From Hydrolagus colliei (taxonomy: Eukaryota), in assembly GCA_035084275.1 (NCBI GenBank), contig CM068763.1, forward strand, positions 10,850,001 to 10,914,000: a DNA stretch of 64,000 nt. The letters are read 5' to 3'. Shown here piece after piece: positions 1 through 64,000 of this stretch. The position numbers and the translations under genes were made by a program. A model generated the notes under the pieces. It made no database searches, was not told the DNA's origin, and worked only from the letters and a program-made list of their open reading frames with translations. Positions within the stretch are counted from its first letter, which is position 1. The number at the start of each line of letters is the position of its first letter.

Positions 1-261
1 AAAAACTTGCATTTCTACAGCAACTTTCACACATTTTTGGGTTACCTTCAGACAAAATGTCCAAAAGCTCCGTGTAACTCTGTGCTTGATCCTTTCTTAC
101 CCAGCACACACTGGCTGTTTATAGCGTTGAGAGAAATCAATAGTAGAAACTGCATTGATGTTACCTCACTGGTATTGACGCTGGGGTCATCCTATACTGT
201 GTACCCTGTTCCAGCTGAGACCACTTGAGCTGAGATAAACCGAATTCAGTCATTTACAAAA

Positions 262-589
262 TAATCATAATAATCCTTGCATTTGATATCGCGCTTTTCA
301 CATCTTATCGACGTCCCAAAGCGCTTCACAGAATATACCGTAAAGTGAATCGACTGTGTATTTGTGGGCGAAACGCGGCAGCCGATTGCGCACAGCAGCG
401 TCCCCCACAAACAGTCGTGGATTGAAAATGACCGATTTTATGAATGTGTTTTTTGGGGGGGAGGGATTATTATTAGGCGTGTGTGTGGAGTAAGGAAACT
501 TGCCCAAGGTTTCGTCCTGACCTGCCTGGATTCGAACACAGGTCTCCTCAGCTTGTAAGACAAGTGCTCTAACCACTAAGCCACAGCTC
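262..589 (-). mobile_element. tRNA-derived SINE with L2-type 3' tail (dominant SINE family of the window)
   Basis: Minus strand reads GAGCTGTGGCTTAGTGGTTAGAGCAC (A box) ... GTTCGAATCC (B box), a conserved body GCTGTGCGCAATCGGCTGCCGCGTTTCGCCCACAAA, and the tail GTGAAGCGCTTTGGGACGTC...AAATGCAAGGATTATT. The same motifs recur dozens of times in the window. Confidence 0.9.
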
Positions 590-1083
590 ACCAAGTTTAG
601 TCCACAATACAACACCATCAATCCACTTTACAGTATATTCCGTGAAGCTCTTTTGAGACGTTTCAATGCTGTGATCAGCTGCTGTATCAAATGCAGCGAT
701 TATTATTCTTGTTATCATTATTATTTGTGTACTTGGTGTACAGCTTTACCAAGAAAAATAATGGAAGGCATTCCTGAACAATGCAAAAAAAAAACTCTGT
801 ATTTACAAAAGCGTAAAAAGAGATATACAGTACTAAAAAGTTTTTAAATCAGTTTTAAAAAAGCAGTAAATTTACTTATAATACATTAATCCATTAATAC
901 ATTTCATTACATCGATCAGGCCCTAAATCAAAGCCTAGGTTATTACTATTTCACAACTGTTTAGTGATTTAAAATTTTACGCAACTATTTTTAAATGTTT
1001 TTTTTAAAACGCGCGTTATGACGACGTGAAAGGCGCGACACAGATATAATTTGGCTGTCTTGTTGTTGTCGTTGTGACCGTAC

Positions 1084-1278
1084 CTTTGCGTCGAAAGATC
1101 CCTCAAGCCGTCGTCGGCCTCCTCCTTTTCCAAAGCTTCCAGTGAACTTCGATTCCAGACTTTGGGAGATCCCCCGTTGCCAGTCGTCTCCGGTGACTTC
1201 TCCCGACTCGGAATTTTCATCAGCTGAAGTGTGGCCGAACACAACATGGGTCACACAAGCCACAGTCACTTCCAGTGC
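1084..1278 (-). other. Putative internal exon (195 nt) of an unidentified minus-strand gene continuing left of the window
   Basis: Polypyrimidine tract + CAAG acceptor before 1278; donor AAAG|GTACGG after 1084. One frame is open throughout (ALEVTVACV...GSFDAK). An ATG at 1247 opens another frame (MLCSATLQLMKIPSREKSPE...). No protein family recognised. Confidence 0.5.
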
Positions 1279-2081
1279 CTTGGTGGGGGGGGGGGGGGGG
1301 GGGAGAGAAGAGAGAGAGAGATCATATTAAATCACCATTCAGATTTTTATATGTTTTTTTTAAATCCCTTTAAAAAGTCAAATATGGCTGGGGAGGGGGG
1401 GGGTCGAGGGGAGGAATTAAAAGATACTTTGTTTTAAAAGAATCGTCTACCCAGGGGACATTATTTAATAATAATAAGGCCTTGCATTTGATCTGGAGCC
1501 TTATCACGTCTTCGAGGCGTCTCAGAGCCCTTTCAACACACACACACAAACAAGAACTGGGTGGGGGAGGGAGACAGAGTGAGAGTTTTCACCCTTGGAA
1601 CAGAGAAAGCAAAAGTGTGTACGTGTGGAGGGAAGTGAGCGACGGGGAAAATATATATACAGAGAGAGAGAGAGAGAATTGGGGAGAGGAAATTAGAAGA
1701 AAAAAGGTGAGAAAGAGAAAACAGAGAGAAAGAAAACGAAAGAAAGACAAGAAAAAAATAGGGGGGGGGGGGGGGGAGAGAGAAAGAAAATGTTGAGAGA
1801 CAAAAACAGGGGAAGTAAAGAGAGAGAGAGGGAGAGAATGAAACGAGGGAGAGAAAAAAAGACAGAGAGAGGAAATGTAAGAAAGAGAGAGAGAAAAAAC
1901 AAGAACGAAACCATTCGGAAGTAGCAACGAACAAAGAGAGACGCCATCGAACATGGCGCTGAGCAAGAGAGAGGGAGACACACACATATCACACTCACAC
2001 ATATCACACTCAACACACATCACACTCACACAGACAGACAGAGACAGAAAAACATCTATTGTATTAACATTTCCTGCTCAC

Positions 2082-2400
2082 CGACTCTCTCGGGGTGTGG
2101 GTTTGAACAATTTTTAAAAAATGAAATGAGGGGGGGGGGGGAGAAGAGCAGCCGCCGCCGATACTCCAAAGTGAGAAAGAAAAAAAGGGTGGGTGGGTGG
2201 GGAGGGGGGGGAACAGACAGAGAGAGAGGAGAGGGGGGGGAAATTTAAAAAATAAAGACTTTAATATATATATTTTTTAAAAGAGAGGAGGAGGAGGAGG
2301 GAGAGAATAACACCAGGTGCTGGGCTGAGGGTGAAGCAGCTGAGGCGGCGGCAACAATGTAACCAGTTACTGGGGAAAGGGCAAGAATGTTGCCAAATGT
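2082..2400 (-). other. Putative first (5'UTR) exon of the unidentified minus-strand gene
   Basis: Lies directly downstream (minus sense) of the CCAAT/GC-box cluster and ends in a strong donor TCG|GTGAGC at 2082/2081. The start position is approximate. Confidence 0.4.
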
Positions 2401-2720
2401 GACTTGGCCCCTCCCCCACCACTCGCCCGCCTCAGCCAATGGGACGCCCCGACACACAGCGCCCAATCTCCCCCCACGCACACACACACACACACTCCCT
2501 TCTTTCTCCTCCTCCCCGTCCCCGCTGACCAATCAGCTGCCGCGCCTCCCGCCCCGCGGCCAATGGGAAGCTCCGTTCCGTTGAGCCTCAGGCGATGTCT
2601 CCCCCCCCCCCCCACCCCCCCACCGCCCCACTCATCATCGCGTCACGTGGCCAGCCTGCCCCCGCCCCCTCTCTTCCTCCCCCCCCCCCCTCAACTCCGC
2701 CCCTCCCCCCCCCCTCACCT
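2401..2720. promoter_or_regulatory. CpG-rich TATA-less promoter
   Basis: Four CCAAT boxes (2436, 2463, 2529, 2560), several CCGCCC/CCGCCT GC boxes and GTCACGTGG (E-box, 2644-2649) within about 300 bp, with locally high CpG in a CpG-poor window. Confidence 0.75.
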
Positions 2721-4029
2721 GTCAATCACAGGCAATGTGTTGTCAATAACTCTCTGGGCTTTAAACAAAGGCTGCTCTCAAACTGACTACATCATCACCA
2801 GAATAACACTGATAATAATAATAATAATAATATGAATCCTTGCATTTGATCTCGTGCTTTTCGCGTTTTCCAGACTGCGTCTCGGCGCTTCGGCACGTCC
2901 TCCTGACGTGAAAGGCGCTATATTTGCGCACATACGTAAAAAACGCGTGTACACTTCGTCGTCGTTGTTGTTGTTGTGGCCTCAAAGCGCTTCACTGAGT
3001 GTACCGCAGAGTGAACGGGGCTGCGTGTTTCGTGGGCGTGAAGTGGGATTGAAATGGCCCGATCTGTTACCGTTGTGTTTTTTTATATAACCTATTGTAT
3101 TTCTTAAACCGAAGGCGTTATTCGCAGGCCTTTTGGGGAGCGAGGGGAAACCTGCCCCAGGTTTGGGCCCCGGCCTGCCCGGAATCGAACCCCGAGGTCC
3201 CGTGCTTGCGAGGCGAGTGCTCCAGACCACATGAGTCCGTCCACGGACTCCGCGAATAATCAAGACTGTAATGATCCTCGCGCTCGAATAAAAGCGCCTC
3301 ATCACGCATTCCGAGACGCATCAAAGCGCTTCACCCCCTAGACTGTAAAGTGAATTGACTGTGTGTATATATATATATGTATATATATATATCTTGTGGG
3401 TGAAACTCGACATGATCGGCAAAGTCTTTCTCTTTGTGTGTTTGTGTGCGATATCTCCTTTGTTTTGCTTTCTCTGTGTGTATTTCTCTCTCTCTCCCTC
3501 TCTGGGAGTATTCTCTCTAGACAGTCTCTCTATCTCTGCGTTGGTGCTGTCCTCTGCGCTCTGCCGTTCACCGTATCCTGTTTTGTTTCCCCGCAGCCTT
3601 ACAAAATGGCTTCTTGCCTGGAAGCTTGTTATTGTCTCGCAAGGCCAGGCAGGCAAGCATTTGTAATCTGTTTTCATCCTCGCCCATTGGCCCGTTTAAA
3701 ATTGAGGCTGGATATGTCATCCAGTTGCAAAGCCTGTGGGAAGGGGAGGGAAAATGCAAGGTTCTTTTTCTAGAAAGAAACTGGGAACCCGTTTCTGGCA
3801 GCAATCGGCCTCTTTTACATTTGTTTGAGAATTTTTAAAAAAACGATTTCTGGGGGGGTTTTTCCCCCTCAATTAAAGTCTTCCTTTCATCGGCGCTGAA
3901 AATATATACTCCCAATAGATTACCCTAAAGTAGGTTTGTTTTCAAGGTGCAAGTCGTGGATGAGGGAGGGCAGAGAGGATAAGAGGGTAGCTGAAGGCAT
4001 GGTCGAAAAGGAAGGTCTATCACCCAGAG

Positions 4030-4410
4030 GATTCAATTCAAGATCCTGGTCCTCACCTTCAAAGCCCTCCATGGCCTTGCACCCCCCTACCTTTGTGACC
4101 TCCTAACCCCCTGTCAACCTGTCCTCTCCCTCCACTCAGCGAGCTCCTGCCTGCTCCATGTCCCCCGACTCACTTGCCCCACCATTGGCAGACCAGCCTT
4201 CAGCCACACCGCCCCCTAACCTCTGGAACTCCATCTCGCAGTCTCACTACCTGCCTCCCCCTCCTCCCTAGCCTCTTTCAAGTTCCGCCTCCAGACCCTC
4301 TTCTTCGACGGTCCCATCAGTCACCCCTAACTCCCTCCTTTCCCTCCACCCTCCCCGATCCCTACCCCAGCTCAGCTCTGAAACAATCAATCAATCAATC
4401 AATCAATCAA
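4030..4410 (+). mobile_element. L2-clade LINE 3' fragment
   Basis: TTCAAGATCCTGGTCCTCACCTTCAAAGCCCTCCATGGCCTTGCACCCCCCTACCT (FKILVLTFKALHGLAPPY) matches the C-terminus of the L2 ORF at 59158-61107; ends in a (CAAT)n tail. Confidence 0.75.
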
Positions 4411-5269
4411 TACTGACATTTATATGGCGCCTTTCACGTCGAGAGGATGTCCTAAGGCGCTGTACAGTCAGGTAGGGACAAGAGTGGGGGTGGGGGGAGG
4501 GGGGGCAGGATGAAGAAGAGTAGAAGAATTGACTCTATAGTTGTAGGCGAAATGTGGCAGCCAAATTGCGCACAGCAGTGTCCCACAAACGGTCAAAGAA
4601 GTGAGATTAGGGGAAAAGGGGAGGAAAGATGGCAAAGGGGAAACAATGACTGCCCAGCGCCTTGGGATGCTCTCCCCGATGTGAAAGGCACTGTCCAAAC
4701 TGTCATTTTTTTTGTATGTTATTGTGGTATTTTGAAACCTTTCCATTTTTAGGGAGTTGCCAGCTTTCGGTATGTTGGATTATCGACGTTCTACTGTACA
4801 TCAAATGCAAGGATTATTATGAGTACTATCTTTAATATGTTTATTTGCTGCTAATATCTTTAATATGTTTATTTTCTCCAAATATTTATAAATTCATACA
4901 GTGTGTAGCAATCCAAATTGAAAGCTTATTCTTTAATTGGGGGGCAAAAAAACGGTGTAATGGTTGATATATATGTCTGTTCTATTATAGGTTACTTTGC
5001 AGAGACTGAACTCGAGACTTTCCGATATTTTGTTGATGGCCGGAGTGAACAACAACAACAAATTACATTTGTTCAGCTCATCGCATGTCGGGAGGACATC
5101 CCAAAGTGATCCTGATATAACAATAAAACTAAACTTGTACAGCGCCTTTCACGTCAAGAGGACGTCCCAAGGCGCTGGACAGTCATTGTGTCAGACCCGA
5201 GCTGTGGGAGGGGGTGGAATTAGGAGTTGAACCGAAGAAGAATCTTAACCTTCCCCCAGCTGGCTAGCA

Positions 5270-5390
5270 GACACGTTCAACATTTTTCTGGATAAATTCT
5301 GGTTAATCGAATGCGGATTTCTTTTTCTGAGGTGACGATTATGCAGAAGTTTAGGTTGATCGGGTCACGGATAAACAGGATTTTACTGTA
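5270..5390. mobile_element. pogo/Tigger-like MITE, right end
   Basis: Ends GGATAAACAGGATTTTACTG-TA (reverse complement TA-CAGTAAAATCCTGTTTATCC); the internal sequence is shared with the copy at 10440-10637. Confidence 0.5.
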
Positions 5391-6329
5391 CTGATGTACT
5401 GATATAATACTCATACGCAGAAGAAGAAGTTTGAAGCTGGGTGTAGTTGAAATTCATGGCAAGCAAGCAAGAGGTTCATTCAATAAAAAAACAGTTGATT
5501 GGAAAATTTGTGACACCGAGTAATGCCACCGTTTCTCAACCTTTGTAGTTAGTCTCAAAATTAAGTGCCCTTTATCCTAAAGAGGGTTTTGAAAGTAGGG
5601 ACAGAAGACATTCAAGGAAGTGAGCTCCTTCCTTGAATCTGCGAGTGGAATTTGCAGTCTGTTTACACATCAAATGGGCTGTATCAGCGAGAGTTGTTAA
5701 ATGTCAATGAATCATTGGAAACTGGGGTCAAATACCAGGACTAAGTTTGTTTTAATATTTCATGGTTTATATCATTACTTTGTAATGTACATAACAAGTG
5801 TGTTTAGCTAGTGCCGGACAAAGGGTGAAAGAGATGCTTTGATACAGTCTGCTAAAACATAAGAATAGGAAAACGCACCACATCTAAGTGAAAAAAGCTA
5901 GTGGCGTCTGGCAAGCAAGCGACCAGGGAACGTTTCTGCTGCTGGTCTTACTCATTGCCAACCTGCCTCGCTCTCTCGCTGGCCTGGATCACTCCCAGCC
6001 TGGATCACTCCCAGCCTGGATCACTCCCGGCCCTTTGTCGGGCAGGCCACGATCTCTTTCCACCCGCTGGCGAACTACGTAATGTACCAACGACGTCACA
6101 ACGAGAGAACGTTAAACCGAGTCAACGTTAAGCGGGGTTTACCTGGATATGCAAATATATATTCCCATGATTCATCGTTTTTATATTGCCACCAACATAT
6201 ATAATATATATTATTGTTATGGAGACCTGTAGCTCAGTGGTTAGAGCAGTCGCCTTTACAAGTGAGACCTGAGTTCAATTCCAGGCAGGTCCAGACGAAA
6301 CCTTGGGCAAGTTTCCTTACTTCACTGAG

Positions 6330-6860
6330 GATGACACCAAACAAATGCAACAGGATATAGATAGGCTAGGTGAGTGGGCAAGAAGATGGCAGATGAAATT
6401 TTATGTGGGCAAGTGTAAAGTTATTCACTGAGGTAGTAAAAACAGAAAAGCTGATTATTTTCTAGAAGGGATGAGACTAGATGGTGCTAGTGTGCAGAGG
6501 GACTTTGGATGTCCTTGTACACTAGAATATAGAATAATTAGAGGTGATCTTATAGAAACCTACAAGATTATTAAGGGGCATGACAGAATGGATAGTGGGA
6601 GACTGTTTCCCCTGGTTGGAGACACTATAACTAGGGGCTCATAGACTTAAGATTAGGCCTTTTCGCACTGATTTGAGGAAAGAAAATCTATGGAATTCTC
6701 TACCTTAGATGCTCAGCCCTTGAACACATTCCAGACTGAAATTGACAGATTCCTTATGGATAAAGGGATTGAGGGTTATGGGGATCAATTGGGGCAGGTG
6801 GAATTAGACGAGAAGATCAGCCGTGATCTTATTGAATGGCGGGGAAGTATCGAAGTGCTG
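6330..6860 (+). mobile_element. Degraded CR1 LINE 3' region
   Basis: Fragments such as TGGGCAAGAAGATGGCAGATGAAATTTTATGTGGGCAAGTGTAAAG and AGAGGTGATCTTATAGAAACCTACAAGATT correspond to the CR1 RT C-terminus; interrupted by deletions. Confidence 0.65.
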
Positions 6861-8619
6861 AATATACTACTCCTGCTCCTAATTCTCATATTCTTTTGTT
6901 ATTATGTTTTTATGCAGGTTGCTATGTTACCTCTGACATGCCTGAAAGGGGAGGGTTAGCTGATCTCTGAGGGTTAGTGGGTGTGATGTCTCTTCGATAT
7001 GGAGACACCCACAGCCAAACTCCAGCTACATTTACACACCGCGTCTGCATGCTTTATGCTAATCGCAACGGCATACGTCAATAGGAAAAACGCATGTGCG
7101 TTTAGTTGGGTATATTTCGAATGACAACCATATAATAGAAAGCAAAACACGACAAAAAATGACGCTTGTATTGAATCCTTTCACGTCAGGAGGACATCTC
7201 AAGATGCTGGATAGTCACTGTTTCAGACCCAAACTGGGTGAGGTCAATGGTGGGGGAGAGTGGGGAGGGGGGGGGGTTTAGGAGTTGCCAACGGGACCAT
7301 GGAAGAGGAGAGTCTTCAGGCGGGACTTGGAAGGAGGCCAGGGACACACATAGCACAGCTGGGGCTCCTGGCGCACATAGCAGTCACACTCTTGCACAAG
7401 GTACAGCAGCGAGGGGCTGTGAGGTTAACACACTAAACAGGTTGGTGTTAGTGATTGAGTCACTTATTCTCTGCGGAGCCTATTTACAGTTTGTGTCACT
7501 CACTGTGGCTTCTCTATATTGTGTGACGTTGAGATTTGTGTTGGGGGAAAGTGCTGTGACAGTCAGTCAGTCAGTCAGTGAACAGACAACACATTGAGGG
7601 GGGAAATCTCTCTAACCTGGCAGTTTGTGTGAGAGTGTCTGTATGGTGGGTGGGGGGGAAAGAGTGTGTGACTGTCTGTTGGGTCTATGTGTGAGTGTCT
7701 CTGTGTGTGTTTGAGTGTGTGCATATCTGTGTCTTTGTGCGTGACTGTGAGGGTGTATATATATGTATGTATGTATATATAGCGCCTTTCATGTATTGTA
7801 CATACAACAATAATAGTATTGCTGCCTACCTAATAATAATCCCTTCCAAACACCAAGAATAATAACATTTGTCATTTCAATCCATGACTATTGGTGTGCA
7901 CAATTGGCTGCCGCATTTTGCCCAGAAATATGGCAAATTCACTTTATAGTGTATTCTGTGAAGCGCTTTGAGACATCGATAAGATGTGAAAATATAAAAA
8001 TGCAATGATTATTATTATTATATGCAGAAGCTGAACTCTCTATAGATAAGAACACTGGAGAACCGGTGAAATTGTGAAACCATTGACATTTTCACCACTG
8101 ACCTAAAGAACTTTACACTGAAATATAATATTAATAATCCTTAGGTTTGATAGAGCACATTATCACGTTATTGAGAATGTCTCGGAGCGCTTCATAAAAT
8201 ATACTGTAGGTTGGATTGTCTGTCTCTTTTAACTGCTTAACTTTAAACAAGAGGAAACTAGTTGTTATTCTGTAACTGTCTCTATTTAAGTTTACACGTC
8301 TTCAATTTGTTATTAGTGGGGTACGAGGATCTGACCTGCCCATTCCCACATATATTATATTATATATATTACTTATATTACTTTGGAGTCCTGCAGCTCA
8401 GTGGTTAGAGCACTCGCCTTACGAGCGTGAGACCTGTGTTTTGAATCCAGACCGGTCAGGACGAAATCTTGGGCAAGTTTCCTAACTCCACACACGCGCC
8501 TAATAATAATCCCTCAAGAAATAAAATAATAATAATTTGATCACTCATTCCATAGCTCTTTGTGGGACACGGATAGAAGATATGAAAAGCGTTATATAAA
8601 ATCCAAGCATTAATAATAA

Positions 8620-8908
8620 AAATAATCCTTGCATTTGATATCATGCTTTTCACGAATTCCAACCACCTCAAAGCAGAATACACCGTAAAGTTTACTGACT
8701 GTATCTTTGTGGGTGAAACGCGACAGCAGGAAGCCCACAAACATTCGTGGGCTGAAGTTACCAATTCATTATTTTTTTTTAGGGATTATTATCGGGCTTG
8801 TGGAATAAATAAGATAACTTGCCCAAGGTTTCACCCTGACCTGAATGGAATCGAACGCACAATTGTCACTTGCAAGCCGAGTGCTCGAACCACTGAGCTA
8901 CAGGACTC
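8620..8908 (-). mobile_element. tRNA-derived SINE
   Basis: Same head, body and tail as 262-589. Confidence 0.8.
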
Positions 8909-9233
8909 TGGGTAATGGCTCTGCTAAGTGCAACATCAGCCCATACAGACCATATATGAGGTGTCAGGCTCATATCCCTGGGATAAATTAGGTCCAGTAA
9001 TCTCACCCAGGGCATCCATTGAAGGTGTTACAATTGGCCTCAGAACCCTGGTTTCATGCAGTTATTATTATTAGTAAAACATTGATTTTTTCAGCAAATG
9101 TCAGAAAATTCACACTGTTTATTTGCATATTTTAGAAGTTTGAAAAAAATGATTAAATGCACAGTGAAAGGAAGTCTTTATCATGTATCATAGTGTGTTA
9201 TTTTGTTGACAGGTTAACGAAAGACAAAGTGCC

Positions 9234-9286
9234 ATGAAACGTCTGTTGGATGCTCTGGTTATATTTGGCTTCAGTTCATTGGTTGG
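9234..9286 (+). CDS. Gene A signal-peptide exon (MKRLLDALVIFGFSSLV)
   Basis: Preceded by the same TTTTGTTGACAG|GTT acceptor and AGACAAAGTG leader as the SP exons of B-F. Confidence 0.7.
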
Positions 9287-10439
9287 GTAATATCTTAGTT
9301 TGGTCATGTATAAAGTGACATTGTGTGTAGGAAGTGTGGCCTCACTACTGCTGTTATTACAACTCTCAGCAATAAAAATCACACAGTATTGTTTCTTCAT
9401 AACAACAAGAACAACAAATTGATAACAGTCCTTGCTTTTGATATAGCGCTTTTCACATCTTCTAGATCTCTGAAACAATATACTGGAAAGTGAATTGACT
9501 GAACATTTGTGGGCAAAACGCGGCAGCCAATTGCGCATGGTAGTGTCCCCACAAACAGTTGTGGATCAAAGTCACCATTTTTTCTTGAGGGATTATTATC
9601 AGGCGTGTGAGATAACAAATTAGACTCGTAGAGCGGCTTTCACATGGGAAGACATCCAAAGGCTGGACAGTCAAGGATTTGGATCTGAGTTGGGGGTTGG
9701 AATCAGGAAGGGTGGAAGGTGGGAGGGTGGCCGAAGGCGTGGTTTAAGAGGAAGGTCTTGAGACATGCCATCAAGCAGGCAAAGGAGGTGAGCAAGGCAA
9801 AGACTATGGGATGGATATTATTATGGGTTGGAGGCTGAAGGTGCAACCATTTGAAGGGATGGATTTTCAAGGTTTTGAATAATATGTATTTGATTTTGGA
9901 ACCATATGATGGAGTTGTGGTGTATTATATTCACAGCATGCAGACTGGTAACGTGCAATGAAGAATCTGCTTGGTTTAGTTGCCTTCAGTTTGGTGTTGG
10001 GTAAGTTTTAAACGGCCAATGATTTTCTTGTTAACAAAACCCTTTATTGTATTAAATCATTGAGATTCCACTCCACACCAAGGCCGTTCAGTCTATCGTG
10101 TAGGAGTATTCACTTTTGATGTGGTGCTTTTTACCCAGGAGGATGTCTTAACATTTACTATAATATGTAGTGACTGTGTTTTGTTTGGAGGCCAAGCTAA
10201 TTTGCAACTGGCTGGCGTGTAGATATAACTGGGACACTCAATCCATGTGCAGTAAAATCACCTTTTTAACCACTTCATGGCTCCAATGACTAACTGTAAC
10301 TTTAGTACATTATTATTATAGATTATTATGAAATGTTCAGCAGGTATACAGTACAGCCATATCCACCTGGGAGTATATTGTGCACAGCGTTTGAGATGTT
10401 TCAATAATGTCAAAACTCCATATGAAATATATCTAATTA

Positions 10440-10637
10440 CAGTAAAAGCCCGTTTATCCAGCAACCTCTGACCAATGCCGGTTACAGCACGTGCCGGATA
10501 TTCGTCAGAAAACACAATTTTTTTTTTTTAATTTAATGCATTTTTCCAGATAAATTCTGATTACCGGTAATCGAATGTGGACTTTTTTTTGCGATGCCGT
10601 AAACGGAAGTTACGGTTGATCGGGTGCCGGATAAACC
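10440..10637. mobile_element. pogo/Tigger-like MITE (right TIR truncated)
   Basis: TA-CAGTAAAAGCCCGTTTATCC at the left end and a partial GGATAAACC at the right; the body is homologous to 5270-5390. Confidence 0.5.
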
Positions 10638-10788
10638 TTTCTAATTCCTGGTTTACACCAGGTTGACTTTTAAGAAGAATATGAAGTGGAGAAAACAAAA
10701 TTTACAGTAATTTGGATGTAAAAATACAGCAAGTCTTACACGTCACTTTGCTTGTTCTCACTTGTTTTTTTTTATCTCTACTTGCTAG

Positions 10789-11136
10789 ATGGATTTGCCT
10801 TCCAAATAACACGAATAACCGCAATTCAAGGCCAACAAACTGTGCTGGAATGTCACTTGAGTGTTTATGGCGAGCCGTGTATAAAACCAACTGTCATCAC
10901 CTGGAGCTGTGTGAAGACCGAGGAAATCGTTCACGATTTTCACGATGGAAACAATTCACTCGGTCACCAGAGTCCTCGCTATTCAGGCCGCACAAACCTT
11001 TTCCCTGAAAAAATACCACTTGGAAACATCTCATTGAAACTAGAAAGAGTGAGACTGCAAGATGGGGGAAAGTACGAGTGTTTTGCTATATGCTTGGGTG
11101 TACCTGTTATACATACAGTCTCTCTTGTAGTGACAG
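10789..11136 (+). CDS. Gene A IgV exon
   Basis: TAG|AT acceptor and ACAG|GTATGT donor, phase 1/1. V-set motifs: VLEC, ITW, QSPRYSGRTNLFPEKIPLGNISLKL, DGGKYEC. Confidence 0.9.
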
Positions 11137-11212
11137 GTATGTATCTGATTTGTACTTTGTGTTAAAATATTTATTTCGCGTGAGAAGCCTTCTTGGTTTC
11201 CATAATGGTGCA

Positions 11213-11585
11213 GGCCCCAGCGTGGCTCAGTTGGTTGAACTCTTGTCTCCGAGTCAGAAGGTTGTGGGTTCAAGCTCCTCACAGGGACTTTGTTGACCCT
11301 CCGATGCAGTGCTGGGAATCTACTGCATTGTTGCAGTTGCCATCGATCAGGAGAGAAGTTCAACTGAGGTCCTATCTGCCTGTTCAGGTGGACGTTAAAG
11401 ATCCCCACGGCATTAGTCTTAAAGAGAAGGGAGTTTCTCCCAGTGTCCTGGCCAACCATTTCATGGCGGTTTGTAGGGCAAACATTGCACAAGTTGGCTT
11501 CCGAGTTGGCCTACAAATTCACAGTCTGTACCTCCCACAGTGAGATCCCGTAAGGCGCTTTGACATATCTGAACACATGTAATAA
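11213..11585 (+). mobile_element. DeuSINE (SacSINE1/AmnSINE1-type) in gene A intron
   Basis: tRNA head (GTGGCTCAGTTGG...GGTTCAAGC) followed by GAGGTCCTATCTGCCTGTTCAGGTGGACGTTAAAGATCCCCACGGC...GGAGTTTCTCCCAGTGTCCTGGCCAAC, recognised as the conserved Deu domain. Confidence 0.75.
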
Positions 11586-11795
11586 GACAGAATATTAACA
11601 GAATCGTTGAAGCATTTTGATGTAACATCATTCAAAAAAAAATTCAAATAGCCATATAAGTAGTCGTTGTAACAGCAGGTAAATGAATGCACCATAGAAC
11701 TGGGTTTAAACTAAAATTGGTGATAGTTACTGTAGAAGTCCAGGTTGGCACTGAAAATACTATCTAAGAATTATATTTTGTTTTTGTTTTTATAG

Positions 11796-11953
11796 AAATG
11801 GCAACTGGAGAAACAGTGAAAAACCATTGGATTGTTCCAGTCATTGTGATTTCCATCTGTTTACTGATAATAATAATAATCATCATCATTTTAAAAGGAC
11901 AAATCAGAATGGACAAAGCACTACATGCTGAATCACTGATCCTTCCGACATGA
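11796..11953 (+). CDS. Gene A TM/cytoplasmic exon
   Basis: TTTTTATAG|AA acceptor (phase 1); encodes EMATGETVKNHWIVPVIVISICLLIIIIIIIILKGQIRMDKALHAESLILPT*. NHWI(V)P matches the TM exons of C and E. Confidence 0.75.
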
Positions 11954-13269
11954 GAGGCGCTGTATACATGTAATTATGTTGTAGTTTTACTGGGACGCTG
12001 CTGTGCGCAATTGTTTGTCGAGCTTTGCCCACAAATATACAGTCAATTCACTTTACAGCATATTTTGTGAAGCGCTTTGAGGCATGGAACGTGCAATATC
12101 AAATGCAAGGATTGGTATTATTGTATATACTGTATATATGTAAATACTGTAAAAAAATTACTAAATAGATTAACTTTAACATAGAGTAACTTACTTCTTT
12201 TTTGTGTCCATTGCGAAATGGCTCACACGGTTGGCTGCCGTGTGTGTGTGCCCTTTGTACTGTACAACACAATGCCATGGGTGTGTTATAATTGGGTTAT
12301 TCTTGAGACCTGGGTTCAATTCCAGGCAGGGTGCAACCTGGGCAAGTTTCCTTATTCCACACACAAGTCTGATAATAATCCCTCAAAAAACCCCCCACAG
12401 TAATTTGGTCATTTCATACCACGACTGTTTGTGGGGGGACGCTGCTGTGCGCAACTGGCTGCCTCGTTTCATCCACAAATATATACAGTCAGTTCACTTT
12501 ACAGTATCTTCTGTGAAGTGCCTTGGAGATGTCTGGAAGATGTGAAAATCACTTTATCAAATAGGCAAAATATTATTATTTTCAATGCCAACCTTTAGAG
12601 TAACACAGCAAACATTTTAACACAATTTTAACTACATTTGCCCTTAAGTCTCACAAACTTTATCATCAAAATGTTTATTTCCAGAATGTAGATTTCAGTG
12701 AAACTTTTTAAACTATTTTTATATAAGAAACTGTCCGCCAGGCTCTCTCTTACACACAGAGAGACTCTCACACACACATAGAAATTCTCTCTAGACACAG
12801 AGAGACTCACAGAGACTCAAACACATAGAAATTCTTACACAGATACTCACACACACACTTAGACAGACACACACACACATACTCATACACATATACAGTC
12901 ACTCACCCTCTTTCTGAAGAGAGACACACTCAAACAAAGGTTAGAGAGATTCCCCCCTCACTGTGTTGTCTGGGGGGGGGGATGTCTGTCTGTTCACTGA
13001 CTGATTGACTCTGACTTTCCCCCAACACAAAGCTCAACATCACATAACACACAGAAGCCACAGTCAGTGACACAAACTGCTAAAGGCTGCTCAGAGAATA
13101 ACTAACTCAATCACTAACACCAACCTGTTTAACCGGTTAATCTCACCGCTTCCTCTCTGCTGTAGCTGGTGGAATGGCTCTTAAGAGTTTGGCTGTTGTG
13201 TGTGGTTTCACTTCATCCTGTACAATACGCGTCATGGGAAAATGGGTGTGTTTAATTGAGATGTGTTTA

Positions 13270-13625
13270 TTAGCAACCGATATACCGGTAATAATAATTT
13301 GAGATAGCGCTTTTCACGTCTTCTAGACTGTGTCTCAAAGCGCTTCACGGAGTATCCTGTCAAGTGAATTGACTGTATATTTGTGGGCGAAACGCGGCAG
13401 CCAATTGCGCACAGCAGCGTCCCCCCCACAAACAGCCGTGGATTGAAAATGACCGATTTTTATTATTGTGTTTATTTTTGAAGGGATTATTATTAGGCGC
13501 GTGTGTGTGTGTGTGTGTGAATGGGTATGAAGTAAGGAAACTTGCCCAAGGTTTCGAACTGATCTACCTGGATTTGAACACAGGTCTCACACTTGTAAGA
13601 TGAGCGAGTGCTCTAACCGCCCAGG
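13270..13625 (-). mobile_element. tRNA-derived SINE
   Basis: Same body and tail as 262-589, with a (TG)n expansion in the linker. Confidence 0.8.
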
Positions 13626-13654
13626 ATCCCGAGCTCCAGGATCGCGGATCCATA

Positions 13655-14140
13655 AATCAGGCCTCAGCTGAAGTACTTTGTCCAATTCTGGTCACCACAC
13701 TATAGAAAGGATGTTAAGGCATTGGAAAGGGTGCAGAGAAGGTTTACTAGAATGGTACCAGGATTGAGGGACTTCAGTTGTGGGGAAAGGCTAGATAGGC
13801 TGGGTTTATTCTCTTTGGAACAGAGAAGGTTGAGAGGAGACAGGGTGGATTCGACTCGCGGTCACAGATTTAGAATAGTTTCAAAACGAAGCAGAGGGGA
13901 GCTGAGGAGGAATGTTTTCACTGGAATTCATGTTGGAATCTGGAATGCATTGCCTGAAAAGGTGGTGGAGGCCGATTTGATAACAGCTTTTCAAAGAGAA
14001 TTAGATCTTTGTTTAGGGAGAACAGGTCTGTGAGGTTATGGGGAGAGAGCTGGGCAGTGGGATTGAGTTGCTCTTTTCAAAGGCACAGACTGGATGGGCC
14101 GAATGGCCTCTTTTTGTGTTGTAAAATTCTATGATTCTAT
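13655..14140 (+). mobile_element. CR1 LINE 3' end (internally deleted)
   Basis: ORF 13722-14033 (ERVQRRFTRMVPGLRDFSCGERLDRLGLFSLEQRRLRGD) followed by the CR1 3' hairpin region and TTCTATGATTCT tail. Confidence 0.85.
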
Positions 14141-14292
14141 TGGGGTCTGCAGTACCATGGTTCCACACATGGGGGCGCCTGTCACTATGTAACTGTATTG
14201 CCGTCTTTGAACAACACAAATAAATAAACTCGATTCCCCGGTTTCTGTCTCGTGGCCAGAAACTTTAGATAAGTTTCATTACTCCGCACACG

Positions 14293-14329
<37 letters not shown>

Positions 14330-15362
14330 ACACACACACACACGCTCGCCTCCTTTTACCTTGTATTAAGTTGGAAACCGGTTGATAGGCGATTGGTGGA
14401 TCGCTTTTCCGGGGGCAAGAATTCCTTCCAAAAAACATAACAATCTGTTACACTCAATAAATACGTTGAGAGATCGAACATGAAATATAAAGTCAATTCA
14501 TTTTACAGGATATCCTGTGAAGCCGCTCTGAGACGTCTCGAATTTGTGATCAGGTGCGATATCGAACGCAAGGATTATTATTATAATTATATCCGCCTGA
14601 CCTGCTGGGTTTTCCAGCAACTTCTGTTTTTGTGTCAGATATCTGGTATCTGCAGTACAGTATTTTGCGTTTTGTTTATTATTATATCTGATCTGCACCA
14701 CCAGGGGCTGTTTCGCTGCCATGCTATTCCTGTGGTGCCTTTTGAGAGAATATTAGGGGAGGAAAAAAATCACTGGAGCGAACCCCCCTATCCCTGTATA
14801 CTTTTCCCCGAGGCAGTGAACAGCCTCTGAGTCACGAGTGTGGTGAAGGTGGGATATGAAAACATTGCTCTAATAATATGACGAAACATCATCGACCTTA
14901 AAAGTTAACCCACTTCCATTTGTCTGTGAATCCCCAGAGATGATACGTGGAGTCCTGTGTTCCTCGGTGGTTAGAGGCACCTGCCTTTCAAACGAGAGAG
15001 CTGGGTTCGATTCTCGGCAGGGTGAAATTTTGGGTAAGTTTCCTTACTCCACCCGCATCACCTGATAATAATCACCCAAGAAAATTTTTTATAAATCAGT
15101 CATTTCAACCCATGACTGTTTGTGGGGGACACAAATTCACTTCACAGTCTATTCTGCGAAGCGCTTTGAGACGTCCAGAACACGTGAAACAAGCTCTGTA
15201 CTAAATGCAAGCGTTATTAATATTATTATTATTATTATCTCCTAACCTGCTGTGTACCCCCAGCCACCTCTGTTTACATTTCACATTTCCCACATCTGTA
15301 GTGTTTTTCACCCCCAAAATATGATTCGCGAGTATGTTCTGGACATACACTGCCAGTGTAGT

Positions 15363-15705
15363 GGAGCCCCTGTGGCTCAGTGGTTAGAACACTTGTCTTG
15401 CAAGCTGGGGAGACCTGTGTTCGAATCCAGGCAGGTCAGGGCCAAACCTTGGGCAAGTTTCCTTACTCCACACACACACACACACGCCTGATAAATAATA
15501 AAAATTGGTCATTTCAATCCACGACTGTGTGTGTGTGTGTGGGGGGCGGGGGGGGGGGGGGGAACGCTGCTGTGCGCAATCGGCTGCCGCGTTTCTCCTG
15601 CAAAATTTACAGTCAATTCACTTGACACTATATTCTATGAAACGTTTTGAGACGTCGATAAGATATGAAAAGCCGCTATATCAAATGCAAGGATTATTAT
15701 TATTA
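15363..15705 (+). mobile_element. tRNA-derived SINE, near full length
   Basis: GGAGCCCCTGTGGCTCAGTGGTTAGAAC...GTTCGAATCC head, conserved body and (ATT)n tail. Confidence 0.85.
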
Positions 15706-16209
15706 TTCTTGAGACGTCTCGAAGGCTCGATAAGGCGTCTATCAAATGCAAGGATCGATATTAATCACTTTCTCTCATAATAATGTTTTAAATCAGAGAC
15801 TATAAAAGGGCTGCTTCCGTTGCTATGCTCCACTGTATCATTCAATCAATGAATACAAACGTTTTTAATGACGTCCTTGAAAGGGGAGGATAACTGATCA
15901 TAGTGGGTGGTGTGTGTGTGTGTGTACTTATACGCTGTATTTACACCCACAGCCACATAGACATCCGACTTCTGAAACCAGACACACAGCCAAACCCTAG
16001 TCAGGCTGTGAGATTGACGCGTTAAACAGGTTGGTGTTAGTGACTGGGTTAGTTATTCTCTGAGCAGCCTTTAGCAGTTTGTGTCACTGACTGTGGCTTC
16101 TCTGTGTGTGTTATGTGATGTTGAGCTTTGTGTTGGGGGACAGTCAGTCAGTGAACAGACAACACAGTGAGGGATGGGGGGGGGGGGATCTCTCTAACCT
16201 GGCAGTTTG

Positions 16210-16660
16210 TGTGTGTGTGTGTGTGTGTGTCTCTGTATGAATTTCTATGGGTGGGTCTCTCTGGGTGTCTATGTGTGAGTGTCTCTGTGTGTTTGTGTGT
16301 CTCTGTATGTGAGTGTCTTTGTGTGTGTTTGTCTCTATGTGTGTGAATGTCTATGTCTATGTGTCTGTGTGTAAGTGTCTATGTTTGTATCTGTGTATGT
16401 GAGTGTCTATGTCTGTGTGTCTCTGTGTGTGTGTGAGTGTCTATGTCTGTGTGTCTCTCTGTGTGTGAGTGTCTATGTCTGTGTGTCTCTGTGTGTGTGA
16501 GTGTCTATGTCTGTGTGTGTCTCTGTGTGTGTGAGTGTCTATGTCTGTGTGTCTCTGTGTGTGTGAGTGTCTATGTCTGTGTGTCTCTGTGTGAGTGAGT
16601 GTCTATGTCTGTGTGTCTCTGTGTGTGTGAGTGTCTATGTCTGTGTGTGTGTGTGTGTGT
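16210..16660. repeat. TG-rich compound minisatellite (unit about 30 nt, GTGTGAGTGTCTATGTCTGTGTGTCTCT)
   Basis: The unit is directly visible more than 10 times in tandem. Confidence 0.9.
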
Positions 16661-17499
16661 CTGCACTCGGGGCTGTGGTTTATCTGAGTTTCAGAAGAAG
16701 GTCTGTGTCTGTGTTTCTTTAGAGGTTTGAGTGAGAGTATCTCTGTGTCTATGTGTGGGTGTCTCTTTGTATGAGTGTCTGTATGTCTATGTGTGTGAAT
16801 GTCCTGTGTTGTGATTGTCTGTGTGTGTCTGTGTGTGTGTGTGTGTGGTGGTGGGTGGGGGGGGGGTGAATGAGAGAGACCCTGGTAGAAATGTTATTGC
16901 ATTAATAAGACATTTTTTCCAAATACAATGGGGACTGAGTTTCGGTGAGAGGCCGGCGTGAATTTTGATGGAAACACTTGATAAACTGAGCTGGCGGATA
17001 GTCGTGAGATTGCGTTGACAGGAGAAGACTATTTCAGTTTCATTTGGTATTTTAGCGAATAATCAGCGGAATTGTGACCGTGTTCTGGCAATGACGTTAA
17101 TGAAATCCACATCCTGGAATTCACAACTGCGTGATTAATGTTACACCTACTTTCCGCGTGTAAACACAGCTTATCAGGTAGCAGGAAGTCGGAACAAAAG
17201 TAAATCTATGTTGTTGCAGCAAAACTTTGTTGCTGGGAATGTACAATCTATTTCTGATCTCCACTTCCTATCATCAAAGCATAGGGGGCTGCCGGTCTGT
17301 GGGGGGCTTTGTGTTGGGTGGGTGGGGGAAGAAGGGGAGGTGGACTCCGTTATGTGTCACTCTACCCCACGTTGTTCCCACACTGAGTGTTCCACACAAA
17401 GCGCCTTGTTCAGCGCCTTGGGACGTCCTCCCGACATGAAGGCGCTGTATAAATGTAAATTGTTGCTGTTGTTGTCAGTCCGTGGACACCTCAAAGGGC

Positions 17500-17680
17500 T
17501 GGAGTCCTGTAGCTCAGTGGTTAGAGCACTCGCCTCGCAAGCGATAAACCTGGGTTCGATTCCCGCCAGGGCGAAATGTCGGACAAATTTCCTCTACTCC
17601 ACACGCCTCTGGTTACCTCGGAGTAAGTGGGAACCAGGGTCGTTAGTCAATCGGGGGATCGCTTTGCGAGGCAGTAATAA
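17500..17680 (+). mobile_element. tRNA-derived SINE with a different body
   Basis: Head GGAGTCCTGTAGCTCAGTGGTTAGAGCAC...GGTTCGATTCC is shared with the main family, but the body CGCCTCTGGTTACCTCGGAGTAAGTGGGAACC is not. Confidence 0.6.
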
Positions 17681-17689
17681 ATTCTATAA

Positions 17690-18685
17690 AGTCACAGATT
17701 CGCCCACGAGTGGAAATAGTTTTTCTCTATTTGCCCTGTCGAAACCCCTCATGATCTTATAAACCTCTATTAGGTCTCCCCTCAATCTTCTCTGCTCCAG
17801 AGAGAATAACCCTAGCCTATCTAGCCTCTCCTCATAGCTGAAGTCCCTCAATCCTGGCACCATCCTAGTAAATCTTCTTTGTACCCTTTCCAATGCCTTC
17901 ACATCCTTTCTGTAGTGTGGTGACCAGAATTGAACACAGTATTCCAGCTGAGGCCTCACCAAAGTCTTATAGATGTTAGTCAGCACTTGCTGACTTTTGT
18001 ACTCTATACCCCTATTTATAAAGCCTAGTATCCCATATGCCTTCTTAACAGCCTTGTCTACCTGTCCTGCCACCTTCAACGAGTCACTAACACAAATCCC
18101 CAGGTCTCTCTGTTCCTTCACACCATTGAAAATTGTACTATCTAGCCTATATTGCCTCCCTTCATTTCTTCTCCCAAAATGCATCACTTCACACTTCTCT
18201 GCATTAAACTTCATCTGCCATGTGTCTGCCCACTTTACCAATTTGTCTATATCCTCTTGCAGATGGCTACTATCCTCCTCACTATTTACTATTCTCCCTA
18301 ACTTAGTGTCATCTGCAAACTTGGAAACTGTGCTCCGTACACCCAAGTCCAGATCATTGATGTAGATTACAAAGAGCGATGGTCCCAAAACTGATCCCTG
18401 TGGCACACCACTGCTCACTTCCCTCCAGTCTGAAAAACAGCCGCTCACTACAACTCTCTGCTTTCTGTCTCGCAGCCAGTTGTGGATCCACGCTGCCACT
18501 TTCCCTTTTACGCCGTGGGCCTTTAATTTCCTAATAAGTCTCTCATGTGGCACTTTGTCAAATGCCTTTTGAAAGTCCATGTAAACTACATCAACTGCGC
18601 TACCATTATCCAGCCATTCCATTACCTCATCAAAAAATTCTATCAGATTTGTAAGGCAAGATTTGCCTTTAACAAATCCATGTTG
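17690..18685 (-). mobile_element. CR1 LINE ORF2 reverse-transcriptase fragment (open frame)
   Basis: ORF 17684-18712 contains [39 protein letters not shown] and LERVQRRFTRM. 5'-truncated, no endonuclease domain. Confidence 0.95.
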
Positions 18686-19262
18686 ACATCTAGAAGATGT
18701 GAAAAGGCGCAAGGGTTATTATTAGTATTATTATTGTATATCGCCTTCTGTATCACTTGTAGCTTTCCCCACTAATAGCCATAGCCATTTGGGGAATTTG
18801 TGGTAGAATTCCCTGAAACCAAAATGATTTGAATGTCCAGTAATTTTATAATAGTAGCATTACGAAAGTAATGTTAATTATTGTCAAATCTAGCTACCAA
18901 ACTTCTATTTTCATCAGCCACTTTGTCTCATATAACTCATTTTGTGGCAATTCAGGCAACCCAACGAGTGATAAAATCTTTAGGGTATTAGTTTAGGGTA
19001 TTTCACATCAGTAAATTCATGCTTTTTCATGGTCACCTCCCCCCCCCCCCCCCCCCCTCCTGCCCACTCCCCCCCCAACTCCCACTCCCCCTGGCTTCCG
19101 AGCCATTGTGAGGCGCTCTGAGGCACTGACCAGTGTGGAGGGCGCGATATCTACGCAAGTCGTTGGTTTTTCTTTCTTTTCCCTCTCCTGAAATCTATCG
19201 TGAGGATCTATTCTCAGTTGGAGGCACGGTTGACATCAGAGCAACACCAGACAGAGCAAGTT

Positions 19263-19594
19263 CATTCCACTCGTGGGTGAATCTGTGACTCATGGTCACA
19301 GATTTAAAATAGTTTCAAGGCGCAGTAGAGGGGAGCTGAGGAGAATTTTTTTCACTCAGCGAGTTGTTCGAATCTGGAATGCATTGCCTGAAAAGGTGGT
19401 GGAGGCTGATTCGATAACAACTTTTAAAAGGGAATTAGATCTTTATTTAGGGAGAACGGGTCTATTAGGCTATGGGGAGCGGGCAGGGCAGTGGGATTGA
19501 ATCGCTCTTTTCAAAGAGCCGGCACAGACTAGATGGGCCGAATGGCCTCCTTTTGTGCCGTAAAATTCTATGATTCTATGATTCTATGATTCTA
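19263..19594 (+). mobile_element. CR1 LINE 3' end with (CTATGATT)n tail
   Basis: ORF 19273-19500 (GESVTHGHRFKIVSRRSRGELRRIFFTQRVVRIWNALP), followed by the terminal CTATGATT repeats. Confidence 0.9.
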
Positions 19595-19766
19595 AGTTCC
19601 AAGGCCATGAGATTGGGAATAGACACACACTGTTCATTCCTAGCAAGGTTAAGATTAACTCTGTGTTAATTTCTATATTGACAAGGTGAAAGGCGGAAAT
19701 GGACTCAGTGTTTACCAGGTTTTGTTGCTGCTTTTTGTTGACAGGTTGACAACAAGACAAAGTGGG

Positions 19767-19818
19767 ATGAAAACTCTTCTACCTGTTTTGGTGGCATTTG
19801 GCTTCAATTTGGTGGTTG
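19767..19818 (+). CDS. Gene B signal-peptide exon (MKTLLPVLVAFGFNLVV)
   Basis: ATG after the TTGACAG acceptor; donor G|GTAAGT. Confidence 0.85.
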
Positions 19819-22800
19819 GTAAGTACTGTATTCTTCATTTGGTAGTTTTTATTCCCTTCCGACCTGTTTTGCAATGAGGTCGGATTATTGTGTATTGGTT
19901 TATTGTTTGAGGATTACAAAGAGAGCTATTTTTATTTAGTGCTGTTCTGCTGAAAGCGTGTGCGTATATTATAGTACGTGGGTGGAAACACACCCAACCT
20001 GATAGGGTGTGTGGCTGTTCGCACGTCAGCGTCCACGCATTGTGTGCAGGTATCAGGAACTGTAACTTGCATTTATATATCTTCCTCACCGTGGAGGTCT
20101 GAAGGTGAGGAAATGTGTGCAGTAGCCACTATCATTAGAATGAATTTCTAGACACAAATGATCATGTTATAACAGGGTGGGCATCTAGTTCCTACGGTAA
20201 ACTGATAACTGGACCCTGGCTTAACTTGTCGATAACACTTAAATCATCAATAGCATGGCCACAATTATGGTACGTTTGTATTTCTACCTAACCTGTATAG
20301 TATTTGAAAAACTCTTAATAATAATACTGGAATTTGATATACCGTTTTTCGCGTCTTCCAAACGTCTCAAAGCGCTTCACAGAATATACTGGTAAAGTGA
20401 ATTGATTGACTATTTGTGGGCAAAACGCAGCAGCCAATTGCGCACAGCAGCGTCCCCACAAATAGTCGTGGATTGAAATGACCACATTTTTATTGGGGAG
20501 GGGTGGGGGTAGTGGCAGGGGGTTTCTGAGGGATTATTATCAAGCATGTATGTGTGGAGTAGGAAAACGTGCTCAAAGTTTCATCCTGACCTGCCTGGAA
20601 TTGAACTCAGGTTTCTCGCTTACAAGCCGTGTGCTCTAACCACTGAGCTACAGCATTCCATATATTGCTGTATGTTGTTGACGGATGCTGGTCACTTTCT
20701 TTTATTTTGCAAAACGTCCACAACACTTTGAATTATGTGGTTGATCGAAAACTCCCAAGTAATTGTCCCCAGCTTTCCATTGTTATTTATTTACCCGAAT
20801 TTTGTTGACGTCAAAAATACCTGCCTATCAAAGATTCTTCTGTGTTGGTTTATTTCAAGATTACCCGGTGAACTCAGGGGGGAATCCATAGTGTAAATTA
20901 ATTTAAAATTAACATGACCCTGTTCAAAACAGGAAGGGAGTTTCTCCTGAGGTTCTGAACTATAATGGTCGCTCACTTTAGCGCTGTTTGACCTACCTGC
21001 CTCCCACAAAACTCAGTTCCTGCGCTTTACAGTTCACCCTGTCAAGCCCTTTTATTGTTATATAAATAATAATATAAATGATTATTTATACAATAATAAT
21101 CCTTGCATTTTACATAGCGCTCTTCATGTCTTCCAGACGTCTCAAAGCGCTTCTCAGTATATACTGCAGAGTCAATTGACTGTACATAGTTATGAATCAA
21201 GGATTGTGGCCACCTATCTGTTGCGATGTCTGAGGTCTCACTGTTTGGCTGAGACGATAAACCGAGGGCATCGATAAATGAAAATTCATCCTTTGCGACC
21301 AGGAAGGGAGCTGGGCCAAAATGGTGTGTGCCGTTTCCATGTCGCAAGCCGGCATTCATTGAATTAACCCTAACCCCAAGTACACAAAACATCAAGTCCA
21401 AACAGATCTCCACCAGCACCATCCCCACCCCACCCCCCACCCCCAACCATCCCATGTGTCTCTCAAATTGTAATATCCATCAAAGGGACACATGTGCTTC
21501 ACTGAATAATCTCATGTTCTGACCCAGCTCATCAATATAATGTGTCCACAGCTGGATTTGAAGTGCGCGTCTCAAGAGAACCAGTAATTGCCATCCACGG
21601 ACACGATGCAGTTCTGGGATGCAGTTTTACTCCCAGTGGAACGTCAACAGAGGGCGTTGTGATCACCTGGCAGCGTGAAGACAATCAGGAGGTGGTTTAC
21701 AGTTATTACTACAACGAACACCAGCTCGGTCAACAGAGTCCTCGCTACGCAGGACGCGCCAGTCTATTCCCGGAGGAGATTATAAAGGGAAATGCCTCGT
21801 TGATGCTCAAAGGAGTGAGACCAGAGGACAGCGGAGAATACATGTGTTACGTCAGCACGAATAGTGCAGATGCCAAAGGAACAATCTCTCTAAAATTCGC
21901 AGGTACGTGTTTATTCAAGCATCCCGAGACATTATATTTGTTGTATTTGTGTCACTTGGTTTGTGGCTGGGAATGAAGTCTCTTCTCTATGCGACTTGAG
22001 TTTATCAGTAAAGTAACATTTGTAAATGTTCCCAAACCCATTGGATGCATTGGATCCAGCGCTTTTCACATCTTCCAACAACAACAAAGTTACATTTGTA
22101 CAGCACCTTTCACGGAGGATGTCCCAAGGCGTCCGTCTCAAAGCGCTTCACAGAATATACTATCAAATGAATTGACTGTATACTTTGTGGGTGAAGCGCG
22201 GCAGCCAATTACGCACAGCAATGTCCCCACAAACAGTTATTACATAGTGAGCTCCTAACATTTGTCATTAAGACTTTTCCAAGTTCATCATCACTGCTTG
22301 TACCTAAAGCCTGTTCTTCTATTCCTCAGCATATTACAAGGAACCCATTTTATCGATCCAATTAGGAACAAATGCAACACTTTTTCGATTTGAATCCCAA
22401 GGCTTCCCTCAAGCTGTTATTTCCTGGTTCGATGAACAACACAAGGATATTTCTTCGCAAACGGACACTTTTTTCCAACGGAATGCAGACGGCCTGTATT
22501 CAGTGAGTAGCACTCTGGAAATTGCTGACACGAGAGCAAACTCTTCGAACTACACATTCACGATAAGCAATGATGTCTTGGGACAATCACTTTCCAGGAG
22601 ATTTGTATTTACTCCAGGTGAGTTATTTTACCCGAACTCTGCAATCCGTGAATCCCTCCACCTCCCGAAGCATTCCAATCCCGACCCCAGCTCAGGTCTG
22701 AAACATTTACTGTCCAGCCCCTTGGGACATTGGGACTCCTGAAGTGAAAGGCGCGATGCAAATAATAATAATAATCCTTGCATGTGACATAGCGCTTTTC

Positions 22801-23444
22801 ACATCTTCTGGACGTCTCAAAGCGCTTCACAGAATATACTCTAAAGTGAATTGTGGGCGAGATCCGGCAGCCAATTGCGCACAGCAGTGTCCCACAAACA
22901 TTCGTGGATTGAAATGTAATTTTGTTGTTGTTGTTGCACTCTTGTTGTACCTCTGTGTACACATTTCACCCACAAAATCTAGTCAGTACACTGTACAGTG
23001 TATTTCTCAGGAAGTCTCCACAATATGATGAGAAACTATATAAAATGCTAATTATTACTATTATTTAATGTGGTATCTCATAATTAGGTTCAAATGGTTA
23101 TCCCTGATTTTTTTTCGAGTTATTTTGTAAGAAACTAACACGACAAGCTCAGCACTGAAAGCACGGGTCATGGAATAAAATAGATTTATTTTGTGTGTTT
23201 TACAGAAATAAAACGGGAAACAGAATCGCCTGCTTTTAGAAATCGCTGGATACCGGCAGTCATTCTCATGTTTATTGAATTAATAGTCATTTTAATTCTG
23301 GTGATGGTGCTGTTCATAAAGCATCGTAACTCAACAGAACATAAGAAATGCCATCAAAATGGACAGTGGACGACACCACGAAACTGTCAATCATGTTATA
23401 CTAAGTTGAACCCCAGCACTGTCTGGCCTCCAGATGTTCTGTAG
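19767..23444 (+). CDS. Gene B: B7-family (CD276/VTCN1/HHLA2-like) type I membrane protein, 309 aa
   Basis: join(19767..19818, 21552..21902, 22330..22617, 23206..23444) = 930 nt. All introns are GT-AG and phase 1, and the frame is open. Architecture SP-IgV-IgC-TM-tail. Confidence 0.9.
20315..20655 (-). mobile_element. tRNA-derived SINE in gene B intron 1
   Basis: Full head, body and tail as 262-589. Confidence 0.8.
21552..21902 (+). CDS. Gene B IgV exon
   Basis: CACAG|CT ... GCAG|GTACGT; motifs AVLGCSF, ITWQR, QSPRYAGRASLFPEEIIKGNASLML, EDSGEYMCYVS. Confidence 0.95.
22330..22617 (+). CDS. Gene B IgC exon (cysteine-free)
   Basis: CTCAG|CA ... CCAG|GTGAGT; YYKEPILSIQLGTNATLFRFESQGFPQAVISW...DGLYSVSSTLEI...NYTFTISNDVLGQSLSRRFVFTP. 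Confidence 0.9.
23206..23444 (+). CDS. Gene B TM/cytoplasmic exon
   Basis: TTTTACAG|AA; hydrophobic WIPAVILMFIELIVILILVMVLFI, then KHR, and a tail ending SCYTKLNPSTVWPPDVL*. Confidence 0.85.
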
Positions 23445-26219
23445 TTGTTTGGAAGGATTGGTTCCATGGACACAAAACCAAAGCTTTTTGATCTAATCCA
23501 AAGCAATCTGATGGTCTCTTACGATTACGACATGCCGGAGCCTTGTGCAGTAGAAATCCCATGATTTCTTTGACTTTCGTTTGACTGACTATAACTCATG
23601 TTCTTACTGTCATGTGGCCCAGCGGTTAAAGCACCCGCTTCACAAACGAGAGACCTGGGTTCAATTCCAAGTAGGTCAGAAGGCGAGCTCGGGCAAGTTT
23701 CCTTACTCCACCCGTCTGATAATAATACCTCAAAAAAATAAAAATAAATCCATGACTGTTTATGGAATACAATGTGCAATTGGCTATTGTCCCAACCCGA
23801 CTGTTCAGCACTTTAATTGTTTTTTTTTGTATTACATGTGAAATAAAAGATTATATTGCCAATTTCACACTGCGGGCGGTGTGAAAGCATTTTGTACAAT
23901 GCATATTTATATCTCTGTATTATTCTGTGAGAAAGTGAACGTAATATATATTATACCCAAAAAACAAAATTTATGTTTCTCAGACAATTCTTTATTGTGC
24001 TTATTTGTGGCTTATTAAAACAGTTACATTTTGATCTGATTGGCTTGAGGGATACTAATTCTGAGTGTGACTTTGTAAGTATCTTTTAATTCAAAAGGTG
24101 ATGATTGTGCCAAATAACTAAAGTACATAAGATCTCTTGAGTGAGAAAGGTCTGTGCTTATCAGTGACTGGTTGAATCGGTTTATTGTTAAAAATCCGTC
24201 CGGAAATGCGTTGCTTTCAAATTGGATAATTTTTTAAGCAAAAAAACTCAACTTGAATGAAATCCTTTCAAACTCCTTGAAATGTATATTCATATGTTTA
24301 GAAATTGAAAGCTTAATTTTTAATTGGTGTAAGGCCGGTGTGATTGTTGATAAATGTGTCTGCTATTGCTTTGCGGAGACTGAACTCGAGATTTTCTGAT
24401 ATTTTCTTGATGGCCGGAGTTAAGAACAACAGCAAATTACATTTGTATAGCGCAACGCATGTCGGGGGGACATCCCAAAGTGAGTTAGTCTAACCTTCAT
24501 CATTTGCACTGAGTTGTGTTGGTGGTTGGGGGTGAGGTGGTGGGGAGAATAAGTTGAAAACTTGTGACACTGAGTAATGCCAAAGTTTTTCAACCTGTGA
24601 AGTTAGCCTTGTGATTAAGTTCCCTTTATTTTAATTTAATGATGTGTTTTCTGAATTCATTTCATCACAGTTAATCTATCACTGGGGAATTCTAGATTGT
24701 AAAAAAAAATTCCAGGTGCTTTTCTGAATGAAACTGGTAATTGGTTTCACAGCTATTTGTGGGGATTTGTTTTGTGTATAATTAACAACAAGAATAATAA
24801 TAATAACAGCAGCGTACCTGGCAGGCCAAAGCTCTATTTTAAGTCAGTCTCAACCCGAACTCCCCTGTCGTCCGGGGGCCTTTTTGGCTGGGTGTCCCGA
24901 ATCAGTCTTTCGATTCCTATTTGGAGCTGATAAGGAACGAAGAGAGAGTTTCAGATTGGAAACGAAGAAGAGGTTCAGTTTCAAAGACACAGCTTAAGAG
25001 ATGGGTTTTTTAAGAAGGTTTTGAAAGCAGCGACATCAAGAAAGTGGCTTGAAGCTATGAGTGGAATTTGCTGCGTGTTTTAAGCTATTTTCAGCGCAAA
25101 TTGTCGATGAATCATTGGTATGTGGGGGGTCAAAGAATTAGTGTTTCTTTTCATCTTTGATTTATATCAATGCGACCTATGAAATCTATAGAACTGTTTA
25201 ATGTTTAATTTTAGGTAGAGACACGCACTGGGTGAGTCTAACTCATTCCTTCTTCATGGAAGGGCAGCTGTGAATAGAGACATGATGCAGTCTTCTAACA
25301 CATAAGAATGGGAAAACACACTTTCCTCTGCCTGGGTGAAAGGGTATAACCTATTTATAAGGAAAGTCAGATGTCAATGCAGTCACGTCAACCCGGGTAA
25401 GTCCCGCATTCGAAATATAATAATAATACCTGCTTTTGATACAGCGAGTTTCATGTCTCCTAGACGTCTTAAAAGGCTTCACAGAATATACTGTAAAGTG
25501 AATTGGATATGACTGCATATGTATTGCCACCCTGGGAATTGATACAGAAATATACTGGATTAAAAAAAAAATTACAGCAGTGACACAGGTCATTAAGTGT
25601 AACGTGACCATATGGACTGTACACCCTTATTTTAGTTACTGAACCTGTTTGAAAGAAACTGAAAAACAGATGGTAGTTTCAGATTATAAAAGTATATCAG
25701 AAATATGTACGGGTACAGTTTAACAACAATAAAATTACATTTATAGGTGTGGGGGGGCGTCCCAAAGCACTGAACAGTCAGGTGGGGACCTAAGCAAGGG
25801 GGAAGGGCAGGGGAGGAGGGAGTTTAATAACAACAACAACAACAAGATTTTCCAAGGCCCGGGAGCTTAAATTGACTGACGTTTCAGATCTATTATGTTG
25901 TCAAATCAAACTTGCTGTCAAATCGAACTTGAGAGTAACAAAACAAACATGAATTTATAAGTGACTTTATTAAATGTAATTTATTTGAGTGCAAAATGAC
26001 TATTTAGAAATGCAACATCAATGTAAACATTTTTTAAAATAATCTGAATCGTCAAAAGTATTTTTTGTTCGGTAAGGATATGAATGGATATGGGGCAAAG
26101 GGAGTCACCTCCAGGAAACAAACAAAACACGGGTTAAAAACTCATACAGTGAGTGAGCAATTTTATCAGGAGACCGGGAGAAACTCCCTTTCCTTTCCGA
26201 TTATATAGTGTTTTGAGAA

Positions 26220-26360
26220 CTGAATTCTGACGAAGGGTTGTGGACCCGAAACATTGACTCACTTTCCTCTCCCCGTAGATGCTGCCTGACCTACTGAGTT
26301 TTCCCAGCAACTTCTGTTTTTGTTTCAGATTTCCAGCATCTGAGGTATTTTGTGTTTTGC
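26220..26360 (+). mobile_element. Penelope-like element terminal fragment
   Basis: CTGACGAAGGG...CCCGAAAC...GATGCTGCCTGACCTACTGAG...CCAGCAACTTCTGTTTTTG, a motif string I associate with Penelope-type repeats of cartilaginous fish. A shorter related piece lies at about 14590-14670. Confidence 0.45.
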
Positions 26361-27744
26361 CTTATTTAAATAAGTTTCTCTTACATTTAACCCTCACAAT
26401 TTTCAGCCACAGAGACCTAAGCTGCTCTCAATTTAAAAGTGATCGTTTTTAGGCTACAAAACATACAGCCAATTCACTTTGCAGCGTGTTCGGTGACGTA
26501 ATTTGAGACGTCTTGAAGATGTGATAAAGCGCTATATGAAATGCAAGATTATTATAAATATATTTGCGCATACAGCACCCCCCTCTGTAGAGAAGCCACA
26601 TTACAGTGTCCGACAGACATATACAGCACACCCGGGGGGCATTGAGAAGACATTACAACAAACGCAAGGTTTATTTTGTTTATTCAAATGCACACAGTAA
26701 ACCAGGCTGACTGACACATGTGAAAAAAACACCAGCTAGCTATTTGTGTCTTAGAAGACTTCCATGATCTTCCATGTAACAATGAAGCATTTTATAGTAG
26801 TGTTTTGCAAGATTAAAATTCCTTTATTTTAAAGACAAATCACCAGAATTATCGGCAAATACACACGGTCAATTATTTTTTGTAAAAAAAAGTTTCTTCC
26901 ATAAATATTTATTCCGTGAATAAACAATGAGATCTTCCCTTTATGTGGCGGCCATCACACAAGACATTGCACAGCGGCCAAACAAGTGGGAGAGAGAGCA
27001 GCGATCGGCAGGGGGAGAGGCACAACAGAGTGCGTCACATGTTGTTCATCCTTAAATCATCTTCATTAAAGCCTCGCAATTAACTCGGGAGGAAGAAAAA
27101 GTTAGGAAAGACATAATTACATTTAGAGAGCGCCTTTCACGTCGGGAGGAAGTGAGGCCAAGGTTTTGCGGGATGGAGTTCCAGAGTGTGGGGGAAACAG
27201 AGGAGAGCAGGATAGGGATGCATGTGTGTGAAGAATGAGTCCATTTCAGTGGTTGTGTGACTCCCAGCATTGTCACCTGGACAACATAGAACAGAAAGGG
27301 TTAATCCTCTAGAAGAGCCAATTGAAAACAAGTCCTATGTGTAGCTCAGTGGTTAAAGCACTTAGTGCAAATGGCAGCAAATAACAGGTCCAGGTAGCAG
27401 TCATTCAGCGGGTAGGGCATTGAATAATCTGATTTGTCCTTTTTCTATTGGTTTCATTTTACAAGTAATCACATGCAATGAAAAGAAATGAAACGGAAAG
27501 ATTATTATTATCCAGAAACCAAACACAATGCCTCCAACTACCTCATGGTTTCTTGGTGTCTCAGTAAAAACAAATTCTTAGTGTCTTAGTGCCTGCAGGC
27601 TTCTACAGTAATTGCATCTCTCATAATTTAAACCCAGTCCTATGGTACATTCATTTACCTGTTAGTACAATGACTACTTGAATACTTTTCAATGATTCGT
27701 TACATCACAATGCTTCAAAAACATAAAGTCTTTCTATATCATAA

Positions 27745-28740
27745 TAATCTTTGATGATGGGTCCATCGAAGAGGAGGGCTGTGAGGCGAGACTTGAAGGA
27801 GGCCAGGGAGGGGGAGAGGGTCTTTGGGATGGAGTTCCAGAGGTTGGGGACAGAATGGCTGAAGGCTCACCCGCCAATGGTTGGGTTTGTGGGTTGGGGG
27901 ACGTGGAGTAGGCCAGAGCCTGATGAACAGAGAGGCCGCCTCTGTTCATCAGGTTCCTATCCCTTTACCAACCTGCGGTTGGTAAAGGAAGTCATGGTTG
28001 TAGGGTCGGGCAAGGTTTTGGAGGACTTTAAATGTGAGGATCAGAATCTTGAATTGGATCCTTTGGGGAGCCAATGTAGTCGAGCAAGGATGGGGGAGAT
28101 GGGGTCATGGAGTTTGGAACAGCAAAGGATACGGGCCACAGAGTTCTGGATTATCTGCAGCCTGCGTAGGGAGGAATTGGGAAGGCCGACCAGCAAGACA
28201 TTTGCATAATCGAACCAGGATGTAATGAAGGTATGAATGAGGTTTTCAGTGGCTTTGAGGGTGAGCTAGTGGTGGAGTTGAAAAATATTGCATACGTGGA
28301 GAAAGCCAGAGTGAGTAATTCCTTGAATATGGGGGAGCAAGACAGTTAGGGTCGAACAAGACAACTAGGTTTCTGACAGACTTGATGAGGTTGAGTGAGC
28401 GACCACGGAGGCTGAGGCAGCCAGAGCCTGATACAAGAAGGCGCTGGCGTGAGCCAATCAGTGGGGCCTCTGTCTTCAACTGTAGAAAGTTAGCTCTCAT
28501 CCAGGACTTGATGTCTGACCGAGGTAGTCCTAGAGTCGAGAGTAAAGGCAGAGAGATAGAGTTGGATGTCATCCACGTATATGTGGAAGTTAACCCCATG
28601 TCTGCAGATGATGTCACCAAGTGGGAGCACATAAATGTTGAAAAATAGGGGGACAAGGACAGAGCCCTGGGGGACCCCACGGGTGACAGTGCGAGTGCGA
28701 GTGCGGGAGCTGGAAGAATCATAGAATCTTACGGCCCATC
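27745..28740 (-). mobile_element. Old degraded L2 LINE (RT C-terminus and 3' end)
   Basis: ORF pieces with [11 protein letters not shown] and YVDD motifs plus frameshifts; paralogous to 58338-59126 + 60915-61075. Confidence 0.85.
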
Positions 28741-28769
28741 GAGTCTTGTGCCTGCTCTTTAATCCCACT

Positions 28770-29190
28770 CCCCAGCTCTCTCCCCATAACCGCGCAAACC
28801 CGTCCTCCCCAAATAAGGTGCCTCCACCACCTTTTCAGGCAATGCATTCCAGATTCGAACAACTCACTGGGTGAAAACATTTCTCATCATCTCCTCTCAG
28901 CTTCTTTTAGAAGCTATTTTAAATCTGTGACCACAAGTCACTGATATGCCCACCAGTGGAAACAGTTTTTCCGTGTTTACTCTGTTGAATACCCTCATGA
29001 TCTTAAAAACCTCTGCTACGTCTCCTCGTAACCTTCTCTGTTCCAATGAGAATAAACCTGGCCTTTCCTCATAGCTGAAGTCCCTCATTCCTGGTACCAT
29101 CCTGGTAAATCTCCTCTGCACCCTAGCCTATATTGCCTCCCCTCATTTGTCCTCCCAAAATCCATCACCTCACATTTCTCCACATTAAAT
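28770..29190 (-). mobile_element. Degraded CR1 3' fragment
   Basis: ORF 28897-29121 (QRRFTRMVPGMRDFSYEER...GHRFKI); duplicated at 61100-61520. Confidence 0.8.
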
Positions 29191-29413
29191 TTCAAGAGAA
29201 ACCGTTGGTGGCGACAAAATGTAGGCGATGAGAGATGCAGGAGTCGAACCAGACAACGGCAGTTCTGTGGAAATTTAGGAGGGAGGAGAGTGAACCCACA
29301 ATCGTCTGACACAGAGACAAGAGTTCATGCTGGGGCCTGTAAGAGTATGGAAATCAAGATGGCTTCCCACGCAAAATGAACATTTTAACACAAAATACAA
29401 ATCAGATCCCTAC

Positions 29414-29605
29414 CTGTCACTATAAGAGAGACTATTTGTGTAACAGGTGGACCCAAACATATAGCAAAACACTCGTACTTTGCCCCATCTTGCAGTCTCA
29501 CTCTTTCTAGTTTCAATGAGATGTTTCCAAGTGGTATTTTTTCAGGGAAAAAGGTTTGTGAGGCCTGAATAGCGAGGACTCTGGTGACCGAGTGAATCGA
29601 TTCCA
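29414..29605 (-). pseudogene. Gene A-type IgV exon fragment (3' half, frameshifted)
   Basis: SLGHQSPRYSGLTNLF(+1 T)PEKIPLGNISLKLERVRLQDGAKYECFAICLGPPVTQIVSLIVT with donor ACAG|GTAGGG; the 5' half of the exon is absent. Confidence 0.85.
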
Positions 29606-30753
29606 CAGTAAAAAAAAATCCTTGGTTTCCACACGGTTCCAGGTGATGATAAGGGGTTTATATACACAGCCACAAACAGCCTTAAACAGTCAAGTTACTG
29701 TACATTCCAGTACAGTTTGTTGGCCATTATCCATCTACCAATTTGTTAAGAAAAAAGTAGCAAACACTTTTTGGAAAGCAAAGAGAAATGTGGACAAGTG
29801 TCAGGCAAAGTGAGACATAAGACTCAATATTATAATACTGTAATAATGATCCTTCCATTTTGACACAGCGCTTTTCACATCTTCTGCGCGTCTCCAAGCT
29901 CTTCACAGAAAGAGCTTGTAAAGTGAATTGACTGTATATTTGTGGGCGAAACGCGGCAGCCAATTGCGCACAGCAGCGTCCCCCACACAAACAGCCGTGG
30001 ATTAAAAATGTCCAATTTTATTGTGTTTAGTTTGGGGAGAGATTATTATTATTGGATTATTATGAGTGTGGAGTGTGGACCTCCCAAGGCGTCGACAACC
30101 AAACAGGGTTGGGATGAGGGAGGGCAGAGTGTGGGATGGCAGCTAAAGACACAGTCAAAAAGGAGGGTCTTGAGATGGGGAATGGGAGGGTCAAGTGGGG
30201 ACGGAGGGAGAGGACAGAGACAGAGAGTTATAGGGAGGGGGTGGGGGGGGAGCATTTGAAGGGAAGGGCAGCTCAGGTTCGGGGTCACAACCAAAATGCG
30301 CACGTGAGACATGAGCCAGTGGGTACAGAGGCCTGGTCAGCCACAGACACAGAGACTGTGGGGGCGAGAGGTGGGCATAGAGGGGGGAGAGGGGAGCAGC
30401 GAAGGGGGACAGGGGGAGAGGAGAGAGGGACGGGGGAGACCAGGGGAGAAGGAGGGGAGAGGGAGGAGGGGGAGAGGAGAGAGGGATGGGGGAGAAGGAG
30501 GGAGACAGGGTAGAGAGATTGGGGGGAGGCAGGGGAGAGAAGAGCCAGAGGGAGACAGGGGAGAGGGGAGTGGGAGAGGGAACAGGGGAAAGGAGGAGGA
30601 GGGAGACAGGGAGGAGGGATGGGGGGGTGGGAGACAGGTAGGAGGGAGACAGGTGAGAGGAAGGGGGGGCGGGGGAGAGATAGCCAGGGAAGAGGGAGGG
30701 GGGGGGGGAGGGGGGGAGTTTCATGTCAGGGATGAAGATGAAACTCAAATAGA

Positions 30754-30770
30754 GAAACGAAACTGAAACT
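30754..30770. promoter_or_regulatory. ISRE-like element (GAAACGAAACTGAAACT)
   Basis: 30759-30770 GAAACTGAAACT is a perfect GAAANNGAAACT match, with a third GAAA upstream; about 3.3 kb 5' of the gene C ATG. Confidence 0.5.
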
Positions 30771-33700
30771 GTTAGACAAGCTCATTGCCAAAGGAACCAA
30801 CAGAGAAGCTGAACAAATCAGAATGAGTGACTGATGACTCATTTATATATATTTTCAAATCACACCCACCGACTTGGACAGAAATAAAACTGTGCCACAG
30901 TTGTTTCCACAAGCTACATCAGTGTGGGGCTGTGTGTTTGTGAGAGATAGAGAGAGAGAGAGAGCCTGGCAGACAGTTTATTGTCTACATCAAATGCAAG
31001 TATTATTATTATTATTATTAAACATTAAACAGGCTGGTGTTAGTGATTGAGTTTGTGAATCTCCAGAAAAATAATGTGTCTCACAACCTGCATGTTTATT
31101 GTGGTTCTTGTGTTGGGTTTAGGATTCACATCAATAGATTTATACAGAATAATAATGTAGATATATAATGATGAAAGATTTATACATAGATATACAATAA
31201 TAATATTGTTCATTAGGGTCATCCACCGGGAAGATACACTGAGCAGTCAATAGGGGAAAGGCAGAGGAGGGGGACAGGGGAGAGGGAGGAGGGGGAGAGA
31301 GAGGGGAGAGGGAGGAGGGAGAGAGAGGGGCGAGGGAGGAGGGGGAGAGGGAGGAGGGGGAGAGAGGGAGAGAGAGGGGAGGGGGGGTGAGGTCTACAGA
31401 GGAGCAGTAAACCACAGCTGAGCATTATCAGCAGCATCAGCAACCACACAATACTGAACTGTATTTACATGTTTCACATCTCGTGGAGAGCGTTACTCTC
31501 ACACATAGAGGAACCAAGATGTTAGAGGCGACGTCTTCACCCGAAGAAACAACTGAAGCAGCTGAATAAGCCTGTGGGGGGGGTGGTCATACCGAATGTG
31601 TGGTTGAACGTGTGAATCTATATGTTTCCAAACCCTTCACACACTCACACATCTGCACATATCAGAAGCGAAACTCACACTCACACATCTGCACATATCA
31701 GAAGCGAAACTGTTAGTGACACAGTATTGCACCAGAACTGCATCAGTGTTGGGGACTGTGTGTGTGTGAGAGAGAGAGAGAGACTTTACTGCATCAAATG
31801 CAAGTACTTGTATTATTATTATTATTAACACATTACACAGGCTGGTGTTAGTGATTGAGTTAGTGATTCTCTGTGGAGTCTCCCCGAAAATAATGTGTTT
31901 CTTGTATTCAGTTTAGGATTTATATCATTAATTAGATTGACACAGATATATCTATAACAATAATACAGATAGATCTGTAATAATTATTATATAGATATAT
32001 TGTCCCCAAAAGGCAATATAACAGGCCGGAGTTTAGTTATTTTAAATAAGGCTTTTCTACATGTGTTTCTGACTTGACAAGGAGGTGAGTGTGGCTGGTG
32101 TGGCTGTGAGAGTCTCTGTGTGTGTGAGTGTATGTCTGTGTGTGTGTGTGTCTCACGACTGTGAGTCTCTATGTGTGCCTATGAAGCAATGTCTCGTTTG
32201 TGTGTGTGAGTCTCTGACTACTGTATATACATGTGTCTGTATGTCTGTGTGTGTCTCTGTGTGTGTATGTGAGAGTATGTCTCTCTGTGTGTGTATGTGA
32301 GAGTATACATCTCTCTGTGTGTGTCTGTGTGTCTCTGTGTGTGTATGTGAGAGTATACATCTCTCTGTGTGTGTCTGTGTGTCTCTGTGTGTGTATGTGA
32401 GAGTATATATCTCTCTGTGTGTGTCTGTGTGTGTGAGAGCCTGGCAGACAGTTTATTATACCAATAATATTTTAAATCAATCGTATTTGAGTGTGGCTGA
32501 GAGGAGGCAATTAATTTTGCTGGTAATCTGGTGTGAGGTTCCTTTGCTGGCGGAGGTCAGTGAGATTCTGGTGACACTTAAACAATGATGATTCAATTCA
32601 ATCTTCATGTAGACGCGAAACTAGGACAGATGTTGCTGCAATCTAACACCCTGGAAATAAACTATTCAATGATAGCGCCTTGGGACCTCCTCCCAATGTG
32701 AAAGCTGCTCTCTAAATGTTGTATTTTGTTGTTGTTGTTTGTGAGTCTTTGGAGCAAATTTAGTTAAAATTGTGTTGAACTGTTTGCTGCGTTATTCGAA
32801 AGGTTAGTATTGAAAATATAATAATCCTTACCTTTGATATAGAGCTTTCGAGACGTCTCACAGAGTGAACTGTAAAGTTTCTGGGTGAAACACGGCAGCC
32901 AATTGCGCACAGCATTACCTAGCTATTTTTGATTTTTTTTTGGAGAGATTATTATTAGGCGTGTGGAGCAAGGAAACTTGCCAAAGGTTTCACCCTGCCT
33001 GGAATCGAACAACAGACAACAACAATTAGTGGAGCTCCTGTGGTTAGAGCACTCGGCTTACGAGTGTTAGAAACTGCGTTCGAATCCAGGCTGATCAGGA
33101 CGAAACCTTGGTCAAGTTTCCTTAATCCACACACACACACACACCTAATAATAATCCGTCAAAAAAATATATATCAAATTGATTATTTCAATCCACGACT
33201 GTTTCTGGGGGACGCTGCTGTGCGCAATTGGCTGCCACGTTTCGCCCACAAATATATACAGTCGATTCACTTTACATTATTCTGCAAGCGCTTTGAAAGG
33301 TCGATAAAATGTGAAAAGCGCTACATCAAAATGCAACGATTATTATTATTATTAACAACAAAATGACATTATAGGGAGGGATGACATCCCAGGGAGCTGA
33401 GCAGTCAGGGGTTGGGACTTGAGCATGGGGGGTGTGGGCAGGGTAGGGGGGGAGAGAGGGAGGTGAGAGCCATTCCACCAGCTACAGCAGAGAGAGGAGA
33501 CTGTGAGATTAACACGGTAAACAGGTTGTTAGTGATTGAGTTAGTTATTCTCCGTGGAGCCTTTGTGTCACTCACTGTGGCTTCTGTGTGTTATGTGATG
33601 TTGAGCTTTGTGTTGGGGGAAAGTCAGTCAGTGAACAGACAGACATCCCCCCAGACAACACACTGAGGGGGGAAATCTCTCATTTAGAACTTTGTCTGTG

Positions 33701-34078
33701 TGACTGTCTGTCTGTGTGTGTGTGTGTGTGTGCATGTGTGTGTGTGTGCATTTCTATGTATGTAAGTGTGTCTGTGTGTGTCTGTGGCTTTGCACTGTGT
33801 GCTTTGACTTCTGTATTTCTGGCTTCAGTTGTGAGGAGCATCAGTTACCAGCATTCCTGACAGAGGAAGTTCCAAGGACATTAGACTGAGAACAGACAGA
33901 GACTGTTCATTCCTGGCAAAGTTTTAACACAAGTGATCAACCATTTCCTACAGTTGAGAAATTGCACTCTTTCTGTATTTACAAAGTTAAAAGAAACAGT
34001 GAAAGGTGGAGATGGTCCCGGTATTTACCAGGTGTCGTTGTTGCTTTTTGTTGACAGGTTGACATGAGACAAAGTGGG

Positions 34079-36058
34079 ATGAAAACTCTTCTGCCTGTTT
34101 TGGTGACATTTGGCTTCAGATTAGTGGTTGGTAAGTATCTTTATTTGGTAGTTTTTGTTCCCTTCCGACCTGTTTTACACGAGGAAGGTTTATTGTTTGA
34201 GGATTACAAGAGGAGCTACGTTTAGTAACAGAAATAGCTGGGAACACTTAAGAAGGAAAAGTGGGAGGGAGAAGCTGATCTACTGTGGCCTGAACAGTTC
34301 AGTGTGTGGGGGGTGTTAGGACTAATTTCTGCTGAAAGGAATAGAAATTATACCATGTGGTTAGTACACTCTACATGATTCAGAGTGTGGCCGTCGATAA
34401 TCTACGCAGTATGTGGAGGTATCAGGAATAATACCTTGCGTCAATATAATGTGCCCACAGCTGGATTTGAAGTGCACGTCTCAAGAGAACCAGTAATTGC
34501 TATCCACGGACACTATGCAGTTCTGCGATGCAGTTTTACTCCCAGTGGAACGTCAACACAGGGCGTTGAGATCACCTGGCTGCGTAAAGACACTGCAGAA
34601 GTGGTTCACAGTTTTTACGAGAGCCAACACCAGCTCAGTGACCAGAGTCCTCGCTACACAGGACGGACCAGTCTATCCCCAGAGGAGATTATAAAGGGAA
34701 ATGCCTCATTGATACTCAAAGGAGTGAGACCAGAGGACAGCGGAGAATATGTGTGTTATGTCAGCACAAGAAGTGGAGATGCCAAAGGAACAATCTCTCT
34801 ACAATTCGCAGGTACATGTTTATTCACTCCGAGACATTAAGTCTGGATGAACGACATTATACAAATACAAGTTGTATTTGTGTCACTTTTCACAGAATAT
34901 ACCGTCAAGTGAATTGACTGTATACTTTGCTGGTGAAACGCGACAGCCAATTACTCACAGCAGCGTCCCCACAAACAGTCGTGGATTGGATCGGGTTGGT
35001 GGTTGAGGGGTAGCTAGGGGTGGGATTTGGAGTTCAGAGTTATTTTATTTATGTAGCATTTTACAGCATCCAGAATTTAGTCATTTAGAAATGCATTCAT
35101 TTCTATGATTGTTATTTATTCAAGAGTAAATTTAGATCTCGGTGGAATCTCTTCCCCTACAAAGTTTTAACAATGTAATATTTGTAGTGAGGCTATAATA
35201 CAATATAAGTATAACATTTGTCATTAAGACTTTTCCAAGTTCATCATCACTGCTTGTACCTAAAGCCTGTTCTTCTATTCCTTAGCATATTACAGGGAAC
35301 CCATTTTAACAATCCATTTAGCAATAAATGGACCACTTTATCAATTCGAATCCCAAGGCTTCCCTCAAGCTGTTATTTCCTGGTTCGATGAACAACACAA
35401 GGATATTTCTTCGCAAACGGACACATTTTTCCAACGGAATGCAGACGGCCTGTATTCAGTGAGTAGCACTCTGGAAATTGCTGACACGACAGCAAACCCT
35501 TCGAAATACACATTTACAATAAGCAATGACGTCTTGGGACAGTCACTTTCCAGGACATTTGTATTGACTTCAGGTGAGTTAGTTTAACCGAACTCTGCAA
35601 TCCGTGAATCTCTCCATCTCCCAATGCATGACTGCACATTCTGTTCTCTTGCACTGTCACTTAAGTTCTGCGTATACATTTCGCCCACACAATGTACAAT
35701 CAGTACACATTACAGTGTATTTTCCAGGAAGTCTTCAGAATATTAGGTTCAAATTACTATATATTTTTTTAAATTATTGTGAGAAACTACTACAAAGCTC
35801 AGCACTGAAAGCACGGGTCATGGAATAAAATAGATTTATTTTGTGTGTTTTACAGAAATCCAAAAGGAAACAGAATCGCCTGCCATTAGAAATCACTGGA
35901 TACCGGCAGTCATTCTCATGTTTATTCAATTAATAGTCATTTTAATTCTGGTGATGGTGCTGTTCATAAAGCATCGTAACTCAACAGAACATAAGAAATG
36001 CCATCAAAATGGACAATGGACGACACCACAAACTGTCAAACAAATTGTACTAATTTGA
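34079..36058 (+). CDS. Gene C: B7-family type I membrane protein, 297 aa (302 from the upstream ATG at 34064)
   Basis: join(34079..34130, 34461..34811, 35286..35573, 35856..36058) = 894 nt, GT-AG phase-1 introns, open frame. The tail is shortened by a 1-nt deletion. Confidence 0.88.
34461..34811 (+). CDS. Gene C IgV exon
   Basis: CACAG|CT ... GCAG|GTACAT; ORF 34385-34840. Confidence 0.95.
35286..35573 (+). CDS. Gene C IgC exon (cysteine-free)
   Basis: CTTAG|CA ... TCAG|GTGAGT; YYREPILTIHLAINGPLYQFESQGFPQAVISW...KYTFTISN...FVLTS. Confidence 0.9.
35856..36058 (+). CDS. Gene C TM/cytoplasmic exon
   Basis: ORF 35843-36058; WIPAVILMFIQLIVILILVMVLFI, tail ending TTPQTVKQIVLI*. Confidence 0.85.
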
Positions 36059-36924
36059 ACCCCAGCACTGTCTGGCCTCCAGATGTTCTGTAGTTGTTTG
36101 GAAGGATTGGTTGCATGGACACAAAGCCATTGTATGATTGACACCAAGCAATCTGATTGTCTATTTTATGAGTACTGATATAACTCATGCTTGTTGTTGT
36201 CATGTGACTCAATGGTTAAAGCACTCGCTTTACAAATGAGAGATCTGGGTTCAAATCTGGGCAGGTCAGGGCGAAAGTGCCAAAGAGAGAGAAAAAAAGC
36301 AAAATAGCTTTAGTTGCCACCGTAAGGTTTCACTTTTACACTCACCTGATGTTCTACGAATCCCGAGATTTAGAAACAAAGTAAAAAATAAATGGCGTGT
36401 GTTTCAGTCGTCAATTTACTGTTCCAACCACCATAGACTTGCCTTCGATTGATGGGTGAGGTGAAGCCCAGAGGTGATCAAGGTCACAGGTATGGACAGG
36501 CTTTAAGTCTACTTCTGAACAACTGAGGAGATCACAGCTAAGCACGAACTCACAGCACCTGCAAATGATGAAATGGAGTGAGAAAAATCATCCATATATA
36601 CAACAAATTGTATTGTCTCACAAAGATCAGTCAAACTAGCAACAACGATTGATCCCACAGGGCTCCCATTACCCAAGGTTCAGATTCTTTCCTTTCACCA
36701 CCACAGAGAAACACCATTGCACATGATTTACAGTCCATCCAAAGGACAATTGCAGACTTTCAACCTTCAGCTGACTTAACTACTCACTCAAGGCAAAGGC
36801 CAGAACCAACTCAGCCAAGTTAACAATTCAGCAAGTCAACAACCCCAACTGTGATCCCAACTCCGCCTGACCCAAGGGAACTCCACTGAACTCCCATTAA
36901 TATCATTAGACAAGACAAAGAAGA

Positions 36925-37318
36925 TGTTATAATATCAGAGATGAGGGTAAGGTTTGGACTGGTCAAAGGTCAGGAGGATTTCTGGATATATTTGGGAGAG
37001 AAGTCCAAGAGTTAAGTTAGAACTGTTAGACCTGCAAGATCAGTGAGACCTGTTAGACCTACAGGACCAGTCCAGATAAGGTCAAGTATAGCAGCAGACA
37101 GACAGAACACCATCTTGAGACCAAGCGACGTTCGATTCAGTTGAATCCTGTTTTAACCGGTAACCGGTAGTATTTTAACTCTGTATTTTAACCAGTAGTA
37201 ACTCTGTATTTTAACCAGTCTGTATTTCACACTATATGAGTTTATTTATTAAAAACCGTACCTTTCGTTGAGGATTGTTGGGTCATCGTTTGAACTCTCG
37301 GGATCGGAAATCCCAACA
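36925..37318 (+). mobile_element. Putative LTR (3' LTR with upstream internal remnant)
   Basis: TGTT...AACA termini, a purine tract AGACAAGACAAAGAAGA immediately upstream (PPT-like) and ATTAAA at 37248. No TSD found. Duplicated at 53774-54133. Confidence 0.45.
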
Positions 37319-37868
37319 AGCGTGTACTGTGAAGCTCTTTGAGACGTCTCGAAGACGTCAAAAAGCGCGATATCAAATGCAAGGATTATTATAAATATAT
37401 CTGCGCGCACAGCACCCCCCTCTGTAGAGAAGCCACATTACAGTGTCCGACAGACATACAGCACACCCAGGAGGCATTGAGAAGACATTACAACAAACGC
37501 AAGGTTTATTTTGTTTATTGAAATGCACACAGTAAACCAGGCTGACTGACTCATGTGAAAAAAAACACCAGCTAACTATTTGGGTCTTAAAAGACTTCAA
37601 TTGCCTTCCAAGTAACAATGAAGCACTTTATAATAAGAGTTCTACGAGATGAAAATTAGTTCTTTTAAACAATCATAAGAATTATCAGCAAACGACACAC
37701 ATGGTCAATTATTTTTTGTGAAAAAAAAGTATTATTTAAGTATTCCGTTAAGTATTTTCCGTGAATAAACAATAAGATCTTCCCTTTATGTGGCGGCCAT
37801 CACACAAGACATTGCACAGCGGCCAAACGAGTGGGAGAGAGAGCAACGATCGGCAGGGGGAGAGGCGT

Positions 37869-38218
37869 AGCTCCTGTAGCTCAGTGGTTAGAGCAGTCGC
37901 TTTACAAGCCTTAGAATTTTCGAATCCAGGCAGATCAGGGCGAAACCTTGGGCAAGTTTCCTTTCTCCGCACGCCTAATAATAATCCGTCTCCCTCCCCC
38001 CCCACCCACCTCAGCCACCGAAAAACAAACAAACGCAATAATAAAATTGGTAATTTCAACCCACGGCTGTGGGGGACGTTGCTGTGCGCAATTGGCTGCC
38101 GCGTTTCGCCCGCAAATATACAGTCAATTCACTTTACAGTCTATTCTGTGAAGCGCTTTGAGACGTCGATAAGATGTGAAAAGCGCTGTATCAAATGCAA
38201 GGATTATTATTATTATTA
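37869..38218 (+). mobile_element. tRNA-derived SINE, full length
   Basis: AGCTCCTGTAGCTCAGTGGTTAGAGCAG head, conserved body and (ATT)n tail; paralogous copy at about 54678-55010. Confidence 0.85.
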
Positions 38219-38483
38219 TGTTGCATCATTAAATCATGCTTCAGTAAGCACTCGCAAATTAATTTAGGAGGAACAAAAAGTTAAAAGACACAAGCCCGAA
38301 AATCTGTTTGCTGCCGTTACTTGCTTCGATCCACGCAGTAACTTGCAATACAAATGTAATGGCAGTCCAACGCAGTGTTTCAGATTAAGTGAAAACCCGT
38401 AGAGTTCAGAACCCAGCAGCCACGATAGGAAATCTAGCGACGTATCCCATCATCGCGAAGCCCGAGGGATTATGGCCACCCAG

Positions 38484-38800
38484 TAGGGAACGGCGATGTA
38501 TCGGTTTTTCGATTAAACCCGATATGATTTTCAGATCGGTATGCCGATATGGTGATTCTAAAAAAAACGTTATATTCCAGAGATTCGATTTAAAAAATAT
38601 ACATCGTTATATTTTTAATATCGTTCCTGGCAATATATCAATATTGTTGGTATTATCAGTGTAATGCGATCTTTTCCAGCTTACCTTGTCGCCGGCATTG
38701 CCACCTCCTAGACCTAGAGCATGGAATGCGCGTACATTCGGTGCGCGCGCACAATTAACGGGCGCGCACATCCGATGCGCGTGCACACTTCTATGTGTGT
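38484..38800. mobile_element. hAT-like element end related to the 44055-45801 element
   Basis: TAGGGAACGGCGATGTATCGG...AAACCCGATATGATTTTCAGATCGGTATGCCGATATGG aligns with the reverse complement of 45730-45801, and a GCGCGC-rich internal block is also shared. The opposite terminus was not found. Confidence 0.55.
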
Positions 38801-39521
38801 GTAGCACACACAGCAGTGATAATCTGGCTTGGGAGATATATATATATATACAAACTTGGGAGAGAAGGAGAGAGGAAGAGAGGAGAGGGAGGGAGAGAAT
38901 GAGAGGGGGAAAGGAGGGAGAGAATGAGAGGGGGAAAGGAGGGAGAGAAGGAGCGAGGGGAAAGGAGGGAGAGAAGGAGAGAGGGGCGGGAGGGAGGGAG
39001 GGAGGGAGGGACGTTTTTTTCCGGCCAAATGGCAAACCCTGAGTGTAACTGTTATCGGAAAATAGCGGCAATCGGCCGCAGGCGCCGCCGGGCCCGTTTC
39101 CTCCGGTGTAAGTCGATCAAAGTATAAATCTTAATAAAACATTAATGTTCTAGTGGCAATTATAATAACATTAATAACTCCGGAAAAGTTGCATAAATTT
39201 ATTAAAGATTTAAACATAAAGCACAGCGTCCTCCGCAAACACGATTGACCAACGCGAGTGGCATGAAGGAGGACTCCCCTACATCACTCCGCAGCTCACG
39301 CGGACAATTATTCCTGCAGGTCAACAAGCGGCTCGTGGGGATTGTTTATTTTCCGAGTAGTGGGAAAAGTAACTGAACTTAGTCCACTGAACGTTCACTG
39401 AACGTCCAGCCGTTGCTTTTTCATTGGTTCCCCCAAAATATGGAAAATATGAAGAAAAAATACAAAATGACCTCGACATCCTAACATTGAAGTTGTAATT
39501 CAATGTTATTGCAAACACACA

Positions 39522-39579
<58 letters not shown>

Positions 39580-40468
39580 CACACACAAACAAATCAAGAC
39601 TATTTAACAATATCAAGGCTATAGACATGAGGCACAATGTTCAGGCAACGTATTAACAAAAACTAAATCAAATTCTAAAACTGCCCATCAGTCAACAGTG
39701 ACACGTCATGCTGAAGTAAAAACAATAGACAATCAATAAAAATTGAAAGCAGATGAAATTTACGTTTCGCTGGTAAAAGTTGTTCTCTGAACGTTCAGTG
39801 AACGTTGACTGCGAACATTGGACGTTCGACCTCGAGGAGATGTTCAGTGAATGTTTAGTTAACATTCGAATGCCAGCTGGCTAGCTATTTGGGTCTTAAC
39901 AGACATTGATGACCTCCCATGTAGCAAAGAAGCATTTTATAGCAGTGTTTTACAAGATGAAAATTCCTTATTTTAAAGACAAATCACCAGAATTATTGGT
40001 AAATAATACGCATGATCAATGATTTTTTGTTAAGAGAAGTTTCCTCTGTAAGTATTTTCAGTGAATAAACAATAAGGTCTTCCCTTTATGTGGCGGCCAT
40101 CACACAAGACATTGCACAGCGGCCAAACAAGTGGGAGAGAGAGCAGCGATCGGCAGGGGCAGAGGCACAGCACAGTGCGTTACATGTTGTTCATCCTTAA
40201 ATCATCTTCATTAAAGCCTCGCAATGCCCTTGGGAGGAAGAAAAAGTTAAGACGCAAGCCCGGAGTGAAAGAAACTTGTCTAAAGTTTCACCCGCCCCAG
40301 GAATCAAACCCAGGACTCGAGTTTGTTTGTGTTGTTCAAAGGCAGCAATGGGGTTACATGGTGACAGGCGCTCCCATGTGTGGAACCATGGTACTGCAGA
40401 CCCCAAGAGAAGACATGGAGGCCACTGATTGCCATATACAAGGGGCAATCAGTCCCAATGGTTAACCC

Positions 40469-40719
40469 TTAGTGGTAACTCAAGGTCGGGTGGTCACCAA
40501 CTTCAGGCCGGACACTGAGCTGAAGGATTGGGCTGAGATGGGCTTTGGATACAAGACATTGTCCATTTTTATGGAGTTTCTTAAATGATTTTAAGTTGCG
40601 CTGCTTTATTAACAGCGCTATCATCAGAATTAAAATGACTATTAATTCAATACACATGAGAATGACTATGGGTATGCAATGATTTCCAGCAGCAGGCGAT
40701 TCTGTTTCCCTTTTGATTT
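40469..40719 (-). CDS. Gene D TM/cytoplasmic exon (divergent)
   Basis: ORF 40469-40732; CIPIVILMCIELIVILILMIALLI, tail ...HKNGQCLVSKAHLSPILQLSVRPEVGDHPTLSYH*. Confidence 0.8.
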
Positions 40720-43625
40720 CTGTAAAACACACAAAATAAATCTATTTTATTCCATGTCCATGCTTCCAGTACTGAGTTTGTGTTTTTAGTTTCTCACGAT
40801 ACAATGTAAAAAACAAAGATAGAATAATTTGAACTTAATTGTGAGATTCCATATTAAATAATAGTAATAATTTGCATTTATATAGTTTTGTAGTTATCAT
40901 ATTGTCAAGACTTCCTAAAAAATACACTGCGGAGTGCACTGACTGTAGCTTTTGTGAGTGAAATGTGTATGCAGAGCTGTAGCAAGAGTACAACAACAAC
41001 AACAACCAAATTACTTGTGTATCGCGCCTTTCACTTCAGTAGGATGTCCCAAGGCGCTGGACAGTCAATGTTTCAGACCTGAGCTGGGGTCAGGATTGGA
41101 ATGCTTTGGGAAGTGGAGGGATTCATGGATTGCAGAGTTCGGGTAAAATAACTCACCTGGAGTAAATACAAATGTCCTGGAAAGTGATTGTCCCAAGACG
41201 TCATTGCTTATTGTGAATGTGTAGTTCGCAGAGGTTGCTCTACTGTCAGCAATTTCCAGAGTGCTACTCACTGAATACAGGCCGTCTGCATTCCGTTGGA
41301 AAAAAGTGTCTGTTTGCGAAGAAATATCCTTGTGTTGTTCATCGAACCAGGAAATAACAGCTTGAGGGAAGCCTTGGGATTCGAATCGAAAAAGTGGTCC
41401 ATTTATTGCTAAATGGATTGTTAAAATGGGTTCCCTGTAATATGCTGAGGAATAGAGGAACAGGCTTTAGGTACAAGCAGTGATAATCAACTTGGAAAAG
41501 TCTTAATTACAAATGTTATACTTTTACCATAAATACCCGCGTATAAGGGAGGGAGGGAGGGAGGGAGGGAGGGAGGGAGGGAGACTGGGTTTGGCAGAAG
41601 GCAGGCAGCGGGCACAGCACTGAAGTCCGCTGCTGCTGCCGCTGTCCGGGCGGCCGAGGCCCCGTCACCCGCTCCCCCCAACCCCCACCGGACACTGACC
41701 AAACCCCGGCTGACAGCGCTGGCCGCCCCTCCTGCTTATTTCCGAGGCTCAAAATTTCTTGTACCTGCGTATAGGGCGCACCCCCAACTTTCGAGATCTT
41801 CTGACGTGAAAAAAAGTGCGCCTTATACGCGGGTATTTATGGTATATTGCATCACCACCTCACTACAAATATTACATTGTTAAAGCTTTGTAGGGGAAGA
41901 GATTCCACCGCGACCTAAATTTACTCTTGAATAAATAACAATTATAGAAATGAATGCATTTCTAAACGACTGAATTCTGGACGCTCTAAAATGCTACATA
42001 AATAAAATAAATCTGAACTCCAAATCCCATCCCTAGCTACACCCCAACCACCAACACAACCCAATCCACGACTGTTTGTGGGGACGCTGCTGTGCGTAAT
42101 TGGCTGTCGCGTTTCACCAGCAAAGTATGCAGTCAATTCACTTGACGGTATATTCAGTGAAGCGCTTTGAGACAAGCGCCTTGGGACGTCCTCCTGACGT
42201 GAAAGGCGCTGTACAAATGTAACTTTGTTGTTGTTGGAAGACGTGAAAAGCGTTGGATCCAATGCAAGGATGATGATTATTATTGGTCCTCAAAAAGCTT
42301 TATTATTAAATCCTCAAAAGCAGGGACTCTTATAACGTCCAGTAGGTTTGAGAACATTTACAAATGTTACTTTACTGATAACTCAAGTCGCATATACTTA
42401 ATTCACAGGCACGAAAAAAGTGACACAAATACAACTTGTATTTATATAATGTCGTTCATGCAGACTTAATGTCTCGGAGTGAATAAACATGTACCTGCGA
42501 ATTGTAGAGAAATTGTTCCTTTGGCATCTCCACTTATTGTGCTGACATAACACACATATTCTCCGCTGTCCTCTGGTCTCACTCCTTTGAGTATCAATGA
42601 GGCATTTCCCTTTATAATCTCCTCTGGGAATAGACTGGTCCGTACTACATAGCGAGGACTGTGTACACTGAGCTGGTGTTCGCTGTAGTAATAACTGTAA
42701 ACTATCTCCTTAGTGTCTTCACGCTGCCAGGTGATCTCAACGCCCTGAGTTGACGTTTCACTGGGAGTAAAACTGCATCCCAGAACTGCATCGTGTCCGT
42801 GGATAGCAATTACTGGTTCTCTTGAGACGCCCACTTCAAATCCAGCTGTGGACACATTATATTGATGAGCTGGGTCAGAACATGAGATTATTCAGTGAAG
42901 CACATGTGTCCCTTTGATGGATATTTCAATTCAAGAGACACATGGGATGGTTGGGTGCGGGGAGGGAGATCTGTTTGGACTTGATGTTTTGTGTACTTGT
43001 GACTGTTTGTAGGGACACTGCTGTGTGCAATTGGCTGCCGTGTTTCACCCACATATATGTGTCTGTGTGTATATGTATATATGCTGTGTAGTCAATTCAC
43101 TTTACAATACATTCTGTGAAACGCTTTGAGACATCGATAAGACATTGGTAAGATGTGAAAAGCACTATATCAAATGCAAAGATTATTATTATTATCTGGT
43201 GAGCTCCCAATTAGTCCAGTAAGGACTTGAACTTATGTGGCGCTCCAAGGATAAGGTTTAGTGAAGAGTTTCCTGAGTGACGGGTTAAGTATAAATACAA
43301 AACTAATTGTTGCCACTGCCAGCATGATGACTTAAGTGTTATTGACAAGTTAATCCGGGGTCCAGTTATCAGTTTACTGTAGTAACTAGATGCCCACCCT
43401 GTTATAACATGATCATTTGTGTCTAGAAATTCATTCTAACAACAGTGGCTACTGTACACACTTCCTCACCTTCTATTACTAAACGTAGCTCCTCTTGTAA
43501 TCCTCAAACAATAAACCTTCCTCGTGTAAAACAGGTCGGAAGGGAACAAAAACTACCAAACAAAGATACTTACCAACCTCTAATCTGAAGCCAAATGTCA
43601 CCAAAACAGGCAGAAGAGTTTTCAT
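40469..43625 (-). CDS. Gene D: B7-family type I membrane protein, 313 aa, inverted copy
   Basis: complement join(43625..43574, 42845..42495, 41444..41157, 40719..40469) = 942 nt, GT-AG phase-1 introns, open frame; upstream in-frame ATG at 43640. Confidence 0.88.
41157..41444 (-). CDS. Gene D IgC exon (cysteine-free)
   Basis: CTCAG|CA ... CCAG|GTGAGT on the minus strand; YYREPILTIHLAINGPLFRFESQGFP...NYTFTISN...FVFTP. Confidence 0.9.
41527..41842. mobile_element. Tc1/mariner (Tc2-type) MITE
   Basis: Perfect 22-bp TIRs CCATAAATACCCGCGTATAAGG / CCTTATACGCGGGTATTTATGG flanked by TA on both sides (41525-26, 41843-44); absent from the equivalent intron of C and E. Confidence 0.85.
42495..42845 (-). 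CDS. Gene D IgV exon
   Basis: ORF 42466-42855; same splice sites and V-set motifs as B, C and E. Confidence 0.95.
43574..43625 (-). CDS. Gene D signal-peptide exon (MKTLLPVLVTFGFRLEV)
   Basis: Reverse complement of the C signal-peptide exon with one V>E change; donor G|GTAAGT. Confidence 0.85.
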
Positions 43626-44054
43626 CCCACTTTGTCTCATGTCAACCTGTCAACAAAAAGCAGCAACGACACCTGGTAAACACCGGGACCATCTCCACCT
43701 TTCACTGTTTCTTTTAACTTTGTAAATACAGAAAGATGCAATTTCTCAACTGTAGGAGATGGTTGATCATTTGTGTTAAAACTTTGCCAGGAATGAACAG
43801 TCTCTGTCTGTTCTCAGTCTAATGTCCTTGGAACTTCCTCTGTCAGGAATGCTGGTAACTGATGCTCCTCACAATAGACGTCAGAAGAACGGAAAGAAAG
43901 AAGAATCAACAACGCAACAACTTGCATTTACTTGCACTTTTCCCTCCACGTCGGGCAGCGCCTCAGAGCGCCTCACAATGGCGGAGCCCGAGCCAGGGGG
44001 AGGGGGAGGTGGCTGTAAGAAATCTTCCATTTACTCATGTGAAATACTGCACCC

Positions 44055-45801
44055 TAGGGTCTGTTGATATGGAAATTTTACGATTTAGATATATCGATGG
44101 GCTCATCGAGATGTACCGAAATATCGATATTGTTGGGTTTTTCGTACTGTGCATGCGCCCGCGGTGCGCGCATACAGAGTGCACGCGCGTTCGGAGTGCG
44201 TGCGCGTTCCGGGTGCGCGCGCATTCGGGGCCTATCTCCTCAGGAGGTAAATATCTTTCTCTCTCTGTGTCTCTCACTCTCTCCATCTCTGTGTTTTTCT
44301 GTCTGTGTCTCTGTGTCTCTCTCACATCCCCCCCATCTCTATCTATCTGTACATTATCACATCCACCCCGTCTCTCCCCTCCCCACCCGCCATCTCTCCC
44401 CCTCCCCACCCCCCCCATCCGTCTCTCTCCCCCTCACCACCCCAGCCGTCTCTCTCCCCCCAACCCCCAGCCGTCTCTCTCCCCCTCCCCCCCCAGCCGT
44501 CTCTCCCTCTCATCCCACCCCCCCAGCCGTCTCTCTCCCCCTCACCGCCCCCCAGCCATCTCTCTCCCCCCCCCAACCCCCAGCCGTCTCTCTCCCCCTC
44601 CCCCCCCAGCCGTCTCTCCCTCTCATCCCACCCCCCCAGCCGTCTCTCTCCCCCTCACCGCCCCCCCAGCCGTCTCTCCCCCTCACCCCCACCCCCAGCC
44701 GTCTCTCTCCCCACCACCCCTCCCCAGCCGTCTCTCTCCCCATCACCGCCCCCCCAGCCGTCTCTCTCCCCCTCACCCCCCCCCCAGCCGTCTCTCCCCC
44801 TCACCCCTCCCCAGCCGTCTCTCTCCCCCTCACACCCCCAGCCGTCTGTCTCCCCCTCACCAGCCCCCAGCTGTCTCTCCCCCTCACCAGCCCCCAGCCG
44901 TCTCTCTCCCCCTCACCCCCCCACAGCCGTCTCTCTCCCCCTCCACAACCCCCAGCCATCTCTCTCCCCATGCCCCGCCCCCCCCAGCCGTCTCTCTCCC
45001 CCTCACACCCCCCAGCCGTCTCTCTCCCCCCCCCCAACCCCCAGACGTCTCACTCCCCCTCACCCCCCCACAGCCAACTCTCTCCCCCTAACCCCCCCCA
45101 GCCGTCTCTCTCCCCCTCACCCCCCCCAGCCGTCTCTCTCCCCCTCACCCCACCCCCCCAGCCGTCTCTCTCCCCCTCACCCCCCCCAGCCGTCTCTCTC
45201 CCCCTCACCCCACCCCCCCAGCCGTCTCTCTCCCCCTCACCCCACCCCCCCAGCCGTCTCTCTCCCCCTCACCCCCCCCAGCCGTCTCTCTCCCCCTCAC
45301 CCCACCCCCCCAGCCGTCTCTCTCCCCCTCACCTCACCAGCCCCCAGCCGTCTCTCTCCCCCTCACCCCCCCACAGCTGTCTTTTTCCCCCTCACACCCC
45401 CCAGCCGTCTCTCCCCCTCACCCCAGCTGTCTCGCTCCCCCTCACCAGCCCCAGCCGTCTCTCTCCCCCTCACCAGCCCCAGCCATCTCTCTCCCCCTCA
45501 CCCCCACCAGATGTCTCTCCCCCCCTCAAACCCCAGCCCCCTCCCCCCCCCTCCTCCTTGCATACCTGTATATTGTATTCGAGGACTATGAATACAATAT
45601 GGCGGCTTTGCACCTCGGTCTGTGCATTGTGTATAGAGATGAGCATTCTGGGTCTTGTAGTTCAGTGTGCGCGCATTCCGATTTTTTACCTCGATATATC
45701 GACTTTTCAATGTATCGATATTTTCAAAATGCCTATATCGGCATATCGATATGAAAATTATATCGGGTTTTAACGATATATCGATATATCGCTGGACCCT
45801 A
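44055..45801. mobile_element. Non-autonomous hAT (Ac-like) DNA transposon
   Basis: 8-bp TSD CTGCACCC (44047-44054 and 45802-45809), imperfect TIRs TAGGGTCTGTTGATAT / TAGGGTCCAGCGATAT (reverse complement) and subterminal ATATCG repeats. No transposase. Confidence 0.9.
44365..45520. repeat. C-rich minisatellite (unit about 26-32 nt, CCCCCCAGCCGTCTCTCTCCCCCTCA) inside the hAT element
   Basis: Dozens of tandem variant units are visible. Confidence 0.95.
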
Positions 45802-46883
45802 CTGCACCCTAAATTAAACCACATCTTGTGATGGTAGAAAAACGAAGCGAGACACAATTAGAAATACAGATACAGCCAATCACACAAATACTCGCCTTCT
45901 TGTGGAGCCAGAAAGAACTTTTAAAAGAGAGGCACACATTTATTTGGGGAGGACGAGTTTGCGAGGTTATAGGGAGAGAGCTGGGGAGTGGATTCTGATA
46001 TAGCGTTTTTCACATTTTATCGACCTCTCAAAGCGCTTACAGAATAGTGTAAAGTGAATCGACTGTATATATTTGTGGGTGAAACGTGGCAGCCAATTGC
46101 GCACAGCAGTGTCCCCCAGAAACAGTCGTGGATTGAAATAACCAATTTAATATACTTTTTTTGACGGATTATTATTAGGTGTGTGTGTGTGTGTGTGTGT
46201 GGATTAAGGAAACTTGACCAAGGTTTCGTCCTGATCAGCCTGGATTCGAATGCAGTTTCTAACACTCGTAAGCCGAGTGCTCTAACCACAGGAGCTCCAC
46301 TAATTGTTGTTGTCTGTTGTTCGATTCCAGGCAGGGTGAAACCTTTGGCAAGTTTCCTTGCTCCACACGCCTTATAATAATCTCTCCAAAAATAAATCAA
46401 AAATAAGTAGGTAATGCTGTGCGCAATTGGCTGCCATGTTTCACCCAGAAATATGTCATTCACTTTACAGTTCACTCTGTGAGACATCTCGAAAGCTCTA
46501 TATCAAAGGTAAGGATTATTATATTTTCAATACTAACCTTTTGAATAACGCAGCAAACAGTTCAACACAATTTTAACTGAATTTGCTCTAAAGACTCACA
46601 AACAACAACAACAAAATACAACATTTACAGAGCGGCTTTCACATTGGGAGGAGGTCCCAAGGCGCTATCATTGAATAGTTTATTTTCAGGGTGTTAGATT
46701 GCAGCAACATCTGTCCTAGTTTCGCTTCTACATGAAGATTGAATTGAATCAGTGTTTAAGTGTCACCACAATCTCACTGACCTCCGCCAGCAAAGGAACC
46801 TCACACCAGATTACCAGCAAAATTCGCTGCCTCCTCTCAGCCACACTCAAATACGATTGATTTAAAATATTATTGGTATAATA

Positions 46884-47030
46884 NNNNNNNNNNNNNNNNN
46901 NNNNNNNNNNNNNNNNNNNNNNNNNNNNNNNNNNNNNNNNNNNNNNNNNNNNNNNNNNNNNNNNNNNNNNNNNNNNNNNNNNNNNNNNNNNNNNNNNNNN
47001 NNNNNNNNNNNNNNNNNNNNNNNNNNNNNN
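46884..47030. other. Assembly gap (147 N)
   Basis: Run of N bases at the position where the paralogous blocks have a (TG)/(CA)-rich tract. Confidence 1.
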
Positions 47031-48554
47031 ATACACACACAGACATACAGACACATGCATATACAGTACTCAGAGACTCACACACACAAACGAGAGGATA
47101 TTACTTCTTCATAGACACACATAATGACTCACAGTCGTGAGACACACACACACAGAGAGACACAGAGACTCTCACAGCCACACCAGCCACACTCACCTCC
47201 TTGTCAAGTCAGAAACACATGTAGAGAAGCCTTATTTAAAATAACTAAACTCCAGCCTGTTATAATGCCTTTTGGGGGCAATATATCTATATAATAATTA
47301 TTATTACAGATCTATCTGTATTATTGTTATAGCTCTATCTGTATAAATCTAATTAATGATATAAATCCTAAACTGAACACAAGAAACATATTATTTTCGG
47401 GGAGACTCCACAGAGAATCACTAACTCAATCACTAACACCAGCCTGTGTAATGTGTTAATAATAATAATAATACAGGTACTTGCATTTGATGTAGTAAAG
47501 TCTCTCTCTCTCTCACACACACACACAGCCCCCACGCTGATGTAGTTCTGGTGCAATACTGTGTCACTAACAGTTTGGCTTCTGATATGTGCAGATATGT
47601 GAGTGTGTGAAGGGTTTGCAAATATATAGATTCACACATTCAATATAAACCCCATCCCCCCCCCGCCCCCCCCCCCCCCCAGCTTATTCAGCAGCTTCAG
47701 TTAGCTTCTTTGGGTGAAACATCTTGGTTTCTCTATGTGTGAGAGTAACGCTCTCCACGAGTTGTGAAACATGTAAATGCGGTTCAATGTTGTGGTTGCT
47801 GATTCTGCTGATAATGTGGTTGACTGCTCCTCTGTAGACCTCACCCCCCCTCTCCTCCCTTCCCCTCCTCCCTCTCTCCCTCTCCTCCCTCTCCCCACTC
47901 TCCCCCTCCTCCCTCTCCCCCCCCGTCCCTCTCTCCCCCTCCTCCCTCTCCGCCTCCCCCCTCTCTCCCTCTCCGCCTCCTCCCTCTCCCCTGTCCCCCT
48001 CCTCTCTCCCACTCCTCGCTCTCCCTCCCTCCTCTCTCTCCCCTGTCCCCCTCCTCCCTCTCCCCTGTCCCCCTCCTCTGCCTTTCCCCTATTGACTGCT
48101 CAGTGTATCTTCCCGGTGGATGACCCTAATGAACAATATTATTATTGTATATCTATGTATAAATCTTTCATCATTATATATCTACATTATTATTCTGTAT
48201 AAATCTATTGATGTGAATCCTAAACCCAACACAAGAACCACAATAAACATGCAGGTTGTGAGACACATTATTTTTCTGGAGATTCACAAACTCAATCACT
48301 AACACCAGCCTGTTTAATGTTTAATAAGAAGAAGAATACTTGCATTTGATGTAGAAAATAAATTGTCTGCCAGGCTCTCTCTCTCTCTCTCTCACACACT
48401 TATGTAGCTTGCGGGCAAAACCGTGTGACAATTTTGTTTCTGGACGAGTCGGTGGATGTGGGTGTGACCACATTGAAATTTAATGTGGAGAAATGTGAGG
48501 TGATGGATTTTGGGAGGACAAATGAGGGGAGGCAATATGGGCTAGGGTGCAGAG

Positions 48555-48860
48555 GAGCCCCCCGCCCCAACCCCCCCACCATCGGAGGCCAGGCCTTCAG
48601 TTTCTCCGCTCCCACCCTATGGAATGCCATCCCCCAATCCCTCCGTCTCCTTTCTTCCCTTTCCTCTTTCAAGGCCGGTTTGAAGACTTTCCTCTTCGAC
48701 CGTGCCTTTCGTTCCCCGCCCCCCCCCGAACTCTTCGACCTCCCCCCTTCGTGTTTCACCCCTTCCCAAACACTCCCCTCCCAGCTCGGGTCACACACGC
48801 CTCCTGTGCAGCGCCTTGGGACGTCCTCCCGACATGAAAGGCGCTCTATAAATGTCAATT
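48555..48860 (+). mobile_element. L2 LINE 3' end
   Basis: PRPNPPTIGGQAFSFSAPTLWNAIPQSLRLLSSLSSFKAGLKTFLFDRAF and the tail GCGCCTTGGGACGTCCTCCCGACATGAAAGGCGC, closely matching the 3' end of the 59127-60914 element. Confidence 0.85.
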
Positions 48861-50552
48861 CTTGTTCTTGTGGTTGAAAGCAGTCATGCGGTTTTTCAGT
48901 AAACTTTGAAATACTTGGAAATAGACAAACACTTTTCTATGGACACACCCCAGCTATTCTGTTGGTTGATGACTGATCTGTATATAGAAAATCACACTCA
49001 CATCCAGGAACCGTGACACTCTTCTACATTAGCAACATCAGTGTGGGGCTGTGTGTTTGTGAGAGAGAGACAGAGAGAGAGAGCCTGGCAGACAATTTAT
49101 TTTCTACATCAAATGCAAGTATTATTATTATTATTAAACATTAAACAGGCTGGTGTTAGTGATTGAGTTTGTGATTCTCCAGAAAAATAATGTGTCTCAC
49201 AACCTGCATGTTTATTGTGGTTCTTGTGTTGGGTTTAGGATTCACATCAATAGATTTATACAGAATAATAATGTAGATATATAATGATGAAATATTTATA
49301 CATAGATATACAATAATAATATTGTTCATTAGGGTCATCCACCGGGAAGATACACTGAGCAGTCAATAGGGGAAAGGCAGAGGAGGGGGACAGGGGAGAG
49401 GGAGGAGGGGGACAGGGGAGAGGGAGGAGGGGGAGAGAGTTTTGTTTTGTTGTTGTTGAAGCTCTTCAACTTGGTGGTGGGGTGTGGTGGGTTGACCCGA
49501 ATGTGTGATTGAATGTGTGAATCTATATATCTCCAAACCACACACACTCACACATCTGCACATATCAGAAGCGAAACTGTTAGTGACACAGTATTACACC
49601 AGAACTACATCAGTGTGGGGGCTGTGTGTGTGTGTGTGAGAGAGAGAGAGACTTTACTACCTCAAATGCAATTACCTGTATTATTATTAACACATTACAC
49701 AGGCTGGTGTTAGTGATTGAGTTAGTGATTCTCTGTGGATCGCCCCCAAAAATAATCTGTTTCTTGTATTCAGTTTAGGATTTATATCATTAATTAGATT
49801 GATACAGATAGAGCTATAACAATAATACAGATAGATCTGTAATAATAATAATTATATAGATATATTGCCCCCAAAGGCACTATAACAGGCTGGAGTTTAG
49901 TTATTTTAAATAAGGCTTCTCTATATGTGTTTCTGACTTGACAAGGAGGTGAGTGTGGCTGGTGTGGCTGTGAGAGTCTCTGTGTCTGTGTGTGTGAGTG
50001 TATGTCTGTGAGTGTGTGTCTCACGACTGTGAGTCTCTATGTGTGCCTATGAAGCAATCTCCACTCGTTTGTGTGTGTGTGTTTGAGTCTCTAAGTACTG
50101 TACGTGCATGTGTCTGTATGCCTGTGTGTGTGTGTGTGTGTGTGTGTGAGAGCGTGTGTCTCGCTGTGTGTCTCTGTGTATGTGAGAGAGCCTGGCAGAC
50201 AGTTTATTATATCAATAATATTTTAAAAGAGTCGTATTTGAGTGTGGCTGAGAGGAGGCAGCGAATTTGGTGCGGGAAAACAGTGAAACAGTGGCAACGT
50301 TTTACTGCGTTCAATCTTAATATAGAAGCGAAACTGACAGAGAGTTCCAAGGACATTAGACTGAGAACAGACAGAGACTGTTCATTCCTGGCAAAGTTTT
50401 AACACAAGTTATCAACCATTTCCTACAGTTGAGAAATTGCATCTTTCTGTATTTACAAAGTTAAAAGAAACAGTGAAAGGTGGAGATGGTCCCGGTGTTT
50501 ACCAGGTGTCGTTGCTGCTTTTTGTTGACAGGTTGACATGAGACAAAGTGGG

Positions 50553-52960
50553 ATGAAAACTCTTCTGCCTGTTTTGGTGGCATTTGGCTTCAGATTAGTG
50601 GTTGGTAAGTATCTTTATTTGGTAGTTTTTGTTCCCTTCCGACCTGTTTTACACGAGGAAGGTTTATTGTTTGAGGATTACAAGATGAGCTACGTTTAGT
50701 AATAGAAGGTGAGGAAGTGTGTACAGTAGCCACTGTTGTTAGAATGAATTTCTAGACACAAATGATCATGTTATAACAGGGTGGGCATCTAGTTACTACA
50801 GTAAACTGATAACTGGACCCCGGCTTAACGTGTCAATAACACTTAAGTCATCATGCTGTCAGTGGCAACAATTAGTTTTGTATTTATACTGAACCCGTCA
50901 CTCAGGAAACTCTTCACTAAACCTTATCCTTGGAGCGCCACATAAGTGCAAGTCCTTACTGGACTAATTGAGAGCTCACCAGATAATAATAATAAGCTTT
51001 GCATTTGATATAGTGCTTTTCACATCTTACCGATGTCTTATCGATGTCTCAAAGCATTTCACAGAATGTATTGTAAAGTGAATTGACTATACAGCATATA
51101 TACATATACACACAGACACATATATGTGGGTGAAACACGGCAGCCAATTGCACACAGCAGTGCCCCTACAAACAGTCACAAGTACACAAAACATCAAGTC
51201 CAAACAGATCTCCCTCCCCGCACCCAACCATCCCATGTGTCTCTCAAGTTGTAATATCCATTAAAGGGACACATGTGCTTCACTGAATAATCTCATGTTC
51301 TGACCCAGCTCATCAATATAATGTGTCCACAGCTGGATTTGAAGTGCGCGTCTCAAGAGAACCAGTAATTGCTATCCATGGACACGATGCAGTTCTGGGA
51401 TGCAGTTTTACTCCCAGTGGAACGTCAACACAGGGCGTTGTGATCACCTGGCAGCGTGAAGACACTAAGGAGACAGTTTACAGTTATTACAAGAGCCAAC
51501 ACCAGCACAGTGTACACAGTCCTCGCTATGTAACACGGACCAGTCTATTCCCGGCGGAGATTATAAAGGGAAATGCCTCATTGATACTCAAAGGAGTGCG
51601 ACCAGAGGACAGCGGAGAATATGTGTGTTATGTCAGCACAAAAAGTGAAGATGCCAAAGGAACAATCTCTCTACAATTCGCAGGTACATGTTTATTCACT
51701 CCGAGACATTAAGTCTGGATGAACGACATTATACAAATAGAAGTTGTATTTGTGTCACTTTTCACAGAATATACCGTCAAGTGAATTGACTGTTTACTTT
51801 GCTGGTGAAATGCGGCAGCCAATCACAGCAGCGTCCCCACAAACAGTCGTGGACAGGGTCGTGTTGGTGGTTGAGGGGTAGCTAGGGGTGGGATTTGGAG
51901 TTCAGATTTATTTTATTTATGTAGCATTTTAGAGCGTCCAGAATTTAGTCATTCAGAAATACATTCATTTCTATGATTGTTATTTATTCAAGAGTAAATT
52001 TAGATCGCGGTGGAATCTCTTCCCCTACAAAGCTTTAACAATGTAATATTAGTGAGGCTATAATACAATATAAGTATAACATTTGTCATTAAGACTTTTC
52101 CAAGTTCATTATCACTGCTTGTACCTAAAGACTGTTGTTCTATTCCCCAGCATATTACAGGGAACCCATTTTATCGATCCAATTAGGAAAAAATGCAACA
52201 CTTTTTCGATTTGAATCCCAAGGCTTCCCTCAAGCTGTTATTTCCTGGTTCGATGAACAACACAAGAATATTTCTTCGCAAACGGACACTTTTTTCCAAC
52301 GGAATGCAGACGGCCTGTATTCAGTGAGTAGCACTCTGGAAATTGCTGACACGAGAGCAAACTCTTCGAAATACACATTCACGATAAGCAATGACGTCTT
52401 GGGACAATCACTTTCCAGGACATTTGTATTGACTTCAGGTGAGTTATTTTACCCGAACTCTGCAATCCGTGAATCTCTCCATTTCCCAATGCATGGCTGC
52501 ACATTCTGTTCTCTTGCACTGGCACTTAAGTTCTGGGTACACATTTCGCCCACACAATGTACAATCAGTACACATTACAGTGTATTTTCCAGGAAGTCTT
52601 GACAACATTAGGTTCAAATTACTATATATTTTTTAAAAATTATTGTGAGAAACTACTACAAAGCTCAGCACTGAAAGCACGGGTCATGGAATAAAATAGA
52701 TTTATTTTGTGTGTTTTACAGAAATCCAAAAGGAAACAGAATCGCCTGCCATTAGAAATCACTGGATACCGGCAGTCATTCTCATGTTTATTGAATTAAT
52801 AGTCATTTTAATTCTGGTGATGGTGCTGTTCATAAAGCATCGTAACTCAACAGAACATAAGAAATGCCATCAAAATGGACAATGGACGACACCACAAAAC
52901 CGTCAACCACATTGTACTAATTTGAACCCCAGCACTGTCTGGCCTCCAGATGTTCTGTAG
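50553..52960 (+). CDS. Gene E: B7-family type I membrane protein, 309 aa (314 from the upstream ATG at 50538)
   Basis: join(50553..50604, 51333..51683, 52151..52438, 52722..52960) = 930 nt, GT-AG phase-1 introns, open frame. Confidence 0.9.
51333..51683 (+). CDS. Gene E IgV exon
   Basis: ORF 51323-51712; CACAG|CT ... GCAG|GTACAT. Confidence 0.95.
52151..52438 (+). CDS. Gene E IgC exon (cysteine-free)
   Basis: ORF 52135-52602; CCCAG|CA ... TCAG|GTGAGT. Confidence 0.9.
52722..52960 (+). CDS. Gene E TM/cytoplasmic exon
   Basis: ORF 52709-52960; WIPAVILMFIELIVILILVMVLFI, tail ending PHCTNLNPSTVWPPDVL*. Confidence 0.85.
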
Positions 52961-53773
52961 TTGTTTGGAAGGATTGGTTGCATGGACACAAAGTATGATT
53001 GAAACCAAGCAATCTGATGGTCTATTTTATGAGTACTGATATAACTCATGCTTGTTGTTGTCATGTGACTCAATGGTTAAAGCACTCGCTTTACAAATGA
53101 GAGATCTGGGTTCAAATCCGGGCAGGTCAGGGCGAAAGTGCCAAAGAGAGAGAAAAACAGCAAAATAGCTTTAGTTGCCACCGTAAGGTTTCACTTTTAC
53201 ACTCACCTGATGTTCTACGAATCCCGAGATTTAGAAACAAAGTAAAAAATAAATGGCGTGTGTTTCAGTCGTCAATGTACTGTTCCAACCACCATAGACT
53301 TGCCTTCGATTGATGGGTGAGGTGAAGCCCAGAGGTGATCAAGGTCACAGGTATGGACAGGCTTTAAGTCTACTTCTGAACAACTGAGGAGATCACAGCC
53401 AAACACGAACTCACAGCACCTGCAAATGATGAAATGGAGTGAGCAAAATCATCCATATATACAACTAATTGTATTGTCTCACAAAGATCAGTCAAACTAG
53501 CAACAACGATCGATCCCACAGGGCTCCCATTACCCAAGGTTCAGATTCTTTCCTTTCACCACCACAGAGAAACACCATTGCACATGATTTACAGTCCATC
53601 CAAAGGACAATTGCAGACTTTCAACCTTCAGCTGACTTAACTACTCACTCAGAACCAACTCAGCCAAGTTAACAATTCAGCAAGTCAACAACCCCAACTG
53701 TGGTCCCAATTCCGCCTGACCCAAGGGAACTCCACTGAACTCCCATTAATATCAATAGACAAGACAAAGAAGA

Positions 53774-54133
53774 TGTTATAATATCAGAGATGAGGGTTAG
53801 GTTTGGACTGGTCAAAGGTCAGGAGGATTTCTGGATATATTTGGGATAGAAGTCCAAGAGTTAAGTTAGAACTGTTAGACCTGCAATATCAGTGAGACCT
53901 GTTAGACCTACAGGACAGTCCAGATAAGGTCAAGTATAGCAGCAGACAGACAGAACACCATCTTGAGATCAACCGACGTTCGATTCAGTTGAATCCTGTT
54001 TTAACCGGTAGTATACTTCTGTATTTTAACCAGTCTGTATTTCGCACTATATGAGTTTATTTATTAAAAACCGTACCTTTTGTTGAGGATTGTTGGGTCA
54101 TCGTTTGAACTCTCGGGATCGGAAATCCCAACA
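53774..54133 (+). mobile_element. Putative LTR (duplicate of 36925-37318)
   Basis: Same TGTT...AACA termini and upstream purine tract; copied along with the gene C/E downstream block. Confidence 0.45.
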
Positions 54134-56596
54134 AGCGTATACTGTGAAGCTCTTTGAGACGTCTCGAAGACGTCAAAAAGCGCGATATCAAATGCAAGGA
54201 TTATTATAAATATATCTGCGCGCACAGCACCCCCCTCTGTAGAGAAGCCATATTACAGTGTCCGACAGACATACAGGACACCCAGGAGGCATTGAGAAGA
54301 CATTACAACAAACGCAAGGTTTATTTTGTTTATTGAAATGCACACAGTAAACCAGGCTGACTGACTCATAACACCAGCTAGCTATTTGGGTCTTAAAAGA
54401 CTTCCATTGCCTTCCAAGTAACAATGAAGCACTTTATAATAAGAGTTCTACGAGATGAAAATTTGTTCTTTTAAACAATTATAAGAATTATCAGCAACCG
54501 ACACACATGGTCAATTATTTTTTGTGAAAAAAAAGTATTATTTAAAGTATTCCTTTAAGTATTTTCCGTGAATAAACAATAAGATCTTCCCTTTATGTGG
54601 CGGCCATCACACAAGACATTGCACAGCGGCCAAACGAGTGGGAGAGAGAGCAGCAATCGGCAGGGGGAGAGGCGTAGCTCCTGTAGCTCAGTGGTTAGAG
54701 CAGTCGCTTTACAAGCCTTAGAATTTTCGAATCCAGGCAGATCAGGGCAGAACCTTGGGCAAGTTTCCTTTCTCCGCACGCCTAATAATAATCCCCCACC
54801 CACCTCAGCCACCGAAAACCAAACAAACGCAATAATAAAATTGGTCATTTCAACCCACGGCTGTGGGGGACGCTGCTGTGAGCAATTGGCTGCCGCGTTT
54901 CGCCCGCAAATATACAGTCTATTCACTTTACAGTATATTCTGTGAAGCGCTTTGAGACGTCGATAAGATGTGAAAAAGCTCTCTATGAAATGCAGGGATT
55001 ATTATTATTATGTTGCTCATCATTAAATCATGCTTCAGTAAGCACTCGCAAATTAATTCAGGAGGAACAAAAAGTTAAAAGACGCAAGCCCGAAAATCTG
55101 TTTGCTGCCGTTACTTGCTTCGATCCACGCAGTAACTTGCAATACAAATGTAATGGCAGTCCAACGCAGTGTTTCAGATTAAGTGAAAACCCGTAGAGTT
55201 CAGAACCCAGCAGCCACGATAGGAAATCTAGACCCAGACAGTCACACAGACAAACTTCCAAGTTAGAGATTTCCCCCCTCACTGTGTTGTCTGGGGGTGT
55301 CTGTCTGTTCACTGACTGACTCTCACTGTCCCCCAACACAAAGCTCAACATCACTTAATACACAGAAGCTGCAAAAGTGAGTGACACAAACCTCAAAAGA
55401 CTAACAACAGAAAATAACTAACTCAATCACTAACACCAACCTGTTGATCTTCCCCTTTAAGGCGAAGTGTTCAAACACAGCAATCTGATTGACTGACAGC
55501 AAACTACAGGAACACAACTTCCACAATCTTTTTGACTCATACTGACCAAGGTTTCACCCTGATCAGCCTGGATTCAAACACAAGTCTCATGCTTGTAAGG
55601 CGAGTGCTCCAGTGTATTTTGTTGTTGTTTGTTGAGCGACCTGGGTTCGATTCCAGGCACGGTGAAACCTATGATAAGTTTCTTTGCTCCACATGCTGGG
55701 AGTCACACAACCGCTGAAATGGACTCATTCTTCACACGGGCATCTCTATCCTGCTCTCCTCTGTTTCCCCCACACTCTGGAACTCCATCCCGCGAAACCT
55801 TGGCCTCACTTCCTCCTGACGTGAAAGTCCCTCTCTAAATGTAATTGTGTTGTTGTTGTTGCCTGGTCTACGCTGCCTTCACAGCTTGGACGGTGAAACT
55901 AGATGGCGTTTCACAACTTTCCTAACTTTTTCTTCCTCCCAAGTTAATTGCGAGGCTTTGAATGAAGATGATTTAAGGATGAACAACATGTGACGCACTG
56001 TGTTGTGCCTCTCCCCCTGCCGATCGCTGCTCTCTCTCCCACTTGTTTGGCCGCTGTGCAATGTCTTGTGTGATGGCCGCCACATAAAGGGAAGATCTCA
56101 TTGTTTATTCACGGAATAAATATTTATGGAAGAAACTTTTTGTATCAAAAAATAATTGACCGTGTGTATTTGCTGCTAATTCTGGTGATTTGTCTTTAAA
56201 AAAAGGAATTTTAATCTTGCAAAACACTACTATAAAATGCTTCATTGTTACATGGAAGATCATGGAAGTCTTTTATGACACAAATAGCTAGCTGGTGTTT
56301 TTTTCACATGAGTCAGTCAGCCTGGTTTACTGTGTGCATTTTAATAAACAAAATAAACCTTGCGTTTGTTGTAATAACAACAACAACAACTTCAATTTAT
56401 ATAGCGCCCTCCACGCCGGACAGCGTCTCAGAGCGCTTCACAGTAGTGGATCCCGGGACCGAGCCAGGGGCAGGGACAGAAAGGTGACCAAAAGCTCTTC
56501 TCAATGCTCCCTGGGTGTGCTGCATATGTCTGTCAGACACTATAATGTGGCTTCTCTACAGTGGGAGGTGCTGTGTGCGCAATTATATTTATAATA

Positions 56597-56706
56597 ATAC
56601 CACTTGAAAACATCTCATTGAAACTAGAAAGAGTGAGACTGCAAGATGAGGGAAAGTACCTGTGTTTTGCTATATGTTACACAAATAGTCTCTCTTGTAG
56701 TGACAG
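56597..56706 (+). pseudogene. Gene A-type IgV exon 3' fragment with downstream intron
   Basis: ATACCACTTGAAAACATCTCATTGAAACTAGAAAGAGTGAGACTGCAAGAT...GTGACAG|GTATGT with an internal deletion; 56707-57300 closely copies 11137-11730. Confidence 0.85.
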
Positions 56707-56782
56707 GTATGTATCTGATTTGTATTTTGTGTAAAAACGTTTATTTCGTGTGAGAAGCCTTCTTGGTTTCCATAATGGTGCA

Positions 56783-57155
56783 GGCCCCAGCGTGGCTCAG
56801 TTGGTTGAACTCTTGTCTCCGAGTCAGAAGGTTGTGGGTTCAAGCTCCTCACAGGGACTTTGTTGACCCTCCGATGCAGTGCTGGGAATCTACTGCATTG
56901 CTGCAGTTGCCATCGATCAGGAGAGAAGTTCAACTGAGGTCCTATCTGCCTGTTCAGGTGGATGTTAAAGATCCCCACGGCGTTTGTCTTAAAGAGAAGG
57001 GAGTTTCTCCCAGTTCCTTGCCAACTATTTCATGGCTGTTTGTAGGGCAAACATTGCACAAGTTGGCTACCGAGTTGGCCTACAAATTCACAGTCTGTAC
57101 CTCCCACAGTGAGATCCCGTGAGGCGCTTTGATATATCTGAACAAATGTAATAAG
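56783..57155 (+). mobile_element. DeuSINE (duplicate of 11213-11585)
   Basis: Nearly identical to the gene A intronic copy, including the flanks. Confidence 0.75.
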
Positions 57156-58337
57156 ACAGAATATTAACAGAATCGTTGAAGCATTTTGATGTAACAAATC
57201 ATTGAAAAAAATTCAAATAGCCATATAAGTAGTCGTTGTAATAGCAGATAAATGAATGCACCATAGAACTGGGTTTAAACTAAAATTAGTGATAGTTACT
57301 GTTGACCCTGAAAATACATCGAGTTTCACCATCCAACCCAGCTGTGAAGGCAGCTGTGTAGACCAGAGAACAGAAGAGAGCAGGATAGAAACGAACTTGT
57401 GTGAAGAATGAGTCCATTTCAGTGGTTGTGTGACTCCCAGCATTATCACCTGGACAACACAGAACAGAAAGGGTTAATGGCTCATCGAGTCAGTTCTTTA
57501 CACAAGTCACTCAGACATGTGGCCTACGCAATATAGCCAATACCCAGTCATTTTTGTCGTCCCGTCTCAAAATATTGTCTCAAAAGGCTCCATATGGTCA
57601 GGAATAGAATGGCAGGGAACAGCCCCTGAGTCCTGATCTTGGTGAAGATCAGATACAATAATAATCCTTGCGTTTGATATCGCAGCTGATCACAAATTCG
57701 AGTCGTCTCAGAGCGGCTTCACAGGATATCCTGTAAAATGAATTGACTTTATATTTCATGTTACATCTCTCAATGTATTTATTGAGTGACTGAATTGTTA
57801 TATATTTTGGAAGAAATTCGTATCCCTGGAATAAGTATTGACTATCAACTTGTTACTACTAGGTAAACAGAGGCCTGTGTGTGTGTGTGGAGTAGAGCAT
57901 ACCCATATCCTCCAGAAGAGCCAATTGAAAATAAGTCCTACATTTAGCTCAGTGGTTAAAGCACTTAGTGCAAATGGCAGCAAATAACAGGTCCAGGTAG
58001 CAGTCATTCAGTGGGTGGTGCATTGAATAATCTGATTTGTCCTTTTTCTATTGGTTTCATTTTACAAGTAATTACATGAAATAAAACGAAAATATTATTA
58101 TTATCCAGTAACCAATCACAATGCCTCCAACTACCTCATGGTTTCTTGGTGTCTCAGTAAAAACAAATTCTCAGTGTCTTAGTGCCTGCAGGCTTCTACA
58201 GTAATTGCATCTCTCATAATTTAAACCCAGTCCTATGGTACATTCATTTACCTGTTAGTACAATGACTACTTGAATACTTTTCAATGATTCGTTACATCA
58301 CAATGCTTCAAAAACATAAAGTCTTTCTATATCATAA

Positions 58338-59126
58338 TAATCTTTGATGATGGGTCCATCGAAGAGGAGAGCTGTGAGGCGAGACTTGAAGGAGGCCAGG
58401 GAGGGGGAGAGGGTCTTTGGGATGGAGTTCCAGAGGTTGGGGACAGAATGGCTGAAGGCTCACCCACCAATGGTTGGGTGGGTGGGTTGGGGGACGTGGA
58501 GTAGGCCAGAGCCTGATGAACAGAGGGGGCGGGCATGTTGGTAAAGGGATAGGAGGTCATGGTTGTAGGGTCGGGCGAGGTTGTGGAGGACTTTAAATGT
58601 GAGGATCAGGATCTTGAATTGGATCCTTTGGGGAGCCAATGTAGTCGAGCAAGGATGGGGGAGATGGGGTCATGGAGTTTGGAACAGTAAAGGATACGGG
58701 CCACAGAGTTCTGGATTATCTGCAGCCTGTGGAGGGCCGACCAGCAAGACATTTGCATAATCGAACCAGGATGTAATGAAGGCATGGATGAGGTTTTCAG
58801 TGGCTTTGAGGTTGAGGAAATGGTGGAGTCGAAAAATATTGCATAGGTGGAGAAAGCCTGAGTGAGTCTTTCCTTGAATATGGGGGAGGAAGACAGTTAA
58901 TGTCGAACAAGACAACTAGGTTTCTGACAGACTTGATTAGGTTGAGTGAGTAACCATGGAGGCTGAGGCAGCCAGAGCCTGATACAAGAAGGTGCTGGCG
59001 TGAGCCAATCAGTAGGGCCTCTGTCTTCAACTGTAGAAAGTTAGCTCTCATCCAGGACTTGATGTCTGACCGAGGTAGTCCTAGAGTCGAGAGTAAATGC
59101 AGAGAGATAGAGTTGGATGTCATCCA
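58338..59126 (-). mobile_element. Old L2 LINE, 3' part (host of the nested insertion; continues at 60915-61075)
   Basis: Colinear with 27745-28575; interrupted after GGATGTCATCCA. Confidence 0.85.
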
Positions 59127-60914
59127 ACAACAACAAATTATACTTATAACGCGTCTTTCACGTCGGGAGGACGTCCCAAGGCGCTGCACAGGAGGCATGT
59201 GACCCGAGCTGGGAGGGGAGTGTACGGGAAGGGGTGAAACACGAAGGGGAGGTCGAAGAATTCAGGGTGGAACAAAAGGCACGGTCGAAGAGGAAAGTCT
59301 TCAAACCGGCCTTGAAAGAGGAAAGGGAAGAAACGAGACGGAGGGATTGGGGGATGGAATTCCATAGGATTGGAGCAGAAAAACTGAAGGCCCGGCCTCC
59401 GATGGTGGGGCGATTCGGGCGGGGGGCTTGGAGCAGGCCAAGTCCTGGTGAACGGAGGGTCCGGGTGGGCTTGTAGGGGGAAAGTAAATTGGTTAAATAG
59501 GGTGGGGCAAGGCCATGTAAGGCCTTCAAGGTGAGGACGAGGATCTTGAACTCGATCCTCTGGAGGATGGGGAGCCAGTGGAGACGGGCGAGGGTGGGGG
59601 TTATATGGTCGCGGATGCGGGTGCGGGATAATACACGGGCTGCAGAGTTTTGGATGACCTGCAGCCTGTGAATGGAGGAACTGGGGAGGCCGACGAGGAG
59701 AGAATTTCCATAGTCCAGCCGTGAGGTGATGTACGCGTGCACGGGTGTTTCGGCAGCGTGGGGGGTGAGATAGTTGCGGAGCCTGGCAATGTTGCACAGG
59801 TGGAAATAAGCGGTGCCGGTCAAGGCACGGATATGGGGGAGGAAGGAAAGTTTTTGGTCGAACATGATGCCGAGGTTCCTGATTGGCTTTGTGAGGTGGA
59901 GAGTACAGCCTTGGATGTTGAGGCTGGCAGTGCCTGATGTGCGGACGCGCTGGCTTGAGCCGATCAGGAGGGCCTCGGTCTCACTCATGTTCAATTGCAG
60001 GAAGTTGTCCCTCGTCCAGGACTTGATGTCGGACAGACATGCTGTTAGAACATCGATGGTCTGGGGGTTGAGGGATGAGGCAGAAAGGTACAGTTGGGTG
60101 TCGTCTGCATACATGTGGATATTTACCCCATGTCTACGGATGACATCGCCCAGAGGGAGCGTGTAAAGGGTGAAAAGGAGGGGGCCGAGGACAGAGCCCT
60201 GAGGGACACCGTGAGAAACTGTGCGGGGGTTTGAGGAAAAATCATTGGAAGATACAAAGTGTAAATGGTGGGTCAGGTAGGAATGGAACCAGTCAAGGAC
60301 TGTGCCTTGAAGGTTGAGGTGGGAGGAAAGACGTTGGAGGAGGATGGTGTGATCGACTGTGTTGAATGCAGCAGACAGGTCAAGGAGGACGAGGAGGCAG
60401 AGGGAGCGTTGGTCACAGGCGGTTAGGATGTCATTTGTAACCTTAACCAGGGCAGTTTCTGTGCTGTGAATAGGGCGGAAACCTGATTGGAGGGGTTCAA
60501 GGAGTGAGTGAGTTGAAAGGAAAGAGCGGAGCTGGGAGGCAACCACTCTTTCAAGGACCTTGGATAAAAACAGGAGGTTGGAGATGGGTCGATATGTTGA
60601 TGGTTGCGACGCATCAAGGGAGGGTTTCTTCAGGATAGGGGTGATGGTGGCTGTTTTAAGGGAGGTAGGGACGGTGCCTGAGGAGAGAGAAAGGTTGATG
60701 GTGTCAGAAATGAGAGGGGCCAAAAGGTGGAGCTGGGTGCGGAGGAGGGGGGTGGGGATGGGGACCAATGAGCACGTGGTGGGTTTCATGGAGATGATCA
60801 TTTTTGTGACTAAAGACGGAGTGGTGGGGTTGAAAGTGTGAAATGGGGGGTGGGTGGGGCTTGAAGTAACGGATGGAGGGGCGGAGGTGGAGGAGAGGTG
60901 GGGGGAGGAAACCG
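59127..60914 (-). mobile_element. Young 5'-truncated L2 LINE with intact RT frame
   Basis: Open frame with [36 protein letters not shown] and YADD motifs, a 3' tail and (TTG)n; absent from the paralogous site at about 28576. Confidence 0.95.
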
Positions 60915-61099
60915 CGGATATGTGGAAGTTAACCCCATGTCTGCAGATGATGTCACCAAGTGGGAGCACATAAATGTTGAAAGATAGGGGGACAAGGACA
61001 GAGCCCTGGGGGACCCCACGGGTGACAGTGCGAGTGCGAGTGCGGGAGCTGGAAGAATCATAGAATCTTACAGCCCATCGAGTCTTGTGCCTGCTCTTT

Positions 61100-61520
61100 A
61101 ATCCCACTCCCCAGCTCTCTCCCCATAACCGCGCAAACCCGTCCTCCCCAAATAAGGTGCCTCCACCACCTTTTCAGGCGATGCATTCCAGATTCGAACA
61201 ACTCACTGGGTGAAAACATTTCTCATCATCTCCTCTCAGCTTCTTTTAGAAGCTATTTTAAATCTGTGACCACAAGTCACTGATATGCCCACCAGCGGAA
61301 ACAGTTTTTCTGTTTTGCTGTGTTAAATACCCTCGTGATCTTAAAAATCCTACTACGTAACCTTCTCTGTTCCAATGAGAATAAACCTGGCCTTTCCTCA
61401 TAGCTGAAGTCCCTCATTCCTGGTACCATCCTGGTAAATCTCCTCTGCCCATATTGCCTCCCCTCATTTGTCCTCCCAAAATCCATCACCTCACATTTCT
61501 CCACATTAAATTTCAAGAGA
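61100..61520 (-). mobile_element. Degraded CR1 3' fragment (duplicate of 28770-29190)
   Basis: Colinear sequence match to 28770-29190. Confidence 0.8.
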
Positions 61521-62492
61521 AACCGTTGGTCACACCCACATCCACCGACTCGTCCAGAAACAAAATTGTCACACGGTTTTGCCCGCAAGCTACATAAGTG
61601 TGTGAGAGAGAGAGAGAGAGAGCCTGGCAGACAATTTATTTTCTACATCAAATGCAAGTATTATTATTATTATTAAACATTAAACAGGCTGATGTTAGTG
61701 ATTGAGTTTGTGAATCTCCAGAAAAATAATGTGTCTCACAACCTGCATGTTTATTGTGGTTCTTGTGTTGGGTTTAGGATTCACATCAATAGATTTATAC
61801 AGAATAATAATGTAGATATATAATGATGAAAGATTTATACATAGATATACAATAATAATATTGTTCATTAGGGTCATCCACCGGGAAGATACACTGAGCA
61901 GTCAATAGGGGAAAGGCAGAGGAGGGGGACAGGGGAGAGGGAGGAGGGGGACAGGGGAGAGGGAGGAGGGAAGCAGGGAGGAGGGGGAGAGAGGAGAGAG
62001 GGAGGAAGGGGAGAGGGGGAGAGGGGAAGAGAGGGGAGAGGAAGGAAGGGGGGAGAGGGAGGAGGGGGACAGGGGAGAGGGGTCAGGGGAGAGGGAGGAA
62101 GAGGAGAGGGACAGGGGAGATGGAGGGAGACAGGGGAGAGGGAGGGGTGGGGGAGACAGGGGGAAGGGAGTGGGCGGTACAGAAGAGAAGGAGGGGAGGA
62201 GGATGGAGACAGGGTGTGGAGTGGGGGAGACATACAGACAAAGACAGACAAAACACACCAAGAGAAAACAAGAGAAAACATGCAGGGACTTTCTCTTTAA
62301 GGCTCAGCTATCATGCAGAGGATCTAGTTTCAGAGTGAGAGGGAGGAGGTGGGGGGGAGGGGGGGGGGGGGGGGGGAGGGTTATACCGGATGTGTCATTG
62401 AATGTGTGAATCTGTATATTTGCAAACCACACATATCAGAAGCCAAACTGTTAGTGACACAGTATTGCACCAGAACTACATCAGTGTGGGGG

Positions 62493-62526
<34 letters not shown>

Positions 62527-63436
62527 CTTTACTACCTCAAATGCAAGTACCTGTATTATTATTATTATTATTAACACATTACACAGGCTGGTGTTAGTGA
62601 TTGAGTTAGTGATTCTCTGTGGATCGCCCCCAAAAATAATCTGTTTCTTGTATTCAGTTTAGGATTTATATCATTAATTAGATTGATACAGATAGAGCTA
62701 TAACAATAATACAGATAGATCTGTAATAATAATAATTATATAGATATATTGCCCCCAAAGGCACTATAACAGGCTGGAGTTTAGTTATTTTAAATAAGGC
62801 TTCTCTATATGTGTTTCTGACTTGACAAGGAGGTGAGTGTGGCTGGTGTGGCTGTGAGAGTCTCTGTGTCTGTGTGTGTGAGTGTATGTCTGTGAGTGTG
62901 TGTCTCACGACTGTGAGTCTCTATGTGTGCCTATGAAGCAATCTCCACTCGTTTGTGTGTGTGTGTTTGAGTCTCTAAGTACTGTACGTGCATGTGTCTG
63001 TATGCCTGTGTGTGTGTGTGTGTGTGTGTGTGAGAGCGTGTGTCTCGCTGTGTGTCTCTGTGTATGTGAGAGAGCCTGGCAGACAGTTTATTATATCAAT
63101 AATATTTTAAAAGAGTCGTATTTGAGTGTGGCTGAGAGGAGGCAGCGAATTTGGTGCGGGAAAACAGTGAAACAGTGGCAACGTTTTACTGCGTTCAATC
63201 TTAATATAGAAGCGAAACTGACAGAGAGTTCCAAGGACATTAGACTGAGAACAGACAGAGACTGTTCATTCCTGGCAAAGTTTTAACACAAGTGATCAAC
63301 CATTTCCTACAGTTGAGAAATTGCATCTTTCTGTATTTACAAAGTTAAAAGAAACAGTGAAAGGTGGAGATGGTCCCGGTGTTTACCAGGTGTCGTTGTT
63401 GCTTTTTGTTGACAGGTTGACATGAGACAAAGTGGG

Positions 63437-63488
63437 ATGAAAACTCTTCTGCCTGTTTTGGTGGCATTTGGCTTCAGATTAGTGGTTG
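63437..63488 (+). CDS. Gene F signal-peptide exon (B7-family copy continuing beyond the window)
   Basis: Encodes the same peptide as the gene E exon (MKTLLPVLVAFGFRLVV), with the same acceptor and donor and a near-identical intron to the window end; upstream ATG at 63422. Confidence 0.85.
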
Positions 63489-64000
63489 GTAAGTATCTTT
63501 ATTTGGTAGTTTTTGTTCCCTTCCGACCTGTTTTACACGAGGAAGGTTTATTGTTTGAGGATTACAAGATGAGCTACGTTTAGTAATAGAAGGTGAGGAA
63601 GTGTGTACAGTAGCCACTGTTGTTAGAATGAATTTCTAGACACAAATGATCATGTTATAACAGGGTGGGCATCTAGTTACTGCAGTAAACTGATAACTGG
63701 ACCCCAGCTTAACTTGTCAATAACACTTAAGTCATCATGCTGTCAGTGGCAACAATTATTTTTGTATTTATACTTAACCCGTCACTCAGGAAACTCTTCA
63801 CTAAACCTTATCCTTGGAGCGCCACATAAGTGCAAGTCCTTACTGGACTAATTGGAAGCTCACCAGATAATAATAATAATCTTTGCATTTGATATAGTGC
63901 TTTTCACATCTTACCGATGTCTTATCGATGTCTCAAAGCGTTTCACAAATGTATTGTAAAGTGAATTGACTATACAGCATATATACATATACACACAGAC

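Follow-up and report, generated by a model that had tools for sequence, protein, structure and literature searches.

Lineage-specific expansion of predicted CD276 (B7-H3)-like genes in a 64 kb window of Hydrolagus colliei DNA

The window analysed here, a stretch of 64,000 nucleotides from Hydrolagus colliei, contains four complete CD276 (B7-H3)-like genes, with B, C and E on the forward strand and D on the reverse strand. Also present are the leader exon of a fifth copy (F), the divergent locus A, and two pseudo-fragments of an A-type IgV exon. I conclude that this cluster is a real but fairly ordinary lineage-specific family expansion, and that the odd features of its proteins are inherited, not new. 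The explanation that I favour overall, with a probability of about 0.82, is that it is the amplified orthologue of the CD276 locus that is single-copy in Callorhinchus milii, encoding B7-H3-like surface proteins and probably no new class of receptor.

The loci follow one another in the order A, B, an A-type fragment (reverse strand), C, D (reverse strand), an assembly gap, E, a second A-type fragment (forward strand), and F. Tandem units span ∼13–16 kb, and one inverted duplication places D and E head-to-head. IgV exons were located by tblastn, and the exact exon boundaries were fixed afterwards. An earlier note on this DNA had described a multi-copy B7-like cluster consisting of A, B, C, D, E, the start of F and two pseudo-fragments, and all of these were found. 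The leader ATGs are at positions 9234 (A), 19767 (B), 34064 (C), 43640 (D, reverse strand), 50538 (E) and 63422 (F), and the measured spacings, 14,297 bp for B–C, 16,474 bp for C–E and 12,884 bp for E–F, agree within 0.1 kb with the 14.3, 16.5 and 12.9 kb given in that note. The spacers are rich in LINE and SINE copies, and intron 1 varies in length between copies (330, 728 or 1733 bp). A minisatellite insertion of 2.1 kb is present upstream of D only, and a LINE is found in the E–F spacer only.

Genes B to E consist of four coding exons, encoding a signal peptide, an IgV domain, an IgC domain, and a transmembrane (TM) segment with its tail. All their exon junctions have AG at the acceptor and GT at the donor, in phase 1, and the frames are open throughout. 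In the NCBI model of the C. milii gene, the coding sequence is divided into these same four exons, TM and tail sharing one, and it is by homology to this model that B–E are presumed to be expressed, and the junctions of each copy to be spliced as described. The predicted proteins are 309 (B), 302 (C), 318 (D) and 314 (E) amino acids in length. In B, the leader exon (19767–19818) begins at the second methionine (MKTLL), as in C. milii; the first ATG, present in C–F, reads ACG here. It is followed by the IgV exon (21552–21902), the IgC exon (22330–22617), which has no Cys pair, and the TM and tail exon (23206–23444, to the stop). Gene C comprises a leader exon (34064–34130), an IgV exon (34461–34811), an IgC exon (35286–35573) and a TM and tail exon (35856–36058); in its IgV exon, 4 of the 25 near-invariant positions of the family are altered, and no other copy is as derived. 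On the reverse strand, the leader exon of D (43574–43640) encodes Glu in place of Val close to the signal peptide's end, and is followed by the IgV (42495–42845), IgC (41157–41444) and TM and tail (40469–40719) exons, the last being a divergent 3' module with ∼85% nucleotide identity to B, C and E. The corresponding exons of E are at 50538–50604, 51333–51683, 52151–52438 and 52722–52960 (to the stop). Of F, the leader exon (63422–63488) and 0.5 kb of intron are seen at the window edge, with the remainder beyond it.

The exon plan with phase-1 introns proposed for the whole family thus holds for B–E but not for A. Locus A possesses a leader exon encoding a signal peptide (9234–9285), an IgV exon (10789–11136; 348 nt, open frame) with the canonical Cys pair and Trp, 36–39% identical to the IgV of B–E, and a TM and tail exon (11796–11953, including the stop) without the TM Glu. 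No IgC exon is detectable between the IgV and this TM-like exon. At the position homologous to the leader donor, A has GG; the closest GT follows 1 nt later, in phase 2, and puts the IgV out of frame. The C. milii gene also has an upstream A-type leader relic with a destroyed donor. Both pseudo-fragments are real. The one at 29326–29725 (reverse strand) is 84% identical to 10830–11224 and interrupted by in-frame stops and frame breaks, and the one at 56593–57302 (forward strand) is a partial copy of locus A, 93.7% identical to 11009–11733, comprising the 3' part of an A-type IgV with a coding remnant at 56597–56677 only. Locus A is an older paralogue in decay, having lost its IgC exon and the phase of its leader donor, and the two IgV fragments are dead.

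Sequence similarity, the tree, and the C. milii synteny all point to a family that is specifically CD276/B7-H3-like. In a PDB search CD276 was the best match, with E-values of 5e-60 (4Ig) and 1e-30 (2Ig), ahead of BTN1A1 (1e-16), PD-L1 (5e-14) and VTCN1 (3e-12). The top database match is 'CD276 antigen [C. milii]', at 64% identity, and the best matches are named CD276 or CD276-like. Pfam identifies a V-set domain (2.6e-14) and, more weakly, a C2-set domain, for which C2-set_2 passes the cut-off and C2-set_3 falls just below. The AF2 model has a pLDDT of ∼93–98 over nearly all of both Ig domains, and Foldseek matches it to the BTN and PD-L1 ectodomains with target-normalised TM-scores of 0.85–0.87 at 2.1–2.9 Å, as in a B7/butyrophilin fold.

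In the tree, B–E form one clade (100/99), which is sister to the single C. milii 'CD276 antigen' (100/100). Unique noncoding sequence from upstream of the C. milii gene has counterparts in the window, in the same order, at 1077–1308, 3525–3822, 7499–7635 and 19468–19870; the synteny evidence is that of this upstream flank, as the downstream flank (FUCA in C. milii) falls outside the window. That the gene is single-copy in C. milii is judged from 10 kb on each side of it and from the clade containing no further annotated protein of that species. Since the B–E clade is sister to one gene in another holocephalan and the left flanks are collinear, the relationship is many-to-one and the expansion lineage-specific; simple 1:1 orthology to known B7 members, which the earlier note had named as the contrary outcome, is not what was found. 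The dS values, 0.07–0.16 between paralogues and 0.33–0.49 against the C. milii orthologue, are likewise those of a lineage-specific birth-and-death expansion, as are the tandem arrangement, the monophyly of the copies within the species, the decaying locus A, and the fragments.

Features that had been taken as unusual for the family are present, but carry little weight as evidence for a receptor. In B–E, the IgV Cys pair is retained while that of IgC is replaced by Phe/Phe. An IgC domain without cysteines was found in all 36 chondrichthyan CD276-like proteins examined, and in Amia, Polyodon and teleost relatives; judged from these sequences, it is a trait of the non-tetrapod relatives examined, and gives no ground for excluding membership of CD276. 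The TM Glu is present in B, D and E and replaced by Gln in C. Outside the window, the C. milii gene keeps it, as do all 11 elasmobranch sequences of this lineage, for which the retrieved proteins include one per species. As both traits occur across relatives, they long predate the expansion. The tails of B–E are short (about 28–47 residues, counted on the predicted proteins). An SxYxxL motif (SCYTKL) occurs in the tail of B only: in E the Tyr is a Cys, the tail of C is frameshifted, and that of D is unrelated in sequence. The 'swapped tails' described previously originate from a 1-nt frameshift in C, which shortens its tail relative to E, and from the older, divergent 3' module of D.

Divergence between the copies is concentrated in IgV. 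Of the 36 positions of C-C'-C'', 18 are variable, as are 2 of the 4 FG-loop positions, compared with 8 variable sites among the 66 of strand segments A, A'-B, D-E, E-F and G; the clustering also coincides with the region least constrained between orthologues. The variable IgV face previously suggested is therefore real in that its changes gather on the C-C'-C''/FG side. The IgV dN/dS, however, does not lie above 1: between paralogues it is 0.5–1.1, a range compatible with diversifying selection and relaxed constraint alike, and between orthologues 0.4–0.5. Divergence is higher in the IgV exon than in the adjoining intron for C–E (9.1% versus 4.3%, p = 0.006) and D–E (5.1% versus 2.5%, p = 0.03), the excess being significant in two of four comparisons. 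Synonymous IgV divergence is also above that of the introns, which fits patchy gene conversion as well as selection. The copies are mosaics of one another, with discordant identities from segment to segment; in E, intron 1 and IgV are nearest to D, IgC to B, and intron 3 and TM to C.

The cluster contains one assembly gap (46884–47030), which is intergenic and lies in the upstream block of D, between D and E, 3.2 kb from the D ATG and 3.5 kb from the E ATG. The gap letters themselves were neither read nor inferred. Its left flank (45989–46883) aligns to 33335–32454 and its right flank (47033–47607) to 32254–31676, both in the same inverted orientation and order as one unbroken block upstream of C, consistent with continuity across a ∼200 bp interval, compared to 147 N. 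A six-frame family-profile scan found no family exon in the neighbourhood, and no exon or reading frame extends across the gap. It is very improbable that uncollapsed haplotypes or mis-joins at this gap inflate the copy number, and that fewer genes are real. The position of the gap within the cluster, and the high identity of the E and F upstream regions (98.2%, 62430–64000 against 49559–51117) and of the D and E arms (96.8–97.5%), would agree with such an artefact; however, the exons differ by 5–10% between copies, intron lengths and TE insertions are unlike, far beyond allelic variation, the inversion of D relative to C and the inverted upstream block beside E are each within ungapped sequence, and both sides of the gap run collinear with the C upstream block. 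A less improbable alternative, although still doubtful, is that only one copy, probably B, is functional, with C–F being young neutral duplicates drifting towards pseudogenes. B is the positional orthologue, beside conserved upstream DNA, and has the shortest branch, with a single near-invariant change; the raised dN/dS between paralogues, the signal peptide change in D, and the death evident in A and the two fragments agree with this. C, with its TM Glu lost, its tail frameshifted and four near-invariant positions altered, may indeed be on the way to pseudogenisation. Nonetheless, B–E keep open frames, every splice site and all 20 family-invariant residues, their Ig exons have no indels in 639 nt, against 5.4 per kb in introns (P ∼0.03 per pair), and the 5' regions and leader exons of C–F are 96–98% identical, suggesting that promoters are maintained.

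The earlier note had also proposed that the family resembles polymorphic or paired receptors more than a costimulatory ligand. Here the variable IgV would be driven by pathogens or polymorphic ligands, and signalling would differ by TM charge and tail. Variation on one face of IgV, its divergence beyond the flanking introns, the mid-membrane Glu (Gln in C), the dissimilar tails with SxYxxL in B but not E, and segment exchange as in KIR and LILR-type families can all be cited in its favour. Paired receptors (KIR, LILR, SIRP, PILR) have near-identical ectodomains, and an inhibitory member with a long ITIM tail is opposed to an activating member with a short tail and a basic TM residue, Lys or Arg, which recruits DAP12, FcRγ or DAP10. 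In B–E, the TM residue accompanying the short tails is acidic, or Gln in C, and not basic, and the predicted tails show neither an ITAM nor a long ITIM form opposed to a short one; species with a single gene of the lineage already have the TM Glu and the Cys-free IgC, which are ancestral, and the IgV dN/dS does not exceed 1. This proposal is unlikely, and the features cited in the note do not support it. By analogy with butyrophilin heteromers, the chondrichthyan CD276-like lineage with the TM Glu might supply a subunit of a hetero-oligomeric surface complex, and not act as a passive ligand, its gene being multiplied and its C-C'-C''/FG face diversified here. This is a long shot; if true, the cluster would amount to a recognition system, small and combinatorial or polymorphic, that might for instance select or activate particular lymphocyte subsets.

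The amplification of a CD276-like locus remains the preferred reading. Repeated segmental duplication generated the tandem and inverted copies, and unequal crossing-over between spacer repeats is the likely cause, given the LINE and SINE copies that fill the spacers. The copies exchanged segments after duplication, and most of their divergence lies in IgV, in its C-C'-C'' strands and FG loop. B–E would encode type I membrane glycoproteins of the B7-H3 kind, with a signal peptide, IgV, IgC, a TM helix and a short tail, in which IgC is predicted to fold without its usual disulfide and a Glu to sit mid-membrane in the TM helix. These proteins are probably displayed at the cell surface and bind a lymphocyte receptor through the IgV sheet; the probable role of the ancestral TM Glu is in assembly, either with a membrane partner or with another family member. 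The expansion would most likely have produced variants of a ligand whose binding faces differ somewhat, with selection relaxed or in part diversifying, and probably not a new receptor class.

The closest known systems are the C. milii 'CD276 antigen' (P0001) and the elasmobranch 'CD276 antigen-like' proteins (P0002–P0006), which share the architecture of IgV, IgC, TM and short tail; the C. milii gene has the four-exon, phase-1 plan in common with B–E, and the chondrichthyan orthologues the TM Glu and Cys-free IgC. What differs is copy number: the window has at least five copies, tandem or inverted, compared with a single gene in C. milii and, in the elasmobranch proteins retrieved, one for each species. 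The CD276 motif F-P-x5-G-N-A-S-L...D-x-G-x-Y-x-C is also present, and its NAS sequon aligns with the N104 glycosite of human B7-H3, reported to be necessary for surface localisation (PMC11997214). In contrast to B–E, mammalian CD276 has an IgC disulfide and no TM Glu, and mammals amplified exons within one CD276 gene, giving the 4Ig VCVC form (PMC3172298); the units amplified in the window are entire genes. The butyrophilin/BTNL/SKINT clusters are likewise tandem arrays of IgV-IgC membrane proteins shaped by birth-and-death and gene conversion. Butyrophilins are the closest structural matches, and heteromers of neighbouring paralogues are a plausible analogy for the TM Glu, but B–E have no intracellular B30.2/PRY-SPRY domain, and their sequence similarity to butyrophilins is far below that to CD276. 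According to a survey that does not list Holocephali (PMC13262535), paralogue numbers of B7 ligands are generally stable in jawed vertebrates, but Testudines and Cladistia stand out for marked expansions, which involve relatives of the PD-L1/PD-L2/CD276/ICOSL, VTCN1/HHLA2 and NCR3LG1 clusters. Unlike those of turtles and bichirs, the expansion described here can be traced to a single CD276-like lineage, and to one orthologous locus that is itself single-copy. The holocephalan amplification is nevertheless the same kind of event as these known B7-ligand expansions, in a different clade.

The window consists of repeat-rich vertebrate DNA with a GC content of ∼42%, and contains four complete CD276 (B7-H3)-like genes, B, C and E on the forward strand and D on the reverse strand, together with a divergent locus, A, and a leader exon, F, at the window edge. 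I searched it by tblastn with IgV and IgC peptides from the ORF list, which recovered five intact IgV exons, at 10.8 kb (A), 21.6 kb (B), 34.5 kb (C), 42.8 kb (D, reverse strand) and 51.3 kb (E), four IgC exons, one for each of genes B–E, as well as two A-type IgV pieces, both broken, at 29.7–29.3 kb (reverse strand, with stops) and at 56.6 kb. Leader exons are located at 9234 (A), 19767 (B), 34064 (C), 43640 (D, reverse strand), 50538 (E) and 63422 (F). The ATG spacings reported in the earlier note are borne out, measuring 14,297 bp for B–C, 16,474 bp for C–E and 12,884 bp for E–F. With boundaries read from the sequence, AG and GT flank all exons of B–E, the introns are uniformly phase 1, and exon sizes are constant (351 nt for IgV and 288 nt for IgC). 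The final exon encodes the transmembrane (TM) helix and the tail together, through to the stop, giving proteins of 309 (B), 302 (C), 318 (D) and 314 (E) amino acids. This single-exon model for the TM helix and tail is supported by the NCBI model of the Callorhinchus milii "CD276 antigen" on its own locus, which has the same four coding exons (residues 1–17, 18–134, 135–230 and 231–307).

The spliced E protein matched V-set and C2-set Ig models. Among solved structures its best match was human CD276, with E-values of 5e-60 (4Ig) and 1e-30 (2Ig), by a wide margin over BTN1A1 (1e-16) and PD-L1 (5e-14). The top match in the protein database was the "CD276 antigen" of C. milii, at 64% identity, and the next were shark and ray "CD276 antigen-like" proteins, at 45–52%; nothing in this database was identical or near-identical to B–E. 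An AlphaFold model, computed with 33 family sequences, has a pLDDT of ∼93–98 over nearly all of both Ig domains, and a single long TM helix is predicted. In Foldseek, this model matched butyrophilin and PD-L1 ectodomains with target-normalised TM scores of 0.85–0.87.

The C. milii CD276 locus, read to 10 kb either side, contains a single CD276-type gene; an alpha-L-fucosidase gene and a BTB-zinc-finger gene come after it. Unique noncoding DNA upstream of the C. milii gene aligns to the window with its order kept and at 80–83% identity (positions 1077–1308, 3525–3822, 7499–7635 and 19468–19870), and beyond these matches the exons and introns of B align to C. milii at 83–86%. A TG-rich satellite with a 32/66-nt repeat is found upstream of B (16265–16660), and a related satellite lies upstream of C. 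milii CD276 (positions 4615–6883 of that locus); by this comparison, the satellite position is kept in two holocephalans. These alignments, and the absence of near-identical proteins from the database, lead me to infer that the window is orthologous to this C. milii locus and comes from another holocephalan.

In a maximum-likelihood tree of 46 proteins, B–E form one clade (100/99), within which C, D and E group together (98/97); the sister of this clade is C. milii CD276 (100/100). Elasmobranch members of the lineage shared by B–E and C. milii are represented in this tree by one protein per species. Synonymous divergence is 0.07–0.16 within B–E, against 0.33–0.49 to C. milii, and the duplications are therefore younger than the split from C. 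milii. On the tree and these dS values, the relationship between B–E and C. milii CD276 is many-to-one, not 1:1 orthology. The lineage-specific expansion proposed in the earlier note is thus supported, with B–E monophyletic, sister to one C. milii gene, and separated by low paralogue dS. At least three CD276-like lineages exist in chondrichthyans, and can share one chromosome. A C. milii CD276-like paralogue without the TM Glu described below (P0054, scaffold MU249841.1, 11.51–11.53 Mb) lies 1.6 Mb from C. milii CD276, with an F-box gene and a multi-EF-hand gene as neighbours, and two Heptranchias paralogues are separated by 5.6 Mb. P0054 and the lineage of B–E are both candidates for the positional orthologue of tetrapod CD276. 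At a ray locus (L003) and two Heptranchias loci (L004 and L005), no further called gene is found within 10 kb.

The observation made in the earlier note is confirmed, but its account of locus A needs correction. This locus combines a leader like that of the other copies, an intact and highly divergent IgV, and, 660 bp downstream, a TM and tail exon without the Glu. No IgC exon was identified in A by tblastn with 41 relatives (E-values up to 50) or by a family HMM run on all six-frame ORFs, and only the TM-like exon was seen. The leader donor reads G|GGTAAT in A and G|GTAAGT in the other copies; the sole good donor is thus shifted by one base, and the IgV would fall out of frame. The only alternative in-phase donor, CA|GTTCAT, is very weak, and its use was judged unlikely. 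The spliced A protein gave no match in a word-indexed protein search, and an exhaustive search of representatives with its IgV found no relative above 48% identity, so A is without a close named orthologue. At the C. milii locus, an inverted A-type leader relic, with its donor GT changed to AT, is present 2.7 kb upstream of CD276 (7168–7360, reverse strand); the 7 kb beyond this relic yielded no A-type IgV. The A type is therefore older than the split, and locus A is best read, from its sequence, as a decaying older paralogue lacking IgC. A batoid database protein of 181 amino acids (P0149), recovered in the search with the A IgV, in which IgV is fused directly to a Glu-bearing TM helix and IgC is skipped, shares the IgV–TM architecture of locus A. 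Its existence indicates that the phase-1 exon plan permits IgC skipping, or an IgV-only form.

Segmental duplications, some tandem and some inverted, make up the cluster, and its copies share upstream blocks of ∼1.5–3 kb; after duplication, segments were exchanged, and dead members are present. The two A-type fragments sit in the B–C and E–F spacers, which form one pair of paralogous spacers (27304–29209 aligning to 57907–61530). The latter is split, relative to its counterpart, by a LINE (59158–61107, reverse strand), which is thus a young insertion; its uninterrupted 649-aa ORF matches RVT_1 with an E-value of 9.5e-39, and the element is possibly still active. A second reverse transcriptase fragment is found at 17684–18712 (reverse strand). 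A SINE-like element of ∼300 bp is present in at least 15 copies across the window, in cluster introns and spacers, at 75–87% identity (for example 260–586, 12204–12545, 13297–13618, 33040–33366, 46017–46487 and 54595–54945), and it occurs in the C. milii loci too; recurring pseudo-ORFs ("...AAVRNWLPRFAHKY...") arise from these copies. Unequal crossing-over between abundant SINE and LINE copies probably made the duplication units.

D (ATG at 43640) and E (ATG at 50538) are arranged head-to-head, and a run of 147 N (46884–47030) lies between them. Self-comparison matched three blocks flanking this gap to the unbroken block upstream of C, in the same order and orientation: 45989–46883 to 33335–32454 (94% identity), 47033–47607 to 32254–31676 (92%), and 47950–48390 to 31385–30949. 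In the C copy the first two blocks are ∼200 bp apart, compared to 147 N at the gap, and the flanks are consistent with continuous sequence across it; simple CA/TG-rich DNA lies to its right. A six-frame scan with the family profile found no family exon at 43.9–50.5 kb, so no reading frame is affected by the gap. Both the inversion of D with respect to C and the upstream block inverted beside E sit within ungapped sequence, and the head-to-head arrangement is therefore independent of the gap. A GC-rich minisatellite (44371–45553, period 28 nt, ∼41 copies) belongs to a 2.1-kb insertion that, among the upstream blocks, is unique to that of D; Pro-rich ORFs of up to 569 aa at 43.8–45.8 kb (43862–45773) are read-throughs of this minisatellite, and were rejected as genes.

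Segment identities among the copies are discordant, with E closest to D in intron 1 (97.5%), to B in IgC (97.2%) and to C in the TM exon (99.2%), from which it follows that the copies exchanged segments; the 3′ module of D is only ∼85% identical to that of each other copy. The tails described in the earlier note as swapped are accounted for by this exchange, together with a frameshift in C. That frameshift shortens the tail in the TM and tail exon of C (35856–36058), and in the leader of D (43574–43640) a Val is replaced by Glu at the end of the signal peptide; these changes, with that at the TM Glu of C, possibly represent early functional loss or change. The tail of B (23206–23444) carries SCYTKL, a match to the ITIM-like pattern SxYxxL that may be due to chance; the tail of E (52722–52960) has Cys where B has Tyr, and C. 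milii is without the motif.

Could the copies be long-standing pseudogenes? The sequences argue against this, as B, C, D and E each retain all 20 family-invariant residues, and the Ig exons contain no indels, compared to 5.4 events per kb in the introns. Near-invariant positions are changed once in B, four times in C, twice in D and three times in E. Within B–E, dN/dS is 0.5–1.1 for IgV and 0.5–0.9 for IgC, except for the B–E pair (2.1, with one synonymous difference counted), against 0.4–0.5 to the C. milii orthologue, which indicates that constraint among the copies is relaxed or mixed. In two of the four comparisons made, the IgV exon has diverged further than the introns next to it (C–E, 9.1% vs 4.3%, p = 0.006; D–E, 5.1% vs 2.5%, p = 0.03), and its variable residues are concentrated in C–C′–C″ (18 of 36 residues) and in the FG loop (2 of 4), compared to 8 of 66 in strand segments A, A′–B, D–E, E–F and G. 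Low constraint could account for this cluster of variable sites, and the C. milii orthologue does differ in the same region. In the mechanism proposed here, the gene products would be B7-H3-type glycoproteins of the cell surface, with the IgV sheet as their partner-binding face, the TM Glu would mediate assembly, and the expansion would supply ligand variants.

In the alignment, the IgV Cys pair is universal among all relatives. The IgC pair is absent from all 36 chondrichthyan proteins, as well as from Amia, Polyodon and two teleost relatives; human CD276 has the pair, as do the aligned HHLA2 sequences, mammalian and caecilian. B, D, E and C. milii CD276 have a mid-membrane Glu, in the motif x-E-F/L, as do 11 of 11 elasmobranch members of the lineage; in C this position is Gln, and the Glu is missing from the two other chondrichthyan CD276-like lineages. 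As read from this alignment, the disulfide-less IgC and the TM Glu are old traits of the fish and chondrichthyan lineage. Being ancestral, they cannot signal a newly evolved receptor family, and the paired-receptor interpretation in the earlier note, which cited both, is unsupported. The conservation of the TM Glu across the sampled cartilaginous fishes suggests a functional intramembrane contact. It spans the deepest split among living members, and points to a membrane partner so far unrecognised. In the literature, I found no direct report of a Cys-free IgC in fish B7-H3, or of the TM Glu.

Few B7 ligands are as conserved as CD276/B7-H3, whose receptor is still disputed. Recently diverged B7-H3 variants are natural mutants with which to map the binding face and seek the receptor, and the single-copy C. 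milii outgroup sharpens their comparison. The value of the cluster is moderate, as a natural B7-H3 variant series that also draws attention to a conserved, uncharacterised TM Glu. A literature search turned up no description of the chondrichthyan CD276 lineage of B–E, or of its expansion. CD276 has been reported in all jawed vertebrates, with greater conservation than its relatives. Paralogue numbers of B7 ligands are reported to be stable except in turtles and bichirs (PMC13262535); in mammals, exon duplication has occurred inside CD276 (PMC3172298). The expansion of B–E is a new instance of a known, ordinary kind of event in immune gene families.
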